DNA of 64,000 nucleotides from NCBI GenBank assembly GCA_019236675.1, contig JAFAIO010000144.1, positions 34-64,033 on the forward strand, in the 5' to 3' direction. Of this stretch, positions 1 through 64,000 are shown piece by piece. The DNA is from Verrucomicrobiota bacterium. Lineage in GTDB: Bacteria > Verrucomicrobiota > Verrucomicrobiia > Chthoniobacterales > JAFAMB01. Each line of letters opens with the position of its first letter. Positions within the stretch are counted from its first letter, which is position 1. The position numbers were made by a program, and so were the translations under genes. Under the pieces are notes generated by a model. The model was not told where the DNA came from. It searched no databases and was given only the letters and a program-made list of their open reading frames with translations.

Positions 1-678
1 GTCGACGTGGGTTGGGGTAGTCTCGGAGATCCCAGCGCTATAAATTGGGGTTCTGGCTGGGGCGGGGGTGTCGGCTCGAGCGTAGTAGACTTTCAGATCG
101 GCTTCGTTGGCGCGGGAAATCCAGATGTCCAAGACATGAAATCAGGGCAAGCTGGGCAATCGGATTCCACACAGGAATTGGATCCAGTAGTCGTAACGTC
201 TCCTCCCTGGCAGGAGCTCTGGAACTCGATCTCCTCGTGGTTCCATTCCCAGCAACTGGAGGCCCAGGCGGATCTGCCTAATGTTACTTCGGCCCTGCAA
301 ATCAGCATGAACATCGCGCAGCTCGCCACTGGCGCCGGCGAGGTCAGCGCTGTCCGTACAGTCGTAAAAACAGAGCAAGCGTTGGCATTAGGGCTAGAGT
401 CACACGGCCTCCAGGCCTTCGCCGAAGCGAAAGGTGCTAAGCTGGCGACCGGCGATAACTGGCAAGAAATCGTAAGGCAAGGGCTAGCTGATCCAAATAC
501 AACAGTGCACGTTAACTTGGACGGCGTGGACGTTTGGGGGGGAGTGTCTCGAGCGGCAGCAGGAATCGAGTATGGAGCGACAGACTGGGAGCTATTGCAG
601 ATCTATCAAAATCCGCAATATTGGGACACTATTCAATTCTGGCGTGGTGGAGTACAAGTGCCGAACCCGTTTCAATGA
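1..678 (+). CDS. C-terminal end of a larger protein that runs off the left edge. A Gly/Trp-rich linker is followed by a ~150-aa terminal domain of unknown family (candidate polymorphic-toxin C-terminus).
   Basis: The frame is open from nt 1 (track ORF 7..678). The stop TGA at 676-678 overlaps the next ATG (ATGA at 675-678). I recognised no family motif by eye. Confidence 0.5.
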   Translation, partial: VDVGWGSLGDPSAINWGSGWGGGVGSSVVDFQIGFVGAGNPDVQDMKSGQAGQSDSTQELDPVVVTSPPWQELWNSISSWFHSQQLEAQADLPNVTSALQISMNIAQLATGAGEVSAVRTVVKTEQALALGLESHGLQAFAEAKGAKLATGDNWQEIVRQGLADPNTTVHVNLDGVDVWGGVSRAAAGIEYGATDWELLQIYQNPQYWDTIQFWRGGVQVPNPFQ

Positions 679-1070
679 GTGCGATTTCACCTTTCTCAAG
701 TAGCCGTGACTTTCAGGTGTGGGAGTACCAAGTAAGCCACGGTCACTTGCTGATCCGCAGCCCAAAATCGCCAGGCACACTCGATGAGCCCAAACAAACT
801 ACGAACGTGGATCTGCACTTTTGGGGAGTCGATTATTTCGAGCTTCCTCGCATGTTGAGGGGCATAGAAATTGCAGCGCCAACGAGGGAGGAATTGGAAC
901 GAATCGAGGGTCTGTTAAAAGTCCCGTTTTTAAAGAAACAAGCGGTTGTGCTCTGCTCAAGCGACCGGCGTTTTGTTATTGTAGCGATCGGCTACACAGT
1001 AAAGGAAAATCAATGGGACATCTTTCAATCGCCAATTGAATTTCGCTCTCAGTTCCGACGTGAGCTTTGA
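675..1070 (+). CDS. Small (131 aa) cytoplasmic protein translationally coupled to the upstream C-terminal domain; candidate immunity partner.
   Basis: An in-frame ATG at 675 lies inside track ORF 534..1070 and overlaps the upstream stop in an ATGA arrangement. There is no signal peptide or TM segment. The portion from 534 to 674 would overlap the upstream gene by about 145 nt and is discounted. Confidence 0.45.
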   Translation: MSAISPFSSSRDFQVWEYQVSHGHLLIRSPKSPGTLDEPKQTTNVDLHFWGVDYFELPRMLRGIEIAAPTREELERIEGLLKVPFLKKQAVVLCSSDRRFVIVAIGYTVKENQWDIFQSPIEFRSQFRREL

Positions 1071-1271
1071 ACTCACATCAGCAAGGAAGGAGACGACCAC
1101 GGCGCACCTTTTAAAAGCACCTAATCCTAATCCCTACCTTTTGCTTCAATGGTGGAACTTTGGAGACAGTCAATAATATTGCCGAAGCTTCCCAAGAAAG
1201 ATCAACGCTAAGGTGACAGCCACGGCAGCGAATGTAACAACCGAAACGCTCTTAACAAACCGAGCCCATGA

Positions 1272-2672
1272 CCCTTCAGGATCTTAGCCCCCGGGGCTCA
1301 TCCGTTCATTGCGGGAAAGGATTCAGGGTCGGTGGCAGGGTTCGAGATCCTGAGGCGAATTTGCGAAGAGGAACCAAGAAGGCCTTCCGATTGCGCGCAG
1401 ACGCAAGACCGCTCCTTCTACAGGAAGTTGAGCGGGGATCTGGAAGCCGTCGTGTTGAAAGCGCTACAAAAGAAACCCGGCGATCGCTATAAAAGCGTCG
1501 AACATTTTATTGACGATGTTGAAAGTTTCCTGGAGCGTCGTCCGGTTTTAGCGCGGCGGCAAAGCTGGTGGTATCAAACACGTAGATTAGCCAGTCGTCA
1601 TCCAAGCGCTACGGTCTCGGTTTCGATAGCAGCAACTGTCGGGATTTTAGCTCTCGCCGGCATTCTAAGTTCGGATCGAGCGGCAAAACAGGAACGTGAC
1701 TATGCTTTTCGGCAACGCGAGCTCGCTGCATCTACGGCTAGAACAATGATCGACGAGACTGCTTCCTCGTTGGGGACCATGTCGGCACCTATTGAGCACC
1801 GGCTCGAATTGCTCAATCGGATTGTGGCGGTTTTCGATGAACTCGATTCGACTAGCCGCAGCGGTTCTGATCCGGCCAAGAGCGCTCTGGAGATACGAGC
1901 CGAAGCCCAAACTCAAACGATCCTCGCGAATGCTCTTGAGGAATTGGGTGATCTCCAAGCCGCCACGCAGCGCGCCCAGAGCGCGGAGGTCCTCACGAGA
2001 AACTTGGTGAAAATCGCGGTCACTGATCCAGATGACCAACTACTCCTGACAAAGGCGCTTCTGACCAGGTACGGTATTGCGTGGAAATTAGGAACCGCAA
2101 AAACGATGGATGCAACGTTAGCCGAGGCTATTGCGACATTGCGGGGACTGGAAAAGGGAGCCGATCTAACGCCAAATTCGCGCCATCAGCTAGAAATCCT
2201 TGTTTGTAACGCGCTAGCGCTTAAGGTCCGAGCTTATGATTCTCTGGTCGACCCGCAGGAATCATTGCGATTGCTTACGGAAGCTGTCAATTATGGTGAA
2301 CCGGCCTACCTGACCCACCGGCTTGAGCCGGAAGCCGTAGATTGCTACGCCGGCAGTCTTGAAACACTGGGAGCGTTCTACAAGAGTTGGGGTCGGATTG
2401 CTCTTATGCAGGAGACAGTTCGGAGGGCGTTAGCGATTCGCCGCAAAGCTGCAGATGAGGCTCCGGACGATATCGCGTTGCAGCGCCTCGCCGACGCCTA
2501 CCGTGTTGAACTCACCCTCGGTCCCTGGGCGTCGCGTCTATCCGCACGCAATAGGTGCAACCGTTTCGAGGCGTCGAAACCCGTGCGAGCTAATAGAGCG
2601 GAATGCAACGCCCCTCCGAATGGGTGGGAGAACACGCGTCCCCTTTTCACCTCTCATCACTCACCACTTTAA
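1272..2672 (+). pseudogene. Remnant of a TPR-type Ser/Thr kinase lacking both the catalytic domain and the C-terminal third; paralog of the gene at 29908..32811.
   Basis: The translation is collinear with the middle of the 967-aa kinase (GDRYKSVEHFIDDVESFLERRPV, TM segment, ERDYAFRQRELAAS, RALAIRRKAADEA). The frame opens only after a TGA at 1269-1271 at ...GAHPFIAG, downstream of where the kinase domain would be. Similarity ends at about 2515, where a repeat arm begins. Confidence 0.7.
2522..2665 (+). repeat. Solo arm of repeat family A (same family as the arms at 47884-48013 and 48293-48437).
   Basis: It shares GGGCGTCGCGTCTAT, GCGAGCTA, the 21-mer GCGGAATGCAACGCCCCTCCG (2598-2618) and a TTCACCTCTCA tail with the arm at 48293-48437. 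Confidence 0.7.
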
Positions 2673-4465
2673 AGAGTGCCAACCAGGGCGACTGGTGCCG
2701 AAAGCTGTGAGGGCAACGGCATCACGACTTGTTCGCGTAACGGGATAAAGCGAGATAGATCAAAGACCTGGTCATGAAGCCTTAGCAAGGTGCTTCTGTG
2801 ACCCACACTGATGACGGTGGGTTGCCATGACCCAGAACGGAGCAGGCTGTACAGGCGTGCCTCCCAGGGTTCGCCTAAGCCCGAGGTTGCTTCGTCAAGG
2901 AAGAGGAGCTTCGGTGCGGCCAGCAGCACTCGAGCAAAAGCCAATCGCTGCTGCTCCCCGATCGACAGTCGTTGGCTCCAGTCTTCGACAACATTTAACT
3001 CCTCAACTAACCCATCCAACCCAACATCTCTAAGTACGTTTTTGAGTCGATCGGCGGAAAAACCGGTTCTGTCAGGGTTAGGGTATAACAACGCATTGGT
3101 AAGCGTTCCAAGTGGCAGATACGGACGCTGGGGCACAAATAGAGCGTCTTCCTCACCCACATTAATTTCGCCGCGACCAAAGGGCCAGACTCCAGCGATT
3201 GCTCGCAGCAAGGTGCTTTTACCTGTTCCGCTTGGTCCGGTAATTAGCACCGCTTCGCCGCGGACCGGTGCGAATCTGATCCCGCGCAACAGGGGAGTCC
3301 CATCTGGTAAATCCAGATCTAAATTATCGACATCAACCACCCGGTCGCTGCGTCGAATTACGATCTGCCGCCGGGCGAAGGCCGGCGTCTGCAGCCCAAG
3401 GAGTCGTTCCTGGAACGTAGTGAGCCGATCGGTGGCAGCTTGCCACGCGGCTATGTCGGGGTAGCGATTGATGATAAATGAAAGCGAGTTGTAAACGTAG
3501 GAAAAAGCACTGGCTACTTGCATCAAGCCGCCCCACCCAATCTGCTTTGCGAAATAGCGGGGCAAAATCACTAACAGCGGAAAAACCACCGCAACTTGTG
3601 CGTATCCTTGGGTTAACCAGTTAAGACGCATCTGCCTCCCCATAATCATTCGGAAATTGTTGCAGATGTTTTGTAACCGCTCCTGGCAAATGTCCTGCTC
3701 GACCGGTTCGCCACCGTAGGACGCAACGCTTTCGGCGTTCTCGCGCAACCGGGCCAAGCCGAATCGGAAATCGCCTTCCAGACGCTGGCCGGTTAGATTC
3801 AATTGCACGAGCGGACGGCCGATTTTCACTGTCAGCCAGGTGCCAACGCCCGCATAAAGTAAGGCTAGCCACACGAGGTAACCGGGGACGTGGACCGTGC
3901 CCAATTTACCTAGAGGAATATCCGCTTGCCCGGATAGCCCCCAGAGAATAACAAGAAAAGAACCCAGGGTAACCAAAGATGTTAGTAGACCCAGGGAAAG
4001 CGTCAAAACGTAGTTCGTAAATTGATTGATATCCTCAGCGATCCGTTGATCTGGATTATCCACTCCGCTTGTCAGTTGCAATTGGTAGTACGCACGGTTA
4101 GAAAGCCAGGCGTTTATGTATCTTCGGGTCAGCCACCGCCTCCAGCGCAGCTGCAACAGCTGTTGTAAGTACACAGCGTACACCGACAACGTTATGCCAA
4201 GACTGCCTAAAATGAAGAAGATACCGAGCTGACCGAAGATTTGGTCGACGTCAAATGCCTGCAGCGCATTGTAGAAATTTCGGTTCCACGCATTGATTCC
4301 GACGCTAGTGCAAACCGTGCCTAGATTAATTAGGACAACGCCTAGAAGAAGACCCCAAGCGGACCATTTTTCTTCTGACATCCAATAAGGCCTGACAATG
4401 GACCACGCCTCGCGCGCAAAGGCTCGCTTAGTCATGGTCATTCTCATCTTTCTGAGCATTAACAT
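2669..4465 (-). CDS. ABC transporter with a fused permease and ATPase (YddA / ABCD-like, ABC_membrane_2 type).
   Basis: It has an N-terminal multi-TM region (NRNFYNALQ, RRWLT, DNPDQRIAEDI), Walker A GPSGTGKST, signature LSIGEQQRLAFARVLL and Walker B LLFLDEATSGL. The start is placed at the MLMLRKMRM cluster (ATG at 4465; alternatives down to 4435). The track start at 4699 is probably too long. Confidence 0.85.
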   Translation of the reverse strand: MLMLRKMRMTMTKRAFAREAWSIVRPYWMSEEKWSAWGLLLGVVLINLGTVCTSVGINAWNRNFYNALQAFDVDQIFGQLGIFFILGSLGITLSVYAVYLQQLLQLRWRRWLTRRYINAWLSNRAYYQLQLTSGVDNPDQRIAEDINQFTNYVLTLSLGLLTSLVTLGSFLVILWGLSGQADIPLGKLGTVHVPGYLVWLALLYAGVGTWLTVKIGRPLVQLNLTGQRLEGDFRFGLARLRENAESVASYGGEPVEQDICQERLQNICNNFRMIMGRQMRLNWLTQGYAQVAVVFPLLVILPRYFAKQIGWGGLMQVASAFSYVYNSLSFIINRYPDIAAWQAATDRLTTFQERLLGLQTPAFARRQIVIRRSDRVVDVDNLDLDLPDGTPLLRGIRFAPVRGEAVLITGPSGTGKSTLLRAIAGVWPFGRGEINVGEEDALFVPQRPYLPLGTLTNALLYPNPDRTGFSADRLKNVLRDVGLDGLVEELNVVEDWSQRLSIGEQQRLAFARVLLAAPKLLFLDEATSGLGEPWEARLYSLLRSGSWQPTVISVGHRSTLLRLHDQVFDLSRFIPLREQVVMPLPSQLSAPVALVGTL

Positions 4466-5103
4466 ATTGCGTGCCAAACCTTCGGATCCGCTGTTTTTCT
4501 CCGAATTCCGGGCGATTAAGCACACATGACGCGGGTAGATCGTCCGTTCGAAATCTCGTAAGCTCGATTTTCCGGCTCCGCCGAACGAGACACACTGATG
4601 CTTACCGGATACGACGGACCAGGTCGATTGTGCCGGAGTTGGGATCGTGGCTTTCCCGATCTTGGGAATTAAAAGGGTGCCGGAAAGCGAACGATGCAAC
4701 GGCAGCGCCGTGTCCCATTGCGGGCCCTCGGCTCGGCACGCATTCCGGCGCAGTCACATCTTTGTAAGGCGAAACGCCAAATCGTTGCAAAAATTCCGGG
4801 ATCTTTTGGGAGCCTTCGCCCTGCCAACATGGGGTCTCCGTTCAATTCAAACTATTTTCAAAATCTCATTGACGGTTACGATCTTGATTTCATATCAGTC
4901 TCGTCCGATCGCGTAGATACCCGCTCCCCCGCGGGGCCTTGTCGGCGCGGGATAACAAGGAAGTAAAAAAGGAAAATGCGTTCGGTTAATGCTGTCTATG
5001 GGTTCGGTCTGACGATCAATCCCTCGTTGGTCCTGCCGGATCCTCTCTGATGGTTCCGGTCCCAAGCTGGGACCCTAATTTCTCATCCGCGGTAAAAGTG
5101 TAC

Positions 5104-5117
5104 CGCGAATATTCGCG
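5104..5117. promoter_or_regulatory. Perfect 14-bp palindrome CGCGAATATTCGCG about 115 nt upstream of the first S53 gene; possible operator.
   Basis: The palindrome was read directly from the sequence. I found no second copy in the window. Confidence 0.25.
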
Positions 5118-5229
5118 CGTGGCTGAGGATTATCCTCACATCACTCCCGCTGTTTTTGCCTGTGTGAGCCGGCCTCCCCCGATTTGCACTTTCCCTCCAT
5201 TGGCTCTGAAAGTTCTTCACTAAACTACT

Positions 5230-7314
5230 ATGCAATATCTCCGTTGTCGCGTGAGTAGGTTCTTGCCAACTCGCGCTAGTCGCTATGTCTCAAATTGGCA
5301 GGCGCTCAAGACCTTCGTCTTTGGGCTAATGCTTGTACCCTTAATCGCGCCTGGCCATGCGTTCGGCCAAGCGAAAACCGTCGAACTGTCACCGCTTCTA
5401 GCGAAATCGAGTTTGCTCGGTGCGGTTGATCAGAATCAACAAATCAGTATCGTTCTGACTCTTCCTTTGTCGAACCCTCAGGGTGCCGCTGAGTTTGTAC
5501 AACACGTTTCAAAGCCGGGAGACCCACTTTTTCACCAGTACCTTACACCGCAAGAGTTCGCAGCCAGGTACGGCGCGAACGCCGCAGATTACGCTGCCCT
5601 TAAACAGTGGGCGGCCAATAATGGGCTTGCGATCGTGCATGAGTCTCTGGCTCGTACCTCACTAACGGTGCGTGGCTCAACGGCTCAATTGCAAACGCTG
5701 TTTAAGACCGAGCTCAATCGTTATCGTTCACCGGACGGCAAACAATTCTACTCTGCGGCCATAAGGCCGACCGTACCGGACGAGATCAGCTCACGCGTGA
5801 GCTGCGTGATCGGCCTGACCAACAGCGCCCATTATGCTTCTTTAGCCAAACCGTACAAGGTTCTGGGAGAAGACGCTGCTGTTCCGGCGGCCAGCCCCGA
5901 TATCGGCGGCACCGGCCCCGGCGGAAGCTACAGCGCTTCGGATCTAAGAACCTGTTATCAGATCCCGAACTTCGGCAATCTCGTTCCTGAAACCGTGGCC
6001 GTCTTTGAACAGGGTGGCTTCTATCAGTCGGATGTGGACAAGTACCTCAAAGCCATGAAGCTGACGCACCCGCCGGTGACCTTCGTCTCGGTTGATGGAT
6101 ACAACGGCGCCGTCGACAACAACGATGTTGAGCTCGAGGCGGTCCTGGATATCGACATGATCATTGGGATCAATCCCAAGGTGCAAGAGGTATTGGTGTA
6201 TGAAGATGGCAACGATCCGTTTGGCGTTGCGATAATCGATGCCCTAGATCAGGTCGCTACCGACAACAAAGCCCAAACCCTCAGCATTTCTTATGGGATC
6301 GACGAGGTTCAACAAGGTGACGCTCAGATCGCAGCCGAAGGTCAGGCTCTAACCCAGTTACAAACAGAGGGAATAACCGTCTTGGTCAGCGCGGGCGATA
6401 ACGGAGCCTACGGCCGAACCGGGGGATTCTCTAACCCAGCTCAATTAAACGCTCCCGATCCCGGATCGCAACCGCTGGTAACCTGCGTCGGTGGTACCAC
6501 GCTGACCACCGGACCGGGCGAAGTCTACAATGGTGAAGAGGTATGGAACCGTTTAGCGCTTGGTTTCGGCGCCACCGGCGGCGGTGTTAGTTCGTACTGG
6601 CCAATCCCAAGTTGGCAATTGCCTTCGTATGTAACCGGCAACGGCGGATCATCCACTTATCGTAGTGTGCCGGACGTTGGCGCCGTGGGCGATCCATTGA
6701 CCGGGGTGGGCATCTATTCCTCGCCCAATGGCGGTTGGGTGCAGATCGGCGGTACTAGCGTTTCGGCCCCGATTTGGGGTGGTTATATCAGTGTCTTGAA
6801 CGCCGGTATGCAATACCTGTTAGGCCAGAAGATCGGGTTCTTCAATCCGACATTGTACAGCATCGGCTTCAATGATCCGGCCAATTACCTATTTCCGGTT
6901 CCGGATGGGTCAAACGGGAACGCCGCCCTTTATGGAGGCACCCCTGGATATAACGCCGGTTTTGGTTACACCAATTGTACCGGCTCGGGCACAATTTTCG
7001 GCGGCGGTTTCACCACCCAAGTGATACTCGCCTCCACCACGGGTGGGAAAGCTCCTTCCGGTTTTGTGTTCTTTCCATTGAAAGTAACCAAAACGTCGGT
7101 CGAACTCCACTGGACAGAGTCAGACCTGGCCACCGGGTACATCATCGAGCTGATAACTCCGACTTCTCCTTTCAACACGTCGGCTGCCTATGTCACTAAG
7201 AAAACCAGGTTAACCATCACCGGACTCACGCCCGGAACCCCTCACTATCTCTATGCTTACGCCGTAAATGCAGGCGGCCACACAGAAGAGTTTACCGACT
7301 TCGTTACTAAGTAG
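5230..7314 (+). CDS. Secreted S53 (sedolisin/kumamolisin-type) serine-carboxyl peptidase with a prodomain and a C-terminal FN3-like domain.
   Basis: It has a signal peptide and a pro-kumamolisin-like N-region (PLFHQYLTPQEFAARYG). The E-x3-D motif lies in VELEAVLDID (nt 6127-6156), followed by SAGDNG. The GGTSVSAPIW catalytic Ser codon is at 6757-6759. An FN3-like tail follows. Confidence 0.9.
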   Translation: MQYLRCRVSRFLPTRASRYVSNWQALKTFVFGLMLVPLIAPGHAFGQAKTVELSPLLAKSSLLGAVDQNQQISIVLTLPLSNPQGAAEFVQHVSKPGDPLFHQYLTPQEFAARYGANAADYAALKQWAANNGLAIVHESLARTSLTVRGSTAQLQTLFKTELNRYRSPDGKQFYSAAIRPTVPDEISSRVSCVIGLTNSAHYASLAKPYKVLGEDAAVPAASPDIGGTGPGGSYSASDLRTCYQIPNFGNLVPETVAVFEQGGFYQSDVDKYLKAMKLTHPPVTFVSVDGYNGAVDNNDVELEAVLDIDMIIGINPKVQEVLVYEDGNDPFGVAIIDALDQVATDNKAQTLSISYGIDEVQQGDAQIAAEGQALTQLQTEGITVLVSAGDNGAYGRTGGFSNPAQLNAPDPGSQPLVTCVGGTTLTTGPGEVYNGEEVWNRLALGFGATGGGVSSYWPIPSWQLPSYVTGNGGSSTYRSVPDVGAVGDPLTGVGIYSSPNGGWVQIGGTSVSAPIWGGYISVLNAGMQYLLGQKIGFFNPTLYSIGFNDPANYLFPVPDGSNGNAALYGGTPGYNAGFGYTNCTGSGTIFGGGFTTQVILASTTGGKAPSGFVFFPLKVTKTSVELHWTESDLATGYIIELITPTSPFNTSAAYVTKKTRLTITGLTPGTPHYLYAYAVNAGGHTEEFTDFVTK

Positions 7315-7366
7315 TCTTTGAAGGGCCTTCTATCCCAATTATTAATTGAACTAATTTCTGATTAAT

Positions 7367-9550
7367 ATGCACTCTCGATCTTATTCAACCGGTGCTCTGC
7401 GACCGGCACCCCTTTGTCGTCGCGCCAGCAGTTGGCGGCCTCTCGTCGCAGGGGCACTTGGCTTTATACTCGCCGTGTGGATCACTCCCGGCCTGGTATG
7501 CGGACAGGCAGCGACCGTCGAGCTTTCCCCGTTGGTAGCAAAATCCACCTTTGTTAGTTCCGTTGACCGAAACCAGCAAATCAGCGTGGCACTCACATTA
7601 CCGCTGTCGGATGCAAACGGCGCCGCCGCGTTTGTGCAGCACGTTTCCCAGCGCGGAGACCCGCTGTTTCATAAGTACCTGACACCTCAGGAGTTTGCCA
7701 ACCGGTTTGGAGCGAACCAGTTCGATTATGCCGCTTTGAAACAATGGGCGGCTGCCAACGGTCTAACCATTTCGCAAGAGTCCATTGCCCGAACCGTTTT
7801 AACGGTTCGCGGCACCGCGGCTCAATTCGAGTCGATTTTTAACACGCAGATCAACAACTATCGATCAGCGGCCGGCGACGAATTCTATTCCGCTGCCGTC
7901 AAACCAACTATCCCGAATGCGATTGCCGGTAAAGTTTCAGCGGTGATCGGTTTGACCGGAGGCAAGACGCGCACCCCGCATGTCAAAGTGGGAAAGGTAT
8001 TTGGCGAAAACCCGGCTCAAACTACTGCCCACAATACCGCCGACTACGGCGGGACTGGCCCAGGCGGCGCCTACTCTCCCTCGGACTTGCGAACGATCTA
8101 TTCGATTCCGACCTTCGGTAACCTTGACAACCAGACGGTGGTCGCCGTGTTCGAGCAAGGCGGCTTTTTCAAATCCGATGTCGAGAAATACCTCAATAAG
8201 ATGAACCTACCCCATCCACCCGTCACCGTTGTAGGCGTGGATGGCTATGACGGCACTGTCGACAGCTATCAGATTGAGCTCGAGTGCGTGATCGATATCG
8301 ATATGGTGATCGCAATTAATCCGAACGTGCAAGAGGTGTTGGTTTATGAAGATGGTATCGACACCTTCCAGGTCGCCTTGCTCGATGCTCTGAATCAGGT
8401 CGCCACAGATAACAAAGCGCAGGTCTTGAGCATCTCTTACGGTCAGGACGAGGGCAATCAAGGTAACGATGCGATGAACGCCGAGAATGGCATTCTCGTT
8501 CAATTAGCGTCTCAAGGGATCACGGTGACGGCAAGCTCCGGAGATCAGGGCGCTTATGGAGATGGTTATAACTACCCTTACAACGTCTCTGATCCCGCTT
8601 CCCAGCCCTACGTTACCGGAGTTGGTGGCACGACCTTGTTTACCGGCAAAGGCCAATTGTACGTCGGTGAGACGGTTTGGAACAGTTCGGATGTTTCAGT
8701 GGCAGCATCTGGAGGCGGCATCAGTTCTTTTTGGCCCTTTCCTAGCTTCCAGGGTGAGATGGACCCTTACTTCATCACCTACCTGGGAGGTTCTTTAACC
8801 TACCGCAATGTTCCCGATGTCGCCGCCGTGGCCGACCCAAACACGGGCGTGGCGGTTTACTCCAAGTACAATGGCGGCTGGCTGTCAGCCGGTGGTACAA
8901 GTGTCTCTTCGCCAATCTGGGCGAGTTACCTGAGCATCGTCAACGTAGGCATGAGGTACTCCGGGTTAGGTAACATTGGTTTCTTCAACCCTATCCTTTA
9001 CAATGTAGGTTACTGGGAGAACCCATTCGTTGTGGTTGGGGCTAAAACCGCCAGTAACAGCTCGATCGCAACGGACGGTTACGGCAAACCTGGTAATTTT
9101 TTGTATCCGATTACCTCCGGGACAAACGGCGACATTACCAGGTACCCCGGCTATCCCGGGTTCAGCGCAGGCGGCACTTTTTTTCAACCTCTTTACTGCA
9201 ATGCTACCGGTAACGGCTCTATCATCGGCGGCCTGTTTGCGACGCAGATTCTGATCTCAGGAACTCAGAGTGGAACCCAAACGGGCAATATCACTAATTT
9301 CACAGTGACCCCGGGTAGTACCACAGCAAAAATCAAATGGTCGCCAGTTAGCGCTGCCTTAGCCTACGTCGTTACCGTCGGTCATAATGGCCTGAGTTTT
9401 AGTGTCATTGATGCCTATCTTACCAAGGACACCTCTATAGAGGTCAAAGGTCTCATTCCTAACGACCCCTCCTATTCGGCAACACTCTGGGCCTTTAATG
9501 CCAGCGGCTTTTCCAACACCTACCCGATCTACTTTACAACCAAGAAATGA
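7367..9550 (+). CDS. Secreted S53 sedolisin-type peptidase, tandem paralog, with an FN3-like tail.
   Basis: The motif set matches the upstream gene: IELECVIDIDM, SSGDQG and GGTSVSSPIW. It starts 52 nt after the upstream S53 gene. Confidence 0.9.
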   Translation: MHSRSYSTGALRPAPLCRRASSWRPLVAGALGFILAVWITPGLVCGQAATVELSPLVAKSTFVSSVDRNQQISVALTLPLSDANGAAAFVQHVSQRGDPLFHKYLTPQEFANRFGANQFDYAALKQWAAANGLTISQESIARTVLTVRGTAAQFESIFNTQINNYRSAAGDEFYSAAVKPTIPNAIAGKVSAVIGLTGGKTRTPHVKVGKVFGENPAQTTAHNTADYGGTGPGGAYSPSDLRTIYSIPTFGNLDNQTVVAVFEQGGFFKSDVEKYLNKMNLPHPPVTVVGVDGYDGTVDSYQIELECVIDIDMVIAINPNVQEVLVYEDGIDTFQVALLDALNQVATDNKAQVLSISYGQDEGNQGNDAMNAENGILVQLASQGITVTASSGDQGAYGDGYNYPYNVSDPASQPYVTGVGGTTLFTGKGQLYVGETVWNSSDVSVAASGGGISSFWPFPSFQGEMDPYFITYLGGSLTYRNVPDVAAVADPNTGVAVYSKYNGGWLSAGGTSVSSPIWASYLSIVNVGMRYSGLGNIGFFNPILYNVGYWENPFVVVGAKTASNSSIATDGYGKPGNFLYPITSGTNGDITRYPGYPGFSAGGTFFQPLYCNATGNGSIIGGLFATQILISGTQSGTQTGNITNFTVTPGSTTAKIKWSPVSAALAYVVTVGHNGLSFSVIDAYLTKDTSIEVKGLIPNDPSYSATLWAFNASGFSNTYPIYFTTKK

Positions 9551-9609
9551 TGCTGCACGGCTAGCTAATAGACTTAGAGCACCGCCGTTGCGGTAACTGT
9601 ACGCGATCA

Positions 9610-9638
9610 GGTAGCCAGGCATTTCATACCTGGCTACC
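9610..9638. terminator. Stem-loop between convergent genes; possible bidirectional terminator.
   Basis: The stem is GGTAGCCAGG (9610-9619) paired with CCTGGCTACC (9629-9638), with a 9-nt loop. There is no clear U-tract. Confidence 0.4.
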
Positions 9639-9668
9639 ATCTCCGAATTAACTGTTAACTCTCAGCAG

Positions 9669-10135
9669 TTATCTGTGGGTCGACGAAGGTTCAATAGCGA
9701 TCGTATCTCCGTCGGTGGTGACATTCTCCTGCGACGTCGACTTTAAGTTTCCGGCGTTTTTCGCCAGTTGCCGCATATTTTGAATCATCTGTGTTAGTTC
9801 CGGCCCCTGCTTAACGTAGGCATCGCCCAACTCAGCCGTCCAAGCCAGATTCTGGCTCATTTGTGCGTACCGCCGGAAACTCGGTGATGGCTCTGACGCC
9901 AGGATCCCATGGCTGCTTGTCTACCTCTTTGGCCAGTACATCGCCGGTTAGCCCCTGATGTTGCTGCATCCATTGATTGGCCTCCATCACTTCCGATGGG
10001 TAGGTAGCGGCCGCCAGGATCTGTCCAATCAGCGGATCGGGATAGAGCGCGATCGGGGCCACAAGTTCACGCAATTGTGCCGGACTCAGCTGCACGGCTT
10101 GCGGCGCTCGGCTGCGAAGCGGGTGTGGCAGTCGT
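9669..10135 (-). pseudogene. DUF3300-family gene remnant that is frameshifted and truncated.
   Basis: ORF 9832..10095 (LVAPIALYPDPLIGQILAAATYPSEVMEANQW...FPAV) and ORF 9669..9860 (MSQNLAWTAELGDAY...) are consecutive parts of one DUF3300-like sequence in two frames, with the shift near 9875-9885. There is no signal peptide upstream, and the frame opens only at about 10135. The C-terminus ends early. Confidence 0.6.
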
Positions 10136-10755
10136 CAGACAAACGATTACGGCATTTGAGACAAGAAACGGCCGTTCTCGAGGATTCGGGTGCATTTAAC
10201 TCACCAGACGATGAACACTGTGAATTCTGCTGCCAAAGAAGCGCAGCCAGAACCAAGACCCCGCCGAGTTAGGTACTGGCTGCTCTCATCCGTGGCGCTT
10301 CTGTCTTTTCTAGCGGGTTACTGCCTGGTAAAGTTCAGCGCCGAACCAACCCTAGATCCTGGCCAAGTAAGTTTAGCCGGCGAAAGTGTATCAAATCAAA
10401 GCACGCTTTCTTTTGATCAAGCCGTCCGGGCACTCAGTTTTCGACATTAGCAGGCACGTCACTCGCCCAGCACTGGGATCATTAAAGAGGGGTCACTATC
10501 ATCAATCACCTGGCCTATTCGTTCGGATATGACGATTCATGCTTGCAATCCAGTTTTATCACGGTTGACGCGATCCCTCCGGTCGTTGGCACATCGCCAC
10601 GTGGCCATGCGTTCGCTGACGTTATCTCACCGCAGAAATTCGGCTCCCGCTGCACACGTTCAACGAATTTTGCGTTTTTGGCGCCTGGCCCGCACCGCTA
10701 ACGCCAAGCGTTGCGGGCTCGGCTCTTTCGCGGCTATTTTCCATTGGAGTGGAAA

Positions 10756-11553
10756 ATGTCTGACCAAGTTTTATCGAGAAACAATTCAACCATTGCGATC
10801 ATTACCGGCGGTACCCAAGGTTTGGGGCTCGCCATCGCCAAGAGACTCGCGCAAGAAGGCGCGCCTGGAATCGTGATCACCGGGCGAAATCGTGACAGAG
10901 GAGAGAGCGCCGCTAAAGAAGTGCAGGCACTCGGTACAGAGTGTTTGTTCGTCTCAACGGACGTATCCGGCGTAGACGACTGCCATCGATTGATGGACGC
11001 CGCTCTCAAGAAGTTCGGTAGCCTCAACGGCTTGGTCAATTCCGCGGCGGCAACCGATCGCGGATCTTTGCTGGATACAACTCTTGAAATCTGGGACCGG
11101 CACTTCAACACTAACGTGCGCGGCCCATTTCTTTTGATGCAACGCCTGGCCGCCCACTTAGTTGAGACTGGTAAACCGGGAAGTATCGTGAACATCCTTT
11201 CGATGGCCGCCCATTGCGGCCAATCCTATTTGACGCCGTATTCAGCATCAAAAGGAGCGCTCGCGACCTTAACCAAGAACGTCGCGAATGCGCTTGCGGC
11301 CAAACGCATCCGCTGTAACGGCATCATGGTTGGCTGGATGGATACTCCGGGCGAAACTGCGACCCAGCAAAAATTCCATGGCGCCACTGATGACTGGCTG
11401 GCAAAAGCCGAAGCAACTCAGCGCATGGGCCAACTGGTTAAACCGGACCAGCTTGCAGGTCTCGTAACCTATATGCTCAGCCCGCAATCCGGCGTAATGA
11501 CTGGCGCTCTAGTGGACTACGATCAGAACGTCTCCGGCGCCTACCCGGAATGA
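10756..11553 (+). CDS. Short-chain dehydrogenase/reductase (SDR).
   Basis: It has the TGGTQGLGLAIAKRLA cofactor motif and the YSASKGA catalytic motif. The ATG at 10756 is preceded by GGAG. The track start at 10711 is probably too long. Confidence 0.85.
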   Translation: MSDQVLSRNNSTIAIITGGTQGLGLAIAKRLAQEGAPGIVITGRNRDRGESAAKEVQALGTECLFVSTDVSGVDDCHRLMDAALKKFGSLNGLVNSAAATDRGSLLDTTLEIWDRHFNTNVRGPFLLMQRLAAHLVETGKPGSIVNILSMAAHCGQSYLTPYSASKGALATLTKNVANALAAKRIRCNGIMVGWMDTPGETATQQKFHGATDDWLAKAEATQRMGQLVKPDQLAGLVTYMLSPQSGVMTGALVDYDQNVSGAYPE

Positions 11554-11664
11554 GTTCACCGTTCGCGGTTAGGGGTTGATCGTCCTCGTCCTCGTCGTCG
11601 TCCTCGAGAGGTTCTACTAGGAGTGGGGTGGAGTCGATTTTGCGGACAGTTCTCAGGCAGAGAT

Positions 11665-11744
11665 TTGTCCCGGAGGGACCAAGTGATAGTACAGTCCCGA
11701 AAGCTTTCGGGGCTGGCTACTATCATTCCGTCCCTCCGGGACAA
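11665..11744. terminator. Long imperfect hairpin between convergent genes (terminator or REP-like).
   Basis: The outer arms are TTGTCCCGGAGGGAC (11665-11679) and GTCCCTCCGGGACAA (11730-11744). The inner arms are GATAGTA..CCCGAAAG / CTTTCGGG..TACTATC. Confidence 0.45.
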
Positions 11745-11782
11745 CAGCTCGCGCGAACTCTTACCCAGCGAACTTCACGCGA

Positions 11783-13225
11783 CTACGGAACCCTGAATAT
11801 GTACACGGCGCCTTGGTTGCAGATGTCTGCATCCGGCGCATAAGCACCGGTCACGACGGTTTCTCCGGAAATGCCCGCACTGATCCCGAGCTGGAGCGCG
11901 CTTTCTGCGTTAGGATCGTACGCAATCCAATTCCAGTGCGAGGTATCGTGCCAGCCAGTACTTGGCTCTTTGTAGACAAAAAGCTCGCCGCCGTACCACG
12001 CGCCATTCGGGGGAGTAGCACCGTTTGCGCCAACCGCGATTTTATCCCCCTGAATCGCCACTCCAATTCCTACCGCGGGCGTACCATCTAAGACCTCGGC
12101 GGTAGCGGCAGTTAATTTGGCGGTCTGGGTGCCAGATTCCCAATGACTGCCCTTGCGATGAAACACATAGGCCGCTCCGTAATATTGGCCATTCACCAGC
12201 GCATAGGGACAACCGGCAACCAGGGTATCACCGCTGATACCCATACTATATCCCAAGTAACCTCCGTCAGGGTCTGACGGCTGCAGGGTCGCCGTCGGCT
12301 TATCGGTTGTCACCCAGCCTCCGGCCGGCTTTTCATAAATTTGAACCACACCAGAGTTCGGTCCACCGGTACCAACCGTAGCCAGAGGAGCAGCCACCGC
12401 GATCGTGTCGCCGCTAATGCCAATCTGGAACCCGAGGCTGTCTCCGGATCCTCCGTCGGTCAAAATTGCAACCGGCATAATATCACCGGTCCAACCTTGC
12501 TTCGGCTTTATGTAGATGGCGACGGCGCCGGCACTACCGATACCGGTGAAGGCGGTATCTACGCATTCAGCGGCGATCGTATCGCCATAGATGGCTATCC
12601 CTCCTTCACCCCCGAGCTGGAACCTAGCGCTAGGTGACTGCAGGCGAGCGCTTTCTGTCGTGGATTTCCAGCCGCTAGCCGGTTTGACGTAGACATACAT
12701 CTCCCGGGTATACGACCCATTGCCCATGTCGTACGCACACCCCAGAACGATGGTGTCGCCACTGATGCCAACCGCAAACCCCAAAGTTGGCCAGATCTGG
12801 GTTGAGGCATCGGAAGCAGACAGCTCGGCCACGGGTATCGGCAGGTGTGTGCCCCAGCCTTCCTTCGGTTCGACATAGACATAGCCCGCACCAACGTACA
12901 GTTGCCCGTTGACAGTGCGGTTTGGTTCGCCAGCAACAATCGTGTTGCCGTAAATGGCTAAACCATACCCAAAGTTTTGGTTAACTGCGGGCTCACTGTT
13001 CGGAGAGGTTAATATCTTCTCCTCGATTGCCCGACCGCTAGTCGATGGATAAATAGAGCCAAAAGTATTGACCTGCGTTCCGGCCGTAGCAGATCCGTCC
13101 GCAAATAGGGTACTGGGTGCTAATAGCAGAGAGACGGAGAGCAGTCTCCCGAGAAAAGCAATTTGTGGGCGCCGTCCCAGAACAGCGCTGTTGCTAACGC
13201 ATGATAGGAAAAACCGAGCCGCCAT
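11783..13225 (-). CDS. Secreted FG-GAP-type repeat protein (predicted 7-bladed beta-propeller).
   Basis: It has a signal peptide and seven repeats of the form G(Y/F)x(L/V/I)(A/G)I(S/Y)GDT(I/L)V.G, plus GAAYVF and GAVYIF strands. Confidence 0.8.
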   Translation of the reverse strand: MAARFFLSCVSNSAVLGRRPQIAFLGRLLSVSLLLAPSTLFADGSATAGTQVNTFGSIYPSTSGRAIEEKILTSPNSEPAVNQNFGYGLAIYGNTIVAGEPNRTVNGQLYVGAGYVYVEPKEGWGTHLPIPVAELSASDASTQIWPTLGFAVGISGDTIVLGCAYDMGNGSYTREMYVYVKPASGWKSTTESARLQSPSARFQLGGEGGIAIYGDTIAAECVDTAFTGIGSAGAVAIYIKPKQGWTGDIMPVAILTDGGSGDSLGFQIGISGDTIAVAAPLATVGTGGPNSGVVQIYEKPAGGWVTTDKPTATLQPSDPDGGYLGYSMGISGDTLVAGCPYALVNGQYYGAAYVFHRKGSHWESGTQTAKLTAATAEVLDGTPAVGIGVAIQGDKIAVGANGATPPNGAWYGGELFVYKEPSTGWHDTSHWNWIAYDPNAESALQLGISAGISGETVVTGAYAPDADICNQGAVYIFRVP

Positions 13226-13237
13226 ATCTATATTGTA

Positions 13238-13266
13238 CGGAAATAAAATTGAAAGTTGCGCGATTT
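13238..13266. promoter_or_regulatory. Conserved 29-nt block shared with 46796-46824 in the other sigma-divergent intergenic region.
   Basis: CGGAAATAAAATTGAAAGTTGCGCGATTT versus CGGAAAAAAATTTGAAAGTTGTGCAATTT gives 25 of 29 identical positions without gaps (my count). Confidence 0.35.
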
Positions 13267-13446
13267 AGCATCACTCGCCCGAAGCTCGTGACGGAATGCA
13301 CATGGCGGATCGCGAATGGCAAAGATTGCGCGCACTGAAATCTGGCCGCGTTCTTTTGCTATCTGCTATTCGGTAGCGAGCTTCAGGCCAGCCACCGCCA
13401 GCTTTGCCTTGATCCTCCGCCCCCCTGGGTTTTACTAAGGTTCGGC

Positions 13447-14193
13447 ATGGAAGGCTGGCTAAGCTCAAGCGCAGGGGGACAGCTCCGATTCGAGACCACG
13501 CATTGGAGCGTAGTCTGCGCTGCCGGCGGAGAAGGCGAGCAGCGCCGAGACGCGCTCGAAGACCTCTATCATCGCTACTGCTACCCGGTTTATTCCTTTA
13601 TTCGCCGGCGAGGCCACAACCGCCAGGATGCCCAGGACTTAACCCATGACTTTTTCATTTATCTCCTGGAAAAAGACGGGTTTAATCGGGCCGCGGCTGG
13701 CCAAGGCAAGTTTCGTACTTTTCTTCTTAGAGCATTAGAATTTTTTCTCAGCCATGCGGGCGAGCGCGCTCGCACTCAGAAACGAGGTGGCCGCACCAAA
13801 TTGGTGTTTCTCGACGACGAAGCCGCTGAAGGCGCTTATCAGCTAATTGATCCCGGTCTGACCGCCGAACAGCTATTTGATGCCCAATGGGCAATGATGT
13901 TGATCGAAAGCACATTCGCTCGCTTGAAACTGGAGATGGAACAGGCTGGGAGACGAGAGCTCTACGATCAGCTATCCGGATTTTTGCTGGGGGGCGAAGA
14001 GACCTCGTATGTTGAAGTAGCTCAACGAATCGGTCTTACCGTCGCAGCGACTAAAGCCGCGATTTATCGCTTGAGAGTTCGGTATCGCGAAATTTTGCGA
14101 GCCGAAGTCGCGCGAACCGTAGCCAGTTCCACAGATTTCGATGCCGAGATTCGCGCCCTCCAGGCCTCCCTCTTAAACGGCTCACAGGGCTAA
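13447..14193 (+). CDS. ECF-type sigma-70 family factor (sigma1), of the STK-linked class.
   Basis: It has region-2-like (DAQDLTHDFFIYLLEK) and region-4-like (YVEVAQRIGLTVAATKAAIYRLRVRYREILR) segments and the N-terminal leader MEGWLSSSAGGQLRFETTHWS. A kinase gene follows 110-116 nt downstream. Confidence 0.85.
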   Translation: MEGWLSSSAGGQLRFETTHWSVVCAAGGEGEQRRDALEDLYHRYCYPVYSFIRRRGHNRQDAQDLTHDFFIYLLEKDGFNRAAAGQGKFRTFLLRALEFFLSHAGERARTQKRGGRTKLVFLDDEAAEGAYQLIDPGLTAEQLFDAQWAMMLIESTFARLKLEMEQAGRRELYDQLSGFLLGGEETSYVEVAQRIGLTVAATKAAIYRLRVRYREILRAEVARTVASSTDFDAEIRALQASLLNGSQG

Positions 14194-14309
14194 GTACCGT
14201 TGCAACAACTTGAAGGTAGGCCGACTCCCGTCTTGCCAACCTCGGCCTTTTCCGATAAAACCCGCTCAGTTCGGGCGTTTTCGTTGGTGGAAATCAGGGA
14301 TTCTTGGCC

Positions 14310-17102
14310 ATGATTGTGCTTCCCGATCAAACTCGATGCCGGCGTTGTCACGGGACGATTAATCCTAAGCAGTCATACCATGGATACTGCCTTCCCTGCT
14401 TGTTGAACCCTGCGCTCGAATCTGAGCATTTGGCCGAGACGGAACAGACTAGCCGGTTTGAACCGTACGAAATCTTGAAGCATGCCGATGGTTCCCTTGT
14501 CGAGCTAGGTCGAGGATCAATGGGCGTAACCTACCGTGCGCTCGACACCAACCTGCAGCTGCCCGTGGCACTGAAGGTTATCGACTTTAAGGTGGCCGGT
14601 GAAGAAATAAACTGGGAACGTTTTCTACGGGAAGCCCGGGCGGCCGCCAGATTACGCCATCCGCATGTGGTCAATGTCCTCTACTATGGTCTGGCTAGTG
14701 ACGGCCAATGCTATTACGCAATGGAGTTGGTCGAGGGCGAAACGCTGGCCGAACGCGTTCGACGCAGCGGCCCTCTGCCAGTAGCAGACGCTTTAGAAAT
14801 CATCGCTCAGGTCGCAAGCGCACTAATGGCAGCCGAAAAACAGGGATTGGTGCATCGAGATTTAAAACCGGCGAATCTCATGTTGTTAAACGGGCCTGGC
14901 ATCAACGTCAAAGTGATCGATTTTGGACTCGCTAAGATCGTCGGCACTTCAGAACCATCCGATCGGATCACCCATCACGGTTTTATCGGCACCCCGGCTT
15001 TCGCCAGTCCCGAACAATTTTCAGGCAAAGAAACCGACCAGCGTTCGGACTATTTCTCCTTAGGTAGCACCCTGTTTTATTTGCTAACCAGTACGCCGCC
15101 GTTCAAAACCGATCGGGTCGCTGAGCTCGCGGGCCAGATGAACAATCGGGCCCGGCTGGTTGCCCGGCTCAAAGCCGCACGGATGCCGGTCCCGCTCCGG
15201 ACCTTGGTGCTTTCCCTTCTCAGCGCGGCTCCTGAGGACCGCCCGCAGAATGGACAAGCTCTGCTCGAAGCCATCACCAGAGCACGCCAAGGAACCAGAA
15301 GAACCAAACGGATCGCGGCCAAAACCTATTGGGCTGTCGCTACCGCGTTTGGACTGATTTTAGCAGCAACGATGTTCTGGTTTCAGCGTGGAATGGTCAC
15401 AAACAATAACTCCACCAGATCCATCGCGGTTCTGCCGTTCGATAATCTTAGTCCGACCCAAGACGACTCTTATTTCGCCGACGGAATCCAGGACGATATT
15501 CTGACCAACCTGGCAAAGATTGCTGATCTTCAAGTGATTAGCAGGAGCAGTGTTCGGGTTTACCGAGACTCCAATCGCCCCTCTCCGCGAGAGATCGGTC
15601 AAGCGCTGCACGTGCATTACCTTCTCAATGGCAGCATCCGGCGTGAAGGCAACAGGATCCGGTTAATAACCCAGCTCGAGGAAGCCCAAACCGGACGCGA
15701 GCTTTGGGCGGAACGTTATGACGGGGACTTAACCGATGTTTTCGCCATTCAAGCAGAATTGGCCGAGGCGATTTCGCAGGAACTACGCGTCAAGCTCTCC
15801 GTCGCCGAAAGAAATTCCATTGGCGACATCCCAACCCGTGATCTCGCCGCCTATGAGCTCTATCTGCATGCTAAAGAGCTGGTCGAGAATTACGATCATG
15901 ATACTCAAAGTCCGGAATCGCTCTTCAGCGTTGTCCGTCTTCTGGATGACGCGGTGCATCGTGACCCAAGTTTTGCGTTGGCCTGGTCTACTCTCGCAAG
16001 AGCTCATGACGATCTTTATTGGTACAATGGAGACCATACCGACGCCAGGCGGACCTCGGCGGAGACGGCTCTCCAGACTGCTCTGCGGCTTCGACCTGAT
16101 CTTGGTGAAATTCATCTTGGGCAAGCCCATCACCTTTTGGTCATTACCAACGATTATCCTGCAATTCGCCGCGAACTCGATATTGCCCGGCGCACGTTAC
16201 CAAATTCTGCCCAGCTCTACGGCTTGTTAGGAACTATCGCTTCGCGCCAAGGAGACTGGCTCGAAGCCATGCAGGATTACGAACGGGCTTCAACTCTGGA
16301 TCCCAGAAATATCCGCCTGATTGTCGCGCGAAACGGTATCTATGATTTTCATCGCCAATACGACCAAGTCCGCCTTTCGTTTTCTGATGCTGCCAGGCTG
16401 GGGGCCTCGGCTGAATCCATCGATTTCAAAAAGGCCTTAGTGAAGTGGCAAGAGAAAGGTGACACCTCGACACTTCATGCGCTTCTGGATGAACCAACCG
16501 GGCCGCTCCGAGCAGTCGGACTCGACACGCTCGTTAAAATCAATTGCGCCGTCGCCGACCGCGATTTTACTGCCGCGGAAAGAATTCTGGCGGCGGATCA
16601 CCAGCCGGCGTTTGAAGCTGAGACTAGAAAATTGGTGAGCCGCGATTTCGTCCTCGGCTGGGTCAAAAAGTCTGCCGGCGATGAGACGGCCGCCAAAGCC
16701 GCTTTCGAGAATTCGCGCCCATCGCAGCTCGCCTACGTCCAACAATGGCCGAATGAACCAAATCCTTTGATGTTATTGGCACTCAACGATGCAGCACTTG
16801 GGCGGACGGAAGACGCTTTGAAGGAAGGGCGCCACGCAATCGCGCTGCGACCGATCTCACAAGATGCATGCGACGGTCCTGTGTTGGCAGCCGATTTAGC
16901 ACAGCTTTACTTGTGGTGCGGCGAACGCGAGCTCGCAATCAAACAACTCGAGTCTTTGGAGCAAGTACCGCGTGCCCTAACGTACGGTGATCTAATGATG
17001 CCGGACTGGGATCCATTGCGCAACGACCCCCGATTCCAGAGGGTTGTATCTCAACTGAAGCCGATCCCGATCGTTAACCGGTCGGAGCCGGTGAAGAAAT
17101 GA
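14310..17102 (+). CDS. Transmembrane Ser/Thr protein kinase (STK1) with an N-terminal Zn-ribbon-like motif and a periplasmic sensor plus TPR-like region.
   Basis: It has a CxxC-x13-CxxC motif, kinase motifs HRDLKPANLML, DFGLAK and GTPAFASPEQ, and one TM segment. A SIAVLPFDNLSP...DGIQDDILTNLAK module and a helical-repeat C-terminus follow. The start is the ATG at 14310 (a TTG at 14304 is also possible). Confidence 0.9.
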   Translation: MIVLPDQTRCRRCHGTINPKQSYHGYCLPCLLNPALESEHLAETEQTSRFEPYEILKHADGSLVELGRGSMGVTYRALDTNLQLPVALKVIDFKVAGEEINWERFLREARAAARLRHPHVVNVLYYGLASDGQCYYAMELVEGETLAERVRRSGPLPVADALEIIAQVASALMAAEKQGLVHRDLKPANLMLLNGPGINVKVIDFGLAKIVGTSEPSDRITHHGFIGTPAFASPEQFSGKETDQRSDYFSLGSTLFYLLTSTPPFKTDRVAELAGQMNNRARLVARLKAARMPVPLRTLVLSLLSAAPEDRPQNGQALLEAITRARQGTRRTKRIAAKTYWAVATAFGLILAATMFWFQRGMVTNNNSTRSIAVLPFDNLSPTQDDSYFADGIQDDILTNLAKIADLQVISRSSVRVYRDSNRPSPREIGQALHVHYLLNGSIRREGNRIRLITQLEEAQTGRELWAERYDGDLTDVFAIQAELAEAISQELRVKLSVAERNSIGDIPTRDLAAYELYLHAKELVENYDHDTQSPESLFSVVRLLDDAVHRDPSFALAWSTLARAHDDLYWYNGDHTDARRTSAETALQTALRLRPDLGEIHLGQAHHLLVITNDYPAIRRELDIARRTLPNSAQLYGLLGTIASRQGDWLEAMQDYERASTLDPRNIRLIVARNGIYDFHRQYDQVRLSFSDAARLGASAESIDFKKALVKWQEKGDTSTLHALLDEPTGPLRAVGLDTLVKINCAVADRDFTAAERILAADHQPAFEAETRKLVSRDFVLGWVKKSAGDETAAKAAFENSRPSQLAYVQQWPNEPNPLMLLALNDAALGRTEDALKEGRHAIALRPISQDACDGPVLAADLAQLYLWCGERELAIKQLESLEQVPRALTYGDLMMPDWDPLRNDPRFQRVVSQLKPIPIVNRSEPVKK

Positions 17103-17204
17103 GTCGGAGAGGCCGCGCCGCGAGACTGATGTTGGCAACAGGTCTGCCGGCATTAGCCGTCCTTGTATTGCAATCTGGCGCTGATCGTAATACGCTACGA
17201 TGTC

Positions 17205-17444
17205 GTGAAAACGCTTGTGGTGCGAATTGATAACGATCTGAACGCCGAATTGACGAGACTGGCTAACCGACGGGGTTGGACAAAATCTGCTTTCGTTCGC
17301 GAAATGATTCGGCTGTCTCTCTCTTCGCAAACAGCGGCTAAAGGTTCCGCTTACGAAGTCATGCTGGGGGGCGTCGGCTCTATCCGAACTGGGCTCAAAG
17401 ATTTAGGGTCAAATCCGAAACATCTCGAAGGCTTTGGCCACTAG
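17205..17444 (+). CDS. vapB: Ribbon-helix-helix antitoxin (VapB/CopG-like).
   Basis: The sequence KTLVVRIDNDLNAELTRLANRRGWTKSAFVREMIR is RHH-like. The likely start is the GTG at 17205. The stop TAG overlaps the GTG start of the PIN gene by 1 nt. Confidence 0.7.
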   Translation: MKTLVVRIDNDLNAELTRLANRRGWTKSAFVREMIRLSLSSQTAAKGSAYEVMLGGVGSIRTGLKDLGSNPKHLEGFGH

Positions 17445-17863
17445 TGACTCGCGTGATCCTGGATACAGGTCCACTGGTGGCCTTACTAGATGAGAACGAG
17501 TCGTCGCATTCGTGGGCGGCCGAACAGCTCAAAACAATACAGATTCCCTTGATTACGTGCGAAGCAGTGATCGCCGAGGCTTGCTTCCTTTTGCGCTCTT
17601 TTCCCGCGGGAATAGCAAACATCGGCAACTGGATCGAGCGAGAATTCATCGAGCCGCGCTTTGATCTCGCCAGAGAAGCAGAGGCCACTTTCGCTCTCCT
17701 CAAGAAATTTTCCGATGTGCCAATGTCCTTCGCTGACGCGTGTCTGGTCCGCTTATCAACGCAGCATCCGGAACACAAAGTCTTCACCTTAGACAAAGAC
17801 TTTCTCATCTACCGAACAAGTCCGCGCCAACGAATCCCGGTTCTGATGCCTGGGGTTGAGTAA
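17444..17863 (+). CDS. vapC: PIN-domain toxin (VapC-like ribonuclease).
   Basis: VILDTGPLVALLD, a conserved acidic residue in CEAVIAEA, and FADACLV and FTLDKDF together match the PIN acidic quartet pattern. Confidence 0.85.
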   Translation: MTRVILDTGPLVALLDENESSHSWAAEQLKTIQIPLITCEAVIAEACFLLRSFPAGIANIGNWIEREFIEPRFDLAREAEATFALLKKFSDVPMSFADACLVRLSTQHPEHKVFTLDKDFLIYRTSPRQRIPVLMPGVE

Positions 17864-18029
17864 CTCGCCGAAGCCGCCCGTTTTTGCGTTTCCTAGGAAC
17901 CAGGCGATCGCCGGGATCACACGGGATCGCCGGTTTGTCCGATGAAGCCTCCGGGAGTCTCAGACGACAGGGCGAAGTCGGAGAACGACCAATCACCCAT
18001 TCGACGCGCCAGAGGCTTGCTCAGGGCGG

Positions 18030-18078
18030 CCTTTCACCTTTCACCTTTCACCTTTCACCTTTCACCTTTCACCTTTCA
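18030..18078. repeat. Heptanucleotide tandem array (CCTTTCA) x7.
   Basis: I counted seven perfect copies directly. Confidence 0.95.
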
Positions 18079-18113
18079 CTGCTCACTGCTCACTGCTCAC
18101 TGCTCACTGCTCA
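18079..18113. repeat. Heptanucleotide tandem array (CTGCTCA) x5 plus a partial copy; it contains the stop codon of the giant gene.
   Basis: I counted five perfect copies directly. The minus-strand TGA at 18104-18106 lies in the fourth unit. Confidence 0.95.
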
Positions 18114-21100
18114 CTGCCCCCTTCCTCCCCTCCATACCCCAGCACCTCGACCGTTATCAGCGACGGCGCGACTTCCTGCTCGGTTGCACTTGTCTGTTGT
18201 CTGGCCACTTCCTGCGCGACGCTGCTATTCGCTCCAGCACTATTGCTCGCGGCGATAGCGGCACTGACATTTGGCCCCACGATCGTCGGGAGGCCGACTG
18301 CGTGCCCTTGAACTTGAATGTTCTGCACATGCAAGATTTCCAGAGCCGCAAGTGTTAGATTGCCGGAAACTCGGATACCCGCTTCGCCGGCATCGATGAT
18401 CCCATTGGGTGCGAACAGATCCACGTTCCCCGGCGGCACCCCGGTCACGCCGACCAAGGTTGCGATCCCAGCGCCGGTTTGGGGTGTGGCGGGGATCTCC
18501 GTCATATTGACCCAGAGGTCATAGAGCGTATTGGGAGAACGCGTTACAATTGAGGTCTGTTTACCCTTTCCTGCATTAATGTCTCCGTGGCTCGACCAGA
18601 TCAAAATATCGCCACCCAATTCGGTGAATATGCGTGATTGCGCCACGACGACGCTCTGGTCAGCAACGATATTGATGTTTCCACCTTCCATAGTGATTAA
18701 CCCGGGTTCCGCCGTATCGGTCTGACCTGTCAAGTTTGGAACATCACTTTCGACGCCGAGGACCACTCCACCTCCCGGGACCATAAGGTTGATGTCACCG
18801 CCTTGTTCGGTCCGGATACGCGCATCATGGTAAAGCGTCAGCGACCCACTATAAGCCGTGGTTGGGACACCAGCTGCTACCGAACTACCAGGAAACAGGG
18901 TCTCGATGGCTTTATAACCCCGACTATAACCGACTTTCGTGGCAGCATACGATTCGCCGCCGGCTTTAATCTCATCGAAGTAAATTTCTGAAATGAGTGG
19001 CCATTGTTTAGCAGTCGATAATTGTTCGAAATCAGCTAACGCTTCGACTGAGGTCAGCGTCGAACCCTCGAGCTGATTCATGTAAGCCACGAGCCGAGGT
19101 AGATAATTCTTCTGGACCGACCCTGCGTTCGCCGGATTCAAATAGGTGTTAATAAACCCGGTGATATCCGCTCCGTTCAAGCCAACACCGACCGATATGT
19201 CGATGTTCGCACCGCCCGGGAGTAAGTAGTATGGATTGTCCGTGTTACCGACGCTTTCGATACCGATACCCTGGGTATTGTATTCGCCCGGCTCGGAGAC
19301 GATATTGCGTCCAGCCTGCACCACCAAAGTTCCCGGCCCCTCAACCCGGATATTGAAAACGTCAGTGCCTAAAATTCCGCCGGGTTGTGCGCTTGTGATA
19401 TCTCGTCCCGCTTCTACCAGCGAAGAATCGTTGGGACTCGTGTTTTCGATGTTAAACACCGGCTGAACAATATCTAGACCTGCCCTAATCAACACGCGTT
19501 CTGGCGTTGCCAGCGCCACACTGTTCAGGCTCCCCTCTACCGCATAAACAACCACGGTATGCGGATCATTAGACAGAACCAGATTGGATGGTGGCCCTAC
19601 AAACACATTACCGGCCGGTCCGACCGGTCCAATATATTCGTAAGCATCTAAAATCGTTCCCGGATAGTCGTAACCCGACGGGGCGGCAATCATGCCCAGA
19701 TCAGGAATACCGCTCGGTTGGAGGTAAACCCCATTTGACTCAATGCTCATATCCGCAGCCGTCATACTGACACCGAAGCCCCGGACATCTTGCTGCGCCA
19801 GAATACTCAGGCGGGCGGTTGGTGCAGGCAACGCAACGAGATAATCGCGGAAAGAGAGATCTCCCATGATCGAGCCGTTCGCGGCGACAAATGAAAGGAT
19901 GGGCGGTGCGAAACTACCTAGCACCGTTACGTCGCCACCTGCGGCGAATTCACTGAAAGAGCTGTTGGCAGTCATGCTGCCAAAAAACCCATAAGGTACC
20001 GGCGCATTGGCCGGATCCGTAAGGCCTGGGTTTAGTCCTTCCAAACCCCAGTACTGGGTCCAGCCACCTTCTTGCTCTGCTATGCCATCATTGTTCTGGC
20101 GGAGTGTACGCGTTGGGTCACCAATCAGCCCATAAATATTTTGTTGCGAATAAACGGTAAATTGGGAGTCGCTGATCATAAAATTGACGCGCTCCTGGAC
20201 CCCTTGGCTGTCTACGGCCGTACCCATATCTGCTGCTTCAATCAACGCGGTGCCTTTTCCGACGTAAAGATTGGCATCGTTCAGCGAGCCGCCGACGCTC
20301 AGATTGAGGTTACCACCGCCGGTGATAACTACCTGGTTGTTGCTACCGACTCGCCCCGTGGTTGGCAGGCTCACGTCTACGTTCGTCATGTTACCGCCAA
20401 CGCTGACGTTAACATTGCCGCCGCCGAGCGCACCTAGTCCCAAGAACCCCGCCACCGTTGGCGCGATGTCCGCACCTATGCTGTTTGCATAAGCCATGTC
20501 CTGGTAATAAGTACCGAAATTGATGAACCAGGTGGGACTGGCTTGGTTTGGTTCGGTCCAAAGCCAATAGGGATCGAGCTCGCTTCCGGCATAACCGCCG
20601 AGATTAGTCGATTGGCTGACCAAGCTGCCTTCGACCTTCACGGTTAGATTGCCGCCTCCGGTCGGATAACTTGGGTATAAAGCCGTCGGGTACGTATTGT
20701 CCCAGGGAACGCCGGGCGATTGATAGCCTAGGTAAGAATTGTTTCCGACCACCGACGAAATATATTGGCGGACCGGCATAGTAAATCCGGCGACCGCAGC
20801 CGACGGCTGGCCTGCGGTATAAATCCCGAATTCTGTCTGGATATCAATGTTGTCTGCGGCCGCCAGCTCTAGGTCGCCTGTTCCGGTGCGAACGACGCTT
20901 GGGATTTCTAAAGCGGCGCCAAGAGGCGAGGAACCGTTGCTATCGACCAGGTAGGGAGCATTGAAAATGACGGAACCCGGCTCGGGATCATTCGTGGAGG
21001 CGGCGGGCACGTTAATCGCCGCTATCAAACCGAGCGGGTCCGCAGCCTTTAAATCAGCGCCTCCAATCAAACGCAGGCTCCACGACGGACCACCCGCCAG

Positions 21101-24100
21101 GGGTGCAATGGCGAAGATCGGGCCGTCCGGAGAAACAACCGGCGCGCTAAATCCGTCGCTGAGGCTGCCGTTGATAATCAGATTGTCAGCCGCCCGTAGA
21201 GTTAGGACGCCCGGCGCTCCGTTAAACCGTAGACCTCCCAGATCGATGCCGTCGTTGTAAATGTAACTCGTACCAGCGTACGGATTGCCAGTGCTATTCG
21301 AAGGGTTAGTCAGAAGGGTCAAATTCCCGTTGCTGCGCAGTTCGATTCCCGGCAACAACTGATACGCAGGATTGCTCGCCAAACTACCCAGGCTGGCGTT
21401 GATTGCGCTGGCGTTGGCCATGAAATTGTTAGCATCAACCACCGCCTGGCTCGTTGTCGTCAGATTCTGATCCACATACGGATTGCTGGTTACATCATAG
21501 ACCGCTACCCCTTCCACGATCAGTTTGTCCGCTCCGGCGACAGTCACTCCCTGATTAGAAATGGCGACGCCAGTGTCATTGATTCGGGGTGCTCGCAACC
21601 AGACTTCATTGCCATTCGGCCCTGTCCCCGAAACGTCGATGATCGAGCCGCCGGCTAAAGTCAACGTCCCACTGCTCTTCCCATCCAGACCAAGAAACAC
21701 GATGCCGCCGGCTCCCTCCGTACTCGTGGCGGAAGCATCCAGAATTGCGGTACTTGCCAGCGTCAGATTGACCCCGGCGGTCAGACGGATGGTGCCGCCA
21801 CTCGGACCGCTGGCGTTGATTGTACCGTAAACCAAGACGCTACCGGTTGAGGCGGAAAGCTCGACATCTTGCGCAGTGATATTTCCGACCGAGATATCGC
21901 CGGTTGCCAATGTAAGCGATTGTTCACCGGTAAAAGTAGTAACGGCGCCAAGCAAACTGGAGGCATCACCGGAGTTTAGGTTCAAGATTACTTTGCCTCC
22001 GGTATACCCTTGCGGTGCAGTACCAAGAAAACTACCGCCTAGCTCTGCTGCCCCGTTCGGAGCGATTACCGTAAAAGTTCCTGCGTCACCGCCAGTATCG
22101 GAGTCTGCAACATCCAGATGCGAAACCGTGGTCGAAGAGAGCGAGCTGCCGCTGACATTGACAACGGCGCCCGGCGCGACAACCACGTTGCCATTGGTGG
22201 TTTGCAACGTGAGCGAACCGGCCGGCGCAATCCGAACCACATCAAAAAACGGGGTTATCTCACCGGCTACACTGATGTCCGCACCGCTGCCTAAGGCAAT
22301 ACCGTTCTGGGCCGTGAAGGTAATCGCTCCGGAGGGTAAAACGATCTTAGTATTCTCAACCATCGTCTGTGCATTTACGTTGAGTGTCGCTCCGCCTACG
22401 GCGACCGAAGTCACAGTGGTAACCGTCCCAGACGGGAGAAAGCTCACGGCGCCGCTGGCTATCAGTTGCGTGACCGCTCCAGCGGCATCATTCAGGTTTA
22501 ATCGAGAATTCACTGAAGTCACTAGCGGTGTTTGGATGGTCAGATTACCAAACACGTCGAAAGTCCCCGGGATGATCTCACCGTTGTAGTAAGTTGTACC
22601 GCCTACGGTCTCCCCGGCGTATGCGGTTGCTACCGCTTTACTGCTGGTGACGTCACCGGTCGCGACTAGCATGACGTTGCTAAATCCATTGAACGTCATA
22701 ATGCCTCCGCCTCCCAGGACAACTTCGGTCGCATCAATCGTAAATTGCCCCTGCCCCACGCCTGTACCGCTGGTGGCAAGCGTCGTACCTGTGCCTACCA
22801 ACGTTACTTTCCCTGCCGTAATGGTGACATTATCGCTAGCTCCACCAAACCCGTTGATGGTCGGTGTCTCCAAGGTCAGCTGGGACAGCAACGGCAACCC
22901 GGTGGCACTGTTAACAATGCCCAGACTGGCTGAGCCGTACACATCGATCTCTTGAGTCGCATTCAGGATGAGGTTGCCGGTCGGGACAACCCCATGACTC
23001 GGATCGCCTTGAGACAACGCCGCCAGCAGACTATTCGTTAATATCAAACCAGTGCTAGCCCCGGAACCAAAAGCAATGATCGGAGTCTGGACCGTGACGG
23101 TCTGACCGCCAAACCGCGCGTTAGGATCGATGCTGATATTTTGCGCACCCAAAAATAGCGTGCTGCCTGCGTAAATGCTGGCTCCCGGGTCGACAGTTAG
23201 GGAGGCACTCCCTTCGGTCTGATTAACCGGAAGCGGATTACCTGCTGCATCCAGTACCGCATCCGATACGAGAAGAAATGCACCCGGACTGGTGAGGGTT
23301 ATCGAGCCCAAGCTCGCTCCGGAAATTGGATCGAGTGGGAACTGCGCGGCGATGGGCGCATATCCAGTTGAATCGATTCGTGCGTTTGCCGCCACCGTAA
23401 TCCCTCCGGTAGCTGTTAACATGATCTCAGGCCCGCGTAACACCGCATTCGCATCAACAATAATCGTTTGAGCGGACGGAGTGATATCCACCGAGCTGTT
23501 GGTCGAATCGAAGTTCCGAACGCCGCCAAGTAGCAAGCTCTGTACGCCAAGTGCGTCTAGTTGACTGGCCTGAATGCCGACATAACCAGGCTGCGCGGTG
23601 TCGCCCGGACCCAGGATATCGAGGTTCCCCACCACGATATCAGCTTGCCCGCCTCGCGCTCCGGGTGCATACGAAAAGTTGGTAGCCCCTTGGAAAACAA
23701 AATTGCCGGTGTTAGTCGTGATATCGACTATAAGATGGCCGGCATCCCGCGCCAGATATGGCGTGACTGTGCTAGTAGAAGTTGCCAGCGCAGGAAAGAA
23801 ACTGTCACCCGTCGCTTGTGTGTACTCTGAATACTCTCTGAGGACGGATCCAGGCGACACCAGAAAGACCGACGGCAACGAGTCTTGTACGTCGGTGTTA
23901 GCTACCATCCGATAGCCGATCACTTGATAGGAACCGTCCGCCAACTCGAGATTAGTCAATCCGGCGGTTGTAGTCTGACCAGCTTCAACGCTCAGTTTGT
24001 AGGCTCCAGGCAACAATGCATAATGTCCAGGTAAAAGGGTGTAATCGCCGGCTAGCAATCCCGGAATAGCAGTCAAATAGACTTGATCCCCAACGGTAAG

Positions 24101-27100
24101 GTTGACCGGAGGAGCACCGCCCGCTGCCGGATTGCTACTCTGCATTACCGGGTCGATAGGAGCGTAGTGGTTACCCAGGCTCGGCAGAATGGCGAAGGTC
24201 TCCGTACCGTCCAACGTGTCGGTCGACCCGCCGGATCCACTGATGAACTGCGTTGCATAGATGTCGCCGCCGCCGGATTCATCGATCATCGCCGCCGGCT
24301 TACCACCGCTCGCCCCGGAGATGGTGACGTTTTGGCCGTAGAAGGCGATTAACTTCTGCGGTGGCGCAAATAGGGTGACGCCGTTATAGTTCCATTGATT
24401 AGCACCGAAGGTGGCGCCGTAAGGAATCAGAGTACCATCCGCCGATACCGACGTGATACTGCCGGGCAACAGGTTAATATTTGTTGCTTGGGTGCCGCTA
24501 CTGTTGGAGTTGCCAAATGTGATTTGGCCAAGCGGAGCCAATATAACTCCGCCTTGGTTAATCGTCGGTGCGACAATCTGCACGGCCCCGGCCGCGGACA
24601 GCGGTACATAGGGAGTTACCCCTGTTCTGGCGAAGGTGATAACGCTATTCATTCCGCTGGCCAGAATCTCAAATAGCGTATTGGCGCTAGTAGTGCTGGC
24701 GTTGGATTGCGGCTCACTCGTAACCGGATAAACCTCTGTCGCGGTGAAGTTGAGGTCTCCCAGCGTGGTTAGAAGGCTGGGACCGGCTAGAGCAGCGTTC
24801 ATTGGGACCAAGCGAATGTCACCGGTACTATTGAACGAGACCGTTTTAAAGCCGGCCAGGGAAACCGGATTCGTGGTGAGTGTGCCATTCTGGGAGGTGG
24901 TTGAATTGTACACGCCATTATAGAGGTACTGGTAAGTCGCTCCGCTGCGCAGGAGCCCTTCGATGTCGATCAGGTCAGCGTTGATATTCAGCACCGCGGT
25001 GCCTGCTACTGGCGTGGAGGTAGCGCTCGGTGGCGTAAAAGCGTCAAACCCAATACCGCCGATATACTCCGTAGTCCCCCCTCGTTGACCACCGCCGATA
25101 TTAACATACGGCGCGCTAAGGGTTACCACCGCGCCGTTGAGCGGAGCTACTACAGCGCCGTCACTAATTACGTCCGTCCCCACTTCGGACAAGGCAATAA
25201 CTGTGCCGTCGCCGATGTTGCGCGCGTTAATTCTTAAGCTCTGGGACAAGCTGAAGTTGACGTTACCGTTGAAAATGACCGCATCGACAGCGCCCAGCGA
25301 CGCGCCGCTAAATCCGCTGTTCATTATTTGATCAGCGCCGATGAAGAGTTCGCCCGCATAGGAGCTGGGGATAGCCTGACCAACCTGCAATCCGGTCGAC
25401 AGCATCGGATCGTTCTGGCTAATAACCAGGAGAAAAACCGGCTGCTCAAAGGTAGGATTGCTGGCGTTGCTGGTATAATCTCCAGCAACCTGATCAACGA
25501 TGAAATTACCTCCGGCGGATCTCGGCCCGCCACCCGCCGCCTTCATAGTGGCGTCGAACCACAGCCCCATCGATGCGGTCACGGCGATCGTGCCACCGTT
25601 ACTCGACACGCTGAGCGGATTTATTAGTTTCCCACTTAGATTCGGCTGAAGATATTGATAAAGTGTTCCGTTGGCTCCGGACACATCGATTAGCGCGCCG
25701 GCCTTTGCCACAACTGTTCCCAGCGGTATATCCACGGCCGGTTGATCTTCCGGATATGGATAATACGGTTCCAGATCCTGGTTAATATTAACTGTACCGC
25801 CATCCAGCAGAACATTTGTCACGCTCCCATTCGGGCCGGCAAATGACTGGATCAAGCCCGGGGCAAGCAATCTGGCATCGGAACCGATCCAGAGAGTCTG
25901 TTCGGCCGACGGGAATGGGGCATCGAACGGCTGTCCTGCAAACCCGGCACCGCCCACTGAAACAACTGGCCCGGATGATCCTGTGAGATCCAAGTCGATG
26001 GTGCCGGCCGGAGCGTAAATAGTTCCGTCAATGGTTAGTTGATGCCGCGCGTGTAACGCAATGGTCGCCTGTGGATCAGCATTAATGATCGCGCCATGGC
26101 CAAAGACGAGATCACCCACGAACGCGTCGGTTGCGCTCAACAGCAGGTTCACTGGGCCCGGGAGTTCGTAAGCAGGCGCTCGGCCGATTGGGGCGATGTT
26201 GGCCGGATCAGAGCCGCTAGGGGAGAAAACCGTGCCTCCATTCGGCACAAAATTGATAGCATGGAGCTCCAGGTCTGTGCCATTCGCGATAGTGACACCC
26301 TGGTAGCTATAAAGCGAATATTGACTGAAGCCGGTCGTCGTAAAGAAGCTTGGGCTGAGCAGAAGCGGCGTGGTTACAGAGGAAGGCGTGCCGCCTGTTT
26401 GGGTCATACCACCACCCTGGCTCGTGCTCCCTACTCCAGCTTGGCCGGATAATGGGGGAAGGGAACCACCGATTTGAATACCGGGGGTCACGATAGTCAG
26501 TTGCCCGCCCGCAGTGAAACCGAAGGAGCGTACGATACCATCTAAATACACCTGGGTCGGATAAGTCTCGGGGACGGTTGAACCTTGAGTCGGATCGGAT
26601 GAGCTAGTCTGGAGCGCATAGTCGTCCGCGAGAAGGGTGATATTGCCACCCGTGCCCACCGAGAGACCGTTGCTATTGGCCTTGATTTTGCCATTAATCT
26701 GAACCCAGCCGCCACTAGAAGCGTCAATCACCGCTCCGGTATCGATCCGCACATCATCATAGCTCTCGATCGTTACGTTCCCACCGTTGTAAAGCGTCGG
26801 GATCACTGCGCCTCGATCCACGAAATCGTTTACCCATAGACCACGCGTATCAATCACGCTGCCGGGCTCGAGGACGATGTCGTATGTCGGCGGGGTTAGT
26901 CGGGGTGCGGCATTGTTAGCATACAATGAAACTGAGCCAGCCGGAGCTATGAGGCTCCCGCTGATTGTGATCGCCGGCGTGGTAGTTGTGACTCCGGCTA
27001 CAGTAGTTGTGAGTCCGCCCGTGGCATTGATAGTGATTGATCCTCCCGGGGCCACTTGCACGCTGGCATTTCCAGTGACCTGAAAGGCGCCGGTTGAAAT

Positions 27101-29635
27101 CGAAATGCTGCCATAGCCAGCCTCGTCGAGTAAAGTAGCAGACAGATATAAGGTTTTCTGCCAATCATCCGGCAATGGTGAAGTATCGGAAGCAAAAGCA
27201 GGCGGTGCAACTACCGGTGCGATCACGACTTGGGTCGGGTTCACGGAACCGCCGATAGTTAGCGACCCTGCAGCTGGCAGCGTCGTAGCGGTACGCTGGA
27301 AGGGCCCGCTAACGGCGGAAGCATTGACTGTGGCATCAAGCTCCGAGTAGGTCGACTCAATGGTTAGGCTGCCCGCCGGTTTCCCTTCTACATACGCGCC
27401 TTCGTAGATTTGGTTCGGCAACATCGGGTTCGCATACGATTCGTTTACTCCCCACCGTGGATGGCTCACACCAAAATGATCTCCGATTGAAACATAAGTG
27501 AGGTCGGCGGGAGCGTTATTAACCGTGTAAAGATGTCCGTCAGCACCCAGCAACCACGTTACCGGAACGTACCCAGCTTGATGGTACAACCAGCCGCCCT
27601 CAATATCGATCGACGATTGCGGTCGCAAAATGGTGTCGCCACCCGCGTCAACCGCGATCGAGCCGCCGGTCGTGAGGCGTTGATCGATGGGCCGCTCGGT
27701 TAAACCGAGCCAGCCGGACACCTCGAGTAATCCGCCCGCCGTATATACTTGCTGGCCGGGCACCACCGTATTTAATCCATTGATGTTGACCCACACGTTT
27801 TGGCTTTCGAGGACGCCGTTTCGCTGGAGCGGCGAATCGCGCAACTCGTTGGCCCGCACATTCACTTGAACCGCGTCATCTTGCGCCGGAACCAACACAT
27901 CCCCAAGCCCGGAAACGTCGATTAAAGCGCCGTTATCCACCCAAACCCGGGAAGTATCCAGCGGACTAGTCGGATTCAAACTGCCGGGATTGTCATCGAC
28001 ATAGAGGTTCGTCCCGAGGCTGGAAACCTCGAGCGCAACGTGGCCGGAAGGTGCGAAAATCGTTGCGTTCGATAGCACATTGATCGTCTGGGCCTCTATA
28101 GAGACGATGGATTGCGGCTGAGTTTGCGTGTCCATCGCCATCGCCCCATTTTCCTCGGGCAAGACGGCGGTGATGCTGCCACTCGCCAAGGTCACGGTGC
28201 CGGTTTGGGTTGCAGAGAGGACGTAACCGGTACCTTGGTTATTAGCCACGATGGTCAGCCCGGCGCTCACCAATGTGCCGTTGTAGATCGGGCCGCCGCT
28301 GCCCGCAAATAGCGTGATCGAGCCGGCTTGATCAACCGACGTCGTTGCCGCTAATACCCCGGATTGACGAACGTTCATACCGGTCATCGTGATGTTGCCG
28401 GTTGACGCCTCGACGAGACCGTTGTTGGTCACTGTCCCGCCGTTGTCCATCAATACGGTTACGCCGCGGATGTTTGGGTTGGTACTGGGGGTTAAGTAAA
28501 CGTCGCTGGGAAACGTGTAGGCTTGAGGACTTGACCGGGGTGGCGACAGCCAGTGGTAGGACGAGACGCCGGGCACTCCACTCGAGCCAGCCGGCAGCAC
28601 GACGACGCTTGGTTGACCGGTGGCAGCCAGCACCGTTTGGCCATCCGGCGTGATGATCGAACCGTCATTCTCAACGTCGCTACCAAAAAGATAAATGCTT
28701 CCACCTCCTGTTTTCACGGAGGCTGGTGGGGATGTCTGGATCACGGCGCCCGCCTTGACAACGATATCCCCTGTCGGCCCCGAGTTGTTGACAAAGGTCG
28801 GAGGATTGATGACCGCATAGAAGCCGGCGATTGTGTATGGCTCTTGATTGATTATTCCGGTCAAAAATTGCGCATCCGTGATTCCGACTGCCGACCCGAT
28901 AAACGAATGCGTGTTTACCTGGCTGGAACCACCGAAGATGATCCCATTTTGGTTAATGATGTACACACTCCCTTGAGCGACGATCGAGCCGAGGATTTGG
29001 CTGGGTAAAGCGGCTGGATCCAATACGCGGTTCAATGCGATCCAGGTGTTACCGGAATTGCCGCCGCCGCTCTGATTGAAATACGCGGTTGTATTCTTGC
29101 CGACGTTAAACGTTTGCCAGTTCAGGATCGCTTTCTGCGCGGTTTGCTGGATCGTCACCATGGTCCGCCCATTCGCAACGGATTGAACCGGCTCGCTCGC
29201 TCCTACCCAATCCGCGTTTTGACCGGTCGCGACCTGCAATCCGCCCGGGATCAATCCATTAGGAACTTCCGGCAACTGTTGCTGCGGATTCTGCGGATTG
29301 ACCCCCAGATTGTTAGCACCCGCTAATGCCAAGTTGCGCGCTGCCTTTTGCATTACCTGCACCGACTGGATGGCTTGGTTCGTTCGCGTCAAAATATCGT
29401 TGGCATTGGTCGGCAGCTGCGACAATGCTGCCTGGTTTCCGCCGTAATAGGCAGCCGCGCCCACTGAGGAACTACCAGACGGACCGTCGTGAAGAATGTT
29501 CCCTGTCCCTGCTATACAGGCCTCTGCTAAGAAAAGGGATAGCACTACTAACGAAGTTCGCCTGAAGCTCGCTTCGGAACACCAACTGGAGCGCTGCCTC
29601 GCTTGCGAGGCCGGAGGGGCCGCCACCCTGCTCAC
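18104..29635 (-). CDS. Giant TpsA/FhaB-family exoprotein (about 3,840 aa from the GTG at 29635; the track ORF of 3,914 aa starts at a TTG at 29848). It has a TPS secretion domain, a long beta-helical repeat body and a DUF3739-like C-terminus.
   Basis: TPS-domain motifs: QKAILNWQTFNVGKNTTAYFNQ, WIALNRVLD and VYIINQNGIIFG. The body has thousands of residues of Gly/Asn/Thr-rich beta-helix-like repeats. C-terminal motifs: HGDINAGKGKQT and IDAGEAGIRVSGNLTLAA. No in-frame ATG precedes the signal-like segment RRTSLVVLSLFLAEACIA; candidate GTG starts are at 29635, 29626 and 29545. Confidence 0.85.
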   Translation of the reverse strand: MSRVAAPPASQARQRSSWCSEASFRRTSLVVLSLFLAEACIAGTGNILHDGPSGSSSVGAAAYYGGNQAALSQLPTNANDILTRTNQAIQSVQVMQKAARNLALAGANNLGVNPQNPQQQLPEVPNGLIPGGLQVATGQNADWVGASEPVQSVANGRTMVTIQQTAQKAILNWQTFNVGKNTTAYFNQSGGGNSGNTWIALNRVLDPAALPSQILGSIVAQGSVYIINQNGIIFGGSSQVNTHSFIGSAVGITDAQFLTGIINQEPYTIAGFYAVINPPTFVNNSGPTGDIVVKAGAVIQTSPPASVKTGGGSIYLFGSDVENDGSIITPDGQTVLAATGQPSVVVLPAGSSGVPGVSSYHWLSPPRSSPQAYTFPSDVYLTPSTNPNIRGVTVLMDNGGTVTNNGLVEASTGNITMTGMNVRQSGVLAATTSVDQAGSITLFAGSGGPIYNGTLVSAGLTIVANNQGTGYVLSATQTGTVTLASGSITAVLPEENGAMAMDTQTQPQSIVSIEAQTINVLSNATIFAPSGHVALEVSSLGTNLYVDDNPGSLNPTSPLDTSRVWVDNGALIDVSGLGDVLVPAQDDAVQVNVRANELRDSPLQRNGVLESQNVWVNINGLNTVVPGQQVYTAGGLLEVSGWLGLTERPIDQRLTTGGSIAVDAGGDTILRPQSSIDIEGGWLYHQAGYVPVTWLLGADGHLYTVNNAPADLTYVSIGDHFGVSHPRWGVNESYANPMLPNQIYEGAYVEGKPAGSLTIESTYSELDATVNASAVSGPFQRTATTLPAAGSLTIGGSVNPTQVVIAPVVAPPAFASDTSPLPDDWQKTLYLSATLLDEAGYGSISISTGAFQVTGNASVQVAPGGSITINATGGLTTTVAGVTTTTPAITISGSLIAPAGSVSLYANNAAPRLTPPTYDIVLEPGSVIDTRGLWVNDFVDRGAVIPTLYNGGNVTIESYDDVRIDTGAVIDASSGGWVQINGKIKANSNGLSVGTGGNITLLADDYALQTSSSDPTQGSTVPETYPTQVYLDGIVRSFGFTAGGQLTIVTPGIQIGGSLPPLSGQAGVGSTSQGGGMTQTGGTPSSVTTPLLLSPSFFTTTGFSQYSLYSYQGVTIANGTDLELHAINFVPNGGTVFSPSGSDPANIAPIGRAPAYELPGPVNLLLSATDAFVGDLVFGHGAIINADPQATIALHARHQLTIDGTIYAPAGTIDLDLTGSSGPVVSVGGAGFAGQPFDAPFPSAEQTLWIGSDARLLAPGLIQSFAGPNGSVTNVLLDGGTVNINQDLEPYYPYPEDQPAVDIPLGTVVAKAGALIDVSGANGTLYQYLQPNLSGKLINPLSVSSNGGTIAVTASMGLWFDATMKAAGGGPRSAGGNFIVDQVAGDYTSNASNPTFEQPVFLLVISQNDPMLSTGLQVGQAIPSSYAGELFIGADQIMNSGFSGASLGAVDAVIFNGNVNFSLSQSLRINARNIGDGTVIALSEVGTDVISDGAVVAPLNGAVVTLSAPYVNIGGGQRGGTTEYIGGIGFDAFTPPSATSTPVAGTAVLNINADLIDIEGLLRSGATYQYLYNGVYNSTTSQNGTLTTNPVSLAGFKTVSFNSTGDIRLVPMNAALAGPSLLTTLGDLNFTATEVYPVTSEPQSNASTTSANTLFEILASGMNSVITFARTGVTPYVPLSAAGAVQIVAPTINQGGVILAPLGQITFGNSNSSGTQATNINLLPGSITSVSADGTLIPYGATFGANQWNYNGVTLFAPPQKLIAFYGQNVTISGASGGKPAAMIDESGGGDIYATQFISGSGGSTDTLDGTETFAILPSLGNHYAPIDPVMQSSNPAAGGAPPVNLTVGDQVYLTAIPGLLAGDYTLLPGHYALLPGAYKLSVEAGQTTTAGLTNLELADGSYQVIGYRMVANTDVQDSLPSVFLVSPGSVLREYSEYTQATGDSFFPALATSTSTVTPYLARDAGHLIVDITTNTGNFVFQGATNFSYAPGARGGQADIVVGNLDILGPGDTAQPGYVGIQASQLDALGVQSLLLGGVRNFDSTNSSVDITPSAQTIIVDANAVLRGPEIMLTATGGITVAANARIDSTGYAPIAAQFPLDPISGASLGSITLTSPGAFLLVSDAVLDAAGNPLPVNQTEGSASLTVDPGASIYAGSTLFLGAQNISIDPNARFGGQTVTVQTPIIAFGSGASTGLILTNSLLAALSQGDPSHGVVPTGNLILNATQEIDVYGSASLGIVNSATGLPLLSQLTLETPTINGFGGASDNVTITAGKVTLVGTGTTLATSGTGVGQGQFTIDATEVVLGGGGIMTFNGFSNVMLVATGDVTSSKAVATAYAGETVGGTTYYNGEIIPGTFDVFGNLTIQTPLVTSVNSRLNLNDAAGAVTQLIASGAVSFLPSGTVTTVTSVAVGGATLNVNAQTMVENTKIVLPSGAITFTAQNGIALGSGADISVAGEITPFFDVVRIAPAGSLTLQTTNGNVVVAPGAVVNVSGSSLSSTTVSHLDVADSDTGGDAGTFTVIAPNGAAELGGSFLGTAPQGYTGGKVILNLNSGDASSLLGAVTTFTGEQSLTLATGDISVGNITAQDVELSASTGSVLVYGTINASGPSGGTIRLTAGVNLTLASTAILDASATSTEGAGGIVFLGLDGKSSGTLTLAGGSIIDVSGTGPNGNEVWLRAPRINDTGVAISNQGVTVAGADKLIVEGVAVYDVTSNPYVDQNLTTTSQAVVDANNFMANASAINASLGSLASNPAYQLLPGIELRSNGNLTLLTNPSNSTGNPYAGTSYIYNDGIDLGGLRFNGAPGVLTLRAADNLIINGSLSDGFSAPVVSPDGPIFAIAPLAGGPSWSLRLIGGADLKAADPLGLIAAINVPAASTNDPEPGSVIFNAPYLVDSNGSSPLGAALEIPSVVRTGTGDLELAAADNIDIQTEFGIYTAGQPSAAVAGFTMPVRQYISSVVGNNSYLGYQSPGVPWDNTYPTALYPSYPTGGGNLTVKVEGSLVSQSTNLGGYAGSELDPYWLWTEPNQASPTWFINFGTYYQDMAYANSIGADIAPTVAGFLGLGALGGGNVNVSVGGNMTNVDVSLPTTGRVGSNNQVVITGGGNLNLSVGGSLNDANLYVGKGTALIEAADMGTAVDSQGVQERVNFMISDSQFTVYSQQNIYGLIGDPTRTLRQNNDGIAEQEGGWTQYWGLEGLNPGLTDPANAPVPYGFFGSMTANSSFSEFAAGGDVTVLGSFAPPILSFVAANGSIMGDLSFRDYLVALPAPTARLSILAQQDVRGFGVSMTAADMSIESNGVYLQPSGIPDLGMIAAPSGYDYPGTILDAYEYIGPVGPAGNVFVGPPSNLVLSNDPHTVVVYAVEGSLNSVALATPERVLIRAGLDIVQPVFNIENTSPNDSSLVEAGRDITSAQPGGILGTDVFNIRVEGPGTLVVQAGRNIVSEPGEYNTQGIGIESVGNTDNPYYLLPGGANIDISVGVGLNGADITGFINTYLNPANAGSVQKNYLPRLVAYMNQLEGSTLTSVEALADFEQLSTAKQWPLISEIYFDEIKAGGESYAATKVGYSRGYKAIETLFPGSSVAAGVPTTAYSGSLTLYHDARIRTEQGGDINLMVPGGGVVLGVESDVPNLTGQTDTAEPGLITMEGGNINIVADQSVVVAQSRIFTELGGDILIWSSHGDINAGKGKQTSIVTRSPNTLYDLWVNMTEIPATPQTGAGIATLVGVTGVPPGNVDLFAPNGIIDAGEAGIRVSGNLTLAALEILHVQNIQVQGHAVGLPTIVGPNVSAAIAASNSAGANSSVAQEVARQQTSATEQEVAPSLITVEVLGYGGEEGGSEQ

Positions 29636-29664
29636 CGTCGGCCTCGCAAGCGAGGCAGCGCTCC
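29588..29664. repeat. Repeat family B, compact copy: perfect 26-bp inverted repeat with a 25-nt loop.
   Basis: GGAGCGCTGCCTCGCTTGCGAGGCCG (29588-29613) is the exact reverse complement of 29639-29664. The flanking 2 bp also pair. Confidence 0.9.
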
Positions 29665-29857
29665 AGGACTGCACTTGGTGAGCGGAGTACCCCCCATCTT
29701 TAGTAGAGAACGCGAGTTCTAGTTTTCTATGGTTACAATCTCGCGAAGTCTCGGCTACCTGCTTCGAGCGTCGTAAAAAGTTCCCCACACCGCACTTAAT
29801 GCGGAATTCTTCTGCGAATGGGGCCAGAAATTTTCCGCCTCGGGGCAACCCTTGTTT

Positions 29858-29878
29858 TGCTATCTGCTATTTGCTATT
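29858..29878. repeat. Heptamer array TGCTATC-TGCTATT-TGCTATT.
   Basis: Read directly. A two-unit copy lies at 13357-13370 within a longer shared block. Confidence 0.8.
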
Positions 29879-29907
29879 CCGGGCGGGCCTCAGGCGAGCC
29901 CGAGCGG

Positions 29908-32811
29908 TTACTTCTCGCTCAACGAATCTGGCGTAAGTTGCTGCAAGTTATTCTCGGCCCTAGAAATTTCTCTCGCCAGGTCTCCACGCAACAAGATCGC
30001 TTTGCCATCTCGGGCGCGATACAAGACCTGAAGACCACGCTCGATGTATTTGCGCCCCTCTTCTTTCTCGCCCGTCTTTGCGAGCGAGTTTCCATAGCTG
30101 GCCAGCACTTCCCCATACAACGCGCTCTCTGGCGGGAAATCTCTAACTCGAATGTTCTGCTCCGCTAATTCCAAAGCCTGCTTGAACCAGCGACACGCTT
30201 CTTTGGAGTCCGCGGTTGCTTCCGCTACCTCTCCTTGGCCCGCGTAGAAACCGGCAAGTAGGAAGCGCTGGTCTGGTGAGTCCACATTTTGCCTGGCGAC
30301 TTCTTCTGTGAGTGGGGCTAAAACTCGCGAGTTAATTTGTTTAGCGTTCTCGAAATCCCCGGATCTTGTGTAGCACTCCATCAGGTCGAGTCCGACCATC
30401 CCGAGCCACTCCTTGGCCCAGTGAGGAGGTCTAGGCTGGTGGTTTACCTTTTCGGCCAAATCAACTGCTTCCCTCAGTAATCTGGCCGCTTCCTGATATT
30501 GGCCCTGGTCGATCAATAAAAGACCGTAGTTGTTTAGACCCACTATCAAGTCTTGCTCGAAATAGGCATTATTCGGATCGACGGTGCACAACCTCCGAAG
30601 GACCGCTATCGCCTGATCAGCGAGATCCGATTTCTCGTGGGTCGGATCGAGGCAGAACAGCAAACAGCCCCAACGCCCAATCGCTCGTTCTGAACGAAAT
30701 TTGAGAGCGGCATTATCGGCGGCGTGCTCAGCGGCATCACGGCGAATAGCCAGCGCTGTTCGAATAGGCGCCTGAAACGCGGCAGCATCTCCGCGATCGA
30801 GCTGACGCACACCTAAAGCTTCCAAGCTGCTCGCGTAGGAATCGATGATATCGGGATCATCGGGCGCCAATTTGTACGCCCGTTGTCCGTAGGCTACGGC
30901 TTCATTCAAGAAGCGCAGCGTATCCTCTGCGTTCGCGGCCCGGCCAAGCATGTAGCCTTTCAGCGCAAGAGAATCGCAAAGGCTAGCCTGCAACAATGCT
31001 TGAGCGCTACTCGGCAACCCGCTGCTCGTCTCTAAGGAGCGCAGTCTGACAAATGCCTCGTCTAAAACTTTGAGTGATGCTGCCGACTCACCTGCTTTTC
31101 CAAAAGCCCGCGCCTCTTCATAAACTGCTTTCGCTAGTACCAGCTTGTCGCCAAGGTCCGTAGATAGCAGGCACAAAGTCCTGGCCTGGGCTTCCGCCTT
31201 TTCGGCTCGTTGAATGGCCGTGTGGCCGTCACCCATTTCTTCCAGAGCGCGCGCCAAAGTGATTTCGGTTTGCACCTTCGCTCGGATCTGTCCCGGACTG
31301 CGGGCTGGATCACCGTCGCCACGGCTAGTCGAATCGATTCGATCGAACACCTGGACCGCCTCCTTCAGCACTTCAAGCCGATGTTCCACCGGAGCAGCCA
31401 TTGTTTCCAATCGAGTGGATAGAACGCCGATCATGTTGCGGGCCGAAGAAGCCGCCAACTCACGCTGTTGCAGTGCGTAATCACGTTCCTTCCGAACTGC
31501 GCGATAGGAAGCCAATGTTATCCCGAGTGCAATCATTCCGGCTACAACTGTTATGGACGTGGCAATCGTTGCCGTCGGATGGCGCTGGATTAATCTCCGC
31601 ATTCGATAGCCCCAACTCTCCGGACGAGCGGCCACTGGGCGGCACTCCAGGAAATTCTGGAGGTCATCGACGAAATGCTCGACGCTCTTGTATCGGTCAG
31701 CCGGCTGTTTCTGCAGCGCCTTTGATATGATGGCTTCGAGATCAGTTCTTCGTGATTTGGGAATGCTGATACTTGTTTCTTCCGATCGTACCGGCAGCCG
31801 TTTAGGTTCACCTTTACAAATCCTTTCTAACAGTTCGAATCCACCGGCAGCCTCGTTTTCCGTAATTGGGCTGAACGGATGAGAACCGGCAACGAGCTCA
31901 AACAAAATGATCCCGAGCGAAAAAATGTCGGCGGCGGTGGTAATCTCCTCGCCATGAATCTGCTCAGGGCTGCTGTACCGAGGCGTTAATGGCCCGAGCC
32001 CGATCGTACGGTCCTGAGGGCCAGACTCTTGCTCAGACACGAGCGTTTTTGCGATCCCGAAGTCAATCAACCGCGGGGTGCCGTCGCTAGTAACAAGAAT
32101 ATTTGAAGGCTTAAGGTCCCGATGGACCACCAGGTTTTTGTGCGCATACGAAACCGCGGAACAGACCTTACAGAACAGTTCGAGAATCTGGTACAGATCG
32201 CGGCCCTTATTCCGACAGTAAGCCTTGATCGGTTCGCCGTCCACGTACTCGATGGCGAGGTAAGGCAATCCGTTCTCCAGGGCGCCTCCTTCTAAGAAAC
32301 GAGCAATGAAAGGATGGTTCAACCGCGCCAGAATCCGGCGTTCTCTCCGGAACCGGGAGATAAACAGTCGAGGATCGATCGGCTGGCGCATCACCTTGAT
32401 TGCTGCGCGTTGGATCGAGAGTCCATCGTTGTCGAAGGAGCGTTCAGCTAGATAGACGGTGCCCATTCCGCCCCGAGAAATCTCACGTAGAACGCGCCAA
32501 GAGTCGATCAGGGTTCCCGGTTGAAGAGTCTCTGGCGGTGCCAGTTGGTCATCTGATTCTTCGCTCTCGTCGAGAAGCCCAAGCTCGGATTGCAAAGCAG
32601 GAGTTTCTAGAAATTGGTCCTCCGAATTGGCATACCTTAGTAATGAAAGGAGCTCCTCCGCTAACTCAGGGTTCTGAGCGCGCCTTTCATTTATCCAGGT
32701 GACGCGCTCACTCGGGTGCATCTCGACTGCTTCCGCGAACAAGCTCCTTAACTCCACGGATTCAAATGAGAGTCCACTCTGCGGGTAACCGTCTGAAAGA
32801 TGGCTGCGCAT
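29908..32811 (-). CDS. Transmembrane Ser/Thr protein kinase (STK3) with a long TPR-like extracytoplasmic or C-terminal region.
   Basis: It has kinase motifs HRDLKPSNILV, DFGIAK and SPEQ, and one TM segment (ATIATSITVVAGMIALGITLASY). Helical repeats extend to the C-terminus. It starts 17 nt after the sigma3 stop. Confidence 0.9.
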   Translation of the reverse strand: MRSHLSDGYPQSGLSFESVELRSLFAEAVEMHPSERVTWINERRAQNPELAEELLSLLRYANSEDQFLETPALQSELGLLDESEESDDQLAPPETLQPGTLIDSWRVLREISRGGMGTVYLAERSFDNDGLSIQRAAIKVMRQPIDPRLFISRFRRERRILARLNHPFIARFLEGGALENGLPYLAIEYVDGEPIKAYCRNKGRDLYQILELFCKVCSAVSYAHKNLVVHRDLKPSNILVTSDGTPRLIDFGIAKTLVSEQESGPQDRTIGLGPLTPRYSSPEQIHGEEITTAADIFSLGIILFELVAGSHPFSPITENEAAGGFELLERICKGEPKRLPVRSEETSISIPKSRRTDLEAIISKALQKQPADRYKSVEHFVDDLQNFLECRPVAARPESWGYRMRRLIQRHPTATIATSITVVAGMIALGITLASYRAVRKERDYALQQRELAASSARNMIGVLSTRLETMAAPVEHRLEVLKEAVQVFDRIDSTSRGDGDPARSPGQIRAKVQTEITLARALEEMGDGHTAIQRAEKAEAQARTLCLLSTDLGDKLVLAKAVYEEARAFGKAGESAASLKVLDEAFVRLRSLETSSGLPSSAQALLQASLCDSLALKGYMLGRAANAEDTLRFLNEAVAYGQRAYKLAPDDPDIIDSYASSLEALGVRQLDRGDAAAFQAPIRTALAIRRDAAEHAADNAALKFRSERAIGRWGCLLFCLDPTHEKSDLADQAIAVLRRLCTVDPNNAYFEQDLIVGLNNYGLLLIDQGQYQEAARLLREAVDLAEKVNHQPRPPHWAKEWLGMVGLDLMECYTRSGDFENAKQINSRVLAPLTEEVARQNVDSPDQRFLLAGFYAGQGEVAEATADSKEACRWFKQALELAEQNIRVRDFPPESALYGEVLASYGNSLAKTGEKEEGRKYIERGLQVLYRARDGKAILLRGDLAREISRAENNLQQLTPDSLSEK

Positions 32812-32828
32812 TTCAGAATCCTATGTCT

Positions 32829-33464
32829 CTACTGCGTCAGATTCAGTCGCCGCTTAAGCCAGGCCTTGGCGAACTGCCAATCTCGTTTAACCGTCCGGGC
32901 AGATACGCCGAGAATCTGTGCGGTTTCTTCGACGGTCATTCCGACAAAAAAACGAAGCTCAACCAGGCGACTCAAATCGTCGCCATGGTGAGCCAATTCC
33001 TTGAGTGCCGAGTCCAGTTCTACAAGGTCGACCGACTGGCTATTTGGCTCGGCCAAATCAACAAGGCCGGATTCAAACGAAATCTTCGTCGCGTTACCGC
33101 CACGTTTCCAGGCATTTCGGTTGCGTGCGCGATCCACAAGTATTTGGCGCATCAACCGGCTCGCGACCGCAAAAAAATGCGAACGATTGTTCCAATCGAT
33201 ATTCTGGGCACCGACAATCCTGAGATAGGCCTCGTGAACAAGCTCTGTCGGCTGTAACGACTTGGCGGCCCAATCCTTACCTAGGGCATCGTCAGCGAGC
33301 TGTCGAAGCTGGTCGTAAATTCGCTCGGTCAGACTTTCCAGAGCCGAAGCGTCGCCTTCTCTCCAGCGCCCGAGGAGCTCTGTGATCTCGGTGTGAGTTT
33401 CGTTGGATGAGGGTGGCTGTTTATCAGACAGACTCCGACGCGATCCGTGCAGACAGGCTTGCAT
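32829..33464 (-). CDS. ECF sigma factor (sigma3) resembling the TIGR02999-type family.
   Basis: Diagnostic segments are ITELLGRWREGDASALESL, WNNRSHFFAVASRLMRQILVDRARNRNAWKRGG and MTVEETAQILGVSARTVKRDWQFAKAWL. Confidence 0.85.
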   Translation of the reverse strand: MQACLHGSRRSLSDKQPPSSNETHTEITELLGRWREGDASALESLTERIYDQLRQLADDALGKDWAAKSLQPTELVHEAYLRIVGAQNIDWNNRSHFFAVASRLMRQILVDRARNRNAWKRGGNATKISFESGLVDLAEPNSQSVDLVELDSALKELAHHGDDLSRLVELRFFVGMTVEETAQILGVSARTVKRDWQFAKAWLKRRLNLTQ

Positions 33465-33573
33465 AATGAGAAAGCCAGTTTCCTCGATTACCTTGAACCG
33501 AACGACCAGCCAGAAGCAGCCTTTATCAAATTGCAGACCGCAAGGTCAAGTGTCTGTGGTGCGAAAGACACCG

Positions 33574-33763
33574 GTGGAGCGTTGCCTTGCTTCCGCCTTC
33601 GCCAAGCCTACGGCGCGACAGGTCGCGAGGCCGATGCGGTAGGCACCCGTGGAGCGGTTGCCGCGCTTGCGAGGCCGATAAGCGGTCGGCAACCGTGGAG
33701 CGCTGCCGCGCTTGCGAGGCCGATAAGCGGTCGGCAACCGTGAAGCGCTGCCTCGCTTACGCC
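33574..33763. repeat. Tandem amplification (units of 45-46 bp) of the left arm of repeat family B.
   Basis: The units are at 33649-33694, 33695-33739 and a partial one at 33740-33763. A degenerate unit lies at 33574-33648. Confidence 0.8.
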
Positions 33764-33935
33764 CACGTACACGGGTAATCATAAGGGCCGGGAGGCTGTT
33801 TCCCCTTCGGCATCTTCAACCCGCCGCGCGGGTGCAATTCGGACTTGGCGCAATACTCCACACTACAATACTCCATTACTCCGCGTGGCCGGAATCGAGG
33901 ACCTATCCGCCGTAGCTTTCGCTTTATGCTCAAGG

Positions 33936-33961
33936 TCGGCCTCGCAAGCGAGGCAGCGCTC
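33936..33961. repeat. Right arm of repeat family B (CGGCCTCGCAAGCGAGGCAGCGCTCC).
   Basis: It is identical to 29639-29664. Confidence 0.85.
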
Positions 33962-34010
33962 CACAGAAGGCTGAGGCCGACCCGAACCAGGCAACCGCCG
34001 GCCCGCCGGG

Positions 34011-36104
34011 TTACCGTTGGGTCGTGAGAATCAACGGGACGGACTCCGTTGCACCCGGCGGATTAACGGAATAAACCCGGATATAGTACGACGTACCCGG
34101 CAATAGACCGGTCAGCTCAACATGAGTTCCAGCGGAACAATAGTGGGTGAAATTAAAGGCGTTACTCATATCGTCCGCTTCGACCACATACCCGGTCGCA
34201 TTCTTGGCTGCGGTCCAACTAACGCGAGCGGTTGTCTTGCCAGCAGTCCCGTGAACCCCGGTTACCGGGTCGGGTGTCCGTCCGTTGTGAGGATGGAACA
34301 ATAGGAGATTGTGCACCAGATCTTCACCCCACATCGATCCCCACCCCGTGCAATTGTCATAGCCACCACCGGCGGTGTATCCGGGTATACCATAGAGATT
34401 AACGTTCCCGTTAGTGCCATCCGTGATATCGTCATAGCCGTCGGTTTCTAAAGCCTGATAATAAAGAAGCGGATTAACGAACCCGACCCGGCCCAGCCCG
34501 ATCGTGCGCCAGGCCGAGTCAACGATACTGATATAGCTGGCCCAAATCGGCGAAGAAGCGCTTGTCCCACCGACTTGCTGCCAGCCACCGTTCAATGCCG
34601 AATAAACCGAAACACCGGTTACGGGACTCGCGACTGCCGCCACATCCGGCATGTTTCGCATGGTGGAAGATCCGCCATTAAACGAGGCAACGGAGACCAG
34701 TTGACCTTGCGAATCAGTAAAGAGTTGCCAAGACGGAATCGCCCAGTAAGCACTCACTCCGCCGCCGGTCGCTCCGGCGCCGGCGCCGAGCAAGTTCCAA
34801 ACGTCTTCGAGCTCGTAAACCGAGTCCGGTCCAGTGTAAAGGCTCGTGCCGCCGACAGAGGTTACATAAGGCTGTGCACCAGGATCGGAAACATTGAGAC
34901 CTGAACCGGTGCGACCGTACGCACCCTGATCGCCGGCACTCACGAAAACAGCTTGTCCCTGGGCGGCGAGCTGCTTCAGCACCTTACCTTCAGCCGCCAT
35001 CTGCGTATTGCCCATCATTACCTCATCTGCTCCGTACGAAATACTAATGACCTGGGCCGCGTCGTCATTGGCCATCGCCACCAGCGAATCCAGCAAGGCC
35101 ACCGGGAACGAATCTTGGCCGTCCTCGTACACGATCACTTTTTTAACCTTCGGATTGATACCGATGATCATGTCAATGTCCAAAACGGCCTCGAGCTCAA
35201 CCCCCGGATCGTCAATGCCGCCGCCATATCCGTTTACGTTACGGTCTTCGACCGGAACCGCCGGAAGATGGTTCTGAGCCTCATATTTGGCCACGTCCGT
35301 CGGATCGAAACCACCTTGTTCAAAAACCGCTACCGTCTCTATCCCGCTCTGGCTTAACTCCAGGGGAACGTTATAAGCAATCCGCAAATCTTTTGCATCA
35401 TAGGCGCCTCCAGGTCCATTACCCCCGGCAGTATCGCTGCGAACACCCGGTAACAACCGATCTAACTCCTGGTTCTGGCCCCGCTTATACACCTGTACCA
35501 ATGGAGCAGACTGGATGTAATTGGAAAAACCGACGATCCCAGTGATGCGTCCTTGCAATTCACTGGGAACGCTCGGCTTTACCCTCGGAGAATAAAAAAT
35601 TCTGCCGTCCGCTGCTTGATAGTTATTAATTTCAACACCAAAAAGCTTTTCCAACTGCCCGATTGAACCTCGCACTGTTAACGTCGTTCGCGCAATGTTC
35701 CGTTCCTGGCTCAACAGTCCGTTAGTTTTTGCCCAGTTTTCCACGGCTGAATAATTCGTCACGCTTGGCCCGAACTTCGCACCGTATTCCTCGGGAGTAA
35801 GGTACCTCCCATATAATGGATCGTTTGGCGTCGATACTCGCTGGACAAATTCATCTGCGCCGTTTTCGTCCGAAAGCGGCAGCAGGAGGATAATATTAAT
35901 TAACTTATCCGTTTCCGTGTGCGAGACCAGTTTGGACGTGGAAAGAGCGGCTGGGAGATCAATCGTTATCTCGTTCGCGTCGTTCGTGGCTGCCAACGCG
36001 AGTTTGGATGAGCTCACTAAGAGAGCTCCGGACACGCAGCAATAAAACGTCATTGCTGTAAAACAGGCGGACACACGCCAGCTGCTGAAGGGGTAATTGC
36101 GCAT
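34011..36104 (-). CDS. Secreted S53 sedolisin-type peptidase with an FN3-like tail; third gene of a three-peptidase operon.
   Basis: Motifs are VELEAVLDIDMIIG, SAGDQG and GGTSASSPIW, with a pro-kumamolisin-like prodomain. It starts 12 nt after the upstream gene. Confidence 0.9.
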   Translation of the reverse strand: MRNYPFSSWRVSACFTAMTFYCCVSGALLVSSSKLALAATNDANEITIDLPAALSTSKLVSHTETDKLINIILLLPLSDENGADEFVQRVSTPNDPLYGRYLTPEEYGAKFGPSVTNYSAVENWAKTNGLLSQERNIARTTLTVRGSIGQLEKLFGVEINNYQAADGRIFYSPRVKPSVPSELQGRITGIVGFSNYIQSAPLVQVYKRGQNQELDRLLPGVRSDTAGGNGPGGAYDAKDLRIAYNVPLELSQSGIETVAVFEQGGFDPTDVAKYEAQNHLPAVPVEDRNVNGYGGGIDDPGVELEAVLDIDMIIGINPKVKKVIVYEDGQDSFPVALLDSLVAMANDDAAQVISISYGADEVMMGNTQMAAEGKVLKQLAAQGQAVFVSAGDQGAYGRTGSGLNVSDPGAQPYVTSVGGTSLYTGPDSVYELEDVWNLLGAGAGATGGGVSAYWAIPSWQLFTDSQGQLVSVASFNGGSSTMRNMPDVAAVASPVTGVSVYSALNGGWQQVGGTSASSPIWASYISIVDSAWRTIGLGRVGFVNPLLYYQALETDGYDDITDGTNGNVNLYGIPGYTAGGGYDNCTGWGSMWGEDLVHNLLLFHPHNGRTPDPVTGVHGTAGKTTARVSWTAAKNATGYVVEADDMSNAFNFTHYCSAGTHVELTGLLPGTSYYIRVYSVNPPGATESVPLILTTQR

Positions 36105-36116
36105 ATTCTCTTGTTG

Positions 36117-38912
36117 CTATTTCAGCGGCGCTTCGACCGCTTTTTGTGCGTTGATGAATCCGTATCCATCTAGCGGAGTCCAACCCGACCCGATTTGGTT
36201 GGTGAAAGTGCCGGAAAAGGAGGTGCCGTCATCGAATACGCCAAAAAATGTCGCGCCGGGGCCAACCAACGTGCCACTCGGGATCAAGATTCCTTGCCCG
36301 AATAGATCAGCGGCGCCGCCTCCTGAACTATCGCCGCCACCGGTTCCCGTTTGCGACGCAAAATAGGAAGAGTGTTGTTCCAGGTGTCCTATACCAAAGC
36401 GAAGAGTCGCTTTCTGGTTCAATTTGCCCGGTGCAAACGCGAGATTGAGTTGATAGAATTCACCGGTAATTGAGGGTGCAGGCGCCTGCTCACCATAGCT
36501 GGCTTTTACATCCGAAGTGCTAATTCCCTGCGATGTGCTGGAAATCGTGAAGGGATAACCTCCTAACGTTGTCGGAGCCGTGAAAACCTCGCCTGGGTAG
36601 CCTTGATAGATGTTGCCTCCCGTCGGGTCGGCCCCCTGGAGATTGATTGATAGGGAAGAGATCGATCCGCGTCCGGACATTCGGACGGTGAATTGGTTTG
36701 GATTGATCTCGCCAATATCCGAGTAATCGGCTGCGGCTTGAATCGTCACCGTCCTCCCGCCAGCTGCCGCCCGACCGAAAGCATAGTAAGGGGTCAGGGA
36801 ATGCGGAAAGGTGCTCCGTTCTAACACGCTGGTCATTTGCTCCGGGGTAACAGATCCGGATCCACCATGCGCCTGCAATACCAGCGCAGCTATGGCCGCG
36901 GCATGGGGCGTTGCCGCGCTGGTACCGAAGAAGTTCGGGAAACTGCTGGCGTCCTGCGTTGTTGTGCTACCGAAAAACGTGGTATACGCGCCGTCCATGC
37001 CGGCAAAGTTTGGTCGCATACGGACTTCTGGCTTGCTCAACCGATTATTGTCTGTATCGAAGTAGATCGTGGTCGGGCCAGGCGACGTGTATGGTTCCGG
37101 AGCAAAAGGACGAAAAGCGCTGTAGGCCGCGACTCCATTTGCGCCGGCTGCACAGTTATGACCGAAACTGGCAGGACTCAGGTAGGAACCATAATTAAGG
37201 ACCTCAAACCCGAGTGCCAGATACCGTATGCGGTCTGCGGGGTGGGCTACCGTCGGAATGGTCGAGCGGGCAATGACCAGCTGAAAATTAAACGGATATT
37301 CGAACGCTTGAAGCAGAATTGGTTGTTTGGTGGCAAAAGCGTCCTCGGAGATTGCGGTCAAGAACGTTCCGTTTACGTCAAAAAGAAGCAGGTTGAAGTT
37401 GCTTGTGATCTCCGGTGCTGGACTAACGTTTACCTGGTTGATTTTGACGTAGAACGCACCGACCAACTGCGTGTCAGCAGTCACCACCACGGAATATTTG
37501 CCCGCCGCCGGTAAGGCCACTTCCGTCGGCGTTTGATTACTGTAAGCTGACACCAAGACAGTACCCTGAGGATCGAGTATCGCGACTACGACGTCAGTCC
37601 CACCCGATACCGTCGGCCCAGCCTCGAGCCTTACTAAGGTATTGGCGGACGCCATCTCCAGGTTAAAGGTGACGCTCGAGGACGCTGACGTCAATTCTCC
37701 CGTTTTGTTTAGCAGGAGTTTGCCAATCGACTGTTTGGTGTAGGCGTACGGATCGTTCCATTGAAAATCGATTGCGTTTGCTCCAAACACGTCGCCCGGA
37801 GCACATTGTTGGGCGATATCCTGGCCTCCATCCGTGCGAAAATTATGAAATCCGCCAGCGTATAGGCTGGGGTCGACCCCGTTTAGATTAATGTTAGTTC
37901 CCTTTAGCGCCGCCTGCGGATTTGCCGGATCGAAGCGCACCAGCTTGAACTCTGCGTCATAGGCCTGTACCCCGGGAACATTACCTGCCGCAGAAAAATA
38001 GGCGACTCCTTTTGAAGCGACGTAATCGACGGCTTGGCCTATGGGTCCGTCTTGGAACATCGGTTCTGCATAGTAGTAGACGTCGTCACAAATTACGTCG
38101 GCTCCAAACACATCCTTAAGTGCCCTGATGTTGTTTGCAAAATCGATGTACCCGTTAAACGCAGTGGCGAATCCCAGTTGAGCCTTTGGCGTCAGGTCTT
38201 CAACGATTTGGAGCATGGCTCGGCCTTCATCGGCTCCCTGCGAGTAATCTTCGATGACGACGACCGGAGTCGTGTTACCAAATGGATTACCAGGACCCGG
38301 CAGGTCGCCGGTTTGAATATCCGCCGTGGCGTCCGGTTGTGAACCGGATAAACCATAGGCATCGAAACTGTCCGATAACGCTCCTACCTTTGTACCGGTC
38401 CCATCGTATTTACCAGCTATTTCATTCACTCGGTGCTGAACGAAGCCTTGAGTCGTTACTGCCCCAATATTCGCCACTGGCTTCCAAACCAGGGAGACAG
38501 AGGTAACCCCCGGTATCTGGGCGATTTGCGCAGCGGTGTTTGGGGTAACGTACGCTTCGATCGTACCCGCTTGGAAAGCGCGATCTTCGGCAATAATCGT
38601 AGCGTCAGATTGAGACGCCACCGCTCCTCGAACCTCAGCAATTGTCTTTGTCCCGTCTAAATGAATATCTACCATTATCCGTCCCTGAGTATCCTTCAGG
38701 GCTCGCTTTAAAATCCTCTGTCCTTGAGTCGGCGTTCTAATTAGGCTCCGCTGGAAAGCAGGCGATACCTGACTGTCTTTGACCACATCGTACAAGCCGC
38801 AGCCCAGGTTATTGGGAATCGAATCGCCATGCGCACTCGCATAGGAGAACAGCGCAAGAACTAACACTGATGAATACGTGAGACCGTGTCGCCGAGCAGT
38901 CACTGTAAACAT
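36117..38912 (-). CDS. Secreted S8-like subtilase homolog lacking the canonical His (paralog A).
   Basis: It has the Asp motif KVGALSDSFD, the AAGN oxyanion motif (YFSAAGN) and the Ser motif GTSAATPHAAAIAAL. There is no His between the Asp and AAGN motifs. The start is placed at the ATG at 38912 (signal peptide MFTVTARRHGLTY...), with an alternative ATG at 38972. Confidence 0.8.
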   Translation of the reverse strand: MFTVTARRHGLTYSSVLVLALFSYASAHGDSIPNNLGCGLYDVVKDSQVSPAFQRSLIRTPTQGQRILKRALKDTQGRIMVDIHLDGTKTIAEVRGAVASQSDATIIAEDRAFQAGTIEAYVTPNTAAQIAQIPGVTSVSLVWKPVANIGAVTTQGFVQHRVNEIAGKYDGTGTKVGALSDSFDAYGLSGSQPDATADIQTGDLPGPGNPFGNTTPVVVIEDYSQGADEGRAMLQIVEDLTPKAQLGFATAFNGYIDFANNIRALKDVFGADVICDDVYYYAEPMFQDGPIGQAVDYVASKGVAYFSAAGNVPGVQAYDAEFKLVRFDPANPQAALKGTNINLNGVDPSLYAGGFHNFRTDGGQDIAQQCAPGDVFGANAIDFQWNDPYAYTKQSIGKLLLNKTGELTSASSSVTFNLEMASANTLVRLEAGPTVSGGTDVVVAILDPQGTVLVSAYSNQTPTEVALPAAGKYSVVVTADTQLVGAFYVKINQVNVSPAPEITSNFNLLLFDVNGTFLTAISEDAFATKQPILLQAFEYPFNFQLVIARSTIPTVAHPADRIRYLALGFEVLNYGSYLSPASFGHNCAAGANGVAAYSAFRPFAPEPYTSPGPTTIYFDTDNNRLSKPEVRMRPNFAGMDGAYTTFFGSTTTQDASSFPNFFGTSAATPHAAAIAALVLQAHGGSGSVTPEQMTSVLERSTFPHSLTPYYAFGRAAAGGRTVTIQAAADYSDIGEINPNQFTVRMSGRGSISSLSINLQGADPTGGNIYQGYPGEVFTAPTTLGGYPFTISSTSQGISTSDVKASYGEQAPAPSITGEFYQLNLAFAPGKLNQKATLRFGIGHLEQHSSYFASQTGTGGGDSSGGGAADLFGQGILIPSGTLVGPGATFFGVFDDGTSFSGTFTNQIGSGWTPLDGYGFINAQKAVEAPLK

Positions 38913-38981
38913 TGCTTTTACCTTTCGATACAGAACTTGTGTCATCTGCGGTTTGTTTTGGGCTTGATACATGGCCGTTCC

Positions 38982-41828
38982 CTATTTGCTGAGCGGTAAG
39001 CCCACGGCTTCCTGCGCGTTGATGAAGCCGTAGCCATCGAGCGGCGTCCAACCGGCGCCAATTGCGTCTGTAAATACGCCGCTGAACTGGGTTCCGTCCT
39101 CTAGTGTCCCGCTAAATGTCGCGCCCGGTCCAATGATTTGGCCACCCGGCAATGAAACCCCTTCGCCCATTAGATTCGCCGTGCCTCCGCCAGAGCTGTC
39201 GCCGCCGCCAGTTCCAGTCGCGGAAGCGTAGTACGACGAATGCTGCTCATGCCGGGCCACGCCAAACTGCAGGACAGCGCCGTTGCCCAGTTTACCTCGG
39301 GCAACCTTTAGGTTCAGTTGATAGTACTCATGTGGTACCGAAGGAGGCCCCGCCTGTCCCGAAAACGACGCCGTTACATCCGAAGCGCCGATACCAACTG
39401 AGTCCGGTGAAACTGTGAACGGGTAACCAAGATAGTTATTGCTATAACTCGCCTGCTCCGGGAAGAAGATTTCGCCAGGGTAACGGTTATAGATATTGCC
39501 GCCGGTCGGATTAGCGCCTGTGAGGTTGATGGTGAGACTGGAGATTGCGCCCGTACCGGACAATTGAACTGTAAATTGGTCCGGATTGAATTGCGCAAAA
39601 TAAGAATTGTCCGACTTCACCTGAACTAAGACCTTGCTTCCACCGGCAACCGCCGTACCGGAGGCGTAGTAGGGAGTTAGAGAATGCGGGAACGTGCTTC
39701 GCTGCAAAACGTCGCGCATCTGATCCGGGGTTACAGAACCCGAGCCGCCGTGTGCTTGGATGACCAGACCGGCAATGGCCGCTGCGTGAGGAGCGGCAGC
39801 GCTCGTGCCGAAAAAGTTAGGAAAGGCACTAGCGTCTTGAGTGGTCGTGCCACCGAAGAAAGTGGTGAATGCGCCGTCCATGCCGGCGAAGTTCGGTCTT
39901 TGTCTCACCTGCGGACTCGCTAGTTTGTGCCCGTTAACATCAAAATAGATTGTAGCAGGACCAGGTGAACAATACGCCTCGGGAATGAAAGGTCGGAAGG
40001 CGCTATACGCCGCAATGCCGTTGGCGCCTTGAGCCACGCAATGGCCGTAAGTCGTCGGTGTTAAGTACGAATTGTAATTAAGCGAATAACTACTGTAGAG
40101 AAATCGGTATCGTATTTGATCAGCAGGGTGAGCCGCTTTTGGTATATTTGACCGGGCGATAACCAATTGCCCTATCCCCATATCAGGCGTTGATCCCAGT
40201 AAAATTGGCTGTTTCGTTGCTAACGCGTCCCCGGACACTGCGCCCTGGTAGGTTCCATACGGGTCGAAAAATAGGATGTTAAAGTTACTGGTTATCTGTG
40301 GCGCTGGAGTGACGAGCTCTTCATTAACCTTGACGTAGAAATTGCCAAAATTGTTTTGGAACGCGGTTACAACAATCGTGTACTTACCGCCTAGTTGCAG
40401 CGGCAAAACCGTCGGAAACAATTCAAACGGGTTCGCTATCGCGCTAAATATTTCGTTCCCATCCGGATCTATCAGACTTAGCTGTACGGCGAAGGGAATG
40501 GGCGGTGGGACGTTGGTTTCTCCGGCGTCTATTCTAACCAAAGTGTTAGCCGGGACCGTGAAGGAGTAGACCAGACGGGAGGTCGGATTGGTTATGTCCC
40601 CTGTCACATCCAACACGGTCCTTCCTAGGGAGTCGGTAACGAATGCATACGGGTCATTCCACTGCAGAACAATCGCGTCGGTGCTCACTTCGCATTTCTG
40701 AGCGATGTCTTGGCCGCCATCAGTGCGGAAATTGTGAAAACCGCCCGCGTAAAGACTCGGATCCACTCCGGTCAGGTTTATATTCGTTCCCTTTAGCGCC
40801 GCTTGCGGGTTGGCCGGATCAAACGGCACAGGTCTAAAAGTGGAAACATAACTTTGGATCGCTGGTGCGTTTCCTGCCGCGGAGAAGTAGGAAACTCCCT
40901 TAGAGGCTACATAATCGACCGCTTGCGCCAGGATACCATCCTGAAACATCGGTTCATCGAAATAGATGATATCGTCGCAGATTACATCCGCTCCGAAAGT
41001 ATCCTTCAGCGCTCGGATATTGTTAGCAAAATCCACTTCACCAACGATTCCTGTGGCAAAACCAAGTTGGGCATTGGGCGCCAGGTCCTCGACAATCTGT
41101 AACATCGCCCGTCCTTCGTCCGTAAAAGTTCCGGCGTCACCGTTGTACAAAGAATCTTCCAAGACGGTGACAGGAGTTATATTGCCGTACGGATTACCGG
41201 GTCCCGGGAGATCGCCTGTGGCGATATCTGCGGCTGCGTCCGGCAAAACACCATTGGCTCCAAATGAGTCGTAACTGTCCGAGAGAGCAGCTATCTTGAT
41301 CCCGGTGCCGTCATATTTGCCGGCAATCTGATCGACTCGATGTTGAACGAATCCCTGGGTCGTCACCGCACCGATTTGGGTCTGCGGTTTCCATACCAGA
41401 GATATAGAAGCAATTCCCGGCTGGGTCGCCAGCCGGACTGCTGCAGAAGGGGTGACATAAGCCTCGATTGTGCCGGCCTGGAAGGACCGATCGACGGCGA
41501 CGACTGCCGCCTCCGGTTCGGCGGCCACCAACTTGTGGATGGTCCCGATCGATTTACTCCCGTCCAAGTGAATATCCACCATGATCCGGCCCTGTTTATC
41601 CTTGACCGCAAACTTGAGAACTCTTTGGCCTGGTGTCGGTTTCCTGATCAGACTGTGCTGAGATGAAGCCGGCGACTGGCTATCTACGATGACGTCATAT
41701 AAACCGTTAGCGAGATTCCTGGGGACCGGGTCAGCACTCAGGATTCCAAACGAAATCCCGGCCAGCATCAGAACGAGTAAGGCTGCCGGCGCGGCACAGC
41801 GCCTCACTTCAAGGGTCAAAGTTTGCAT
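38982..41828 (-). CDS. Secreted S8-like subtilase homolog lacking the canonical His (paralog B).
   Basis: It is collinear with paralog A: IAALSDSYD, DEGRAMLQIVEDLAP, YFSAAGN and GTSAAAPHAAAIAGL. It has a signal peptide. Its stop is 9 nt before the alternative start of paralog A. Confidence 0.8.
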   Translation of the reverse strand: MQTLTLEVRRCAAPAALLVLMLAGISFGILSADPVPRNLANGLYDVIVDSQSPASSQHSLIRKPTPGQRVLKFAVKDKQGRIMVDIHLDGSKSIGTIHKLVAAEPEAAVVAVDRSFQAGTIEAYVTPSAAVRLATQPGIASISLVWKPQTQIGAVTTQGFVQHRVDQIAGKYDGTGIKIAALSDSYDSFGANGVLPDAAADIATGDLPGPGNPYGNITPVTVLEDSLYNGDAGTFTDEGRAMLQIVEDLAPNAQLGFATGIVGEVDFANNIRALKDTFGADVICDDIIYFDEPMFQDGILAQAVDYVASKGVSYFSAAGNAPAIQSYVSTFRPVPFDPANPQAALKGTNINLTGVDPSLYAGGFHNFRTDGGQDIAQKCEVSTDAIVLQWNDPYAFVTDSLGRTVLDVTGDITNPTSRLVYSFTVPANTLVRIDAGETNVPPPIPFAVQLSLIDPDGNEIFSAIANPFELFPTVLPLQLGGKYTIVVTAFQNNFGNFYVKVNEELVTPAPQITSNFNILFFDPYGTYQGAVSGDALATKQPILLGSTPDMGIGQLVIARSNIPKAAHPADQIRYRFLYSSYSLNYNSYLTPTTYGHCVAQGANGIAAYSAFRPFIPEAYCSPGPATIYFDVNGHKLASPQVRQRPNFAGMDGAFTTFFGGTTTQDASAFPNFFGTSAAAPHAAAIAGLVIQAHGGSGSVTPDQMRDVLQRSTFPHSLTPYYASGTAVAGGSKVLVQVKSDNSYFAQFNPDQFTVQLSGTGAISSLTINLTGANPTGGNIYNRYPGEIFFPEQASYSNNYLGYPFTVSPDSVGIGASDVTASFSGQAGPPSVPHEYYQLNLKVARGKLGNGAVLQFGVARHEQHSSYYASATGTGGGDSSGGGTANLMGEGVSLPGGQIIGPGATFSGTLEDGTQFSGVFTDAIGAGWTPLDGYGFINAQEAVGLPLSK

Positions 41829-42134
41829 TTTGGGTTTGCGGCGAAAAAGGGGTTTTCACTTTCGTGGATCAAACCTGAGGTCGCCCCGCCGGTGTGCATC
41901 AGCCTCTCAAGGTGCGCATCCCTCCGCCAGACGAGGTTCACGGTTCCAGAAAAGGAAATGCGAATCCCGACGATTTTCGGGGCCAAAGAATTTTACGGAA
42001 GCGAAAATTTCCAGCCGTCGGATGCGTTACAAGCCGAACCTCGCGGATCCCGCAGCAGCACTTACGGCAAAAAAGAGCCTTGCCTTTCTATACAGATCTT
42101 CGCCATTAAGCGAACTCCTTGAACCCCTCCTTCC

Positions 42135-42686
42135 ATGCACTGGCTAAATGAACCGCCGGTTTGGCAAACGGAAAATGACCGGCTTCGCGTCGTTACCGGT
42201 CCAAACACCGACTTCTGGCGAGTCACCCACTACGGTTTCATCCGCGATAACGGCCATTTCTATTACGAAGAAAAGACCGGTGATTTTACCATCGAGGCAA
42301 AAATCGAGGCGAAATACGAGGCTTTATACGATCAGGCCGGGGTCATGATCAGATTGAACGCGGCGAATTGGATTAAAGCGGGAGTCGAGTACACCGACGG
42401 CTCCCCTCATTTCTCAGCGGTGGTGACGCGCGACTTTTCCGATTGGTCCGTGCTGCCGGCGCCCTCGGCCGGGGCGGTCTGGTTTCGGCTCACCAAGCTT
42501 AGCAGCGCGATTCGGATACAGTACTCCATCGATGGAGTGTCATTTCGCATGCTGCGGCTCGCCTATTTCCCTGACGCCGGTTCGACTCAAGTTGGTCTAA
42601 TGTGCTGTTCGCCGGAACGGGAGGGATTCGAAGCGGAGTTCACCTACTCCATCGGCGAGCCCATTGTGACCGCGCTCCACGCATAG
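42135..42686 (+). CDS. DUF1349-family (concanavalin-like fold) protein.
   Basis: The segments WLNEPPVW, TDFWRVTHYGFIRDNGHFYY and YDQAGVMIRL match my recollection of DUF1349. Confidence 0.65.
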   Translation: MHWLNEPPVWQTENDRLRVVTGPNTDFWRVTHYGFIRDNGHFYYEEKTGDFTIEAKIEAKYEALYDQAGVMIRLNAANWIKAGVEYTDGSPHFSAVVTRDFSDWSVLPAPSAGAVWFRLTKLSSAIRIQYSIDGVSFRMLRLAYFPDAGSTQVGLMCCSPEREGFEAEFTYSIGEPIVTALHA

Positions 42687-42845
42687 ACACTCCTTCACCA
42701 CAGAAGAATTTTTTACAGAAGGTAACGAAGGGATGGTTTGACGAGTGCGGTGAGGCCAGCGCCAGGGGAACATTTCACCTGCAAAAAGACGTTCCGTAGA
42801 AACAACGTCTATATTGCCGTCCAGCGAAAGAGCCCAAGCAGCTCC

Positions 42846-42874
42846 GTAGGAGCGACATCTTTATAGCGCGGGGC
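42846..42874. repeat. Solo copy of the arm of repeat family C (see 57280-57516).
   Basis: GTAGGAGCGACATCTTTATAGCGCGGGGC versus GTAGCGGCGACATATTTGTAGCCCAGGGC. Confidence 0.5.
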
Positions 42875-42913
42875 TACGATTAACAACCTGCTTTGCCGCG
42901 TCCCTCACAGATT

Positions 42914-43102
42914 TCAAACGTTATCGTGTATAGTCTCCAAAATGGCGGGATTATTCCCGACAAATAGCAAAATTTTTTCCTGATCAGATGTCGGAATAAA
43001 TCTTCTCCTCATCCAGTAAGCATAGGTACGCCGAGACACACTGATGGCTGGCCTCCAAACTGTCGGAATAGCATCGGCGTTATCCAAAAGACTAACTGAC
43101 AT
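42914..43102 (-). CDS. Possible small HTH protein (excisionase/MerR-like HTH_17); uncertain.
   Basis: AISVSRRTYAYWMRRRFIP resembles the LGVSRRTLYRWIRRGxxP helix-turn-helix pattern. Its ATG abuts the divergent ATG at 43103. Confidence 0.3.
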   Translation of the reverse strand: MSVSLLDNADAIPTVWRPAISVSRRTYAYWMRRRFIPTSDQEKILLFVGNNPAILETIHDNV

Positions 43103-44338
43103 ATGAAAGAAGAGAATTTATCCGGCCATAACCCCACGCCTATAAAACCAGCCTCCAACTACCTTGAAATCAAAGATTCAAATGCGGCGAGCCCCGTGCG
43201 TCGACGCTCTTTTATCAAGGGCCTCGGCATTGTTGGCGCCACCCTGCTACCAGGCAGCGCTCTGCTTAAAGCGCAGGCAATAAACTCATCCAACAAACTT
43301 AGCCAAGGTGATGCTGACCTGCTTCGGTTCGCAGCCTGGGTCGAACTAGTAGAGAGCGACCTCTGGACCCAATACAATGAACTCGGCGGAGCGACCGCGC
43401 CCAACGACGGTCCGCCTAACGTAGGAAATCCTCCTTACAAAGCGGCGTTGCAAAATCTCGACGGAGACATGCCGCAGTACATCACCGACAATAATGATGA
43501 TGAATTAAGTCACGCTGCCTTCCTAAATGCCTATTTACAGGCTCACGGCGAAAAAGCGATTGATCTTAAACAGTTTCATAAGCTGCCAGGAAGTACGGCA
43601 ACGGGTGTTGACAAAACAAAAGTCGGTAAACGCCTAACAAATCTCCTAAGCTTAAACGTCGACCTTGGTTGGTATACCCGATACCGGAGCGGACAAAATC
43701 CGGACTTAGGAGCCGTCCTCAACGGGCCGTTTAAAATTTTGAACCAACCTGCGATCCCATTGAGTGATACCGATACGCCTCCTACCGTCGTCGTGCCCAC
43801 ACCACCGATCCCAGCAGGCTCTCCGGCCCTGCGCATTCAAGCCATCGCCAACACCGCTGGATTTCACTTCGCGTTCATTGAGCAAGGAGGTACCAGCCTT
43901 TATCCAACCCTCGCCTTAAAAGCCTCCAGCGAGGAAGTCCTGCGAATCTTGTTGAGCATCGGCGGCGTGGAGATTGATCACTTCTCACTCTGGCACGACA
44001 AAGCCGGTAACGCCGTGTCGCAACCATTGGCAGGAGTGACCGACCCTGAGACTAATTTAAATTTTCCGGATCTAAATGACCCCGCTACGTTAGCTCGGCT
44101 GCATTTGCAGCTGGAGCTCACGCAAACTAACAAGATTCAGCCCGAGCCTTGCGCCTTCATTGAAGCGACAGGCTTGCCTGCCTGCTCGGTGATACGCCCC
44201 ACTTCCACCCAGCTCGGAGGCGCCGTGGCTACAGTGAACTCCTTCATGGCCGACGGCCTTTTCGACGGCCAAAAAGACGCTTTCTTCGATCAGGCCATGC
44301 AGTTGGCGACCGCCGCAGACAACGTTCAGCGCCGCTAA
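43103..44338 (+). CDS. Tat-exported ferritin-like domain protein.
   Basis: It has a twin-arginine motif (RRRSFIKGLGIVGATLL) and a ferritin-like helix (DADLLRFAAWVELVESDLWTQY). An alternative in-frame GTG start at 43196 would give MRRRSF.... Confidence 0.6.
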   Translation: MKEENLSGHNPTPIKPASNYLEIKDSNAASPVRRRSFIKGLGIVGATLLPGSALLKAQAINSSNKLSQGDADLLRFAAWVELVESDLWTQYNELGGATAPNDGPPNVGNPPYKAALQNLDGDMPQYITDNNDDELSHAAFLNAYLQAHGEKAIDLKQFHKLPGSTATGVDKTKVGKRLTNLLSLNVDLGWYTRYRSGQNPDLGAVLNGPFKILNQPAIPLSDTDTPPTVVVPTPPIPAGSPALRIQAIANTAGFHFAFIEQGGTSLYPTLALKASSEEVLRILLSIGGVEIDHFSLWHDKAGNAVSQPLAGVTDPETNLNFPDLNDPATLARLHLQLELTQTNKIQPEPCAFIEATGLPACSVIRPTSTQLGGAVATVNSFMADGLFDGQKDAFFDQAMQLATAADNVQRR

Positions 44339-44441
44339 GAAACTACCCTACTTACGAGTGCGAACGCCAGAAACGAGACTGAGAAAGTTTCGGAACTGGC
44401 GCCAGCTCTCCAAGGGAACAGAAAACTTTCCCCGTTAGAGT

Positions 44442-44476
44442 GGGACAACCGCGTGTCGTCTTCGCGCGGTTGTCCC
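44442..44476. terminator. GC-rich hairpin between convergent genes.
   Basis: The stem is GGGACAACCGCG (44442-44453) paired with CGCGGTTGTCCC (44465-44476), with an 11-nt loop. Confidence 0.45.
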
Positions 44477-44554
44477 CAATGGACGTGTACACAGCAAACT
44501 ACCAGTTTACCGGGCCGCTTCGCAACAGCCGTGTCACTTTTGAAACCGGCAGAG

Positions 44555-46720
44555 CTAGGGTTTTGTCGAGAAAGTGTCAGCACCCTCGGAGAAACTATTC
44601 GGACTAATTGCCCAAACAATCAGCGAATAACTATTGGTGCCCGGGATCAGGCCAGTCAGCTTAATCTTTGTTTGTTTTGTCAGATAAGCCTTTGTCGGAG
44701 GATAGACGAAACCGACGTTGAGATCTGCGAGCTGCACAATGTAACCCGAGGCTCCGCTCACCGCCTCCCACGTGGCGACAGCCGAGGTGGACGTGGCAGT
44801 GACATTCAAATTGGTAATCCCGCCAGGCCCGGTTGTTGAGCTGATGTCGGTGACCAGTAGCTGCGGGAAGAAGTTTGCTCCCCACAACGAACCGTTACCG
44901 GTACAGTTATCATAGCCATAGCCCGCGCTAAAGCCGGGATTCCCAAACGATAAACCCGGTGGAAGCCCATTGGAGCCTTCGATAATATCAAACAATTGGT
45001 TCGCCGCGAATCCTTGGCCGCCGTTGAACGGAGCGCCGACCGCATACAGAAGTGAGTTAAGATAACCCACATTCTTGAAGCCAAGGTATTGGAAACCTGC
45101 ATTCAAAATGCTGATGTAGCCAGCCCAGATTGGAGCTGACACACTCGTTCCGCCCACCGTCACCCAACCACCGTAGGGTTTAGCGTAGACCGCAACCCCG
45201 GTGAACAGATCGCCGACCGCCGCGACGTCCGGGACATTCCGAAACGTGGACGATCCGCCGTTGCTGGTCATGTATCCCGAAACGGGTTCGTACTGTTGAT
45301 AGAACGGAAGCGGCCAATACGAGCTAATACCACCGCCGGTCGCACCGGCATTGGAAGCCAATTCGTTCCACACTAGTTCACCCGAATAGTTAGAGTTCCC
45401 GTCTGTAAACAGCGTGGTGCCACCAACCGCCGTCACGAACGGTTGGGATGAGGGATCTGAAACATTGTAGGGGTACGCAGATCCGTCGCCATAAGCCCCT
45501 TTGTCACCCGCGCTTGCCAGTACCGTGATTCCTTCGCCGGTGAGCTGGGCCAAAGCAGTATTTTCGGCTTCCATCGCCGCGGTGCCTTGCAAACCCTCGT
45601 CTTGTCCATAGGAAATACTCAGGACCGATGCTTTGTTATCATCGGCGACCTGCATCATGGCATCGACCAAAGCAGTCTGGAACGGGTCAATCGAGTCCTC
45701 ATACGACAGTATTTGCGACACACTCGGATTGATTCCGGCGATCATATCGATATCGAGCGCCGCCTCGAGTTCAATCTGTGGCACGTTCGTAACGACCGTT
45801 GTGGGCGAACCGTTAACGCCAATCTGGGTGACTTTCCGCGCCCCCAAATTGTTCGCTTTGAAATATTTCTCCACGTCCGAGACATAAACTCCACCCTGCT
45901 CGAAGACAGCGACGACGGTCTCCTTTTGTAGACTGCCGAAGCCGGGAATCGAATACGCGGTTCGCAAATTCGCCGCATCATAGGCTCCACCAGGACCAGT
46001 TCCGTGAGAGCTGTCCGCCTTGACCACATTTAACTCCGGCGATTCGCCGAGTTGCTTGCCTGCGATCACCATAGGAACGTATTGTCTGCTGCCCGTGAGC
46101 CCGAGAACGCCGCTCACTTTCGAAGCAATCGCGCTCGGCACCGTCGGTTTCACACTGGCGGAATAGAACTCCGCACCATCCTGAGCTCGATACCGGCTGA
46201 TCTGAGTGTTAAACACGTTCTGAAACTGTGCCACCGTGCCGCGCACCGCCAATATCGTCCGCGCCACTGACTCCTGTGTCACTCTCAGCCCGTTGGCTAC
46301 CGCCCATGCTTTCAGTGCCGCATAATCAGCTGCATTCGCGCCGTACCTGGTCGCGAATTCTTGTGGCGTGATGTATCGATGAAACAGCACGTCCCTAGGA
46401 GTCGAAACTCGGCGGGCAAACTCTGCTGCACCTTGCGGATCCGACAATGGCAAGCACAGGGTCACCCCAATCTCTTGATTCGCATCCGCAGCCGCTAGAT
46501 AAGCAGATTTGGTAATCAAGGGAGAAACCTCGATAGTGGTAGGCGCCGCAAGCAACGCACTTGGAGCTAGCAGAGCCAATGCGTAACCCAATGTCGTTGC
46601 GATCCGGAGTAAGCGCCGGTTAGCCGTACCTCGATTCCAATCGATTGCCTTGATCAAATCGAGAAGCGCCCAACCCGACTTGTTTGGCCTGCGGGCCCTC
46701 GTTTTAAGTAGACTTTGCAT
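44555..46720 (-). CDS. Secreted S53 sedolisin-type peptidase with an FN3-like tail (fourth paralog).
   Basis: Motifs are IELEAALDIDMIAG, SAGDKG and GGTSVSAPIW. The start is placed at the ATG at 46720 (MQSLLKTRARR...). The track extension to 46972 runs through repeat DNA. Confidence 0.9.
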   Translation of the reverse strand: MQSLLKTRARRPNKSGWALLDLIKAIDWNRGTANRRLLRIATTLGYALALLAPSALLAAPTTIEVSPLITKSAYLAAADANQEIGVTLCLPLSDPQGAAEFARRVSTPRDVLFHRYITPQEFATRYGANAADYAALKAWAVANGLRVTQESVARTILAVRGTVAQFQNVFNTQISRYRAQDGAEFYSASVKPTVPSAIASKVSGVLGLTGSRQYVPMVIAGKQLGESPELNVVKADSSHGTGPGGAYDAANLRTAYSIPGFGSLQKETVVAVFEQGGVYVSDVEKYFKANNLGARKVTQIGVNGSPTTVVTNVPQIELEAALDIDMIAGINPSVSQILSYEDSIDPFQTALVDAMMQVADDNKASVLSISYGQDEGLQGTAAMEAENTALAQLTGEGITVLASAGDKGAYGDGSAYPYNVSDPSSQPFVTAVGGTTLFTDGNSNYSGELVWNELASNAGATGGGISSYWPLPFYQQYEPVSGYMTSNGGSSTFRNVPDVAAVGDLFTGVAVYAKPYGGWVTVGGTSVSAPIWAGYISILNAGFQYLGFKNVGYLNSLLYAVGAPFNGGQGFAANQLFDIIEGSNGLPPGLSFGNPGFSAGYGYDNCTGNGSLWGANFFPQLLVTDISSTTGPGGITNLNVTATSTSAVATWEAVSGASGYIVQLADLNVGFVYPPTKAYLTKQTKIKLTGLIPGTNSYSLIVWAISPNSFSEGADTFSTKP

Positions 46721-46795
46721 AATGTGTTTTTCTTCTTCAGCTTCTGGTGCGCCAGCCGTCGAAGGGAAACGCCGCGCTCCATAGAGTCCTATTCC

Positions 46796-46824
46796 CGGAA
46801 AAAAATTTGAAAGTTGTGCAATTT
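46796..46824. promoter_or_regulatory. Second copy of the conserved 29-nt block (see 13238-13266).
   Basis: 25 of 29 positions are identical. It lies in the divergent S53 / sigma2 intergenic region. Confidence 0.35.
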
Positions 46825-46878
46825 TTTTCGGAAACCGCAAAAAAACCGGTAAAAAGTGAGAAGCCTGCGACATCCCGT

Positions 46879-47075
46879 GGAGCGCTGCTCGCTTGCGAGA
46901 CCGAAGGGGTGGCCACCCAAACCGATGCGCTGAATTCGGTGTGACAGCTTTAACCGTTGTAGACGCCTGCAAGGTTTTTAGGCATTGCGTTCGGAGGGAC
47001 GCGACGCCTCATCCAACTATGGGCAGAAGCGAGCCAACGCTCCGACCGTATCGGCCTCGCAAGCGAGGCAGCGCT
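46879..47075. repeat. Repeat family B, expanded copy (arms about 145 nt apart).
   Basis: The left arm is GGAGCGCTGCTCGCTTGCGAGACCG (46879-46903) and the right arm is CGGCCTCGCAAGCGAGGCAGCGCT (47052-47075). Confidence 0.75.
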
Positions 47076-47085
47076 TAACGGTTCA

Positions 47086-47124
47086 CCTTTCACTTTTCAC
47101 CTCTCGCCCCCTCTCACTTCTCAC
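47086..47124. repeat. Degenerate heptamer array (CCTTTCA / CTTTTCA / CCTCTCG ...).
   Basis: Read directly. It is related to the array at 18030-18078. Confidence 0.6.
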
Positions 47125-47140
47125 GTATGTTCCGGGCGGC

Positions 47141-47881
47141 ATGACTGGTTGGCTAAGTTCAAGCGCGGGTGGGCATCTCGCATTCGAGACCACCCAATGG
47201 AGCTTGGTCTCTGCGGCCAACGACGACGAACAACGGCGGACCGCTCTCGAGGGCCTGTACCGGAGCTATTCCAGCCCCGTGTACGCGTTTATCCGACGCC
47301 ACGGATACAGTCGGCAGGACGCTCAAGATCTTACCCACGATTTCTTTATTCATCTCGTAGAAAAAAAGGCGTTAAGCCGAGCCGATCCGCATCGAGGAAA
47401 ATTCAGGAAATTTCTGCTGGGGTCGCTCCAGTTCTTCCTGCAACACGCTGCCGAGCGAGCCCGTACAGAGAAACGCGGCGGCCAAGCCAAAATTATCTTT
47501 CTGGATGACGAAACCGCTGAAGCCGGCTACCAGCTCGCTGACCCGGGTCAGACCGCCGAACAGATCTTCGACGCCCGCTGGGTCGCCGCGCTAATTGAAG
47601 GTGCGCTTAACCGTTTGGAAGCTGAGATGGAGCACAGCGGTAAAAAAAAGCTGTTTGAGCAAATCTGCGGTTTTCTCCTAGAAGATGAAGAAAGCTCGTA
47701 CGTTGAGGTGGCTCAACGCACGGGTCTCACCCTCAGTGCAGTCAAAGCGGCTATTTATCGGTTACGGGGGCGTTATCGTGAACTTTTGCGCGAGGAGGTC
47801 GCTCGCACCGTGATGAGTTCCACCGACTTCGACGACGAAATCCGCGCTTTTCGCGCCTCGCTGGCGAGGCGTCAGAAGTGA
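47141..47881 (+). CDS. ECF-type sigma factor (sigma2), paralog of sigma1.
   Basis: It begins MTGWLSSSAGGHLAFETTQWS and is collinear with sigma1 over its full length. The ATG at 47141 is used; the track extension to 46985 runs through repeats. Confidence 0.85.
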   Translation: MTGWLSSSAGGHLAFETTQWSLVSAANDDEQRRTALEGLYRSYSSPVYAFIRRHGYSRQDAQDLTHDFFIHLVEKKALSRADPHRGKFRKFLLGSLQFFLQHAAERARTEKRGGQAKIIFLDDETAEAGYQLADPGQTAEQIFDARWVAALIEGALNRLEAEMEHSGKKKLFEQICGFLLEDEESSYVEVAQRTGLTLSAVKAAIYRLRGRYRELLREEVARTVMSSTDFDDEIRAFRASLARRQK

Positions 47882-47883
47882 TT

Positions 47884-48437
47884 GGTGAGAGGTGAGATCG
47901 CACCACCACCCAGATCGGAGGGGCGTTGCATTCCGCGTCCGCTGCTCGCACGCGTGTCGACGCCTGCAATCGTCTACAGGTAACCGGCTTGAACAGACGC
48001 GACGCCCCGGGGACCATGGTGGGAGATGCTCCCGGACGGCCCTATGCCTGAACCGGAGCGGTCGTCGATCCTGTTCGGACGGTGCTGTTAGGCCGGAAAC
48101 CACGCCGAGCCGTGATCCAGCGCTTGGCCACGGCTCCGACTTCGCCGCCGATGGTTGGAGCTAGATGGCGGGCTAGGAAGGCTACGTCTGACAAATCGGC
48201 GCGCCTTTAGGCGTATCGACATCATTCGGCAAAAGGCACCAGGAGCTTCGTTCCAAATGTAAGGACGTTCAGCAGCCTCGCCCCACCAACGTTCCCCGGG
48301 GCGTCGCGTCTATTCGAATCTGTTATCTGTAACGGGTTTCCGGCGTCGATACGGTTGCGAGCTATCAAGCGGAATGCAACGCCCCTCCGTTCTGGATTAG
48401 GCAGCGCACAATCCTCCAATCACGCCTCACCTCTCAC
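47884..48437. mobile_element. MITE-like non-coding element (about 554 bp) with long imperfect terminal inverted repeats (repeat family A), inserted in the sigma2-STK2 spacer.
   Basis: Three complementary cores pair the two arms. GGTGAGAGGTGAG (47884-47896) matches CTCACCTCTCAC (48426-48437). A 21-mer at 47916-47936 matches 48369-48389. A 19-mer at 47995-48013 matches 48293-48311. There is no credible ORF inside. Confidence 0.6.
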
Positions 48438-48479
48438 ATTTACATTGCCACTCCAACATTTTCCGCTAACCCTGGAACC

Positions 48480-51290
48480 GTGAAAGGGCAGGAAGTGGAC
48501 CTTTTGGTGCGAGAAAGGATTTGTAGGGGCTGTCAAAAGAGCATTAGTCCCAACGCTTCCTTTTATGGTTATTGCCTCGATTGCCTGTTAATGCCGCTTT
48601 TCGACTTCGCAGATCTCAATGAGGAAAACACGGAGAAGCAATTCGAGCCCTACCAAATCTTAACGCATCCAGACGGTTCTTTTGTCGAACTAGGCCGAGG
48701 ATCAATGGGGATCACCTATCAAGCCATCGATACCACTTTGGAATTCCCGGTGGCGCTCAAAGTTATCGATTTCAAGGCAGCCGGCGTGGAGTCCAATCGG
48801 GAACGATTTCTGCGGGAAGCGCGCGCTGCCGCTAAACTGCGGCATCCGAATGTCGCTAGCGTCTTTTACTATGGTGTCCGGCCATACGGCCCCTGCTTCT
48901 ATGCGATGGAGTTAGTGGAAGGTGAGACGTTGGCCCAACGAGTGGAACGAACCGGTCCATTATCCACCCGGGACGCGTTGGAAGTGATCGCTCAGGTAGC
49001 CAAGGCATTGGAAGCAGCGGAAAAGCACGCGTTGGTGCATCGAGATTTAAAACCGGCCAATCTGATGCTGCTCCATGGCCCAGAGATCCATGTCAAAGTC
49101 ATCGATTTTGGACTCGCCAAAATGGTCGGGCATCAGGAACCAAAGGATCGGATTACCTACAATGGATTTATAGGGACGCCGGCATTCGCCAGTCCCGAAC
49201 AATTCTCCGGTGCGGAGATCGATCAACGGTCCGATTATTTTTCTTTAGGCGGCACCTTATTCTATTTGCTAACCGGCAAGCAACCATTCAAAGCCGATGA
49301 AATTGCTCAATTGGTTAAAGGGACACCCTTGGTAGGGACGAGCTGGAGCTCGTCTCTACCAAAGGTGATTCCTTTGCCGGTCCGGAAATTGGCAGCAGCG
49401 CTCTTAAGCCCCGATCCGAAGGATCGGCCCCAGAATGGGCCGGCCCTCGTTGAAGCCATCACCAAATGCCAGCTCGCAATCGAAGGAAGTCAAAAGCGGA
49501 TCGGAAAAAACGTGCTCTTAGCGATTGCTGCAGTTCTGCTCGGGGTAGCGATAGTGTTCCTTTGTCAAAGCGGTATCCTTACAAAAGATAGGGCCGCGAA
49601 ATCAATCGCCATTCTCCCTTTCGACAACCTGAGTCCAATAAAGGACGACTCCTACTTCGTTGACGGGGTTCAGGACGATATTCTTACTAACGTGGCGAAG
49701 GTCGCCGATCTGCAGGTGATCAGCCGCCGGAGTGTCCAAGCTTATCGGAACCTGGCTAACCGGCCGCCTCCCCGAGAAATCGGTGAAGCGCTCCACGTGC
49801 GTTATCTTTTAGATGGTAGCATCCAGCGAGAAAATAACCGGATACGCGTTACGGCCCGGCTGGAAGAGGCTCAGACCGGGCGAGAGCTTTGGGCGGAACA
49901 ATACGACGGCCAATTAACGGATATTTTCACGATTCAAACTGAACTCGCCGAAGCGGTCTCGCAGGAACTGAGGGCTAAGCTTTCGACAGCCGAAAAAAGC
50001 TCTCTTGGCGAGATACCAACGCGGGATTTTAGCGCCTACGAGCTCTATCTTCATGCCAAAGAGTTGCTGGCCAATTATGATGAGCAGACTCAGAGCACTG
50101 AATCGTTCTCTAGCGCAGCGCGGCTGCTTGAGGAGGCGGTCAACCGGGATCCTGGCTTTGCCCTTGCCTGGGCTCTGCTGGCACGAGCTCATGACGGTCT
50201 TTATTGGAGTAATGCAGACCATACCGAAAGCCGGCGCAGTTCCGCCGAAGCGGCCCTGCATCAAGCGTTAACCTTACGGCCGGATCTCGGCGAAGTTCAT
50301 CTCGAGGCTGGTAACCATCTACTGGTTACCACCCGCGATTATCCAGCAATCCGCCGCGAACTCGAGATCGCTCGTCGCACCTTACCAAATTCTGCTCACC
50401 TGTTTGGCCTATTAGCCACGGTTGCCTCACGGCAAGGCCAGTGGCTCGACGCTTTGCAAGACTACCAAAGAGCAGGAACACTCGACCCTAAAAATGTGCG
50501 TTGGACTATCGATATCTCAGGTATCTACGATTTCCATCGACAGTACGAAGAGGTTCATCGTGGGTTTGTTGAAATCGCTGGAGCGGGAGCCAGTAACCAG
50601 TCGACCGACTACAAAAAGGCTGTGCTAACCTGGCAAGAAAAAGGGGATACCTCAGGATTTCATGCCTTGCTCGATGAACCTAACGGTCCGCTTCGGGGGA
50701 TGGGACGAGCGACGTTATTAAAGATCACTGCCGCAATGGCGGACCGGAATTTTGACAAAGCCGACCAGACCCTGGCTACGGATCCCAAGCAGGAGTTTGA
50801 TCTTGGCGATCGAAGATTTGTCTGCCGAGATTTCTTGCTCGGTTGGATCAAAAAGGTCGGAGGCGACACCGCCGCAGCGAAGACTGCATTCGAGAATGCG
50901 CGCCCGGTCCAGGTCGCCTATCTACAGAAGTGGCCGGATGACCCAAACCCCCTGATGATGTTGGCGCTCACGGATGCGGCGCTGGGGAGGACGGCGGACG
51001 CTCTGAACGAGGGAGGCAAAGCTGTTGCCATGATGCCGATCTCGAAAGATGCGATTGACGGACCGGTTTTAGCAACGGAATTGGCGCAAGTCTACGTATG
51101 GGCGGGTCAAAACGAATTGGCAATCCAACAGCTCGAGACGTTAAAACAGATCCCCCGAGCGCTAGTGTATGGTGATTTCGCCAAACTACCGGACTGGGAT
51201 TCGTTGCGAAATGAGCCCCGTTTTCAGAAGCTTCTATCCGAGCTCAAACCAATTCCGATCGCTAATCGAACTGCCATCGCGACAAAGTGA
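48480..51290 (+). CDS. Transmembrane Ser/Thr kinase (STK2), paralog of STK1.
   Basis: The architecture matches STK1: CxxC-x13-CxxC, HRDLKPANLML, DFGLAK, a TM segment, SIAILPFDNLSP... and a helical-repeat C-terminus. It starts at a GTG. Confidence 0.9.
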   Translation: MKGQEVDLLVRERICRGCQKSISPNASFYGYCLDCLLMPLFDFADLNEENTEKQFEPYQILTHPDGSFVELGRGSMGITYQAIDTTLEFPVALKVIDFKAAGVESNRERFLREARAAAKLRHPNVASVFYYGVRPYGPCFYAMELVEGETLAQRVERTGPLSTRDALEVIAQVAKALEAAEKHALVHRDLKPANLMLLHGPEIHVKVIDFGLAKMVGHQEPKDRITYNGFIGTPAFASPEQFSGAEIDQRSDYFSLGGTLFYLLTGKQPFKADEIAQLVKGTPLVGTSWSSSLPKVIPLPVRKLAAALLSPDPKDRPQNGPALVEAITKCQLAIEGSQKRIGKNVLLAIAAVLLGVAIVFLCQSGILTKDRAAKSIAILPFDNLSPIKDDSYFVDGVQDDILTNVAKVADLQVISRRSVQAYRNLANRPPPREIGEALHVRYLLDGSIQRENNRIRVTARLEEAQTGRELWAEQYDGQLTDIFTIQTELAEAVSQELRAKLSTAEKSSLGEIPTRDFSAYELYLHAKELLANYDEQTQSTESFSSAARLLEEAVNRDPGFALAWALLARAHDGLYWSNADHTESRRSSAEAALHQALTLRPDLGEVHLEAGNHLLVTTRDYPAIRRELEIARRTLPNSAHLFGLLATVASRQGQWLDALQDYQRAGTLDPKNVRWTIDISGIYDFHRQYEEVHRGFVEIAGAGASNQSTDYKKAVLTWQEKGDTSGFHALLDEPNGPLRGMGRATLLKITAAMADRNFDKADQTLATDPKQEFDLGDRRFVCRDFLLGWIKKVGGDTAAAKTAFENARPVQVAYLQKWPDDPNPLMMLALTDAALGRTADALNEGGKAVAMMPISKDAIDGPVLATELAQVYVWAGQNELAIQQLETLKQIPRALVYGDFAKLPDWDSLRNEPRFQKLLSELKPIPIANRTAIATK

Positions 51291-51404
51291 ATACACCGAT
51301 TCTATATAGAGGGTAGCAAAGCTAACCAAGGAAGAGTCCCGCCAATCCGAAGCCAATCACATCGAAAGCGACGAAAAAGCAAACGAGGCATTTCCGGTAC
51401 GCCA

Positions 51405-51992
51405 CTAGTTAGACCTTTCAGGCCCACGCACTGGCGTAACTATGCGCATCTGAATATCGATGTCGTCGCTGATGCCGCTGGTTGCCTCGATCACGGGATT
51501 CCATCTCAGATCGAATGCGCTTCGGTGCAAATGAGTGCTAACCGTCCAGACCAGAGTGTCAGTACCACTCTTGGCCGGAGACTGCAGTTCGACCCGAATC
51601 ACCACTGGCATTGTCTTGCCATGCATAGTTAGGTCGCCATGGACATTAGCAACTCGTTCCCCCGTCAAATGCACAGATGTACTCCTGAAAGCGATGGTTG
51701 GATATTTCTCCGCGTCGAAAAAATCCGGCGCCAACAAGTGATGATCCCGAGCCGCAATCCCTGTGTCGATACTCTTAACAGAAATCGTCGCTTCAACGTG
51801 CGATTGCTCCCACTGCGCCGAATTAAAAGTGACCGTTCCGGAAAAGTCCGTGAATTTTCCAGTTACTACTGAAACATATTGCCGGACTCGAAAGCTCACC
51901 TGCGAATGAGCGGCATCCAGAGTGTATTGCTCCGCCGCGAGGCCGGCAGTATTTAAAGTTAGCCACAGTAGTACCGTTGCAAGTTTGCTCAT
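51405..51992 (-). CDS. YceI-family periplasmic polyisoprenoid-binding-like protein.
   Basis: It has a signal peptide and the segments YTLDAAHSQVSFRVRQ..VTGKF and HGDLTMHGKT. Confidence 0.8.
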   Translation of the reverse strand: MSKLATVLLWLTLNTAGLAAEQYTLDAAHSQVSFRVRQYVSVVTGKFTDFSGTVTFNSAQWEQSHVEATISVKSIDTGIAARDHHLLAPDFFDAEKYPTIAFRSTSVHLTGERVANVHGDLTMHGKTMPVVIRVELQSPAKSGTDTLVWTVSTHLHRSAFDLRWNPVIEATSGISDDIDIQMRIVTPVRGPERSN

Positions 51993-52081
51993 AAGCGTAA
52001 GCTCTCCAAATACGATGTGTTTTGCTCCGGACCGGTTGAGCGAGGTGTGGCTCTCCCTGGACCCGCCAGATTACAAAACCA

Positions 52082-52147
52082 CGAATGGACGCGAATTTAA
52101 ACGAATGATTCTCTCTTATTCGCGTTCATTCGTGTCCATTCGCGGTT
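52082..52147. repeat. REP-like palindromic element (family D) overlapping the 3' end of the hydrolase gene.
   Basis: CGAATGGACGCGAAT ... ATTCGCGTTCATTCGTGTCCATTCGCGGTT. The same motifs occur at 58748-58905. Confidence 0.6.
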
Positions 52148-52949
52148 GCGTTTTGGATTCCCCTAAGAGCAAGAATCCCAGCACCGCATTCATAAAAGCA
52201 TCGGGCGCTTCCAAGTTGGACAAATGTACGACCGACAAAACAACGAGCTTTGCCCCCGGCACAGTCGCCGCAATCAATTCGCTGTGGCTGGGAAGAGTCA
52301 CCGTATCGTGCTGGCCGGCAATCACGAGCGTAGGAGCAGAGATCAGCGCGATGGTTCGGCGCATGTCCATATCCCGGACTGCCGCGTATGAACCCGCAAA
52401 ACCTTGGGGATCGGTAGCCAGTAGCACCGCGCGAATCTTCGCGATCATCGGCCCACCCGCTTCAAGAAGCTGAGACGGAAACCAATTCCGCAGAAACATG
52501 TCTGCGGTTGCCTGGCGATCCGCTCTCAGGGCGGATGCGATACGTTCTTCCCATTGATCCGCTGGTCCAAGGTATGCCGACGTATTGGCTAAGATCAACC
52601 GGTCGATCCTTTCCGGAGCATGCATCCCCAGCCATTGGCCGACCATACCCCCCAACGATAGGCCGAGGAAGTGGACCCGACTCAGTCTCAGCGCATCGAG
52701 TAGCTCAATCACATCACGCCCCAGCCGGTCCACTGAGTAGGGGGCAGCGGGCACGTCCGAACTACCGTGTCCTCGGCTATCATACCGCAGCACGCGGAAG
52801 TGTTTACCCAATGCCTCAATTTGCGGATCCCACATCGTAAGATCGGTGCCGATAGAATTCGACAGGAGAAGAACGGGATTGTCTGCCCGTCCATCAAATC
52901 GGTAGGCCAGACGGCAACCATCACTGGTCGTAATAGCGAATTCGTTCAT
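52116..52949 (-). CDS. Alpha/beta hydrolase, 3-oxoadipate enol-lactonase-like.
   Basis: It has the nucleophile elbow GLSLGG and an N-terminal pattern (LAYRFDGRADNPVLLLSNSIGTDLTMWDPQ) typical of PcaD-like enzymes. Confidence 0.75.
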   Translation of the reverse strand: MNEFAITTSDGCRLAYRFDGRADNPVLLLSNSIGTDLTMWDPQIEALGKHFRVLRYDSRGHGSSDVPAAPYSVDRLGRDVIELLDALRLSRVHFLGLSLGGMVGQWLGMHAPERIDRLILANTSAYLGPADQWEERIASALRADRQATADMFLRNWFPSQLLEAGGPMIAKIRAVLLATDPQGFAGSYAAVRDMDMRRTIALISAPTLVIAGQHDTVTLPSHSELIAATVPGAKLVVLSVVHLSNLEAPDAFMNAVLGFLLLGESKTQPRMDTNERE

Positions 52950-53023
52950 AGTTAGAAACGAATTCGTCGAAACTAATCATAAATTCTAATCGAAAGAATT
53001 GAACTCGGTGATAGACATGGTTT

Positions 53024-53959
53024 ATGGAAGCAAGCGACCTAGAACTCCGGCATATCCGCTATTTTGTGGCCACCTCTGAAGCCCTGAGTTTTACTCGAGC
53101 CGCCAGGCAACTGAATGTGTCTCAACCGGCGCTTTCTCATTCGATTTTTCAGTTAGAGGAACGGTTAGGAAATAAGCTCTTCGAACGATCGGTCAAAGGG
53201 ATCCGTCTTACGCCGGCCGGTAAGGTCTTCGAAAAAACCGCTCAGCGAGTGCTTCGCGAAATCAGCGCCGGTGCTCAATTGATAGCCGAATCATCCGGTC
53301 AGATCGCTGGCGAGATCCGACTTGGCTTTGTGAATTCGGTCAATATTTTTTGGCTGCCGATGATGATCGGACGGTTTCTCCAAAAGTATCCGGCGGTCAA
53401 ATTTTCGGTCGAGAGCATCGACATAAGCGAGCTCGAGAGCAGACTTCTTGACGAGAAATTAGACCTAGGCATCGGCTTTTTGGAACGTAAGCGGCAATCG
53501 CTAAAGACTCTCGAACTGTTTGTAGAGAATCTGGTGGTGATCGCTAGCGCAAAGCTGCCGACAAAAAAATTCCGGTCCATGAGTCTGCAAGAGGTAACAA
53601 GTTTTCCACTCGTCCTATTGCGTAGCGGTTTTTGCACCAGAGAAATAATCGATACCGGATTGGACGGCAGAGATTCTCAGCCGAAGATCTTGGCGGAATT
53701 TGACTCGATCGACGCCATCGTATCCTGCGTGCAGGAAGTCGCCGCGATTTCTGTTCTACCCGAACACGCCTGCCGCTGGGAGGCCTACCCCGGAATAAGA
53801 ATAATTCCTCTGAAGGGAGATTGCTGGAAGCGGGCGGTCGGCTTGATCATCCCTCAATTAGCAGCTCCACTCCCGACAGTCTCTTGTTTTGTAGATTTCC
53901 TCAGAAATTCCACTAACACGGCTGCAAAAAACGCCGGATTTTCTTCGGCGATCCAGTGA
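53024..53959 (+). CDS. LysR-family transcriptional regulator.
   Basis: It has an N-terminal wHTH (LRHIRYFVATSEALSFTRAARQLNVSQPALSHSIFQLEERLG). It is divergent from the hydrolase gene. Confidence 0.85.
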   Translation: MEASDLELRHIRYFVATSEALSFTRAARQLNVSQPALSHSIFQLEERLGNKLFERSVKGIRLTPAGKVFEKTAQRVLREISAGAQLIAESSGQIAGEIRLGFVNSVNIFWLPMMIGRFLQKYPAVKFSVESIDISELESRLLDEKLDLGIGFLERKRQSLKTLELFVENLVVIASAKLPTKKFRSMSLQEVTSFPLVLLRSGFCTREIIDTGLDGRDSQPKILAEFDSIDAIVSCVQEVAAISVLPEHACRWEAYPGIRIIPLKGDCWKRAVGLIIPQLAAPLPTVSCFVDFLRNSTNTAAKNAGFSSAIQ

Positions 53960-54774
53960 GCCGTATCCGGAATGCGCACACCGGTAACGTCATTAGCCAC
54001 CTCGCGCATCATCTCCTCTACGCCGCGTCCGGTGTTGCTGATTGATCCGTAGACTGCCAACACCGGCACAGTGAGTTTTCCATTTTGCTTCAGTGCTTCG
54101 CGATTATCGGCAATGTCACGATCGAACGCTCGATAAACCTCGAACCCGGCTCTCATCGCTCCCGGCAAACTATAAGCCGAAACATACACGTCGATGCCCT
54201 CGGCCGTCACCGCCGACGGATCGAAGGTGCGCGCGTTAATGAAAGCCTGGATATACTCCCGCTCACGACCCGCTACTAACATCTCCGGGATATCGCGGGC
54301 GCCATGGAAGGCAAAATGCCAAATCCGCGGATCAGAACGCAGCCGGTCAAATACGGCTGTTCCCGGCAACGGCGCATCCATGACCACCAGATGAGAGACC
54401 TCATCCCGGTAGGTTTGAGTGTACGCATAGGCGACCATCAAACCCAGATCATGTCCCACCATGACCACCGGACCTTCCAGCCGCAGATGTTCCCTTAAAA
54501 GCGCACGGATATCTTTTGCCATCGTCCTTTTGTCGTAGCCATCCAATGGCCGCGACGAATTCCCGGCCCCGCGATAATCCGGAGCGACCACCTGGTAACC
54601 CGGCTCCACCAACAATGGAATCACATGGCGCCACTCCCACCAGGTCTGCGGAAATCCGTGGAGAAGCACAATCGTACGTTCGGCTCGGCCCGCGGTGACA
54701 TAATGAATTCGTAAGCCAGGCTCCAACTCAGCCGTCGCGTGCTTGATCAGGACTTTATTATCTGCCTTAGACAT
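53854..54774 (-). CDS. Alpha/beta hydrolase, epoxide-hydrolase/haloacetate-dehalogenase-like.
   Basis: It has HGFPQTWWEWRHV and the Asp nucleophile elbow GHDLG. Confidence 0.8.
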   Translation of the reverse strand: MSKADNKVLIKHATAELEPGLRIHYVTAGRAERTIVLLHGFPQTWWEWRHVIPLLVEPGYQVVAPDYRGAGNSSRPLDGYDKRTMAKDIRALLREHLRLEGPVVMVGHDLGLMVAYAYTQTYRDEVSHLVVMDAPLPGTAVFDRLRSDPRIWHFAFHGARDIPEMLVAGREREYIQAFINARTFDPSAVTAEGIDVYVSAYSLPGAMRAGFEVYRAFDRDIADNREALKQNGKLTVPVLAVYGSISNTGRGVEEMMREVANDVTGVRIPDTAHWIAEENPAFFAAVLVEFLRKSTKQETVGSGAAN

Positions 54775-54855
54775 ATTTGTTTTGTCTCCATCCTGATGTA
54801 CGAGTTTGTTTAGTACAAATGACTAATTCTTCACCTATAACTTTAGAGTAGCTAC

Positions 54856-55791
54856 ATGTTGAGTTTCGATCGTCTCCGTACCTTGCATGCAGTCGCCGTT
54901 CACGGTTCGGTCAACGCAGCCGCATCTGTTCTCCATGTGACTAACTCTGCGGTTTCTCAGCAGATTGCTAAACTAGAAGAGGAATTAGGAGAGCCGTTGC
55001 TGGAAAGAAACGGTCGTGGCGTAAAGCTGACTGACTCGGCTGCACTTCTAGTCGCGCACACGGAAAGGGTGTTAGCGCTGATGGAACGTGCAGAAGCAGA
55101 GTTCGATGCTCAAAGAGATGCCGTCATTGGCGAGATTACCGTAGCAGTGTTCTCCACGGGCATGCGAGGGCTGGCGCCAAAAGCCCTGCGTCTGCTAACA
55201 ACAGCCCATCCGAAGCTCGGTATAATTCTAAAAGAGCGAGAGCCGCAAACCGCTCTTTCCTGGCTGATCCGAGGACAGGTCGATCTCGTGGTGGCTACCG
55301 ATTGGGAAAACGCGCCCTTGCCTCTGGTTGAAGGTTTGTCGCGTCAACCGCTGCTGGATGATATAGCGGATATCGCAGTGCCGGCTAACCATCGGCTTGC
55401 TTCTCGAAAGGTCGTTGACCTAGATGATCTCGCGCAGGAAAAATGGGTTAGTTGGCACGACGGATCAATCTGCCATGATTGGCTCGTGCATACCCTTCGT
55501 TCGCGCGGCCACGAACTGCTGGTTAGTCACATGGCCGCCGAGCATGCCACCCAACTTGCGTTGGTCGCCGCCGGTCTCGGTATCTGCGTTATCCCTCGTC
55601 TAGGCCGTGATCCTTTGCCGCAACACGTCAAAATCATCGGCGTACGCCCGGCACTAGTGCGCCATGTGTATGCGCTTTGGCGCGAAGAAAGCACACGCCG
55701 CCGGGCCATCGCCGCCGCAGTAGAAGCCTTCCAGACGGCAGCCGATGCTGCTCGCAAGGAAGGAGGAAAACGATGCGCCACCCTGTCTTAG
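54856..55791 (+). CDS. LysR-family transcriptional regulator.
   Basis: LRTLHAVAVHGSVNAAASVLHVTNSAVSQQIAKLEEELG. It is divergent from the hydrolase gene. Confidence 0.85.
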   Translation: MLSFDRLRTLHAVAVHGSVNAAASVLHVTNSAVSQQIAKLEEELGEPLLERNGRGVKLTDSAALLVAHTERVLALMERAEAEFDAQRDAVIGEITVAVFSTGMRGLAPKALRLLTTAHPKLGIILKEREPQTALSWLIRGQVDLVVATDWENAPLPLVEGLSRQPLLDDIADIAVPANHRLASRKVVDLDDLAQEKWVSWHDGSICHDWLVHTLRSRGHELLVSHMAAEHATQLALVAAGLGICVIPRLGRDPLPQHVKIIGVRPALVRHVYALWREESTRRRAIAAAVEAFQTAADAARKEGGKRCATLS

Positions 55792-55836
55792 GCACGGCCT
55801 AGTTTCCACCACGACAGCGTGGCGCCGAAATAAGCC

Positions 55837-55885
55837 TTCCTAGCTCCTGGATTCTGGCTCCTGACTCCTTTTCCCTGAACTCCTC
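55837..55885. repeat. Degenerate heptamer array (CTCCTGG / ATTCTGG / CTCCTGA / CTCCTTT ...), family E.
   Basis: Read directly. It shares ...CTGAACTCCT with 61471-61522. Confidence 0.6.
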
Positions 55886-55893
55886 AGCCCGGC

Positions 55894-56640
55894 TCAGCGC
55901 AGACCGCCGGACGCAATAATTTGCTCGCCTGTCAGCCACTGAGCATCGTCAGAGGCCAAAAAGACCGCGATGGGTGCAATGTCCCAGGCCTGTCCGATTC
56001 TGCCCAAGGGCGTTTGCGCAACCAACGCTTTCTCAAAGTCGGTACCAATAAAGCCGCCGGCATGGGTGCCCTCAGTCTCAACCATTCCGGGATTGATGCT
56101 ATTGACCCGGATTTTCTTAGGACCGAGCTCGCGGGCTAACACTCCGGTGATGGCATCCAGGGCGCCTTTTGTGCCGGTGTAGACGGCCGAGGTTGGCGGG
56201 GTCACTCGACTGGCAGCGGAACCAATATTGATGATGCTACCTCCCTCGCCCAGATGCTTGATGGCGGCTTGAGTCGTCAGAAGCACTCCCAGGACGTTGG
56301 TGTTGAAGATCCGATGGAAGTGTTCCTCGGTGATTGCTTCGATCGGCTGGAATTCGTAAACTCCGGAATTGTTAACCAGGATATCGAGGCGTCCGTAGTT
56401 TTTGACGGCCGCGTGGATGATGCCTTGCGCCTCCGCCGCTTTAGATACGTCGCCTTGTACCGCGACGGCGGTACCGCCGTTTTTTTTGATGGCGGCGACG
56501 ACTTCATCCGCGCCTGCCTTGCTGGAGGCGTAGTTGACGACGACAGAAGCGCCTTCTGCAGCCAAGGCTTTAGCGATACCAGCGCCGATGCCTTTGGAAG
56601 CACCGGTAACAACTGCGACTTTGCCTGTTAACTTACTCAT
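55894..56640 (-). CDS. Short-chain dehydrogenase/reductase (SDR).
   Basis: It has TGASKGIGAGIAKALA and YTGTKGA. The start is the ATG at 56640 (MSKLTGKVAVV). Confidence 0.85.
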   Translation of the reverse strand: MSKLTGKVAVVTGASKGIGAGIAKALAAEGASVVVNYASSKAGADEVVAAIKKNGGTAVAVQGDVSKAAEAQGIIHAAVKNYGRLDILVNNSGVYEFQPIEAITEEHFHRIFNTNVLGVLLTTQAAIKHLGEGGSIINIGSAASRVTPPTSAVYTGTKGALDAITGVLARELGPKKIRVNSINPGMVETEGTHAGGFIGTDFEKALVAQTPLGRIGQAWDIAPIAVFLASDDAQWLTGEQIIASGGLR

Positions 56641-56763
56641 AGGTTTTTGTTTTAGAAGGTTTGAACGAACTTGTTTTAGTTCCTTAGTTCGGAATCTTTG
56701 AACTCTGGTTCCAATAGTATGAACTATTGAACAAGCTGTCAACTCGTTCTATGTTCCCTCGGT

Positions 56764-57138
56764 ATGAGACCTCTGTTTCATCCCCCCATCGAAGACGTTA
56801 CCGTCGAAGGGATCCTGCATGCCCTTTCCGATCCGGTGCGGGTTGCGATTTTCGCCGATCTTGCGACTTCGAGCTGTGCCTATAACTGCTCCAATTTCCT
56901 CAACATCACTGAAAAGAAGATCCCAAAATCCACCCTCTCTCATCACTTCAAAGCTTTGCGCGAAGCCGGCTTGATCCGGGCAGAACGGCGCGGTGTCGAG
57001 ATGCATAACACTTCTCGATGCCAGGAAATCGAAACCCGTTTCCCCGGATTAATTGATGCCATCATCAATGCCCATAAGGTGCAAATCGAGAGCGCCCAGC
57101 GCGCGGGCAAGAAAAGAGCGGCTCGTAAAGGGAAGTAG
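56764..57138 (+). CDS. ArsR/SmtB-type winged-helix regulator.
   Basis: It has LSDPVRVAIFADL and STLSHHFKALREAGLI. It is divergent from the SDR gene. Confidence 0.7.
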   Translation: MRPLFHPPIEDVTVEGILHALSDPVRVAIFADLATSSCAYNCSNFLNITEKKIPKSTLSHHFKALREAGLIRAERRGVEMHNTSRCQEIETRFPGLIDAIINAHKVQIESAQRAGKKRAARKGK

Positions 57139-57279
57139 GCGAGACAAACGGTTAGGGCCGGTTAAGCGCCTGCAAGGCGAACCATCAGATCTCTGATGTA
57201 CTTCCATCAGTTTGATAAAACTCGACAGCGGACTTCGCTGGTCCCATGGCTCGCCCTTTGTAGCGGAGCGACTAGCCGC

Positions 57280-57516
57280 GTAGCGGCGACATATTTGTAG
57301 CCCAGGGCGAGTCTGCGAGCCCTCGCTAAATTGTAAAAAACGTTCAGCGCTGAAGGCGCCCAGGAAGGACGAGCGCCGAACAAAACGACTGCGAATCAGG
57401 GGCACCGTTACCTGCCACGCCGCAAATTTCTGTCGCGCCTACAGCGCTAAACCCCGCTTTTAACGCATACCCAGGGCTCGCAAGTTCGCCCTAGGCTACA
57501 AATATGTCACCGCTGC
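57280..57516. repeat. Repeat family C: inverted arms of about 47 bp flanking a spacer of about 143 bp.
   Basis: GTAGCGGCGACATATTTGTAGCCCAGGGCGAGTCTGCGAGCCCTCGC (57280-57326) matches the reverse complement of 57470-57516 at roughly 40 of 47 positions (my count). Confidence 0.75.
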
Positions 57517-57637
57517 GCGGCAAAGACCCATACCTCTTCCGGGACGACTGAACCTTATCGATCAAACCAATGCGCTTCCTATTCTGAGCATATTCTATCA
57601 ATTACATCATTTTATCTGACCATTTGACATCAATTTC

Positions 57638-57667
57638 ATCTGCGGTTATCTGCGTACATCTGCGGTT
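57638..57667. repeat. Three 10-nt units ATCTGCGGTT / ATCTGCGTAC / ATCTGCGGTT just upstream of the LacI gene (family D motif).
   Basis: Read directly. Confidence 0.7.
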
Positions 57668-57675
57668 AAGATCGT

Positions 57676-58743
57676 ATGTTTGACGAATTTTCCGGAAATC
57701 CTCCAGCATTGGTGAAGCGCCGGGTGACGGTGCGCCAGATCGCCGAGAAAGCCCGCCTGAGCGTGGCCACCGTCGATCGCGTAATCAACGGGCGCACAAC
57801 CGTGCGTCGCGGGACCGCGTTGCGGGTGCAATCGGCTGCCCAAGCGCTTGGCTATCAGTTCACCGTGCCAATCAGGGTCCGGACGGAGGAGGCTCCCGAG
57901 GCAATAAAGTGCGTCTTTCTGCTCCAGAGAAGAGCCTCTTCTTTTTATCAGCACCTCGCTCAAGAGCTGGAGCAAGCCGGTCAACGGGACCCGCTGCCAG
58001 GCGTCCAGGTAGCCATCGAGCATATGGACGACTATTTAGAGCCGGCCAAGGTGGCGGACACATTGCGCACGTTGGGAGAACAGGTACACGCAGTGGCCGT
58101 GGTGGCGACGGAAAGCAACCCGGTCTCCGATGCGATCGACTTTCTTGCGGAACGACAGATCCCAGTGGTAGCCCTGCTCTCTGACCTCTCATCGCCAAGG
58201 CTGGCAGGCTATGCGGGGATCAATAACCGAATGGCCGGCCGGACTGCTGCGTGGGCGATCGCTCGTTGCGCTGATCGACCCGGCAGGCTTGGCGTGTTAA
58301 TCGGTAGCCACGGCTATATCGGCCAAGAAGAACGTGAGATCGGCTTTCGCAGTTATTTCCGCGAAAAAGGAATCGAATTCACAGTGCTCGAACCGGCGGT
58401 CTGCTTGGATGATCCGGAGATCGCTTATAACCAGACACTCGAACTTCTACAGACAACCGGCGACTTGGTTGGAATCTATAATGTTGGCGGCGGGGCCGGC
58501 GGCGTTCTTCGGGCAATCGAGGAAATCAAACCCTCACGAAAACTCGCTTACGTGTGTCACGAGTTAACACCGGTTACTCGAGCCGGTCTCAGCGCGGGCA
58601 CCATCGACCTGGTGTTGGCGCACGATGTACCGGGGTTGGCTCGTTCCACTTTGAAGATGCTTGCTGACCTAAAAAAGACGCCTTCCGCCAGAAAACAATC
58701 CGTGGTCGTTCCCTTCAACATCTACACCAGTGAGAACATTTGA
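57676..58743 (+). CDS. LacI-family transcriptional regulator.
   Basis: It has the HTH VTVRQIAEKARLSVATVDRVINGR and a periplasmic-binding-protein-like core. Confidence 0.85.
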   Translation: MFDEFSGNPPALVKRRVTVRQIAEKARLSVATVDRVINGRTTVRRGTALRVQSAAQALGYQFTVPIRVRTEEAPEAIKCVFLLQRRASSFYQHLAQELEQAGQRDPLPGVQVAIEHMDDYLEPAKVADTLRTLGEQVHAVAVVATESNPVSDAIDFLAERQIPVVALLSDLSSPRLAGYAGINNRMAGRTAAWAIARCADRPGRLGVLIGSHGYIGQEEREIGFRSYFREKGIEFTVLEPAVCLDDPEIAYNQTLELLQTTGDLVGIYNVGGGAGGVLRAIEEIKPSRKLAYVCHELTPVTRAGLSAGTIDLVLAHDVPGLARSTLKMLADLKKTPSARKQSVVVPFNIYTSENI

Positions 58744-58747
58744 CCGG

Positions 58748-58905
58748 GAATGGACGCGAAGAAAACAACAAATCCAACCGCAGATTAACACAGATGCACG
58801 CAGATAGATTTCACGGAGCTGGCTCACCGATTTTGCCATGCCTAATCTGCGTAGATCTGTGTTCGTCTGCGGTTCGCCTTTCCTCGTGTTCCTTAGCGTC
58901 CATTC
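58748..58905. repeat. Nested palindromic REP-like element (family D).
   Basis: The outer arms are GAATGGACGC (58748-58757) and GCGTCCATTC (58896-58905). The inner arms are 58776-58805 (AACCGCAGATTAACACAGATGCACGCAGAT) and 58845-58874 (ATCTGCGTAGATCTGTGTTCGTCTGCGGTT). Confidence 0.75.
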
Positions 58906-58982
58906 GTGTGCATTCGCGGTTACTTTTGCGTTCTTTGCGTTCTTTTGCGGCTATTCCGAATTAATTCCGACGCCTACACCCT

Positions 58983-61265
58983 ATGAGCTCCGAAGCCACA
59001 GCGGTTTTACTGCCTCCGACGAAGTTGGACTACAGTCTGACGGGAGAGAATTCCACTAAAGCCATCGAGCGGGGACTGGCTGAGGCCGACTGGTATCAAT
59101 CCCCGGTTCCGCGCCCTTTAATGCGCCGGCTCTTGGAACGGCGAGATGGTCCCGGCATCCGAGACACCGTTATCTGGTTCGGATTGATTATCGGGTTCGG
59201 TTACTTGACCTGTCGCCTTTGGCCATCTTGGTGGGCCGTTCTTCCTTATCTGATCTACGCAGTTCTTTACGCTTCCACCTCCGATTCGCGCTGGCATGAA
59301 TGCGGACACGGCACGGCGTTTAAGACGGATTGGATGAACAATCTGCTCTACGAGATCGCTTCTTTTATGGTGATGCGCGAATCAACCGTGTGGCGTTGGA
59401 GCCATACCCGGCATCATAGCGACACCATTATCGTTGGCCGTGACCCGGAAATCGCCGTACCTCGACCGGCTGACATCCCACGCGTCATCGGCAGCTTCTT
59501 TAACCTGGGAGTCTATCCCGTCTATTTTCGCCGGATCATCCTGCACAGTGTCGGCAAGACGGCGGCCGACGAGAAGATGTTTATCCCCGAGAGCGAATTT
59601 CCGAAGATCTACACCCGCGCCCGGATTTACGTTGCGATTTACGCAAGCACGATCTTTCTGGCGATCTATACCAGAAGCATTCTTCCGCTTCTGTTAGTCG
59701 GGTTCACTAACCTTTTCGGCACCTGGTTGATGGTCGTTTATGGGCTGACCCAACATGCCGGGCTGGCGGAGAACGTTCTCGACCACCGGCTTAACTGCCG
59801 GACGGTTTACATGAACTTTATCCACCGTTTCCTCTACTGGAATATGAACTATCATGTGGAACACCACATGTTCCCGTTGGTCCCTTATCATGCGGTTCCC
59901 AGGCTGCACGAGGCGGTGAAAGAGGACATGCCAAAGCCTTACCCCGGCCTGTTAGCAACCTACAGGGAGATCATTCCTGCGCTCCTTCGTCAGGCCAAGG
60001 ACGCGGCTTACCATGTAAAGCGCGTCTTGCCTGAACCGAAACCGCGGCTGAATGAAGGCGCTTACCTATCGGAAGCGAGGCCGGACCCTGCAGGTTGGTT
60101 AGAAGTCGGTCCTGCCGCTGACCTGGCGCCGGCAGAAGTGATCCGATTCGAGAACCGGCAGAAGACCTATGCCATTGTCCGGGATGAACATGGCAAACTC
60201 TACGCCATGGACGGTATCTGCACTCACGGCAACACCCACTTGGCAGACGGCCTGGTAAAAGGGAACATCATTGAATGTCCAAAGCATAACGGCCGCTTTA
60301 ATCTGGAGGACGGTTCTCCTGCGCGTGCCCCCATCTGTCGCGGTATCGCCACCTATCCTGTGCAAGAACGCGATGGCCGCCTGTTCTTAAACGTTACTCG
60401 GCCCGGCGGCGCCGGTGCGCGAGCACAAAAAACTCTGCAGCTGCGCGTGGTTAGCAACCGCAGCGTTGCTACCTTTATTAAAGAGCTTGTGCTTGAACCT
60501 ATCGACAGCTCAGAGCCAGTGGAATTTACGCCCGGCGATTATATTCAGCTTGATATCCCCTCTTACGAAAATATCCGGTTTCGTGAATTCGATATCCCGG
60601 AGCCCTATGCGGCGGTTTGGGAGCGTCAGCATGTATTTGACTTGGTTGCTCGCAACGCGGAGACAGGCCGGCGCAACAATTACTCGTTAGCGAGCAACCG
60701 GCAGACCGAACGAACATTACGGTTCAATGTTCGTATCGCCACTCCACCGCCAGGCCAAGATTGTCCGCCGGGCGTCGGGTCAGCATACGTCTTCAATCTC
60801 AAGCCGGGCGACACCCTTACGGCGATTGGTCCGTTCGGCGATTTCCACATCAAACCTACTTTACGAGAAATGGTCTACATCGGCCGGGGATCCGGTATGG
60901 CGCCTTTACGTGCCCATATTTCGCATCTGTTTGAAACCGAGCATACCCATCGCAAAGTCAGTTTTTGGTATGGGGCCCGTTCGGGACAGGAAATCTTTTA
61001 CCAAGATTATTTTCGACAAATCGAGGCCGCGCACGCGAACTTCAAGTTCCATCTAGCACTGTCGACCCCGCTTCCAGAAGACAATTGGACAGGGTTAACC
61101 GGTGTTATTCACGAAGTTGTCTTACAACATTATCTTCGCGATCATCCCGACCCCGCTTCAGTCGAATATTATCTTTGCGGGCCGCCGATGATGATTAAAG
61201 GGGTCAAGAAAATGCTGGCTGAGCTTGGCGTTCCTCCGACTCAAATCGCCTTTGATGAGTTTTGA
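58983..61265 (+). CDS. Three-module fusion: a membrane fatty-acid-desaturase/AlkB-like di-iron domain, a Rieske [2Fe-2S] domain and an NqrF-like FAD/NAD(P)H reductase domain.
   Basis: The His boxes are HECGH, HTRHH and HVEHH, with N-terminal TM helices. The Rieske motifs are CTHGNTHL and CPKHNGRF. The reductase motifs are RNNYSLAS, GRGSGMAPLRAHI, WYGARS and YYLCGPPMM. Confidence 0.85.
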   Translation: MSSEATAVLLPPTKLDYSLTGENSTKAIERGLAEADWYQSPVPRPLMRRLLERRDGPGIRDTVIWFGLIIGFGYLTCRLWPSWWAVLPYLIYAVLYASTSDSRWHECGHGTAFKTDWMNNLLYEIASFMVMRESTVWRWSHTRHHSDTIIVGRDPEIAVPRPADIPRVIGSFFNLGVYPVYFRRIILHSVGKTAADEKMFIPESEFPKIYTRARIYVAIYASTIFLAIYTRSILPLLLVGFTNLFGTWLMVVYGLTQHAGLAENVLDHRLNCRTVYMNFIHRFLYWNMNYHVEHHMFPLVPYHAVPRLHEAVKEDMPKPYPGLLATYREIIPALLRQAKDAAYHVKRVLPEPKPRLNEGAYLSEARPDPAGWLEVGPAADLAPAEVIRFENRQKTYAIVRDEHGKLYAMDGICTHGNTHLADGLVKGNIIECPKHNGRFNLEDGSPARAPICRGIATYPVQERDGRLFLNVTRPGGAGARAQKTLQLRVVSNRSVATFIKELVLEPIDSSEPVEFTPGDYIQLDIPSYENIRFREFDIPEPYAAVWERQHVFDLVARNAETGRRNNYSLASNRQTERTLRFNVRIATPPPGQDCPPGVGSAYVFNLKPGDTLTAIGPFGDFHIKPTLREMVYIGRGSGMAPLRAHISHLFETEHTHRKVSFWYGARSGQEIFYQDYFRQIEAAHANFKFHLALSTPLPEDNWTGLTGVIHEVVLQHYLRDHPDPASVEYYLCGPPMMIKGVKKMLAELGVPPTQIAFDEF

Positions 61266-61388
61266 CGCAGACGTGACGCGCCGGTGTATGAGCGTCTAAG
61301 CGGGGGAAACGTTATCAGCGCTGCTGCCGGATGGGACTTATGGGACCAATAGGACTTATGTGCCAGGCAGTTTGAATAGCATTCTCTA

Positions 61389-61424
61389 CCGATTACTGAC
61401 GCACTGATTACTGATTACTGATTA
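61389..61424. repeat. Heptamer array: (CTGATTA) x3 perfect copies preceded by two degenerate units.
   Basis: Read directly. The perfect copies are at 61404-61424. Confidence 0.85.
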
Positions 61425-61470
61425 CTTTCGAAAGGACGCCCGACCAAAGTTAGGCACGGCGACCCAGCAC

Positions 61471-61522
61471 CTCCTAGCTCCTAGCTCCCGGCTCCTAGCT
61501 CCTCTTCTTGAACTCCTTTCTC
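61471..61522. repeat. Heptamer array (CTCCTAG x3 plus variants) with a TTCTTGAACTCCTT core; left inverted repeat of family E.
   Basis: Read directly. The 14-nt core at 61505-61518 is the exact reverse complement of 62058-62071. Confidence 0.8.
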
Positions 61523-61545
61523 CTTTCCGCTAGCCTCGGTGCCCA

Positions 61546-62058
61546 ATGCGCCGCCTCTTTAGCCTTGTGCTTGTTCTTTGCGGCTTTTGGTCACAGGGAT
61601 TATTCGGAGCTGACCAAACGCATGTTTCAATTGTAGATTATTTTGTCCTCTTGCCGCCGGATACTTTCGAAGGCGCATCACCGTCCTCATGGTTGACCTT
61701 CCTTAAACAGCCGGGCTCAGGCTCCATTGATACTGCTAATGGCTACATGAGCTGTACCGGTGATGGAGCACAGCCGGAGTTCGAGGTTGCGCTATTTCGA
61801 TTCAGCGATGGGCGTCCCCTGCTCGCCATGTCGACCGGTGAGCTTGAAGCCAGGGATTCGATGTTTCTCGTTTTCTACGAACTCGGGAAAGACAACCGGA
61901 TGCACCAAGCTTCCCGTGAAATCTTCCCGATCCGCGACGGCGATGATCGGCAATTTATCCTTCCGAAAAAGGGCCGGACAATAACCGTTAAGAATGCCAA
62001 GACCGCAAAGGTGTTGTCCCAATTTGAATGGAACGGCTCCACATTTCAGCACCAATGA
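61546..62058 (+). CDS. Small secreted protein of unknown function.
   Basis: It has a signal peptide (MRRLFSLVLVLCGFWSQGLFGADQ). I recognised no family. Confidence 0.55.
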   Translation: MRRLFSLVLVLCGFWSQGLFGADQTHVSIVDYFVLLPPDTFEGASPSSWLTFLKQPGSGSIDTANGYMSCTGDGAQPEFEVALFRFSDGRPLLAMSTGELEARDSMFLVFYELGKDNRMHQASREIFPIRDGDDRQFILPKKGRTITVKNAKTAKVLSQFEWNGSTFQHQ

Positions 62059-62100
62059 AGGAGTTCAAGAATAGGAGTCGGGAGTCAGAAGCCAGGAGAG
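62053..62100. repeat. Right inverted repeat of family E (AGGAGTC-type heptamers).
   Basis: AAGGAGTTCAAGAA (62058-62071) is followed by TAGGAGTC GGGAGTC AGAAGCC AGGAGAG. Confidence 0.8.
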
Positions 62101-62185
62101 ACCGAGTGAGGCGAAGCGCGGGGAGGAAAGCCGCATGGGCTGTAAAGTAATCAGTATTTCACGGTCGGTTGACGACTAAGAGAGA

Positions 62186-63331
62186 ATGCTAACGAAGCCG
62201 TCCCGCCAGTCTATGAAAAACGCGCTTCTGATACATCTATTTTATTGCCTTTTATTATTCTGTGTCCAGGCAGCATCAGCGGTGCCGACCGCGGAGCTAC
62301 CCCCGATTGGGCATAAGCTAACGGTTGGAGTATATCCCGCTGAACCTTTCAATATCCGGCGAGCGGACGGATCATGGACCGGTATCAGTGTTGATCTTTG
62401 GCGAGAGATTGCCTCCGATCTCAAAGTCGATTTTGAGTTTAGGGAGATCCCGGTTGCGGACCGGTTCACCGCCTTGATGACCGGTTGGATCGACGTTTGT
62501 ATCGGCCCGATAACGGTAACAGCGGAACGCGAAGAGCAGATTGATTTTACCCATCGTTTCTTCACCTCGGGGCTGCGTGTCGCGATGCGGACAAAGGATG
62601 CTGCTCCTAATTCGAATTTAGTTCTCCCCTTGCTAAAAGAATTGCTCTCTGGGCATGTGCTAAAAATCGTCCTTTCCATTCTGGGTATTCTGCTGGCAGC
62701 GTCACTCCTGATTTGGGTTTCTGAGCGACGCAAGAACGCGGCTCACTTTGGAGGGAATGGTAAACGATTCGCGGGCATCGGCTCCGCCGTTTGGTGGTCG
62801 GCTGTTACCATGACGGGTGTTGGATATGGTGACCTTTATCCGCGGACTTTGCTTGGGCGGATCATAGCGATAGGGTGGATGTTCGTCAGTTTAGTAATGA
62901 TCGCCATATTCACGGCAACGATGGCTTCCTTGCTGACGGCCGAGAAATTGGGCGGCCCGAAACCGATCCAGACTCCGGAAGATCTCCGCAGTTTGAGCAT
63001 CGGAACGGCGCCAGACACAACCGCTGAGCAATACGCCAAAATGAATCATCTCAAGTTCAAGAGCATGCCCGCTGAACAGCTTTTACCGGCGCTTAAGAGC
63101 GGCAAAATCGATGCCGTCATCAACGATGCACCCATCCTCTACTATCTCATCCACGCCGAATATGAGAACACACTCGTCGTCCTACCGATTCATTTAGACG
63201 AAGAACTGTATGGCTTCGGGGTTAAGGAAGGAAGCCCGCTGCGCGAATACATCAATCGATCTTTGCTCGAACGACTCGTCCGACCAGAGTGGCATGAGGT
63301 TCTTCGGGGCTACTTGGGCGACTACGAATAA
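62186..63331 (+). CDS. GluR0-like ligand-gated K+ channel: a periplasmic amino-acid-binding (SBP type 3) domain split by a two-TM pore module.
   Basis: The S1 lobe (LTVGVYPAEPF...IDVCIGPITVTAEREEQIDFTHRF) is followed by TM1 and a pore helix. The selectivity filter is TMTGVGYGD (nt 62813-62833). TM2 and the S2 lobe (KIDAVINDAPILYY) follow. An alternative start is the ATG at 62213. Confidence 0.8.
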   Translation: MLTKPSRQSMKNALLIHLFYCLLLFCVQAASAVPTAELPPIGHKLTVGVYPAEPFNIRRADGSWTGISVDLWREIASDLKVDFEFREIPVADRFTALMTGWIDVCIGPITVTAEREEQIDFTHRFFTSGLRVAMRTKDAAPNSNLVLPLLKELLSGHVLKIVLSILGILLAASLLIWVSERRKNAAHFGGNGKRFAGIGSAVWWSAVTMTGVGYGDLYPRTLLGRIIAIGWMFVSLVMIAIFTATMASLLTAEKLGGPKPIQTPEDLRSLSIGTAPDTTAEQYAKMNHLKFKSMPAEQLLPALKSGKIDAVINDAPILYYLIHAEYENTLVVLPIHLDEELYGFGVKEGSPLREYINRSLLERLVRPEWHEVLRGYLGDYE

Positions 63332-63540
63332 CCTCCCGGAAAACCGCGGATTTTTTAATAGCAAGATCACACGGACCGCATGCCAGAATTCTAAACAAGA
63401 ACTAAGGGAGGAAACAGAGATCTCCGTGCCTCCTGTTTAACGCCCGTCTTTGTCTTAATTCTTTGCGCCTTTGCGTCCTTGCGTGAGAAATTTTGTCTTT
63501 GGTTGCGGCCATGCTGCTCTGCGGCATTCCTGTGGAAACA

Positions 63541-64000
63541 TTACTGCGTCCTGCCTTTGGGACTCTTTCTTGCAACCAATACTATTAATTCCTGGGACTC
63601 GTCGGTCTCGTTGCGAGGCCGTTTCGGAAACATTTTCCGTTCAATCTCAAAACGGTGTTCCTCTAAAAATGAATATAGCTGACGATTGTCTTTCAGACCT
63701 AGATCGGAAAATAAAGAGTGGTTTCCTCGATACGGTAGATTGAGAACAATAATCCTACCGTTCGGTTTAAGGTAAACCGCAGACCGGTACAGCACTCTGC
63801 GAAAGTCCACGTAGTTCAGCGTGTCCGAGATCAGAATCGTATCCGCCTGTCGGAGCTCTGCGTCTTTTCTGGGATCGATCCCCAGGAATCCGCAGACCCT
63901 GAGCAGAGCCTTTTGGAAACTCAGCCGCCCGACTTGTCCGACCTTCTCTACGTCCAAACGGAGCCTTAGCTCGTCAACCGCCCCACCGTTATCGGCAGCG
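63541..64000 (-). CDS. Partial CDS running off the right edge; possibly a class I SAM-dependent methyltransferase-like protein.
   Basis: The frame is open to nt 64000. ADTILISDTLNYV and LKPNGRIIVLN weakly resemble methyltransferase motifs. Confidence 0.35.
   Translation of the reverse strand, partial: AADNGGAVDELRLRLDVEKVGQVGRLSFQKALLRVCGFLGIDPRKDAELRQADTILISDTLNYVDFRRVLYRSAVYLKPNGRIIVLNLPYRGNHSLFSDLGLKDNRQLYSFLEEHRFEIERKMFPKRPRNETDESQELIVLVARKSPKGRTQ

Follow-up and report, generated by a model that had tools for sequence, protein, structure and literature searches.

The window, by which we mean the whole 64,000-nucleotide stretch of Verrucomicrobiota DNA that was analysed, opens inside a coding sequence. 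Frame 1 runs without a stop from base 1 up to a TGA at 676–678, and this stop shares the tetranucleotide ATGA (675–678) with the start of a 131-aa ORF, in agreement with the overlap given in the preliminary description of this DNA. The features at this edge are as follows.

1–378, forward strand: Gly/Trp-rich, poorly conserved linker of the C-terminal region of a probable Rhs protein; homologues stop short of this part.
379–678, forward strand: predicted toxin domain of ~100 aa (ALALGL...TDWELLQI...PNPFQ) with its TGA stop; profile match E = 5e-45.
675–1070, forward strand: 131-aa immunity-type gene; its ATG (675–677) overlaps the toxin stop.
1071–1271, no strand: non-coding junction between the putative toxin/immunity module and a kinase gene fragment; stops occur in all three forward frames.
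1272–2672, forward strand: Ser/Thr kinase-TPR gene fragment, identified by BLASTP to an intact paralogue in the window.

The Gly/Trp-rich stretch occupies frame 1 from the left edge over ~125 residues, and the last ~100 window-encoded residues of frame 1 read ALALGLESHGLQAFAEAKGA...VHVNLDGVDVWGGVSRAAAG...GATDWELLQIYQNPQYWDTIQFWRGGVQVPNPFQ. The linker (1–378) had no Pfam or NCBIfam match in profile scans. A Gly/Trp-rich linker followed by a terminal domain had been described before; the linker stands, and the size of the domain is corrected from ~150 aa to ~100 aa (window 379–675). No segment of the 131-aa protein is hydrophobic (the highest Kyte-Doolittle mean over 19 residues is 1.28), so its earlier description as free of TM segments holds. 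The corresponding maxima for 25 homologues range from 0.78 to 1.84 and are below 1.5 in all except one. As a group, the immunity proteins are slightly acidic; they lack TM segments, for which reason the protein is likely to be cytoplasmic.

On the other side of the pair, no promoter-like site was found by scanning the junction at 1071–1271. One terminator-like hairpin on the minus strand (1262–1274) overlaps the 3′ end of the junction, and terminator-like sites are no commoner in the scanned region than in shuffled sequence. The sequence at 1272–2669 aligns with residues 309–721 of a kinase-TPR paralogue (45% identity, E = 1e-103, BLASTP), which is intact, 970 aa long, and encoded in the same window at 29911–32820 on the reverse strand. 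The fragment lacks ~308 N-terminal and ~250 C-terminal residues, and of the kinase domain no more than the final ~50 residues are left (NCBIfam PknB positions 229–279). The gene is thus decayed, as previously noted, and it is cut at both ends, but it does not follow immediately, because it begins ~200 nt past the end of the 131-aa ORF. The fragment is the right-hand limit of the module, and the fact that the module adjoins it indicates a past rearrangement.

To identify the carrier of the terminal domain, for which the preliminary description had called for upstream sequence, the 131-aa protein was looked up exactly, which yielded six public contigs that are 99.4–100% identical to the window. 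One of these, L001 (metagenome-assembled genome GCA_019236345.1; 99.9% identity), contains 1533 nt more upstream. Its 736-aa product matched RHS_repeat (48.4 bits; cut-off, 22) as well as TEN_YD-shell; these RHS/YD repeats fall outside the window's span. L001 also contains an intact DPSG-x19-DPTGL motif, DPSGFAAGNHLYRFVGNNPVTGTDPTGL, which we take to be the Rhs core-end self-cleavage motif and which ends ~70 nt before window base 1. In L001 the linker comes after this motif, and it thus joins the Rhs core end, which the window does not include, to the predicted toxin domain; in total ~145 aa of Gly/Trp-rich linker separate the motif from the ~100-aa domain. The RHS/YD repeats together with the intact core end indicate that the carrier is an Rhs protein. 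The Rhs N-terminus is absent from the window and from every contig found. An exact 50-mer of L001, used to search JGI metagenomes for an upstream extension of the Rhs gene, gave 0 matches, and no further Rhs homology was found anywhere else within the window.

The same module was found in three left-hand contexts, namely the L001 core, a different core in L003, and no core in L004. The L003 core is identical to that of L001 at 69 of 87 nt 5′ of a breakpoint, past which the two are nearly identical up to an indel in a poly-Gly run, and over window 1–1399 two differences set both contigs apart from the window, and they share both. L004 carries the module at 99.4% identity; homology begins just before the core-end motif, and upstream of it a 292-aa ORF and an IS200-like Y1 transposase gene take the place of the Rhs repeats. 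The breakpoint of the L003 and L004 variants lies just 5′ of a conserved segment, YRFVGNNPVTGTDPTGL, inside DPSG-x19-DPTGL and after DPSG. The boundary between core and C-terminal region is where Rhs toxin modules classically recombine, and some strains may carry an orphan copy of the module alone.

L004 could also mean that the module of the present genome is itself an orphan or remnant detached from a working Rhs gene, in which the immunity gene alone would matter, as a protection against neighbours' toxins. The window begins inside the C-terminal region, the module abuts the kinase gene fragment, a sign of past rearrangement, and truncated toxin remnants are frequent in the family (12 of the 41 loci described below). 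However, the toxin frame continues uninterrupted as far as the window's left edge, and window 1–1323 matches L001, L003, and L004 except for base 40, where a linker residue is I in the window and L in the others. L001 and L003 run upstream into Rhs sequence, and L002, the contig with 99.94% identity to the window, adds only 75 nt. We therefore consider detachment from a working Rhs gene in this genome unlikely, and an Rhs gene running into the window from the left remains the preferred reading.

The conserved unit of the terminal domain was defined by its relatives. A word-indexed search with the 225-aa query returned 15 proteins that match the last ~100 residues alone and are fused to PT-TG, PT-HINT, or Rhs-core ends; the query was covered by 28–56%, always at its C-terminal end. 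A profile search of 1.84 billion representatives then gave 569 proteins at E ≤ 1e-3, of which 276 were at E ≤ 1e-10. Among the best 150 of the 569, the domain is nearly always located no more than a few residues from the C-terminus of proteins of 57–7908 aa. Pfam scans of long members showed carriers with the following architectures: RHS_repeat with DUF6531 and Transglut_core; FG-GAP with TcdB_toxin_midN or midC; Big_3_5 with Laminin_G; Peptidase_S8 with RHS (Paenibacillus); PKD with RHS (a CPR Dojkabacteria genome); PT-HINT; and PT-TG. The domain also occurs as short stand-alone or truncated copies. The terminal domain is therefore a swappable C-terminal module on unrelated polymorphic-toxin carriers. 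All members of the family are named "hypothetical" or "uncharacterized" in their sources. One stand-alone copy, P0003, has a hydrophobic, signal-peptide-like N-terminus, as judged by eye.

The 131-aa protein has 40 homologues of about equal length, with E-values down to 3e-81. Taken with the 276 toxin representatives at E ≤ 1e-10, this level of sequence similarity is far beyond chance. Linkage of the two families was analyzed using one genome per species, which resulted in 41 toxin loci whose six-frame translations were searched with a profile of each family. In 39 of the 41 loci, a member of the immunity family comes directly after the toxin domain on the same strand, at a gap estimated as about −19 to +39 nt, and the metagenome loci L007/L008 and L012 show the same 4-base overlap as the window. 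The two exceptions are L031, a copy whose C-terminus is corrupted, and L052, a truncated remnant. According to the record titles, the loci span about ten phyla or phylum-level groups: Verrucomicrobiota, Dormibacterota, Proteobacteria (Comamonas, Polaromonas, Duganella, Methylovulum, Saccharospirillum, and Glaciecola), Myxococcota, a CPR lineage, Firmicutes (Paenibacillus and Lachnospiraceae), Planctomycetota, Actinomycetota, Acidobacteriota, and Rhodothermales. These results demonstrate a tight genetic linkage between the toxin domain and the family to which the 131-aa ORF belongs.

The domain lies within a long ORF in 15 of the 41 loci, is a full-length stand-alone gene in 14, and is a truncated remnant in 12. 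The immunity gene was kept next to 11 of the 12 remnants, and tandem immunity copies were found at L013 and L048. Immunity genes behave in this way, being kept and duplicated as the toxin decays, and the pattern is usual for orphan modules. A tblastn search of plasmids gave one orphan immunity homologue and 0 toxin matches; the homologue is a lone, unannotated gene on a Hymenobacter plasmid, within an array of small same-strand genes. In a toxin subfamily with "FPNL" replacing the WW region (L009–L011), the downstream gene is an unrelated one of 85 aa, indicating that the toxin/immunity pairing is not universal.

Together, the Rhs carrier, the modular terminal domain, and the immunity family downstream support, at the level of sequence, the proposal in the preliminary description that the two genes may be a toxin/immunity pair. 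With high confidence, we interpret the edge of the window as the 3′ part of a polymorphic toxin gene of the Rhs (YD-repeat) type, with the cognate immunity gene behind it. All computationally testable defining features of an Rhs polymorphic toxin system are found here. As in other Rhs/YD-repeat systems, of which the enterobacterial Rhs-CT/RhsI pairs and T6SS-linked Rhs effectors are examples, RHS repeats and a DPxG-x19-DPxGL core end are followed by a variable C-terminal domain and, directly downstream, a small immunity gene. The recombination breakpoint between core and C-terminal region is likewise shared, as are orphan modules in which a short piece of the core is kept. In contrast to those systems, the C-terminal domain and the immunity protein here belong to families absent from Pfam, NCBIfam, and PDB. 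Relatives of the 100-aa domain terminate Tc-toxin proteins of the TcB/TcC type (TcdB_toxin_midN/midC with RHS) as well as PT-HINT and PT-TG proteins, whereas the copy in the window sits on a plain Rhs core, as seen within 1.5 kb upstream.

If the protein behaves as Rhs and Tc proteins are known to, the YD shell would encapsulate the C-terminal region, and the aspartyl protease motif at the core end would free this region by cleavage. The toxin would then be delivered to a neighbouring cell, and the cytoplasmic immunity protein would bind and block it in the producer and its sibling cells. Translational coupling through the ATGA overlap may aid co-expression of the two genes.

The stand-alone copies suggest another origin of the pair, as an intracellular toxin-antitoxin or anti-phage module that was captured at the ends of large proteins and is not primarily an interbacterial weapon. 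Many members are short stand-alone genes (~100–130 aa) with the partner gene next to them, several of these have no Rhs gene within 6 kb, and conservation is unusually high for such a pair of toxin and immunity protein, with a mean column identity of 65% for the toxin and 52% for the immunity protein in the first alignments. Nevertheless, the gene order, toxin followed by protector, is that of polymorphic toxin systems, neither PADLOC nor PHROGs gave any match, and no toxin was found on plasmids. The domain is also fused to the pre-toxin modules PT-HINT and PT-TG and to Rhs/Tc cores, which serve toxin export, and the N-terminus of P0003, although judged by eye, would fit secretion of a stand-alone copy. 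An intracellular module is thus very unlikely.

Still less probable is a terminal domain that serves as a tail for structure, receptor binding, or chaperone docking, with a chaperone or adaptor encoded downstream. Such a tail would be in line with a small, acidic domain for which the searches gave no catalytic family assignment. However, the domain sits past the Rhs self-cleavage motif, which is the usual place of Rhs toxins, and it has near-invariant polar residues (E, D, R, and N) that point to an active site. It also swaps carriers and decays to remnants while its partner is kept or duplicated, which fits an immunity protein and not a chaperone.

Both proteins were compared with known families. 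Neither of the two window proteins had a match at E ≤ 1 in Pfam, NCBIfam, PADLOC, or PHROGs. When 65 toxin and 25 immunity homologues were scanned individually against Pfam, scattered single matches appeared, none of which was recurrent. Searching PDB sequences with profiles built from 14, 25, and 65 sequences gave no significant match (none below E = 0.26), and no polymorphic-toxin or immunity chain was among the matches listed. Foldseek, a check suggested by the preliminary description for both proteins, returned no match at E ≤ 1e-3 for the toxin model against PDB and BFVD or for the immunity model against PDB, and a literature search for the motif DWELLQ found unrelated papers only. The toxin domain matches neither a housekeeping nor a structural nor a known toxin family in the libraries searched, and the earlier remark that it could not be placed in a known family is thus borne out.

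The AlphaFold (AF2) model of the toxin domain has a pLDDT of 92.4 and the element order beta-alpha-beta-alpha-beta-alpha-alpha-alpha, followed by a beta hairpin. The model of the immunity protein (AF2, pLDDT 85.3) is mostly beta with one helix. Residue conservation was calculated over 137 diverse toxin domains, using the numbering of the domain at window 367–675. The most conserved residues are E75 (99%), W74 (98%), N50 (95%), T72 (93%), D73 (90%), and R62 (89%), together with the terminal N-P-F (N100, P101, and F102; 91–99%), and the T-D-W-E-L motif is near-invariant. No conserved His or Cys was found among the 137 representatives. With a median pI of 5.1 the toxin domains are acidic, and they are rich in Trp (5.9%).

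Weak Foldseek matches of the toxin model are to generic nucleotide-binding alpha/beta folds (cytidylyltransferase, kinases, and methyltransferases). The best match is a SEFIR domain (9ot1_Q; TM 0.60, E = 0.49, not significant), and the PIN domain of SMG6 gave a TM of 0.44 (not significant). TIR/SEFIR (STIR) and PIN domains have the general three-layer alpha/beta topology in common with the toxin model at E-values of 0.24–0.49, which are not significant, and at ~100 aa the toxin domain is shorter than TIR or PIN domains. TIR NADases carry W-x3-E, whereas W and E are adjacent in the toxin domain; the four acidic residues typical of PIN domains were not seen here.

Several known activities were considered for the toxin and are not supported, in part by comparison with the motifs of these families. 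A TIR NADase has a different motif spacing, and for PIN and Toprim the acidic residues after strand 1 are not conserved. Deaminase, HNH, and PD-(D/E)xK enzymes lack support given the absence of a conserved His, Cys, or Lys pattern and the wrong order of secondary-structure elements. For a pore-former the hydrophobic helices are absent, and a typical nuclease is not supported by the acidic domain.

From the model and the conservation pattern, the toxin may be an enzyme acting in the cytoplasm, with a compact three-layer alpha/beta fold that could be Rossmann-like. A possible active site is predicted around the near-invariant Glu of T-D-W-E-L, with D73, R62, and N50. Hydrolysis or transfer on a nucleotide or on a cofactor such as NAD(P)+ is our best guess from the model, and it is a tentative one. 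A metal- or His-dependent nuclease is ranked below it, as a somewhat more doubtful candidate, because the domain appears Rossmann-like, is acidic and aromatic-rich, and shows no conserved His/Cys or metal-site motif. A more far-reaching reading is that the 100-aa domain founds a toxin class whose fold and activity are both new among interbacterial toxins, for instance as a minimal Glu-dependent enzyme that breaks down or alters a nucleotide cofactor, and that the immunity protein, which is unusually conserved, possibly acts beyond binding. This is conceivable but rather unlikely.

The same logic, in which a short unannotated C-terminal domain occurs on diverse carriers and is followed by a syntenic downstream gene, applies to the PT1–PT9/PIM families, which were found by mining polymorphic-toxin C-termini (Nachmias et al., bioRxiv 10.1101/2021.10.19.465003). 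In that study, PT1 and PT7 were metal-dependent DNases whose toxicity needs conserved residues including His, and D37 and H47 of PT7 from Bacillus cereus were mutated as predicted catalytic residues (10.1101/2021.10.19.465003). The toxin domain described here, in contrast, has no conserved His. The PT7/PIM7 complex (8owu) was the top Foldseek match of the immunity model, at E = 0.44 and TM 0.35, which is not significant, and identity with PT7/PIM7 was rejected because there was no PDB sequence match and no conserved His in the toxin. The toxin motifs were also not found in one supplementary file of the preprint (10.1101/2021.10.19.465003). Judged by these comparisons, the present families are neither PT1 nor PT7; they may be identical with one of PT2–6, PT8, or PT9.

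The toxin domain and the immunity protein are a new family pair, absent from the libraries searched, in a well-known type of system. The system of Rhs toxin and immunity protein is itself textbook knowledge, so its existence at this locus would not surprise a specialist. Defining the families would allow annotation of many "hypothetical" gene pairs and orphan immunity genes in about ten phyla or phylum-level groups. Polymorphic toxins have been a repeated source of new enzymes, such as NADases, deaminases that were turned into base editors, and (p)ppApp synthetases. The present toxin domain is compact and confidently modelled, and it has a candidate active site, hundreds of natural variants, and a ready-made putative inhibitor.

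The GC content of the module is slightly lower (0.46–0.52 versus 0.53–0.59), which was not counted as evidence.

Comparison of three public contigs nearly identical to the window (L001, L003 and L004) showed that one toxin/immunity module is joined to three different left flanks, with the same DNA downstream of it in all three. The flanks compared, all lying 5' of window base 1, were:
L004 1-979: IS200-like Y1 transposase gene, without an Rhs core
L003 1-216: Rhs core
L001 1313-1533: Rhs core
The two Rhs cores are approximately 21% divergent immediately ahead of the breakpoint, and the conserved core-end segment begins shortly 3' of the breakpoint.

A Candidatus Dojkabacteria (CPR) MAG (L021 1-6327) encodes a protein of more than 2100 aa that contains 19 RHS-repeat matches and this toxin domain at its end, and the immunity homologue at this locus is divergent (E = 2e-9). 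The toxins of one subfamily (L009 6211-7077, L010 and L011) are PT-HINT-fused and have "FPNLQF" in place of the Trp-rich helix; an unrelated 85-aa gene takes the place of the usual immunity family 3' of the toxin and may encode an alternative immunity protein. Immunity genes occur in tandem duplicate at two loci (L013 767-1480 and L048 6113-6836), and Paenibacillus cymbidii (L036 9216-9464) carries a second, truncated toxin and immunity remnant 3 kb 3' of its full Rhs copy. A lone immunity homologue was found on a plasmid of Hymenobacter sp. HDW8 (L054 5001-5387; NZ_CP049908.1, 272570-272893 region), with no toxin domain near it. The PLSDB gene table of this plasmid has no entry for the homologue. 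Small hypothetical genes, all on one strand, are lined up around it, and the arrangement looks like an orphan-immunity island.

Within the window, genes 3' of the module include:
1272-2672 (+): kinase-TPR gene fragment, the ORF next after the immunity gene
2669-4699 (-): SbmA/BacA-like ABC transporter (ABC_membrane_2, SbmA_BacA, ABC_tran)
14259-17099: second intact kinase-TPR gene
18107-29866 (-): 3920-aa ORF, TPS secretion domain N-terminal and DUF3739 C-terminal
29911-32820 (-): intact 970-aa kinase-TPR paralogue
In alignment, the kinase fragment matches residues 309-721 of the 970-aa paralogue. The transporter, whose domains were read from precomputed Pfam matches on L001 and on L002 (a contig 99.94% identical to the window), adjoins the fragment, and the two genes are convergent. 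DUF3739 is of the filamentous haemagglutinin family, and the 3920-aa ORF looks like a two-partner-secretion exoprotein.

Several paralogues of a large secreted peptidase are also present in the window:
5230-7314 (+): peptidase gene, Pro-kuma_activ match in L001
7367-9550 (+): putative peptidase paralogue, similar translation only
34014-36116 (-): peptidase gene, Pro-kumamolisin activation, Peptidase_S8 and fn3 (Pfam)
36120-38981 (-): peptidase gene, Peptidase_S8 (Pfam)
38985-41855 (-): peptidase gene, Peptidase_S8 (Pfam)
The gene at 7367-9550 was judged a probable paralogue from the likeness of its translation.

Follow-up and report, generated by a model that had tools for sequence, protein, structure and literature searches.

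To our knowledge, the output of a kinase-linked ECF sigma factor is known in two cases only, both from group ECF43. EcfK/PknS of Xanthomonas citri acts on T6SS genes and EcfP/PknT of Vibrio parahaemolyticus on polymyxin-resistance genes (PMC13147305, PMC8999054), so that the statement in the initial annotation of the present locus, that such regulons are essentially undescribed, is outdated for ECF43. The group consensus at the position of the acidic DAED motif is QTTA, and EcfK has QATE with phospho-T51 (PMC13147305). Both systems comprise a PF07638/TIGR02999 sigma factor with a Thr-containing motif in place of DAED, and an adjacent single-pass Hanks-type kinase with an N-terminal extension of ~80-100 aa and periplasmic TPRs, without an anti-sigma factor. 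Other kinase-linked groups, planctomycetal and other, reportedly include ECF59-62, ECF217 and ECF283. Some kinase-linked groups retain a DAED-like motif (PMC8999054), and a Ser has been reported at the DAED position in ECF59 and ECF60 (PMC8103513).

Here, we describe three ECF sigma/Ser-Thr kinase pairs in a 64-kb contig of soil verrucomicrobial DNA, referred to in its full length as the window. The reading that we favour, and hold to be moderately probable, is that the pairs are three independent modules, that sigma1 and sigma2 each drive one divergent exoprotein gene, and that the other proteases and the TpsA-like exoprotein are unlinked neighbours, brought together by juxtaposition of a block of genes. 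Each module is a transmembrane signalling unit in which the sigma gene neighbours that of a Hanks-type Ser/Thr kinase, which spans the membrane once and has TPRs in its periplasmic sensor; an anti-sigma factor is lacking in all three.

Three pairs and their neighbours

Profile matches confirmed every gene named in the initial annotation of the pairs: sigma1 (13447-14193) with STK1 (14304-17102) and sigma2 (47141-47881) with STK2 (48480-51290), all on the plus strand, and sigma3 (32829-33464) with STK3 (29908-32811) on the minus strand. The three kinases match the Pkinase domain at 143-145 bits (145 for STK1); in each of them the HRDLKPxN and DFG motifs are intact, and a single transmembrane segment and TPRs at the C-terminus are present. 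As annotated, each pair adjoins a gene for an exported protein. An FG-GAP beta-propeller protein (11783-13225, minus; PF14312, FG-GAP_2, 105 bits) is divergent from sigma1, a giant TpsA-like exoprotein (maximal ORF 18104-29848, minus) lies downstream of STK3, and the S53d peptidase (44555-46720, minus; Pro-kuma_activ 98 bits) is divergent from sigma2.

The sigma factors are separated from their kinases by 110 nt (sigma1-STK1), 17 nt (sigma3-STK3) and 598 nt (sigma2-STK2). Inspection of the adjoining ORFs found no anti-sigma-like ORF beside any of the three sigmas, in agreement with what had been noted before; ORFs of at least 50 aa inside the gaps are antisense or Arg-rich only and have no transmembrane segment, and the 17-nt gap contains no other ORF. 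The sigma2-STK2 spacer carries a MITE-like insertion of ~490 nt (47910-48395) with terminal inverted repeats that is absent from the corresponding spacer of the related locus L001, and this insertion may break the coupling of sigma2 with STK2. An Rfam scan of the window gave zero matches.

Four S53 peptidases are encoded in the window. S53a (5230-7314; signal peptide and fn3; Pro-kuma_activ 98 bits) and S53b (7367-9550; 102 bits) are in tandem on the plus strand, and S53c (34011-36104, minus; 98-102 bits) is part of an S8-like/S8-like/S53c operon (34011-41828) that lies upstream of sigma3 in the same direction. All four, S53d included, combine the Pro-kumamolisin activation domain, the catalytic Ser (GGTS, 4/4) and the Glu/Asp pair of the sedolisins (MEROPS S53); the ExxxD pair was found by motif scan in S53a, S53c and S53d and was read by eye in S53b. 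In the two S8-like proteins of ~950 aa (36117-38972 and 38982-41828, minus), the Ser motif GTSAA(T/A)PH alone is recognisable of the subtilase Asp-His-Ser triad motifs D(T/S)G, HGT and GTSxAxP, and the Pfam Peptidase_S8 match is weak (34 and 32 bits) and takes in no more of the domain than its C-terminal portion. The protease genes had been placed between the pairs, which is correct for the operon but not for S53a/b, which sit further left than any of the pairs.

The sigma1 and sigma2 family

Sigma1 and sigma2 are paralogues (66% identical) and are borderline ECF sigmas by library models, with TIGR02937 at 43.3 and 45.0 bits (cut-off 42.9) and PF07638 at 19-20 bits, below its cut-off. Sigma1 has the sequence DAQDLTHDFF in region sigma2.2, an N-terminal FxTTxWS, a KRGG linker and an additional C-terminal helix; an AlphaFold2 model shows the canonical sigma2/sigma4 fold plus this one helix and does not reveal the mechanism. 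Across the two paralogues the sigma2.2 sequence is DAQDLT(H/Q)DFF; in a set of 82 family members, 100% keep D64 and 98% keep Q63. The acidic DAED that is characteristically lost in ECF43 is thus kept here as DAQD, for which reason sigma1 and sigma2 fall outside that group. Their linkers are acidic as well, and together with DAQD this means that the charge-restoration model of ECF43 offers no reason for a dependence on the kinase. No candidate phospho-acceptor residue could be named in either protein.

The family, from Verrucomicrobiota, Planctomycetota and Acidobacteriota, is very large and well conserved: there are 1,677 protein matches, species-representative genomes contain at least 514 matching stretches, and several genomes have multiple copies of the sigma close together. 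In 71 of 80 loci, the gene immediately 3' of the sigma encodes a kinase, which agrees with the proposal that these are kinase-linked modules without anti-sigma. Sigma1/STK1 and sigma2/STK2 are members of a second large ECF-kinase family, apart from ECF43. Compared by description, ECF59-62, ECF217 and ECF283 likewise have an ECF sigma beside a Ser/Thr kinase without an anti-sigma, and like the present family they occur in the PVC superphylum; the Ser at the DAED position of ECF59 and ECF60 is absent from sigma1 and sigma2.

In STK1, and in its paralogue STK2 with the same architecture, an N-terminal CxxC…CxxC segment is followed by the kinase domain, one transmembrane segment and a periplasmic TolB-N/CadC-like domain with TPRs (profile matches to CadC-like, TolB-N-like and TPR_END). 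PknG of Mycobacterium and Corynebacterium also has a rubredoxin-like Cys-pair metal-binding module (CxxCG) N-terminal to a Hanks kinase and TPRs at the C-terminus; it is soluble, and its substrate is GarA/OdhI and no sigma factor. The common order of Cys-pair module, Hanks kinase domain and TPRs is not accompanied by any sequence similarity detected beyond the kinase domain, and the second motif in STK1/2 is CxxCLL, not CxxCG. The Cys pairs are present in 70 of 71 family kinases. This conservation, and the acidic sigma2.2 and linker, which lead one to expect binding to core RNAP without phosphorylation, would suit kinases that act as anti-sigma-like tethers, the CxxC…CxxC domain holding the sigma at the membrane until a signal releases it. 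We consider such tethering very unlikely. The motif of ~35 residues does not resemble known anti-sigma domains, as searches of the kinase N-terminal segments gave no significant match in Pfam and PDB sequence matches confined to the kinase domain, and the intact catalytic motifs argue that catalysis matters. We infer instead that the kinases phosphorylate their partner sigmas.

A bolder version of this, which we put forward as speculative and rather unlikely, is that the sigma1/STK1 and sigma2/STK2 pairs represent a mechanistically distinct and widespread class, with a Cys4-controlled sigma and a swappable leaderless cargo cassette. With the acidic core-binding surface kept, the sigma would not be gated by charge restoration as in ECF43. 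Control could be exerted via the near-universal N-terminal Cys4 module of the kinase; in the sigma itself, the C-terminal helix and the residue Thr224, which is invariant, are other candidate points of control. The cassette would be of a plug-and-play type, consisting of one leaderless exoprotein gene behind a conserved divergent promoter, with an S53 gene as the insert in this lineage.

A predicted promoter motif before divergent exoprotein genes

New here is a predicted ECF-type promoter motif that accompanies the sigma1/sigma2 family and precedes divergent exoprotein genes. In the window, (C/G)AACTTT-N11-12-(C/G)CG(G/T) is found just upstream of the FG-GAP gene and of S53d. The FG-GAP site (13235-13260, minus) reads CGCAACTTTC-N-TTTCCGTAC and is followed by the ATG 9 nt downstream, which predicts a leaderless or near-leaderless transcript; the S53d site (46793-46818, minus) reads CACAACTTTC-N-TTTCCGGGA, with a 5' UTR of ~70 nt behind it that is conserved. 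The scores of these sites, 24.5 and 26.3 bits, are to be read with the fact that both belonged to the training set of the PWM, and the search in the host genome covered one 64-kb contig. ECF promoters typically have a -35 half of GAAC/CAAC with TTT. CCGGA/CCGTA, proposed here as the -10 element, is unusual.

Relatives outside the training set carry the motif at equivalent places. Near-identical sites (23.6-24.5 bits) precede the gene for an S53+FG-GAP protein in L165, L166 and L167, a site of 27.5 bits precedes the S53 gene in L168, and a variant precedes two tandem S53 genes in L170. In an alignment of the intergenic region at S53d in the window with its counterpart in L001, conservation was limited to the motif with the 5' UTR and to a sigma-proximal block. 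The arrangement in L001 and L168 is orthologous to S53d-sigma2. The S53+FG-GAP protein of L165 has 1095 aa, and its residues 701-1093 share 46% identity with the FG-GAP protein of the window, which is the counterpart of the C-terminal part of this fusion. S53 peptidases are the usual divergent neighbours in the closest subclade (sigma identity of at least 63%; L001, L165-168, L170), and this much stands of the expectation that the pairs would co-occur with proteases in relatives. Further out, the motif precedes genes for other exported proteins, and it was undetected in most family members with a sigma identity below ~47%. In the closest relatives, the cargo would accordingly be an S53 peptidase, alone or fused to FG-GAP, and it would be swapped for other exported proteins at greater distance.

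Scanning 1.27 Mb at a threshold of 19 bits or more gave 26 matches, compared to 0.7 expected from shuffles. Thirteen matches lie at most 420 nt upstream of a sigma gene, and 11 of these 13 are divergent from it. An ORF starts 6-72 nt 3' of the motif in most cases, and ~20 of the ~26 downstream ORFs, counted by eye, begin with a signal peptide. One could suppose that expanded ECF-kinase pairs and exoprotein genes adjoin by chance, with the targets of the sigmas elsewhere or none nearby. The very size of the family and the clustered copies in several genomes would make such encounters frequent, and a protease neighbour is missing in most distant relatives. Pure juxtaposition nevertheless appears distinctly improbable, given a motif that is ~30-fold enriched within a few hundred nt beside the sigma genes and faces a divergent ORF, usually with a signal peptide, the repeated S53 adjacency in L001, L165-168 and L170, and the situation in L167, where the motif has been relocated together with the S53+FG-GAP gene and an orphan copy remained beside the sigma.

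Co-location leaves the identity of the reader unproven. The motif might be real and yet be read by another sigma or DNA-binding regulator, the ECF-kinase pairs being mere frequent neighbours, and three observations are in keeping with this: as a rule the sigma genes themselves have no copy of the motif in front of them, the -10 element departs from the usual type, and further copies lie several kb from any family sigma in L002, L004 and L012. We judge another reader improbable, since the 1.17 Mb of sigma1-family loci hold 24 matches and a single one turned up in 0.90 Mb of control loci, which came from comparable environments and phyla. The bipartite layout, the spacing and the distance to the start codon are promoter-like, the -35 half is of the ECF type, and the distant copies would fit additional regulon members. 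Sigma1 and sigma2 are thus the most likely readers of (C/G)AACTTT-N11-12-(C/G)CG(G/T), and the FG-GAP gene is probably the target of sigma1, and S53d that of sigma2, each a single exported-protein gene reached through its divergent promoter.

A two-domain sigma, an AAC-type -35 and an output that usually consists of neighbouring envelope or exported-protein genes are features shared with canonical ECF/anti-sigma pairs such as RpoE/RseA and SigW/RsiW. Unlike these, the present pairs have no anti-sigma gene, and the partner co-transcribed at that position is a kinase. A second difference is the autoregulatory promoter. No such ECF promoter was found upstream of the sigma genes, where the motif is mostly missing, and therefore autoregulation appears to be absent, which is atypical for ECFs. 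We did not find the promoter motif, the cargo pattern or the CxxC…CxxC segment of the kinases described in the accessible literature on kinase-linked ECFs.

The sigma3-STK3 pair and the surrounding block

Judged by its profile scores (PF07638 177 bits, cut-off 21; TIGR02999 208 bits, cut-off 126) and its sigma2.2 sequence, sigma3 with STK3 is an ECF43-type pair resembling EcfK/PknS of Xanthomonas. The sequence ..SLQPTELVHEAY.., aligned by eye to DAED-xxQExF, places QPTE at the DAED position with Thr as the third residue. STK3 has a conserved N-terminal extension of ~100 aa, the kinase domain, one transmembrane segment and a periplasmic TPR region, which is the layout of PknS (PMC13147305), and the extension is kept among relatives as LF..W..E..SLL..D.FLE. 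In 56 of 84 STK3-type loci a sigma3-like gene is directly upstream of the kinase, so that the pairing noted in the initial annotation recurs here as well. By analogy with EcfP/PknT and EcfK/PknS, sigma3 would be produced constitutively and remain inactive until STK3 phosphorylates the Thr of QPTE in sigma2.2, and possibly linker residues too. A housekeeping-type promoter candidate, TTGACC-N17-GATAAA (33521-33550, minus), precedes sigma3-STK3; L081 has exactly this element and L082 and L084 have similar ones, and sigma70-like sites are weakly enriched family-wide (9/82 compared to 2.7 expected, and 5/42 compared to 1.6). The likeness to EcfK/PknS and EcfP/PknT concerns sequence and does not extend to their outputs. 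In L082-L084, a gene for a 168-aa exported NTF2-like protein lies 3' of the STK3-type kinase; it was considered as a conserved third member beside STK3 and rejected, as it has no counterpart in the window.

The TpsA-like ORF carries an N-terminal TPS domain (68 bits) and DUF3739 (111 bits), and spans 3,9xx codons as a maximal ORF with an uncertain start. Its 5' end has a signal-peptide-like segment without a preceding in-frame ATG and contains REP copies, and translation probably begins at a GTG near 29550-29650. Among the ORFs of the contig, a TpsB-type gene (POTRA + ShlB) was not found.

The initial annotation had suggested reading the entire 46 kb as one kinase-gated ECF regulon for proteolysis and adhesion that would take in S53a/b, the S8-like/S53c operon and TpsA. 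The density of the region speaks for this, with five S53 or S8-like loci and TpsA among three pairs, as does the association of S53 genes with the sigma1/2 subclade. The order S8-like/S53c-sigma3-STK3 is also preserved in a relative, which is L081 only; since this relative is close, with protein identities of 76-83%, its synteny carries little weight. Upstream of S53a/b, the operon, TpsA and sigma3, no ECF-type motif was found, and the upstream regions of S53a, the second S8-like gene, TpsA and sigma3 have no motif in common. Among the neighbours of the 84 sigma3-type loci, TpsA occurs in 0/84, S8-like genes in 1/84 and S53 in 2/84, so that the proposed co-occurrence did not extend to this pair, and most of the distant relatives have no protease neighbour. 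A single regulon of this extent is, in our estimation, highly improbable. What is retained of the idea is the FG-GAP gene and S53d, with their shared motif recurring in relatives; for the remaining protease genes and TpsA, which would simply be neighbours, no regulatory link was detected. A wider regulon may include proteases elsewhere in the genome, beyond this one contig.

Gene order and junction alignment point in the same direction. In L165/L166, the syntenic locus lacks a block of ~25 kb (17110-42100) comprising a VapBC-type toxin-antitoxin pair, TpsA, STK3, sigma3, S53c and the two S8-like genes; there, DUF1349 directly follows STK1. The VapBC-type pair (RHH + PIN; 17163-17863, plus; RHH_1 23 bits, PIN 34 bits) is at the left edge of the block. 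To the left of sigma1, an ortholog of S53b (71% identity) has the same relative position in L165. Since the block is missing in L165/L166, the interleaving of pairs and proteases is a recent juxtaposition, and a lineage-specific insertion or deletion of ~25 kb would have placed the sigma3/TpsA/S8-like genes beside the sigma1 and sigma2 modules.

Other candidate signals in this region were discarded. A REP-like palindrome, GGCCTCGCAAGCGAGGCAGCGCT, with 5 copies near sigma3, sigma2 and TpsA was tried as a regulatory site and looks like a species-specific repeat; it is also present in L001 and, one base shorter, in L168, and the repeats of L081 differ. The 17-mer TTTTGCTATCTGCTATT, common to the regions upstream of sigma1 and TpsA, belongs to a heptamer microsatellite, (ATAGCAx)n, and is not a promoter; similar heptamer microsatellites occur in other intergenic DNA of the lineage. 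A phylogenetic footprint upstream of the S8-like operon gave nothing that aligns between the window and L081, where the contig ends too early.

In conclusion, the assembly of three pairs, proteases and TpsA is mostly a recent juxtaposition and hence no conserved island. The analysis yields a concrete promoter motif and a predicted rule of one sigma and one neighbouring cargo gene for a second large family of kinase-linked ECF sigmas, a type of regulator that soil Verrucomicrobia, Planctomycetes and Acidobacteria have in abundance. The predicted output in this lineage consists of S53 (sedolisin) peptidases, and the motif offers a handle on when uncultured soil bacteria secrete proteases, and on how a kinase may control a sigma factor that retains its acidic core-binding motif.

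Gene content of the window

The window is nearly the entire 64,053-nt contig and, by ORF listing with Pfam and NCBIfam scans, contains all genes named in the initial annotation. Three ECF sigma genes are each paired with a Hanks Ser-Thr kinase gene: sigma1 (13447-14193, +) with STK1 (14304-17102, +), sigma2 (47141-47881, +) with STK2 (48480-51290, +), and sigma3 (32829-33464, -) with STK3 (29908-32811, -). The sigma-kinase gaps are 110, 598 and 17 nt, respectively, and, as previously claimed, no anti-sigma-like ORF adjoins any of the three sigmas. Each kinase retains its catalytic motifs intact and has a single transmembrane segment, with TPRs at the C-terminus. The sigma2-STK2 spacer harbors a MITE-like element at 47910-48395 (~490 nt), which recurs as a partial copy at 2523-2592. 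Its terminal inverted repeats are nested, one pair being 27 nt (96%) and the other 70 nt (79%). This element is absent from the orthologous spacer of a relative (locus L001), and its insertion may uncouple sigma2 from STK2.

The four sedolisin-type peptidases, S53a (5230-7314, +), S53b (7367-9550, +), S53c (34011-36104, -) and S53d (44555-46720, -), each carry a pro-kumamolisin activation domain (98-102 bits) and the GGTS catalytic serine; the ExxxD pair is a motif match in S53a, S53c and S53d and a by-eye reading in S53b. The S53a/S53b tandem, described earlier as lying between the pairs, is actually outside all three. Other exoproteins include an FG-GAP propeller protein (11783-13225, -), two S8-like proteins of ~950 aa each with weak and partial subtilase matches, and TpsA (18104-29848, -), an ORF of 3,914 codons that encodes a TPS domain and, C-terminally, DUF3739. 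No in-frame ATG precedes the signal-peptide-like segment of TpsA, so its start is uncertain and probably a GTG near 29550-29650. A TpsB (POTRA/ShlB) gene was not found on the contig. The DUF3300 gene (9669-10095, -) is split over two frames; the N-terminal 87 aa match PF11737 (96 bits). It is probably a pseudogene, since a relative (L165) has an intact syntenic gene of 362 aa. A GluR0-like ligand-gated potassium channel gene (62186-63331, +; SBP_bac_3, Lig_chan and Ion_trans_2) is unrelated to the sigma-kinase modules.

The sigma3/STK3 pair and the block around it

Sigma3 is a clear member of PF07638 (177 bits) and TIGR02999 (208 bits), and its region 2.2 has QPTE at the DAED position. The ECF43 consensus at this position is QTTA, and EcfK of Xanthomonas citri has QATE, the Thr of which (T51) is phosphorylated by PknS (PMC13147305). 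In PknS, an N-terminal extension of 83 aa precedes the kinase domain, which is followed by a transmembrane helix and TPRs in the periplasm. STK3 resembles PknS in having an N-terminal extension, kinase, transmembrane segment and TPRs in the same layout, and the extension is kept among orthologs. On the basis of family membership, the QPTE signature and the kinase layout, sigma3/STK3 is an ECF43-type module and, as judged from sequence, an additional member of ECF43. By analogy with EcfK/PknS, a periplasmic TPR sensor would activate STK3, which would phosphorylate the Thr of the sigma3 QPTE, and perhaps also the linker, and phosphorylated sigma3 would then be permitted to bind core RNAP. Close sigma3 orthologs have a housekeeping-like element, TTGACC-N17-GATAAA, in common.

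Conservation of the neighborhood was analyzed by tblastn of window proteins against 80 sigma1-family and 84 STK3-type loci, each including as much as 10 kb of sequence to either side; closer relatives reached via protein look-ups refined the result. The sigma-kinase pairing is kept in both sets. The proposed co-occurrence of such pairs with exoprotein genes holds for S53 genes in the sigma1/sigma2 subclade, but TpsA adjoins none of the loci in either set and S8-like genes adjoin only one, L081. At this locus (76-83% protein identity), the order S8-like, S8-like, S53, sigma, kinase is retained, and an AraC-type gene, not TpsA, follows the pair. S53 neighbors within the two sets are limited to L001, L081 and, distantly, L138. 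Orthologs at 47-53% STK3 identity retain the pair alone, with an unrelated small exported protein. A conserved gene for an exported 168-aa NTF2/SnoaL-like protein is located 3´ of the STK3 orthologs of more distant relatives (L082, 4922-5428; L083, 3673-4179; L084, 13477-13983).

The loci of two closer relatives, L165 and L166, have the gene order S53b-like, DUF3300, two further genes, SDR, S53 fragment, S53+FG-GAP fusion, sigma1, STK1, DUF1349 and a ferritin-like gene. The L166 sequence starts only at the SDR fragment, and the L165 order agrees with that of the window to the left and right of a gap, with identities of 92% (SDR), 86% (DUF1349) and 83% (ferritin-like gene) to the window in the L165/L166 locus. 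The window segment ~17.1-42.1 kb, comprising a VapBC pair, TpsA, STK3, sigma3, S53c and the two S8-like genes, has no counterpart in this syntenic locus; its base composition is unremarkable. Whether this block was gained or the relatives lost it, the gene orders indicate that the three pairs, the proteases and the giant exoprotein are not an ancestral unit, and that the interleaving is recent. The VapBC-type pair (17163-17863, +; RHH_1 antitoxin of 93 aa and PIN toxin of 139 aa with a one-base overlap) lies between STK1 and the TpsA 3´ end, at the left boundary of the ~25-kb block.

Two kinds of repeats are found in the intergenic DNA. First, a REP-like palindrome, GGCCTCGCAAGCGAGGCAGCGCT (29590, 29640, 33699, 33938 and 47053), is confined in the window to intergenic DNA flanking sigma3, sigma2 and the 5´ end of TpsA; two of its copies fall within the maximal TpsA ORF, towards its 5´ end, and a 45-nt tandem array spans 33625-33758. 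It is also present upstream of the sigma2 orthologs of L001 and, as a one-base-shorter variant, L168. Second, tandem heptamer repeats (13354-13370, 18030-18117, 29855-29878, 47072-47130, 61387-61426 and 61471-61503) are abundant in intergenic DNA of the lineage (also L001, L003, L081, L167 and L168), often just upstream of genes, sigma genes included. Their units vary (CCTTTCA, TCACTGC, TACTGAT, CTCCTAG, ATAGCAx, and GTGTTGGA-type in L167).

The sigma1/sigma2 family and its predicted promoter

Sigma1 and sigma2 are paralogues (66% identical) with only borderline scores against generic ECF models. Their family is very large and highly conserved, with 1,677 matches in a protein search and at least 514 matching stretches in species-representative genomes, mostly of Verrucomicrobiota (Chthoniobacterales, Udaeobacter) and some of Planctomycetota and Acidobacteriota. 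Across 82 aligned members, the N-terminal FxTTxWS and Thr224 are invariant, region 2.2 contains DAQDLTQDFF and the linker carries a KRGG motif. In an AlphaFold2 model of sigma1 (pLDDT 77.6), an extra C-terminal helix follows Thr224. Charge restoration, the mechanism demonstrated in ECF43 and suggested for ECF59/60 (PMC8103513, PMC8999054), is not obviously applicable here because DAQDLTQDFF keeps the acidic residues of region 2.2. The kinase is directly downstream of sigma in 71 of 80 sigma1-family loci, and all but one of these 71 kinases have an N-terminal CxxC(G)-x9-17-CxxC(LL) motif, for which neither a Pfam match nor a PDB sequence match was found. The combination of Cys module, kinase and TPRs recalls PknG. 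One possibility is that the Cys4 motif serves as a docking or tethering element in the control of sigma1 and sigma2; Thr224 with the C-terminal helix of sigma is another candidate. Putative phosphorylation sites in sigma1 and sigma2 are Thr224, the TT near the N-terminus and the linker.

The link of S53 genes to the sigma1/sigma2 subclade is real. An S53 gene is divergent from the sigma2 ortholog in L001 and L168, as S53d is from sigma2 in the window, and two tandem S53 genes occupy this position in L170 (63% identity). In L165 and L166, a 1,095-aa S53+FG-GAP fusion is divergent from the sigma1 ortholog; in L167, the corresponding gene is relocated downstream of the kinase. The window FG-GAP protein, encoded divergently from sigma1, aligns to residues 701-1093 of the fusion (46% identity) and thus represents the fusion cargo minus its peptidase part. 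L169, L002 and L003 are without S53 genes.

In the window, the intergenic regions between sigma1 and FG-GAP and between sigma2 and S53d resemble each other over an extended minus-strand stretch, which reduces to a bipartite element, (C/G)AACTTT, 11-12 nt, (C/G)CG(G/T). The predicted promoters are at 13235-13260 (-), with the FG-GAP ATG 9 nt downstream, and at 46793-46818 (-), with the S53d ATG 72 nt downstream. Transcripts would begin about 6-8 nt past CCGTAC in the former and CCGGGA in the latter. A PWM trained on 12 instances beside family sigmas gave 26 matches at ≥19 bits in 1.27 Mb, compared to 0.7 expected from shuffles, and 24 in 1.17 Mb of sigma1-family loci compared to one in 0.90 Mb of STK3-type control loci. 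At ≥17 bits, 13 matches are ≤420 nt upstream of a sigma gene, 11 of them oriented away from it. An ORF mostly starts 6-72 nt beyond the motif, so the transcripts are predicted to be leaderless or short-leadered. Loci retrieved once the PWM had been built validate the motif independently. It recurs as CGCAACTTT-N11-TTTCCGTAC ahead of the S53+FG-GAP gene in L165, L166 and L167 (23.6 bits), having travelled with the relocated gene in L167, where an orphan copy is left beside sigma (24.5 bits). It is also found ahead of the S53 gene in L168 (27.5 bits) and, as a variant, the S53 tandem in L170.

About 20 of about 26 motif-downstream ORFs, counted by eye, start with a signal peptide. They include S53, S8, FG-GAP, DUF5122 and NHL propellers, PEP-CTERM proteins, small NTF2-like proteins (exported cargo in L004, L007, L015 and L018) and an S74-domain protein. 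The main exception to exported cargo is NusG-like genes; in L008 and L009, the divergent, motif-driven gene (about 200-270 nt upstream of sigma) encodes a NusG-like paralogue, a hint that some modules act through a specialised antiterminator. The motif is mostly absent ahead of the sigma genes themselves, and family-wide enrichment of sigma70-like sites is weak. Together with the housekeeping-like element of the close sigma3 orthologs, this would fit constitutive sigma synthesis with post-translational control.

The motif and the S53d 5´ UTR form one of only two conserved intergenic blocks in an alignment of the window with L001. This UTR of ~70 nt (46721-46792, -) is near-invariant while other intergenic DNA has diverged, and it might contain a regulatory RNA element. 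A short uORF begins 10 nt after the S53d promoter in the window; its length is not conserved in L001.

Three separate modules as the likely mechanism

The window most likely holds three separate signalling modules. The initial annotation envisaged one kinase-gated regulon for extracellular proteolysis and adhesion. Motif-based prediction retains FG-GAP and S53d as targets, but the broad reading is not supported: the PWM scan of the window found no comparable site upstream of S53a, the S8-like operon, TpsA or sigma3, and its other matches are weak and poorly positioned. The output of sigma1/STK1 and of sigma2/STK2 is most likely a single divergent exoprotein gene, reached via the motif. We infer the phosphorylation and promoter-recognition steps from family behavior and sequence statistics.

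ECF groups with a kinase in place of an anti-sigma have already been catalogued (ECF43, ECF59-62, ECF217, ECF267 and ECF283; PMC7826278), and two ECF43 regulons are known. By their sequences, sigma1 and sigma2 are members of a kinase-linked family, with no numbered ECF group assigned. The additions made here are the predicted promoter, a pattern of variable cargo in which this lineage has S53 peptidases, and a Cys4 signature for the kinases. Rather than a new type of system, these features provide a testable entry into a large uncharacterised signalling family.

Follow-up and report, generated by a model that had tools for sequence, protein, structure and literature searches.

How is a giant TpsA-type exoprotein exported and regulated when no gene for its transporter is found beside it, and a sigma factor and a kinase are encoded directly upstream? 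A TpsB transporter consists of POTRA domains and a 16-strand barrel, and the cognate TpsB gene is usually found near that of its TpsA. The locus considered here lies on the minus strand of a contig labelled Verrucomicrobiota, and the whole 64,000-nt stretch analysed (the window) is essentially one complete 64,053-bp MAG contig.

The giant gene and its product

The features of the gene itself and of its downstream flank are as follows.

18104..29635, minus strand: gene for a giant exoprotein (TpsA type, PdtA/PUMA3-associated family), 3,843 aa from GTG 29635
28613..29179 (approximate), minus strand: TPS secretion domain with the motifs NWQTFNVG, ALNRV and YIINQNGIIFG (PF05860, TIGR01901)
18284..18616 (approximate), minus strand: DUF3739 domain (PF12545), followed by a helix and the tail ...VEVLGYGG
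17163-17863, plus strand: convergent RHH/PIN pair downstream of the giant gene (Pfam)

The initial annotation described a giant exoprotein in the open reading frame 18104..29848 on the minus strand, and this frame is indeed real and encodes an intact protein. It is open as far as TTG 29848, and the probable start, GTG 29635, is that of the gene call in an identical ENA contig (L001). From there the reading frame is unbroken over 11.5 kb, and intact orthologues occur in at least three further lineages. Comparison with an 85%-identical orthologue (L089) gives a dN/dS of 0.10 that is uniform over the whole gene (dS 0.8), which indicates a functional gene and rules out that it is a pseudogene. As judged by this ratio, the giant gene is under strong purifying selection.

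The N-terminal TPS secretion domain, which had been proposed from its motifs and staked on a match to the TPS-domain HMM, was recognised by both PF05860 (E=1.1e-18, 68.5 bits, cut-off 33.5) and TIGR01901 (adhes_NPXG; 61.7 bits versus a cut-off of 29.1). The motif residues are invariant across a 23-sequence family alignment and intact in the window protein. Ahead of the conserved AGTGNIL lie a basic stretch and the hydrophobic, signal-like LVVLSLFLAEACIA, the start codon being uncertain owing to a REP insertion (see below). At the other end, the assignment to the DUF3739 class is borne out by a PF12545 match spanning the full profile length (E=4e-32), and the tail ...VEVLGYGG is family-conserved, as seen from the consensus of a 50-sequence alignment. 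In an AF2 model (pLDDT 79.7, pTM 0.82) the C-terminal 599 aa adopt a beta-helix with one inserted helical bundle, and DUF3739 sits within this beta-helix. The beta-helical body of the initial annotation thus holds for these 599 residues, the rest of the body lying outside the model; the roughly 3,000 middle residues are colinear with those of relatives. A Foldseek search of the PDB with the C-terminal model gave weak beta-helix matches only, none below E=0.2. Taken by its domains, the giant protein is a genuine TpsA-type (type Vb, two-partner secretion) exoprotein.

CdiA proteins of contact-dependent inhibition end in a toxin that varies and is preceded by a VENN/pretoxin motif, and their immunity gene follows immediately downstream. 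We rejected such a reading here, given that Pfam found no pretoxin or toxin domain, that the C-terminus is the family-conserved DUF3739 and ...VEVLGYGG, and that the downstream neighbour is a convergent RHH/PIN pair instead of an immunity gene on the same strand. This pair corresponds to the toxin-antitoxin-type neighbour noted earlier.

Transporter and accessory genes in the family

No match to the POTRA_2, ShlB or Omp85 models was obtained among the ORFs of at least 400 aa and the other long ORFs scanned in the window. A family-specific TpsB HMM, run against every stop-to-stop frame of at least 50 aa including those cut by the window ends, was equally empty, in line with the earlier claim that no ORF in the window resembles a TpsB. 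HMMs for nine accessory families found nothing in the window or in the compared sequences L001-L006 and L088-L090, and neither a VreA-like/ECF sigma/FecR module nor a TpsB-ExbB-ExbD-TonB-like-porin cluster lies beside the giant gene on this contig. It should be stressed that "none in 64 kb" means none on this contig and that, since the contig ends where the window ends, absence of a TpsB gene from the genome cannot be claimed. TpsB and all the other accessory genes are also absent from the two further independent contexts of the close clade, L005/L006 (10 kb to either side) and L089 (7 kb upstream); in the three genomes, window included, the sequence covered comes to about 64, 31 and 19 kb.

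Homologues were searched for with the N- and C-terminal 600 aa of the giant protein. In BLASTP comparisons the protein showed 85% identity to the orthologue L089, 52% to a colinear Bradyrhizobium giant (L013; 3,814 aa), 46% to a second Bradyrhizobium protein (L016), and about 30% plus a C-terminal block to verrucomicrobial giants. A TPS domain at the N-terminus, DUF3739 at the C-terminus, a length of about 3,700-4,100 aa and colinearity with the family all fit the PdtA/PUMA3-associated family, and on these grounds the window protein is a member of it, the presumed tie to PA0690 running through the synteny of its relatives and a statement on homologues in PMC2729926. The studied representative of the family would then be the Pseudomonas aeruginosa locus of PdtA, PdtB and PUMA3 (PA0674-PA0676 and PA0690-PA0699), whose PdtA is likewise a giant TpsA. 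The PUMA3 module vreA-vreI-vreR activates the tpsA gene PA0690 together with the tpsB-exbB2-exbD2 genes (PMC2729926). The gene order of PUMA3/PdtAB, with a VreA-like gene (STN and TonB_C), an ECF sigma factor and FecR before tpsA, and tpsB-exbB-exbD-tonB-like through to a PPIase gene, is that of the relatives of the window protein, and the Bradyrhizobium giants colinear with it follow such a VreA-like/ECF sigma/FecR module. In contrast, the window contig, from a host labelled Verrucomicrobiota, has no VreA, FecR, TpsB, ExbBD, TonB-like or porin gene and carries a kinase-type ECF sigma pair instead.

How often the transporter gene adjoins tpsA in this family was apparent from 135 loci among the matches listed, 112 of which were informative. 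In 87 of these 112 a TpsB-ExbB-ExbD-STN/TonB-Porin_5-coiled coil-(PPIase) cluster lies upstream of the TpsA gene; another 16 carry STN/TonB-ECF sigma-FecR immediately before it, without a visible TpsB, and the remaining nine show no accessory gene within at least 8 kb upstream (Pfam was uninformative on the nearest upstream ORFs of these nine). The comparison with relatives for a TpsB at this position, suggested at the outset, shows the cluster in most of the informative loci listed and no TpsB on the visible side in 25 of 112. Similarly, at least four plasmids carry a family TpsA without a family TpsB, and where a plasmid carries both genes, they are some 0.2 to 34 kb apart. The Klebsiella quasipneumoniae plasmid pKqq_SB98_1 holds two sigma/FecR-TpsA units and one ShlB-ExbB-ExbD-TonB-porin cluster, which adjoins the second TpsA copy, unlike the arrangement in the window. 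On the Variovorax boronicumulans plasmid NZ_CP138497.1 there are three TpsA matches, and a family TpsB was not detected on the replicon; its TpsA follows a hypothetical (STN) gene, a sigma factor and FecR, and neither the 13 kb upstream nor the roughly 4 kb downstream includes a TpsB gene. Both plasmids have genes annotated "filamentous haemagglutinin family protein", with products of about 3,900-4,100 aa that are 33-35% identical to the window N-terminus, and their regulators are sigma/FecR anti-sigma pairs, whereas the window has a sigma/kinase pair. These plasmid loci are annotated but unstudied.

Separation of tpsA from tpsB is also documented in the literature. R. palustris and Janthinobacterium have three PUMA3 copies before a tpsA and a fourth before tpsB-exbBD (PMC2729926; PMC4971064), and the pattern of tpsA copies, each by a sigma module, sharing one distant tpsB has been in print since 2009 (PMC2729926). 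Some TpsBs secrete more than one TpsA (PMC5422565), and Bordetella (FhaB/FhaC and FhaS) as well as Neisseria and Haemophilus, where several TpsAs share one TpsB, offer a precedent for export of a TpsA without an adjacent tpsB by a TpsB encoded elsewhere (PMC5422565). The TpsA proteins of these three genera belong to a different subfamily from the window protein. We know of no DUF3739, ExbBD/TonB-like accessory genes or ECF sigma module in their systems.

Since family tpsA copies are often located away from the transporter gene, a missing TpsB on one 64-kb contig is ordinary. The view of the giant gene as an unusual orphan consequently did not hold up, given the 25 informative loci and the plasmids above, and we regard the orphan reading as weak. 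As for the two outcomes originally offered, a TpsB encoded elsewhere is favoured by the comparative data, and another export route is not.

The upstream region

The features between the giant gene and the regulatory genes, and those genes themselves, are listed below.

29588..29664, no strand assigned: inverted pair of a REP-like 27-nt element forming a 28-bp hairpin (fold -81 kcal/mol, z=-6.7)
29760..29838, minus strand: non-coding block of about 75 nt, candidate own promoter/5' leader (four-sequence DNA alignment)
29908..32811, minus strand: STK3, transmembrane Hanks-type Ser/Thr kinase (Pkinase E=1.3e-41, plus TPR repeats; Pfam)
32829..33464, minus strand: sigma3, ECF sigma factor of the kinase-associated type (PF07638 E=4.1e-52; TIGR02999 208 bits, cut-off 126)

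The placement of STK3 and sigma3 immediately upstream on the same strand was correct, Pfam identifying a Ser/Thr kinase with TPR repeats and a PF07638 sigma factor. STK3 has its kinase domain at aa 106-375 and a hydrophobic span at about aa 432-455, followed by about 500 helical/TPR residues, and in sigma3 an alignment places QPTE at the position of the DAED of canonical ECF sigma factors. An ECF sigma factor beside a Hanks kinase with a membrane span, no anti-sigma factor, and a motif with a phosphorylatable residue in place of DAED all fit a kinase-activated pair. STK-linked ECF sigma factors are known to be activated by phosphorylation, e.g. EcfK/PknS, which controls a T6SS (PMC8999054). 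EcfP/PknT (ECF43-type, Vibrio parahaemolyticus) and EcfK/PknS (Xanthomonas citri) resemble the window pair in that the sigma gene lies beside that of a transmembrane Hanks kinase with no anti-sigma factor, in that a Thr-containing motif replaces DAED, and in that the pair adjoins a secretion-related target, in the window a candidate one; sigma3 is of the TIGR02999/PF07638 type. The initial annotation placed the pair in the position of a TpsB gene. The pair is indeed present, but the slot is better described as the VreA-like/sigma/FecR position of the Bradyrhizobium, Variovorax and Klebsiella relatives.

STK3 and the giant gene are back-to-back on the same strand with a gap of 272 bp, and the sigma3-STK3-giant gene arrangement recurs in L001-L004 and, at about 86% identity, in a second lineage (L090). 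Of the four close lineages, two thus have the pair ahead of the giant gene and two (L089 and L005; 81-86% identity) have MacB/FtsX-type ABC genes there, and a kinase or sigma3-like gene was found upstream in no other locus among the 167 listed. Three sigma/kinase pairs occur in the 64 kb, each beside other secreted-protein genes, and at this density chance adjacency to the giant gene is not negligible. By adjacency, STK3 and sigma3 are possible regulators of the giant gene.

The block of about 75 nt, on the other hand, is kept in all four close lineages whatever the upstream gene. An nhmmer profile of it matched 29760..29838 at E=2.5e-24 and found no significant second copy in the window, the best being 41956-41993 upstream of the peptidase operon (E=0.48). 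L089 has a stop codon in the same frame, which shows that the block is not coding. Upstream of sigma3 there was neither a copy of the block nor a shared ECF-like promoter motif. Bipartite motif enumeration over ten upstream regions gave nothing convincing, sigma-70 and terminator scans did no better than shuffles, and Rfam found no family in the window. Closer to the gene, the loop of the REP hairpin holds the predicted GTG start. The REP-like element has five copies in the window versus none expected, and in the alignment the pair belongs to an insertion of some 55 codons that the orthologue in L090 lacks.

Export and control of the giant protein

We consider it probable that the giant gene encodes a functional type Vb TPS exoprotein with DUF3739 whose PdtB-type TpsB is encoded elsewhere, and that it has its own upstream block, with sigma3/STK3 perhaps in the VreA/VreI/VreR role. 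According to this model, the protein would undergo Sec export and would then be threaded through a PdtB-type TpsB, the gene of which would most likely belong to a TpsB-ExbB-ExbD-STN/TonB-Porin_5 cluster elsewhere in the genome, perhaps shared by several TpsA paralogues. Transcription would start from the conserved upstream block. More tentatively, sigma3 and STK3 may in this lineage fill the role of the proteobacterial cell-surface-signalling module VreA/VreI/VreR, with STK3 perhaps sensing an envelope signal and activating sigma3 by phosphorylation. By analogy with the pairs described above, such control is plausible. A point against the model is that the predicted start of the giant gene is enclosed by a very stable REP hairpin.

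That the protein truly lacks a TpsB, reaching the surface through a BamA/TamA-type Omp85 or another system or acting in the periplasm, would agree with the absence of TpsB, ExbB/D, STN/TonB and Porin_5 near the gene in three close-clade contexts, while the gene is still under strong purifying selection. However, the TPS-domain motifs through which TpsB recognises its substrate do not vary within the family and are all retained in the window protein, a conservation hard to understand if there were no TpsB; complete replicons show relatives' TpsA genes far from TpsB or on another replicon; and the view is limited to about 64, 31 and 19 kb from the three genomes. To our knowledge, TpsB-independent export of a TpsA has not been established, and we find this reading very improbable. 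Slightly more improbable still is a lineage without any PdtB-type transporter, in which the TPS giant is exported otherwise and a kinase-activated ECF sigma factor replaces the VreA/VreI/VreR switch. At the bottom of the scale comes a recently transferred copy, stranded without its partner and now decaying, to which one might attribute the 52% identity to Bradyrhizobium versus about 30% to verrucomicrobial giants and the insertion of about 55 codons, absent from L090, with its -81 kcal/mol hairpin over the start codon; the frame intact over 11.5 kb, the even dN/dS of 0.10 at dS 0.8, and the intact orthologues in three or more other lineages speak against decay.

The explanation that falls only just short of being probable concerns the regulators alone. 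The adjacency of sigma3/STK3 may be incidental, the giant gene having its own promoter and some other control, and the pair regulating, for instance, the upstream peptidase genes. This would account for the ABC genes that precede the same block of about 75 nt in L089 and L005, for the lack of a kinase or sigma3-like gene upstream at the other listed loci, for the three sigma/kinase pairs beside other secreted-protein genes, and for the lack of a motif common to the upstream regions of the giant gene and sigma3. On the other hand, the same-strand arrangement with its 272-bp gap is kept in the second lineage, an ECF sigma module occupies exactly this slot in three proteobacterial genera, and an orthologue of sigma3 could act in trans where it is not adjacent.

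If a TpsB acting in trans is the correct reading, the finding is routine: the PdtA/PUMA3-type family would gain a member from Verrucomicrobia, and its tpsA genes would be seen to travel together with an upstream block of their own of about 75 nt. The family, found in Alpha-, Beta- and Gammaproteobacteria and Verrucomicrobia, keeps the TpsB-ExbB-ExbD-STN/TonB-porin cluster and repeatedly pairs single tpsA copies with an ECF sigma module. The family and its distant tpsB are already known, and the sigma factor/kinase neighbour alone is a mildly new twist. Should the link between sigma3/STK3 and the giant gene be functional, it would exemplify the replacement of an anti-sigma-based module by a phosphorylation-based one while the cargo behind it stayed the same.

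The giant TpsA gene and its family

The window contains a single very long open reading frame (18104..29848, minus strand), for which the gene call in an ENA contig of identical sequence gives a GTG start at window position 29635 and a protein of 3,843 aa; the kinase gene upstream stops 272 bp before this GTG. The genes concerned are:

18104-29635, minus strand: giant TpsA gene
29908-32811, minus strand: STK3, Ser/Thr kinase
32829-33464, minus strand: sigma3, ECF sigma factor

The initial annotation had proposed a TPS domain at the N-terminus, a claim it let hang on a match to the TPS HMM, and a C-terminus of the DUF3739 class. Pfam bears out both ends: the TPS secretion domain scored well above the cut-off (PF05860, E=1.1e-18, 68.5 bits, cut-off 33.5) and DUF3739 was matched along the entire profile (PF12545, E=4e-32); TIGR01901 (NCBIfam) was matched as well. 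In the AlphaFold2 model of the C-terminal 599 aa (pLDDT 79.7, pTM 0.82), beta-helix coils are interrupted at model residues 247-336 by an inserted helical bundle, after which further beta-helix spans DUF3739 and a single helix and a disordered tail follow. Foldseek returned no solved relative for this model, only weak generic beta-helix matches. Beyond DUF3739, after the predicted helix, the tail ...PSLITVEVLGYGG (window 18104-18200) is kept family-wide, with the consensus PSxIxVEVLGYGG in 50 sequences, and may act as a signal for sorting or retention. We know of no description of this tail.

At least 160 related loci came from two scans, the first over species-representative genomes and the second over metagenome contigs. 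From end to end, the window protein aligns colinearly with its orthologue in the close relative L089 (85% identity), and also with the giants of Bradyrhizobium macuxiense (L013, 52% over 3,814 aa), Bradyrhizobium genosp. A (L016, 46%) and Verrucomicrobia (~30%, with a better conserved C-terminal block). It is thus much nearer to Bradyrhizobium (46-52%, full length) than to other Verrucomicrobia (loci compared: L013, L016, L022, L023 and L038), which suggests either inter-phylum transfer or a MAG taxonomic label in need of checking. Another orthologue, 86% identical (L005/L006, ENA ERZ25039470 contig_3423), is split into ~18 frame fragments; this looks like indel error and not a pseudogene, since the 'contig_N' naming suggests a long-read assembler, so that the short database proteins derived from assemblies of this kind ('TPS-only', 'DUF3739-only') are artefacts. 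In the database protein P0069, a TPS domain is fused to a FecR-type DUF4880 domain.

Gene surroundings of the relatives

To describe the surroundings, all ORFs of the fetched loci were clustered and representatives annotated. Among the matches listed, the giant gene of most Verrucomicrobia and of Bradyrhizobium L016 is preceded by a strikingly conserved set of genes, in the order TpsB (POTRA_2 + ShlB), ExbB (with DUF2341 + LamG), ExbD, a ~239-aa STN + TonB C-terminal protein, Porin_5, a coiled-coil protein, often a PPIase, and the giant TpsA. In a second arrangement (16 listed loci, mostly Bradyrhizobium), an STN/TonB_C protein, an ECF sigma factor and FecR directly precede the giant gene, without TpsB in the visible 7-10 kb upstream. 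The context table covers the 135 listed loci with a large giant ORF: the upstream region holds the canonical cluster (complete or truncated at the contig end) in 87, the sigma-FecR module in 16 and nothing within at least 8 kb in 9, while the upstream sequence was too short in 23. The ExbB-DUF2341-LamG fusion, the VreA-like STN + TonB_C protein and Porin_5 are kept even without sigma/FecR in view (L023-L087 and L091-L167, e.g. L035:1749-9835), and a 431-aa protein without Pfam family (e.g. L076:1206-2501) often precedes TpsB.

Complete replicons agree with this survey. Klebsiella quasipneumoniae pKqq_SB98_1 has, in order, STN protein, sigma factor, FecR and TpsA; STN-like protein, sigma factor, DUF4880 protein and TpsA; and ShlB/FhaC, ExbB, ExbD, TonB, putative porin ... 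PPIase. Of 16 TpsA-carrying plasmids, 11 also have a TpsB that is at least 40% identical, at a spacing from TpsA of ~0.2 kb (Methylomagnum) to ~34 kb. The 938-kb plasmid of Variovorax boronicumulans, which matched the TpsA N-terminus three times, is not among the 35 plasmids matching the family TpsB; the one copy inspected is preceded by a hypothetical gene, a sigma factor and FecR.

The same layout is found in the P. aeruginosa PUMA3/Pdt locus. There VreA (~23 kDa, an STN signalling domain plus a TolA/TonB-like C-terminal domain) is encoded alongside an ECF sigma factor, VreI, and a regulator of the FecR type, VreR, and VreI overexpression upregulates tpsA PA0690, tpsB PA0692, exbB2, exbD2, PA0696-PA0698 and the PPIase gene PA0699; the locus also contains a tonB homologue, PA0695, and R. 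palustris and Janthinobacterium have four PUMA3 clusters, three of them ahead of a tpsA and the fourth ahead of tpsB-exbBD (Llamas et al. 2009, PMC2729926). pdtA has a promoter of its own, dependent on VreI and PhoB (Quesada et al. 2016, PMC4971064), and some TpsBs secrete more than one TpsA (PMC5422565). In view of this literature, a tpsA that neighbours an ECF sigma module and is separated from its tpsB is an already described pattern. We infer the tie between the window protein and PA0690 from the synteny of its relatives and the statement on homologues in PMC2729926.

The missing transporter

No POTRA, ShlB or Omp85 domain was found by Pfam in the window ORFs (all of at least 400 aa and most shorter ones), and a TpsB HMM built from relatives in the giant gene's family matched none of the stop-to-stop frames of at least 50 aa, those cut by the window ends included. 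The TpsB reported as lacking from the window is thus indeed not there. As the window is nearly all of its 64,053-bp contig, this absence holds for the contig and makes no claim for the genome. The contig was recognised through the sigma factor and a DUF1349 protein, whose sequences are those of NCBI MBV8212908.1 and MBV8212912.1, both from a MAG labelled Verrucomicrobia/Verrucomicrobiota with 64,053 bp as their longest contig. With regard to the proposed comparison with relatives at this position, TpsB is likewise absent from the visible sequence of the close clade and from the 7-10 kb visible upstream in the sigma-FecR loci but present upstream in most family loci. Nine accessory-gene HMMs matched no locus of the four close lineages (~84-90% mutual identity), and no TpsB lies in the 10 kb downstream of the L006 giant gene.

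The giant gene is under strong, uniform purifying selection: dN/dS against L089 is 0.10 at dS 0.81 and stays within 0.09-0.11 when the gene is divided into sixths. Because the ratio is this low and even along the length, the gene is a working one and no remnant, and a decaying transferred copy is very unlikely. The intact TPS motifs speak against a truly TpsB-less system, which we also regard as very unlikely. The reading we consider probable is a functional PdtA-type TpsA, which would be exported through a TpsB encoded elsewhere in the genome, probably together with ExbBD, a TonB-like protein and a porin.

The upstream region and the sigma3/STK3 pair

Further features of the window are:

1332-2672, plus strand: 446-aa ORF without Pfam family
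5230-9550, plus strand: peptidase genes
11783-13225: FG-GAP protein gene
13447-17102, plus strand: sigma/kinase pair
29588-29664: inverted pair of REP-like elements
29760-29838: ~75-nt non-coding block
29908-33464, minus strand: sigma3/STK3 pair
33625-33758: array of three tandem 45-nt units related to the REP-like element, upstream of sigma3
33697-33723 and 33936-33962: REP-like elements
34011-41828 and 44555-46972, minus strand: peptidase genes
46985-51290, plus strand: sigma/kinase pair
47051-47077: REP-like element

As initially annotated, STK3 and sigma3 lie directly upstream of the giant gene on the same strand, and the convergent pair downstream was recovered as RHH/PIN genes. sigma3 belongs to the PF07638/TIGR02999 ECF sigma factors and carries QPTE in place of the canonical DAED, and STK3 combines a kinase domain with a single hydrophobic span, beyond which lie ~500 aa of helical/TPR sequence. 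These features fit the phosphorylation-activated ECF type, of which the EcfK/PknS example controls a secretion system (PMC8999054). The other two sigma factors differ in type, with DAQD at the DAED position. Each of the three pairs, which join an ECF sigma factor with a transmembrane Ser/Thr kinase, adjoins genes for secreted proteins (the giant TpsA, the FG-GAP protein, and peptidases of the sedolisin/S8 type at 34011-41828 and 44555-46972). By its phmmer match to the non-kinase, extracytoplasmic part of STK3, the 446-aa ORF looks like a kinase-less paralogue of the STK3 sensor domain. Of the six large paralogous peptidase genes, four encode a Pro-kumamolisin activation domain, accompanied in three cases by S8 + fn3, and two have an S8 match only, one with a weak PPC match in addition.

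Among the 167 listed loci, the kinase is directly upstream only in the window lineage (with same-species L001-L004) and in L090, and no other locus has a kinase or sigma3-like gene upstream; L089/L088 and L005/L006 have in its place an ABC ATPase gene together with 2-4 permease genes of the MacB/FtsX type. Adjacency alone is weak evidence that sigma3/STK3 control the giant gene, because the pair is confined to these two lineages in this set, three such pairs occur in 64 kb, and no ECF-like bipartite motif common to the giant-gene and sigma3 upstream regions was found. On the other hand, the genes are back-to-back on one strand, the arrangement is kept in L090, and relatives have a sigma-plus-regulator module in exactly this position. 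Judged apart from the secretion question, the chance that the adjacency is incidental seems to us slightly below even.

The ~75-nt block just upstream of the giant gene is common to all four close lineages, so the giant gene moves with its own upstream element. The block is non-coding, since L089 has a stop codon in the corresponding frame, and is probably the promoter or leader of the giant gene. No second copy was found in the window; the sole partial match (41956-41993, E=0.48, non-significant) lies upstream of the peptidase operon, ahead of gene 38982-41828. The REP-like 27-nt GC-rich element GGAGCGCTGCCTCGCTTGCGAGGCCGA occurs in five copies against 0 expected. Its inverted pair folds into a predicted hairpin (-81 kcal/mol) whose loop holds the predicted GTG start and whose stem spans the GAGG upstream of it, and which could gate translation of the giant gene.

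The family type is thus already known, and novelty, of a mild kind, is confined to one point: where relatives have a VreA/VreI/VreR-type module, this locus has a kinase-type sigma pair.

Follow-up and report, generated by a model that had tools for sequence, protein, structure and literature searches.

REP and REPIN elements of Pseudomonas and Enterobacteria have a short palindromic core within a highly conserved unit of ~28 nt and occur in dozens of chromosomal, mainly extragenic copies per genome; their doublets are almost exclusively inverted pairs with conserved ends, a less conserved spacer and predicted hairpins, and they also form ordered tandem clusters and decayed singletons, with no target-site duplication (Bertels & Rainey 2011, PMC3116915). 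BOX elements of Streptococcus pneumoniae are modular, combining distinct end modules with a ~45-nt unit tandemly repeated in variable number, and form stable RNA structures, often near genes. Correia elements (CREE/NEMIS) of Neisseria carry terminal inverted repeats that yield a long double-stranded RNA hairpin when co-transcribed in the 5' leader of a gene, and these hairpins are cut by RNase III, altering expression (PMC10969869). Rickettsia palindromic elements (RPEs) are palindromic repeats of ~150 bp that are tolerated as in-frame insertions, with insertion into ORFs being common. REP/REPIN-type repeats are well studied in Proteobacteria and, as far as our literature search showed, apparently undescribed in Verrucomicrobiota; the search found no paper on the core sequence described below and no published description of such elements in this phylum.

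We analyzed a 64,000-nt stretch of DNA from a Verrucomicrobiota bacterium (the window; GCA_019236675.1, JAFAIO010000144.1:34-64033). It contains a giant TpsA-like ORF (18104-29848, minus strand) with a TPS secretion domain at ORF residues 224-415, whose product is a secreted protein of 3,900 residues. The leader of this ORF carries an 81-nt inverted repeat, which is probably a compact doublet of a REP/REPIN-like, non-autonomous palindromic family from one soil Verrucomicrobiota lineage.

The inverted repeat and other copies in the window

The two arms of the repeat (29586-29613 and 29639-29666) are 28 nt each, 100% complementary and separated by 25 nt, matching a preliminary description of a perfect 26-bp inverted repeat with two further flanking pairs and a 25-nt loop; the minus-strand loop also reads as given there. 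In mRNA sense, the 5' arm (CTGGAGCGCTGCCTCGCTTGCGAGGCCG; 29639-29666, minus strand) holds a GAGG at 29645-29642, the loop (ACGGTGAGCAGGGTGGCGGCCCCTC; 29614-29638, minus strand) holds in-frame GTG codons at 29635-29633 and 29626-29624 and is partly paired in the minimum-free-energy fold, and the 3' arm (29586-29613, minus strand) encodes ...ASQARQRS in the frame of the giant ORF. Read on the plus strand, 29586-29628 is a complete 'type B' family unit, consisting of an arm and a GAGGGGCCGCCACCC tail, and in the doublet (29586-29666) this unit meets, head-to-head, a truncated 'type A' unit that begins with the 5' arm and retains its first 38 nt. As RNA, the 81-nt repeat has a fold energy of -72.5 kcal/mol (z-score -9.5). 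The inverted repeat is not a product of chance, since a 23-nt arm pattern matched five times in the window (≤3 mismatches), where 100 shuffles give an expectation of 0.00. Nor is the hairpin an assembly artefact, because an independent short-read assembly contains a megahit contig (L174; ENA ERZ27313815) that matches 29480-29920 at 100% identity, a span that takes in both the repeat and a nearby G6 run.

The arms recur elsewhere in the window, as had been proposed. A second element (33574-33964) consists of four plus-strand units in tandem over 33574-33761 (33574-33633, a long variant whose loop carries a 33-nt insert; 33649-33677; 33695-33722; and a truncated copy, 33740-33761), then a spacer and an inverted arm on the minus strand (33937-33964). 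This array is polymorphic between near-identical assemblies, pointing to turnover among otherwise identical strains. The third element (46877-47079) sits in a divergent S53/sigma intergenic region and pairs a degenerate plus-strand arm with a type B tail (46877-46903) with an inverted minus-strand arm (47052-47079).

A dispersed palindromic repeat family

The family unit, GTGGAGCGCTGCCTCGCTTGCGAGGCCG, has an inner hairpin in every arm (GCCTCG-CTTG-CGAGGC, 6 bp with a tetraloop), which two copies preserve by C-G to T-A double changes. The basic unit is the 28-nt arm, which occurs singly, in tandem arrays repeating every 42-46 nt and in convergent inverted pairs; its 3' tails are modular, with several alternative 3' modules. 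Allowing ≤5 mismatches, we counted 164 arms across 88 loci and the window, against 0 for shuffled arms. Adjacent arms within 600 nt of each other were arranged as '+-' in 45 pairs, '++' in 16, '--' in 4 and '-+' in none, with doublet spacings of 8 to 441 nt (modes near 157, 176-200 and 342). Compact doublets also occur at two further loci (L046 and L015), and compact-doublet folds range from -62 to -72 kcal/mol. The arms act as terminal inverted repeats, often extended by GGGGTCGCCACCC; the ends of type A units are >90% identical, and their interiors are unalignable between copies.

The 19-nt core was present at more than 88 loci, with ~30 loci in each of two MAGs; about 75 of the 80 loci listed come from related MAGs, and arm-bearing loci are nearly all from related Verrucomicrobiota MAGs. 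We rejected a spread across phyla: in loci from MAGs labelled Actinomycetota or Planctomycetota, GC is 54-57% and the proteins share 81-88% identity with those of Verrucomicrobiota loci, so these labels look wrong, and the Actinomycetota-labelled locus is syntenic with a Verrucomicrobiota locus. Acidobacteriota-labelled loci fall in the same GC range, but with best protein matches of only 41-48%, so this label may or may not be wrong. The five listed matches in unrelated taxa contain the 19-mer core alone, a number close to the chance expectation that we calculate for 596 Gb. We also rejected an origin from a plasmid, phage or virus, as no match was found.

A palindrome within a conserved unit, many dispersed and mainly extragenic copies, and inverted doublets that form a hairpin are the features by which the family resembles REP/REPIN elements, and it shares their ordered tandem clusters, decayed singletons and lack of target-site duplication as well. 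It differs from them in its broad doublet spacing rather than one fixed length, in its several alternative 3' modules and in having no linked RAYT (a Y1 transposase, IS200/IS605-like) among ORFs near the arms. Like a classical MITE, it has terminal inverted repeats (the 28-nt arms), but in 40 of the 44 composite elements the sequence adjoining the arms has no direct repeat, so no target-site duplication, and the unalignable type A interiors are not the uniform interior of a parent IS. The modularity and stable structures of BOX elements are shared without any sequence relationship, and whereas BOX modules A, B and C keep a fixed order, this family reuses one arm in every module. The leader hairpin recalls Correia elements, but their TA target duplication, uniform interior of ~100-150 bp, IHF sites and promoters were not seen here. 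As with RPEs, some copies are tolerated in frame: family arms are clearly embedded in NRPS genes, in the AMP-binding_C domain of A domains, and possibly in the n-region of the TpsA signal peptide, although coding copies are a small minority in this family and translation of the TpsA copy is putative.

Our searches for a mobilizing enzyme covered the neighborhoods of the arms and the window. No transposase family appeared among the 25 most frequent Pfam families of 100 ORFs within 400 nt of arms (single-member matches are not part of this count), and neither the window nor five further ORFs flanking arms or lying between them contained a transposase. All-against-all clustering of 348 neighboring ORFs recovered only ordinary paralogues (ABC transporters, permeases, sigma-54 activators and hydrolases) in place of an associated transposase, and no IS with the family ends was seen among neighboring ORFs. 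This lack of an enzyme near the arms, between them or in the window counts against a REP/REPIN-like family, as does the variation of doublet interiors between near-identical ends. A MITE amplified recently would not be expected to look like this, and the pattern allows that a host function may keep the ends under selection. We rejected the idea that the ~90-nt type A unit is a structured RNA: in RNAalifold on 50 copies, the small inner hairpin alone was supported, and the variable part showed no covariation. Arms were not enriched at heptamer-repeat tracts (6 of 164).

Most arms are intergenic by crude ORF calls. The intergenic gaps that hold elements are divergent in 14 cases, convergent in 14 and tandem in 20, and the gene end closest to an element is a 3' end in 40 cases and a 5' end in 34. 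The earlier assertion that all copies lie in 5' regions holds for the three window elements only. The family as a whole has no 5' bias, an outcome that had been set in advance as telling against translational control.

The start of the giant ORF and possible effects of the hairpin

In the giant ORF, a signal-peptide h-region, LVVLSLFLAEACIAG, directly precedes the motif TGNIL, whose G codon is at 29509. The loop codons GTG 29635 and GTG 29626 share the frame of the ORF and GAGG lies 6 nt ahead of the first, both as the preliminary description stated; its claim that they are the only in-frame starts with a charged n-region did not survive, as the same frame, uninterrupted by stops, also contains GTG 29674 (29672-29674, minus strand; just upstream of the repeat, with a 56-aa leader) and GTG 29788. 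Of the candidate starts, the loop GTGs give the leader nearest in length to those of orthologues (40-43 aa, against 28-39 aa in the closest ones), and translation most likely begins at one of them. A charged n-region in the signal peptide would require translation of the 3' arm; there is no start codon between this arm and the RR of the n-region, so at least the 3' arm would now be coding. We also read directly from the sequence an out-of-frame upstream ORF (29632-29697, minus strand) of 21 codons that starts at ATG 29697, crosses the 5' arm and ends in a TGA (29634-29632) overlapping GTG 29635 as GTGA. The idea that a homopolymer assembly error had displaced ATG 29697 from the giant frame was ruled out by the identical G6 run in the independent assembly, and global alignment did not support this ATG as the homologue of the orthologues' ATG start.

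Occlusion of the GAGG and start codons, the first of two readings offered in the preliminary description, is physically plausible: the GAGG is within a 28-bp stem, the loop GTGs are within the predicted -72.5 kcal/mol hairpin, and a gene caller run on the independent contig placed the gene start at the position of window 29635. What lacks comparative support is a dedicated regulator. Such an exapted translational gate, in which the hairpin would be kept since it hides the GAGG and loop starts and the giant adhesin-like protein would be made only once the stem opens, is unlikely. Ribosomes on the upstream ORF, RNase III, temperature or a helicase would have to open the stem, and the spacing of GAGG to GTG 29635, the orthologue-like leader length, the overlapping upstream ORF, the identity of the sequence in two assemblies and the RNase III sensitivity of Correia hairpins (PMC10969869) are all consistent with this. 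However, we found no family arm in 82 orthologous TpsA loci (459 kb), including the 80-87% identical L089-L094, so the hairpin is missing from 82 of 82, whereas a dedicated cis-regulatory RNA is expected to be conserved at the same position; no Rfam family matched either (the window at the gathering threshold, seven loci in E-value mode). Furthermore, every family arm or type A unit has GAGG and GGTGA built in, and their presence here is therefore not evidence of design. The family's lack of 5' bias and the absence of an evident SD ahead of ATG 29697 also argue against a gate. An exapted gate coupled specifically to the upstream ORF, where GTG 29635 and GAGG would be freed by RNase III cleavage of the stem or by ribosomes that melt the 5' arm and terminate at the GTGA, seems to us quite improbable.

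A start further upstream would change the role of the repeat. Orthologous TpsA genes share a conserved upstream DNA block (29761-29833 in the window, minus strand) regardless of which gene precedes them, and in the window this block contains GTG 29788. With initiation at this codon or at GTG 29674, the repeat would be an RPE-like coding insertion adding 27 residues (WSAASLARPTVSRVAAPPASQARQRS) to a long n-region, and the hairpin a mere translational speed bump. We consider this possible but doubtful. The element's 81 nt are exactly 27 codons and are open in the ORF frame, which runs free of stops from 29848 as far as the h-region; the window, L089 and L094 all have the block GTG in frame and encode similar peptides there (VGNFLRR, VGIFARR and VGKFLR, respectively); family arms are translated inside NRPS modules; and gene calls for more distant homologues give leaders of 37-99 aa. 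But in L090-L093 the block either lies in another frame or is interrupted by stops, with the gene starting at an ATG 28 codons before TGNIL, so the block is more likely a promoter or leader. The 94-aa leader from GTG 29788 would far exceed the 28-39 aa of the closest orthologues, and, as two of the three element frames are open, an element both in frame and open is expected about one time in five by chance.

REP-type elements act as terminators or RNA stabilizers in other bacteria, as a review also holds. Here, a GC-rich hairpin followed by UUGGUGUU on the mRNA strand might stop transcripts early on entering the TpsA gene or insulate it from read-through of the sigma-kinase operon. The 28-bp stem is followed on the minus strand by TTGGTGTT, with 5 T in 8 nt, but this U-tract is weak and interrupted, other family copies have no trailing T-runs, and a consensus terminator scan, which considers loops of 3-8 nt only, was silent here. 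With the 3' arm necessarily coding if the n-region is charged, a leader attenuator or terminator is very unlikely.

The second reading of the preliminary description, in which the ORF has absorbed a REP/MITE-like repeat, has good support from the dispersed high-copy family, the 82 orthologous loci without arms and the in-frame NRPS copies. We propose that a REP/REPIN-like doublet was acquired, probably by transposition or recombination and not by selection as a regulator, in the TpsA-like gene leader, between the conserved upstream block and the signal-peptide h-region. If a loop GTG is the start, the hairpin would sequester GAGG and start codon, and initiation would hang on co-transcriptional access, translation of the upstream ORF or RNase III cleavage; with GTG 29674 or GTG 29788 as the start, the element would be read through as a 27-aa in-frame insertion. 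Two observations sit less easily with a REP/REPIN-like doublet. No exact empty site can be defined, since L089-L094 share the upstream block and the end of the signal peptide while ~200 nt around the repeat is unalignable, and the 27-codon length together with the 93-codon open frame from GTG 29788 is mildly unexpected for non-coding DNA. As the repeat belongs to an abundant family and is absent from every related gene examined, any effect on translation would be a by-product rather than a dedicated switch.

Implications for Verrucomicrobiota genomes

The family provides a ready strain-typing marker and explains assembly breaks in soil MAGs; it is also a source of annotation error, because gene callers set start codons inside or upstream of repeats. 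Its repeats can be absorbed into coding sequence, as in an NRPS A domain and possibly the n-region of a signal peptide. The copy at 29586-29666 is a natural test case for how a perfect 28-bp hairpin around a probable start codon affects expression of a 3,900-residue secreted protein. Were the hairpin a translational gate after all, the family would constitute a portable RNA-level expression module in Verrucomicrobiota. More generally, current concepts of such repeats are unchanged and are extended to a new phylum.

The inverted repeat at the head of the giant gene

The inverted repeat E1 (29586-29666) lies near the 5' end of the giant ORF (18104..29848, minus strand) and consists of two 28-nt arms, 29586-29613 and 29639-29666, which are 100% complementary to each other and separated by 25 nt. 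The perfect 26-bp inverted repeat with two extra flanking pairs reported in the preliminary description was borne out, as were the loop sequence, the in-frame GTG codons at 29635 and 29626 within it, and a GAGG (29645-29642) 6 nt ahead of GTG 29635. A 23-nt arm pattern matched five times in the window (≤3 mismatches) versus 0.00 expected from shuffles. E1 is not an assembly artefact, because L174 (ENA ERZ27313815), a contig assembled independently from short reads, matches 29480-29920 at 100% identity, a span that takes in both the repeat and a G6 run next to it. On the minus (mRNA) strand, the 81-nt RNA is predicted to form a single hairpin of -72.5 kcal/mol (z-score -9.5 versus shuffles), and the E1 stem also dominates the predicted fold of 181 nt of context.

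A dispersed, modular repeat family

We scanned one genome per species (596 Gb) for exact matches to a 19-nt core of the arm and found more than 88 loci. Among the matches listed, two Verrucomicrobiota MAGs, JAFAHI01 and CAVXLD01, hold about 30 loci each, with fewer in JAFAZK01, a Chthoniobacterales MAG and MAGs labelled Planctomycetota, Acidobacteriota or Actinomycetota; five listed matches in unrelated taxa comprise the core only, about the number expected by chance for a 19-mer in 596 Gb. Eighty-eight loci plus the window contain 164 arms (≤5 mismatches to GTGGAGCGCTGCCTCGCTTGCGAGGCCG), and shuffled arms gave none. At the Actinomycetota-labelled (CAWBNT01; L028, L075) and Planctomycetota-labelled (JABDGM01; L007, L058, L072) loci, GC is 54-57% and the encoded proteins share 81-88% identity with those of Verrucomicrobiota loci, with synteny in the case of L028, and both labels look wrong. 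The GC of the Acidobacteriota-labelled loci (CAVSNX01; L030, L045) falls in this range too, but for their proteins the best matches reach only 41-48%. From these comparisons we read the family as a property of one verrucomicrobial lineage, with some record labels doubtful. Rfam, plasmids, phages and IMG/VR yielded no family match, and a literature search found the core sequence in no paper.

Each arm holds its own small palindrome (GCCTCG-CTTG-CGAGGC), and units are distinguished by the module 3' of the arm. In type A units the arm runs into TGGTGAGCAAGG, then about 35 nt of variable sequence and GCGCTCT. The type B module is AAGGGGTCGCCACCC, and units of this type are strung together in tandem arrays of 42-46-nt period. 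A third module has a GGTCGGAACC tail and then GGAGGGGAGCCGCTTT, and in a further variant the loop of the hairpin is enlarged by a 33-nt insert. When 50 type A units were analysed with RNAalifold, only the inner hairpin was supported, and two copies retain this hairpin through C-G to T-A double changes. Neighbouring arms no more than 600 nt apart are convergent in 45 cases and direct in 20 versus divergent in none, so that GTGGAGCGC always lies at the outer ends of inverted pairs. No flanking direct repeat was found in 40 of 44 composite elements. E1 itself is a type B unit (29586-29628, plus strand) joined directly to the initial 38 nt of a type A unit in inverted orientation, and similarly compact doublets occur at two other loci, L046 (75 nt) and L015 (36 nt).

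Two more copies lie in the window: E2 (33574-33964), in which a spacer separates four direct units from an inverted arm, and E3 (46877-47079), with a degenerate and an inverted arm. The unit composition of the E2 array varies between otherwise identical assemblies; at 33634-33739, a pair of short 45-nt units in the window takes the place of one long unit with the 33-nt loop insert in L171-L173. This difference reflects either rapid turnover/strain polymorphism or the difficulty of short-read assembly (collapse).

By crude ORF calls, 14 elements occupy divergent, 14 convergent and 20 tandem intergenic gaps, while 29 fall inside an ORF; in most of these 29 cases the ORF is small and spurious or its N-terminus is called too far upstream. 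Measured against ORFs of 150 codons or more, 40 elements lie closest to a 3' end and 34 to a 5' end, and a further 12 fall in the initial 150 nt of an ORF taken from its longest start. These counts refute, for the family, the bias towards 5' regions that had been proposed from the window copies, whose 5' location is therefore no family property.

Other repeats are common in the same sequences. Tandem heptamer tracts, such as (GTGAAAG)n, (GTGATTG)n, (GGCGTTT)n, (GTAAGCA)n and (GCTATTG)n, number 72 in 686 kb of Verrucomicrobiota sequence (window 18027-18125, 47080-47125 and 29858-29885; elsewhere, for example, L035 4270-4378, L022 855-1004 and L077 1608-1730). They are often intergenic inverted pairs 60-250 nt apart and show no enrichment next to arms; the giant ORF has its stop codon within a (TTTCACC)7(TGCTCAC)5 tract. 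A second repeat with dispersed copies, TCGGAGGGGCGTTGCATTCCGC, occurs at 2598-2619, 47915-47936 and 48369-48395 and in L018, L059 and L060; upstream of a kinase gene (48480-51290) it makes up an inverted pair of 27 nt at a distance of 432 nt, and it also lies near arms in other genomes. A 54-nt inverted repeat (57275-57328/57468-57521; 85%) containing TAGCCGCGTAGCGGCGACATATTTGTAGCCC probably represents a third family, and a similar sequence adjoins an arm in a Chthoniobacterales MAG (L065, about 2290-2340). The window also encodes three ECF-sigma and Ser/Thr-kinase-TPR gene pairs (13447-17102, 29908-33464, 46985-51290), including a paralogous pair spaced 34 kb with about 73-75% DNA identity, and six pro-kumamolisin (S53) or subtilase-like peptidase genes (5230-9550, 34011-41828, 44555-46972).

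Orthologous loci and the start codon

The giant ORF encodes a TpsA-like protein with a TPS secretion domain; no TpsB-type transporter gene for it was seen among the window ORFs scanned against Pfam. No arms occur in the 459 kb made up by its closest relatives (L089-L094; 80-87% identity) and 76 other orthologous loci. The window and these relatives have in common the end of the signal peptide and, whatever the upstream gene, a DNA block of about 70 nt (29761-29833, minus strand; TTTTGGCCC...GATTACGCATTTAGCTCGGTGTGGGGA...CGACGCTCG), a candidate promoter or leader whose GTG keeps the reading frame at only some of the loci. The intervening ~200 nt, where the repeat sits, cannot be aligned to the relatives. 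Given this and the absence of arms from orthologues, E1 is specific to this lineage, although no exact empty site emerged from the comparison.

Four of the relatives (L090-L093) have an ATG start (MEYCICK[VT]SR...) 28 codons ahead of the TGNIL motif that follows the h-region, and in L089 and L094 a start is possible at the GTG of the conserved block, with leaders of 32 and 39 aa. The window offers in-frame GTGs at 29788, 29674, 29635, 29626 and 29545, with leaders of 94, 56, 43, 40 and 13 aa, respectively. The last would drop the RR n-region present in all orthologues, and since the stretch between the 3' arm and RR is devoid of start codons, translation would have to include at least this arm if the signal peptide is normal. 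The loop GTGs give the leader lengths nearest to those of the orthologues, and the gene caller on L174 picked the start equal to 29635; the earlier claim that they are the only in-frame starts with a charged n-region overlooked GTG 29674 and GTG 29788. A 21-codon ORF begins out of frame at ATG 29697 and runs through the 5' arm, and its TGA stop overlaps GTG 29635; GGTGA, however, is intrinsic to type A units.

Arms can turn into coding sequence, as three homologous NRPS genes demonstrate: an arm encoding GLASEAALH lies in frame within the AMP-binding_C domain (...KRLVAYFTT[I/V]GLASEAALH...), between the KRLVAY motif and LPxYMVP, at L008 151-178, L050 2581-2608 and, twice in one protein, L029 4612-4639 and 7903-7930, in successive modules.

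Repeat class and possible consequences for the gene

E1 belongs to a dispersed family of REP/REPIN-like repeats, is not conserved with the gene and has an extremely stable predicted hairpin. The suggestion of a REP/MITE-like repeat holds, although the family departs from classical MITEs in target-site duplication and in the uniform interior that these take from a parent IS. With REPINs, REP doublets that form a hairpin (Bertels & Rainey 2011, PMC3116915), it shares conserved inverted REPs separated by a less conserved spacer, the potential to fold into hairpins, tandem clusters and singletons, and with BOX elements a modular build. The parallel with a RAYT-REPIN system concerns repeat anatomy; our search of arm-adjacent and window ORFs found no transposase in the 25 most frequent Pfam families of 100 ORFs within 400 nt of arms, in five further ORFs beside or between arms, or among 29 longer window ORFs. 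Repeats of the REP/REPIN type appear to be undescribed so far in Verrucomicrobiota.

What the hairpin would do depends on the start codon. We give a loop GTG roughly an even chance of being the initiation site, in which case GAGG and the start codon would be sequestered in the hairpin and expression would hinge on a co-transcriptional window, translation of the upstream ORF or cleavage by RNase III, which is documented for Correia hairpins (PMC10969869). Possibly, if with lower probability, initiation lies upstream and the 81 nt (27 open codons) are translated as part of an enlarged n-region, akin to the in-frame insertions of Rickettsia palindromic elements. Translational control by occlusion of the Shine-Dalgarno sequence, as the preliminary description envisaged, is physically plausible given the very stable predicted hairpin holding GAGG and candidate start codons; as a dedicated regulator of the TpsA-like gene, however, the hairpin lacks comparative support, with arms in 0 of 82 orthologous loci. 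Whichever start is used, any effect of E1 on the gene would most simply be a side effect of a repeat that is selfish or structural in nature.
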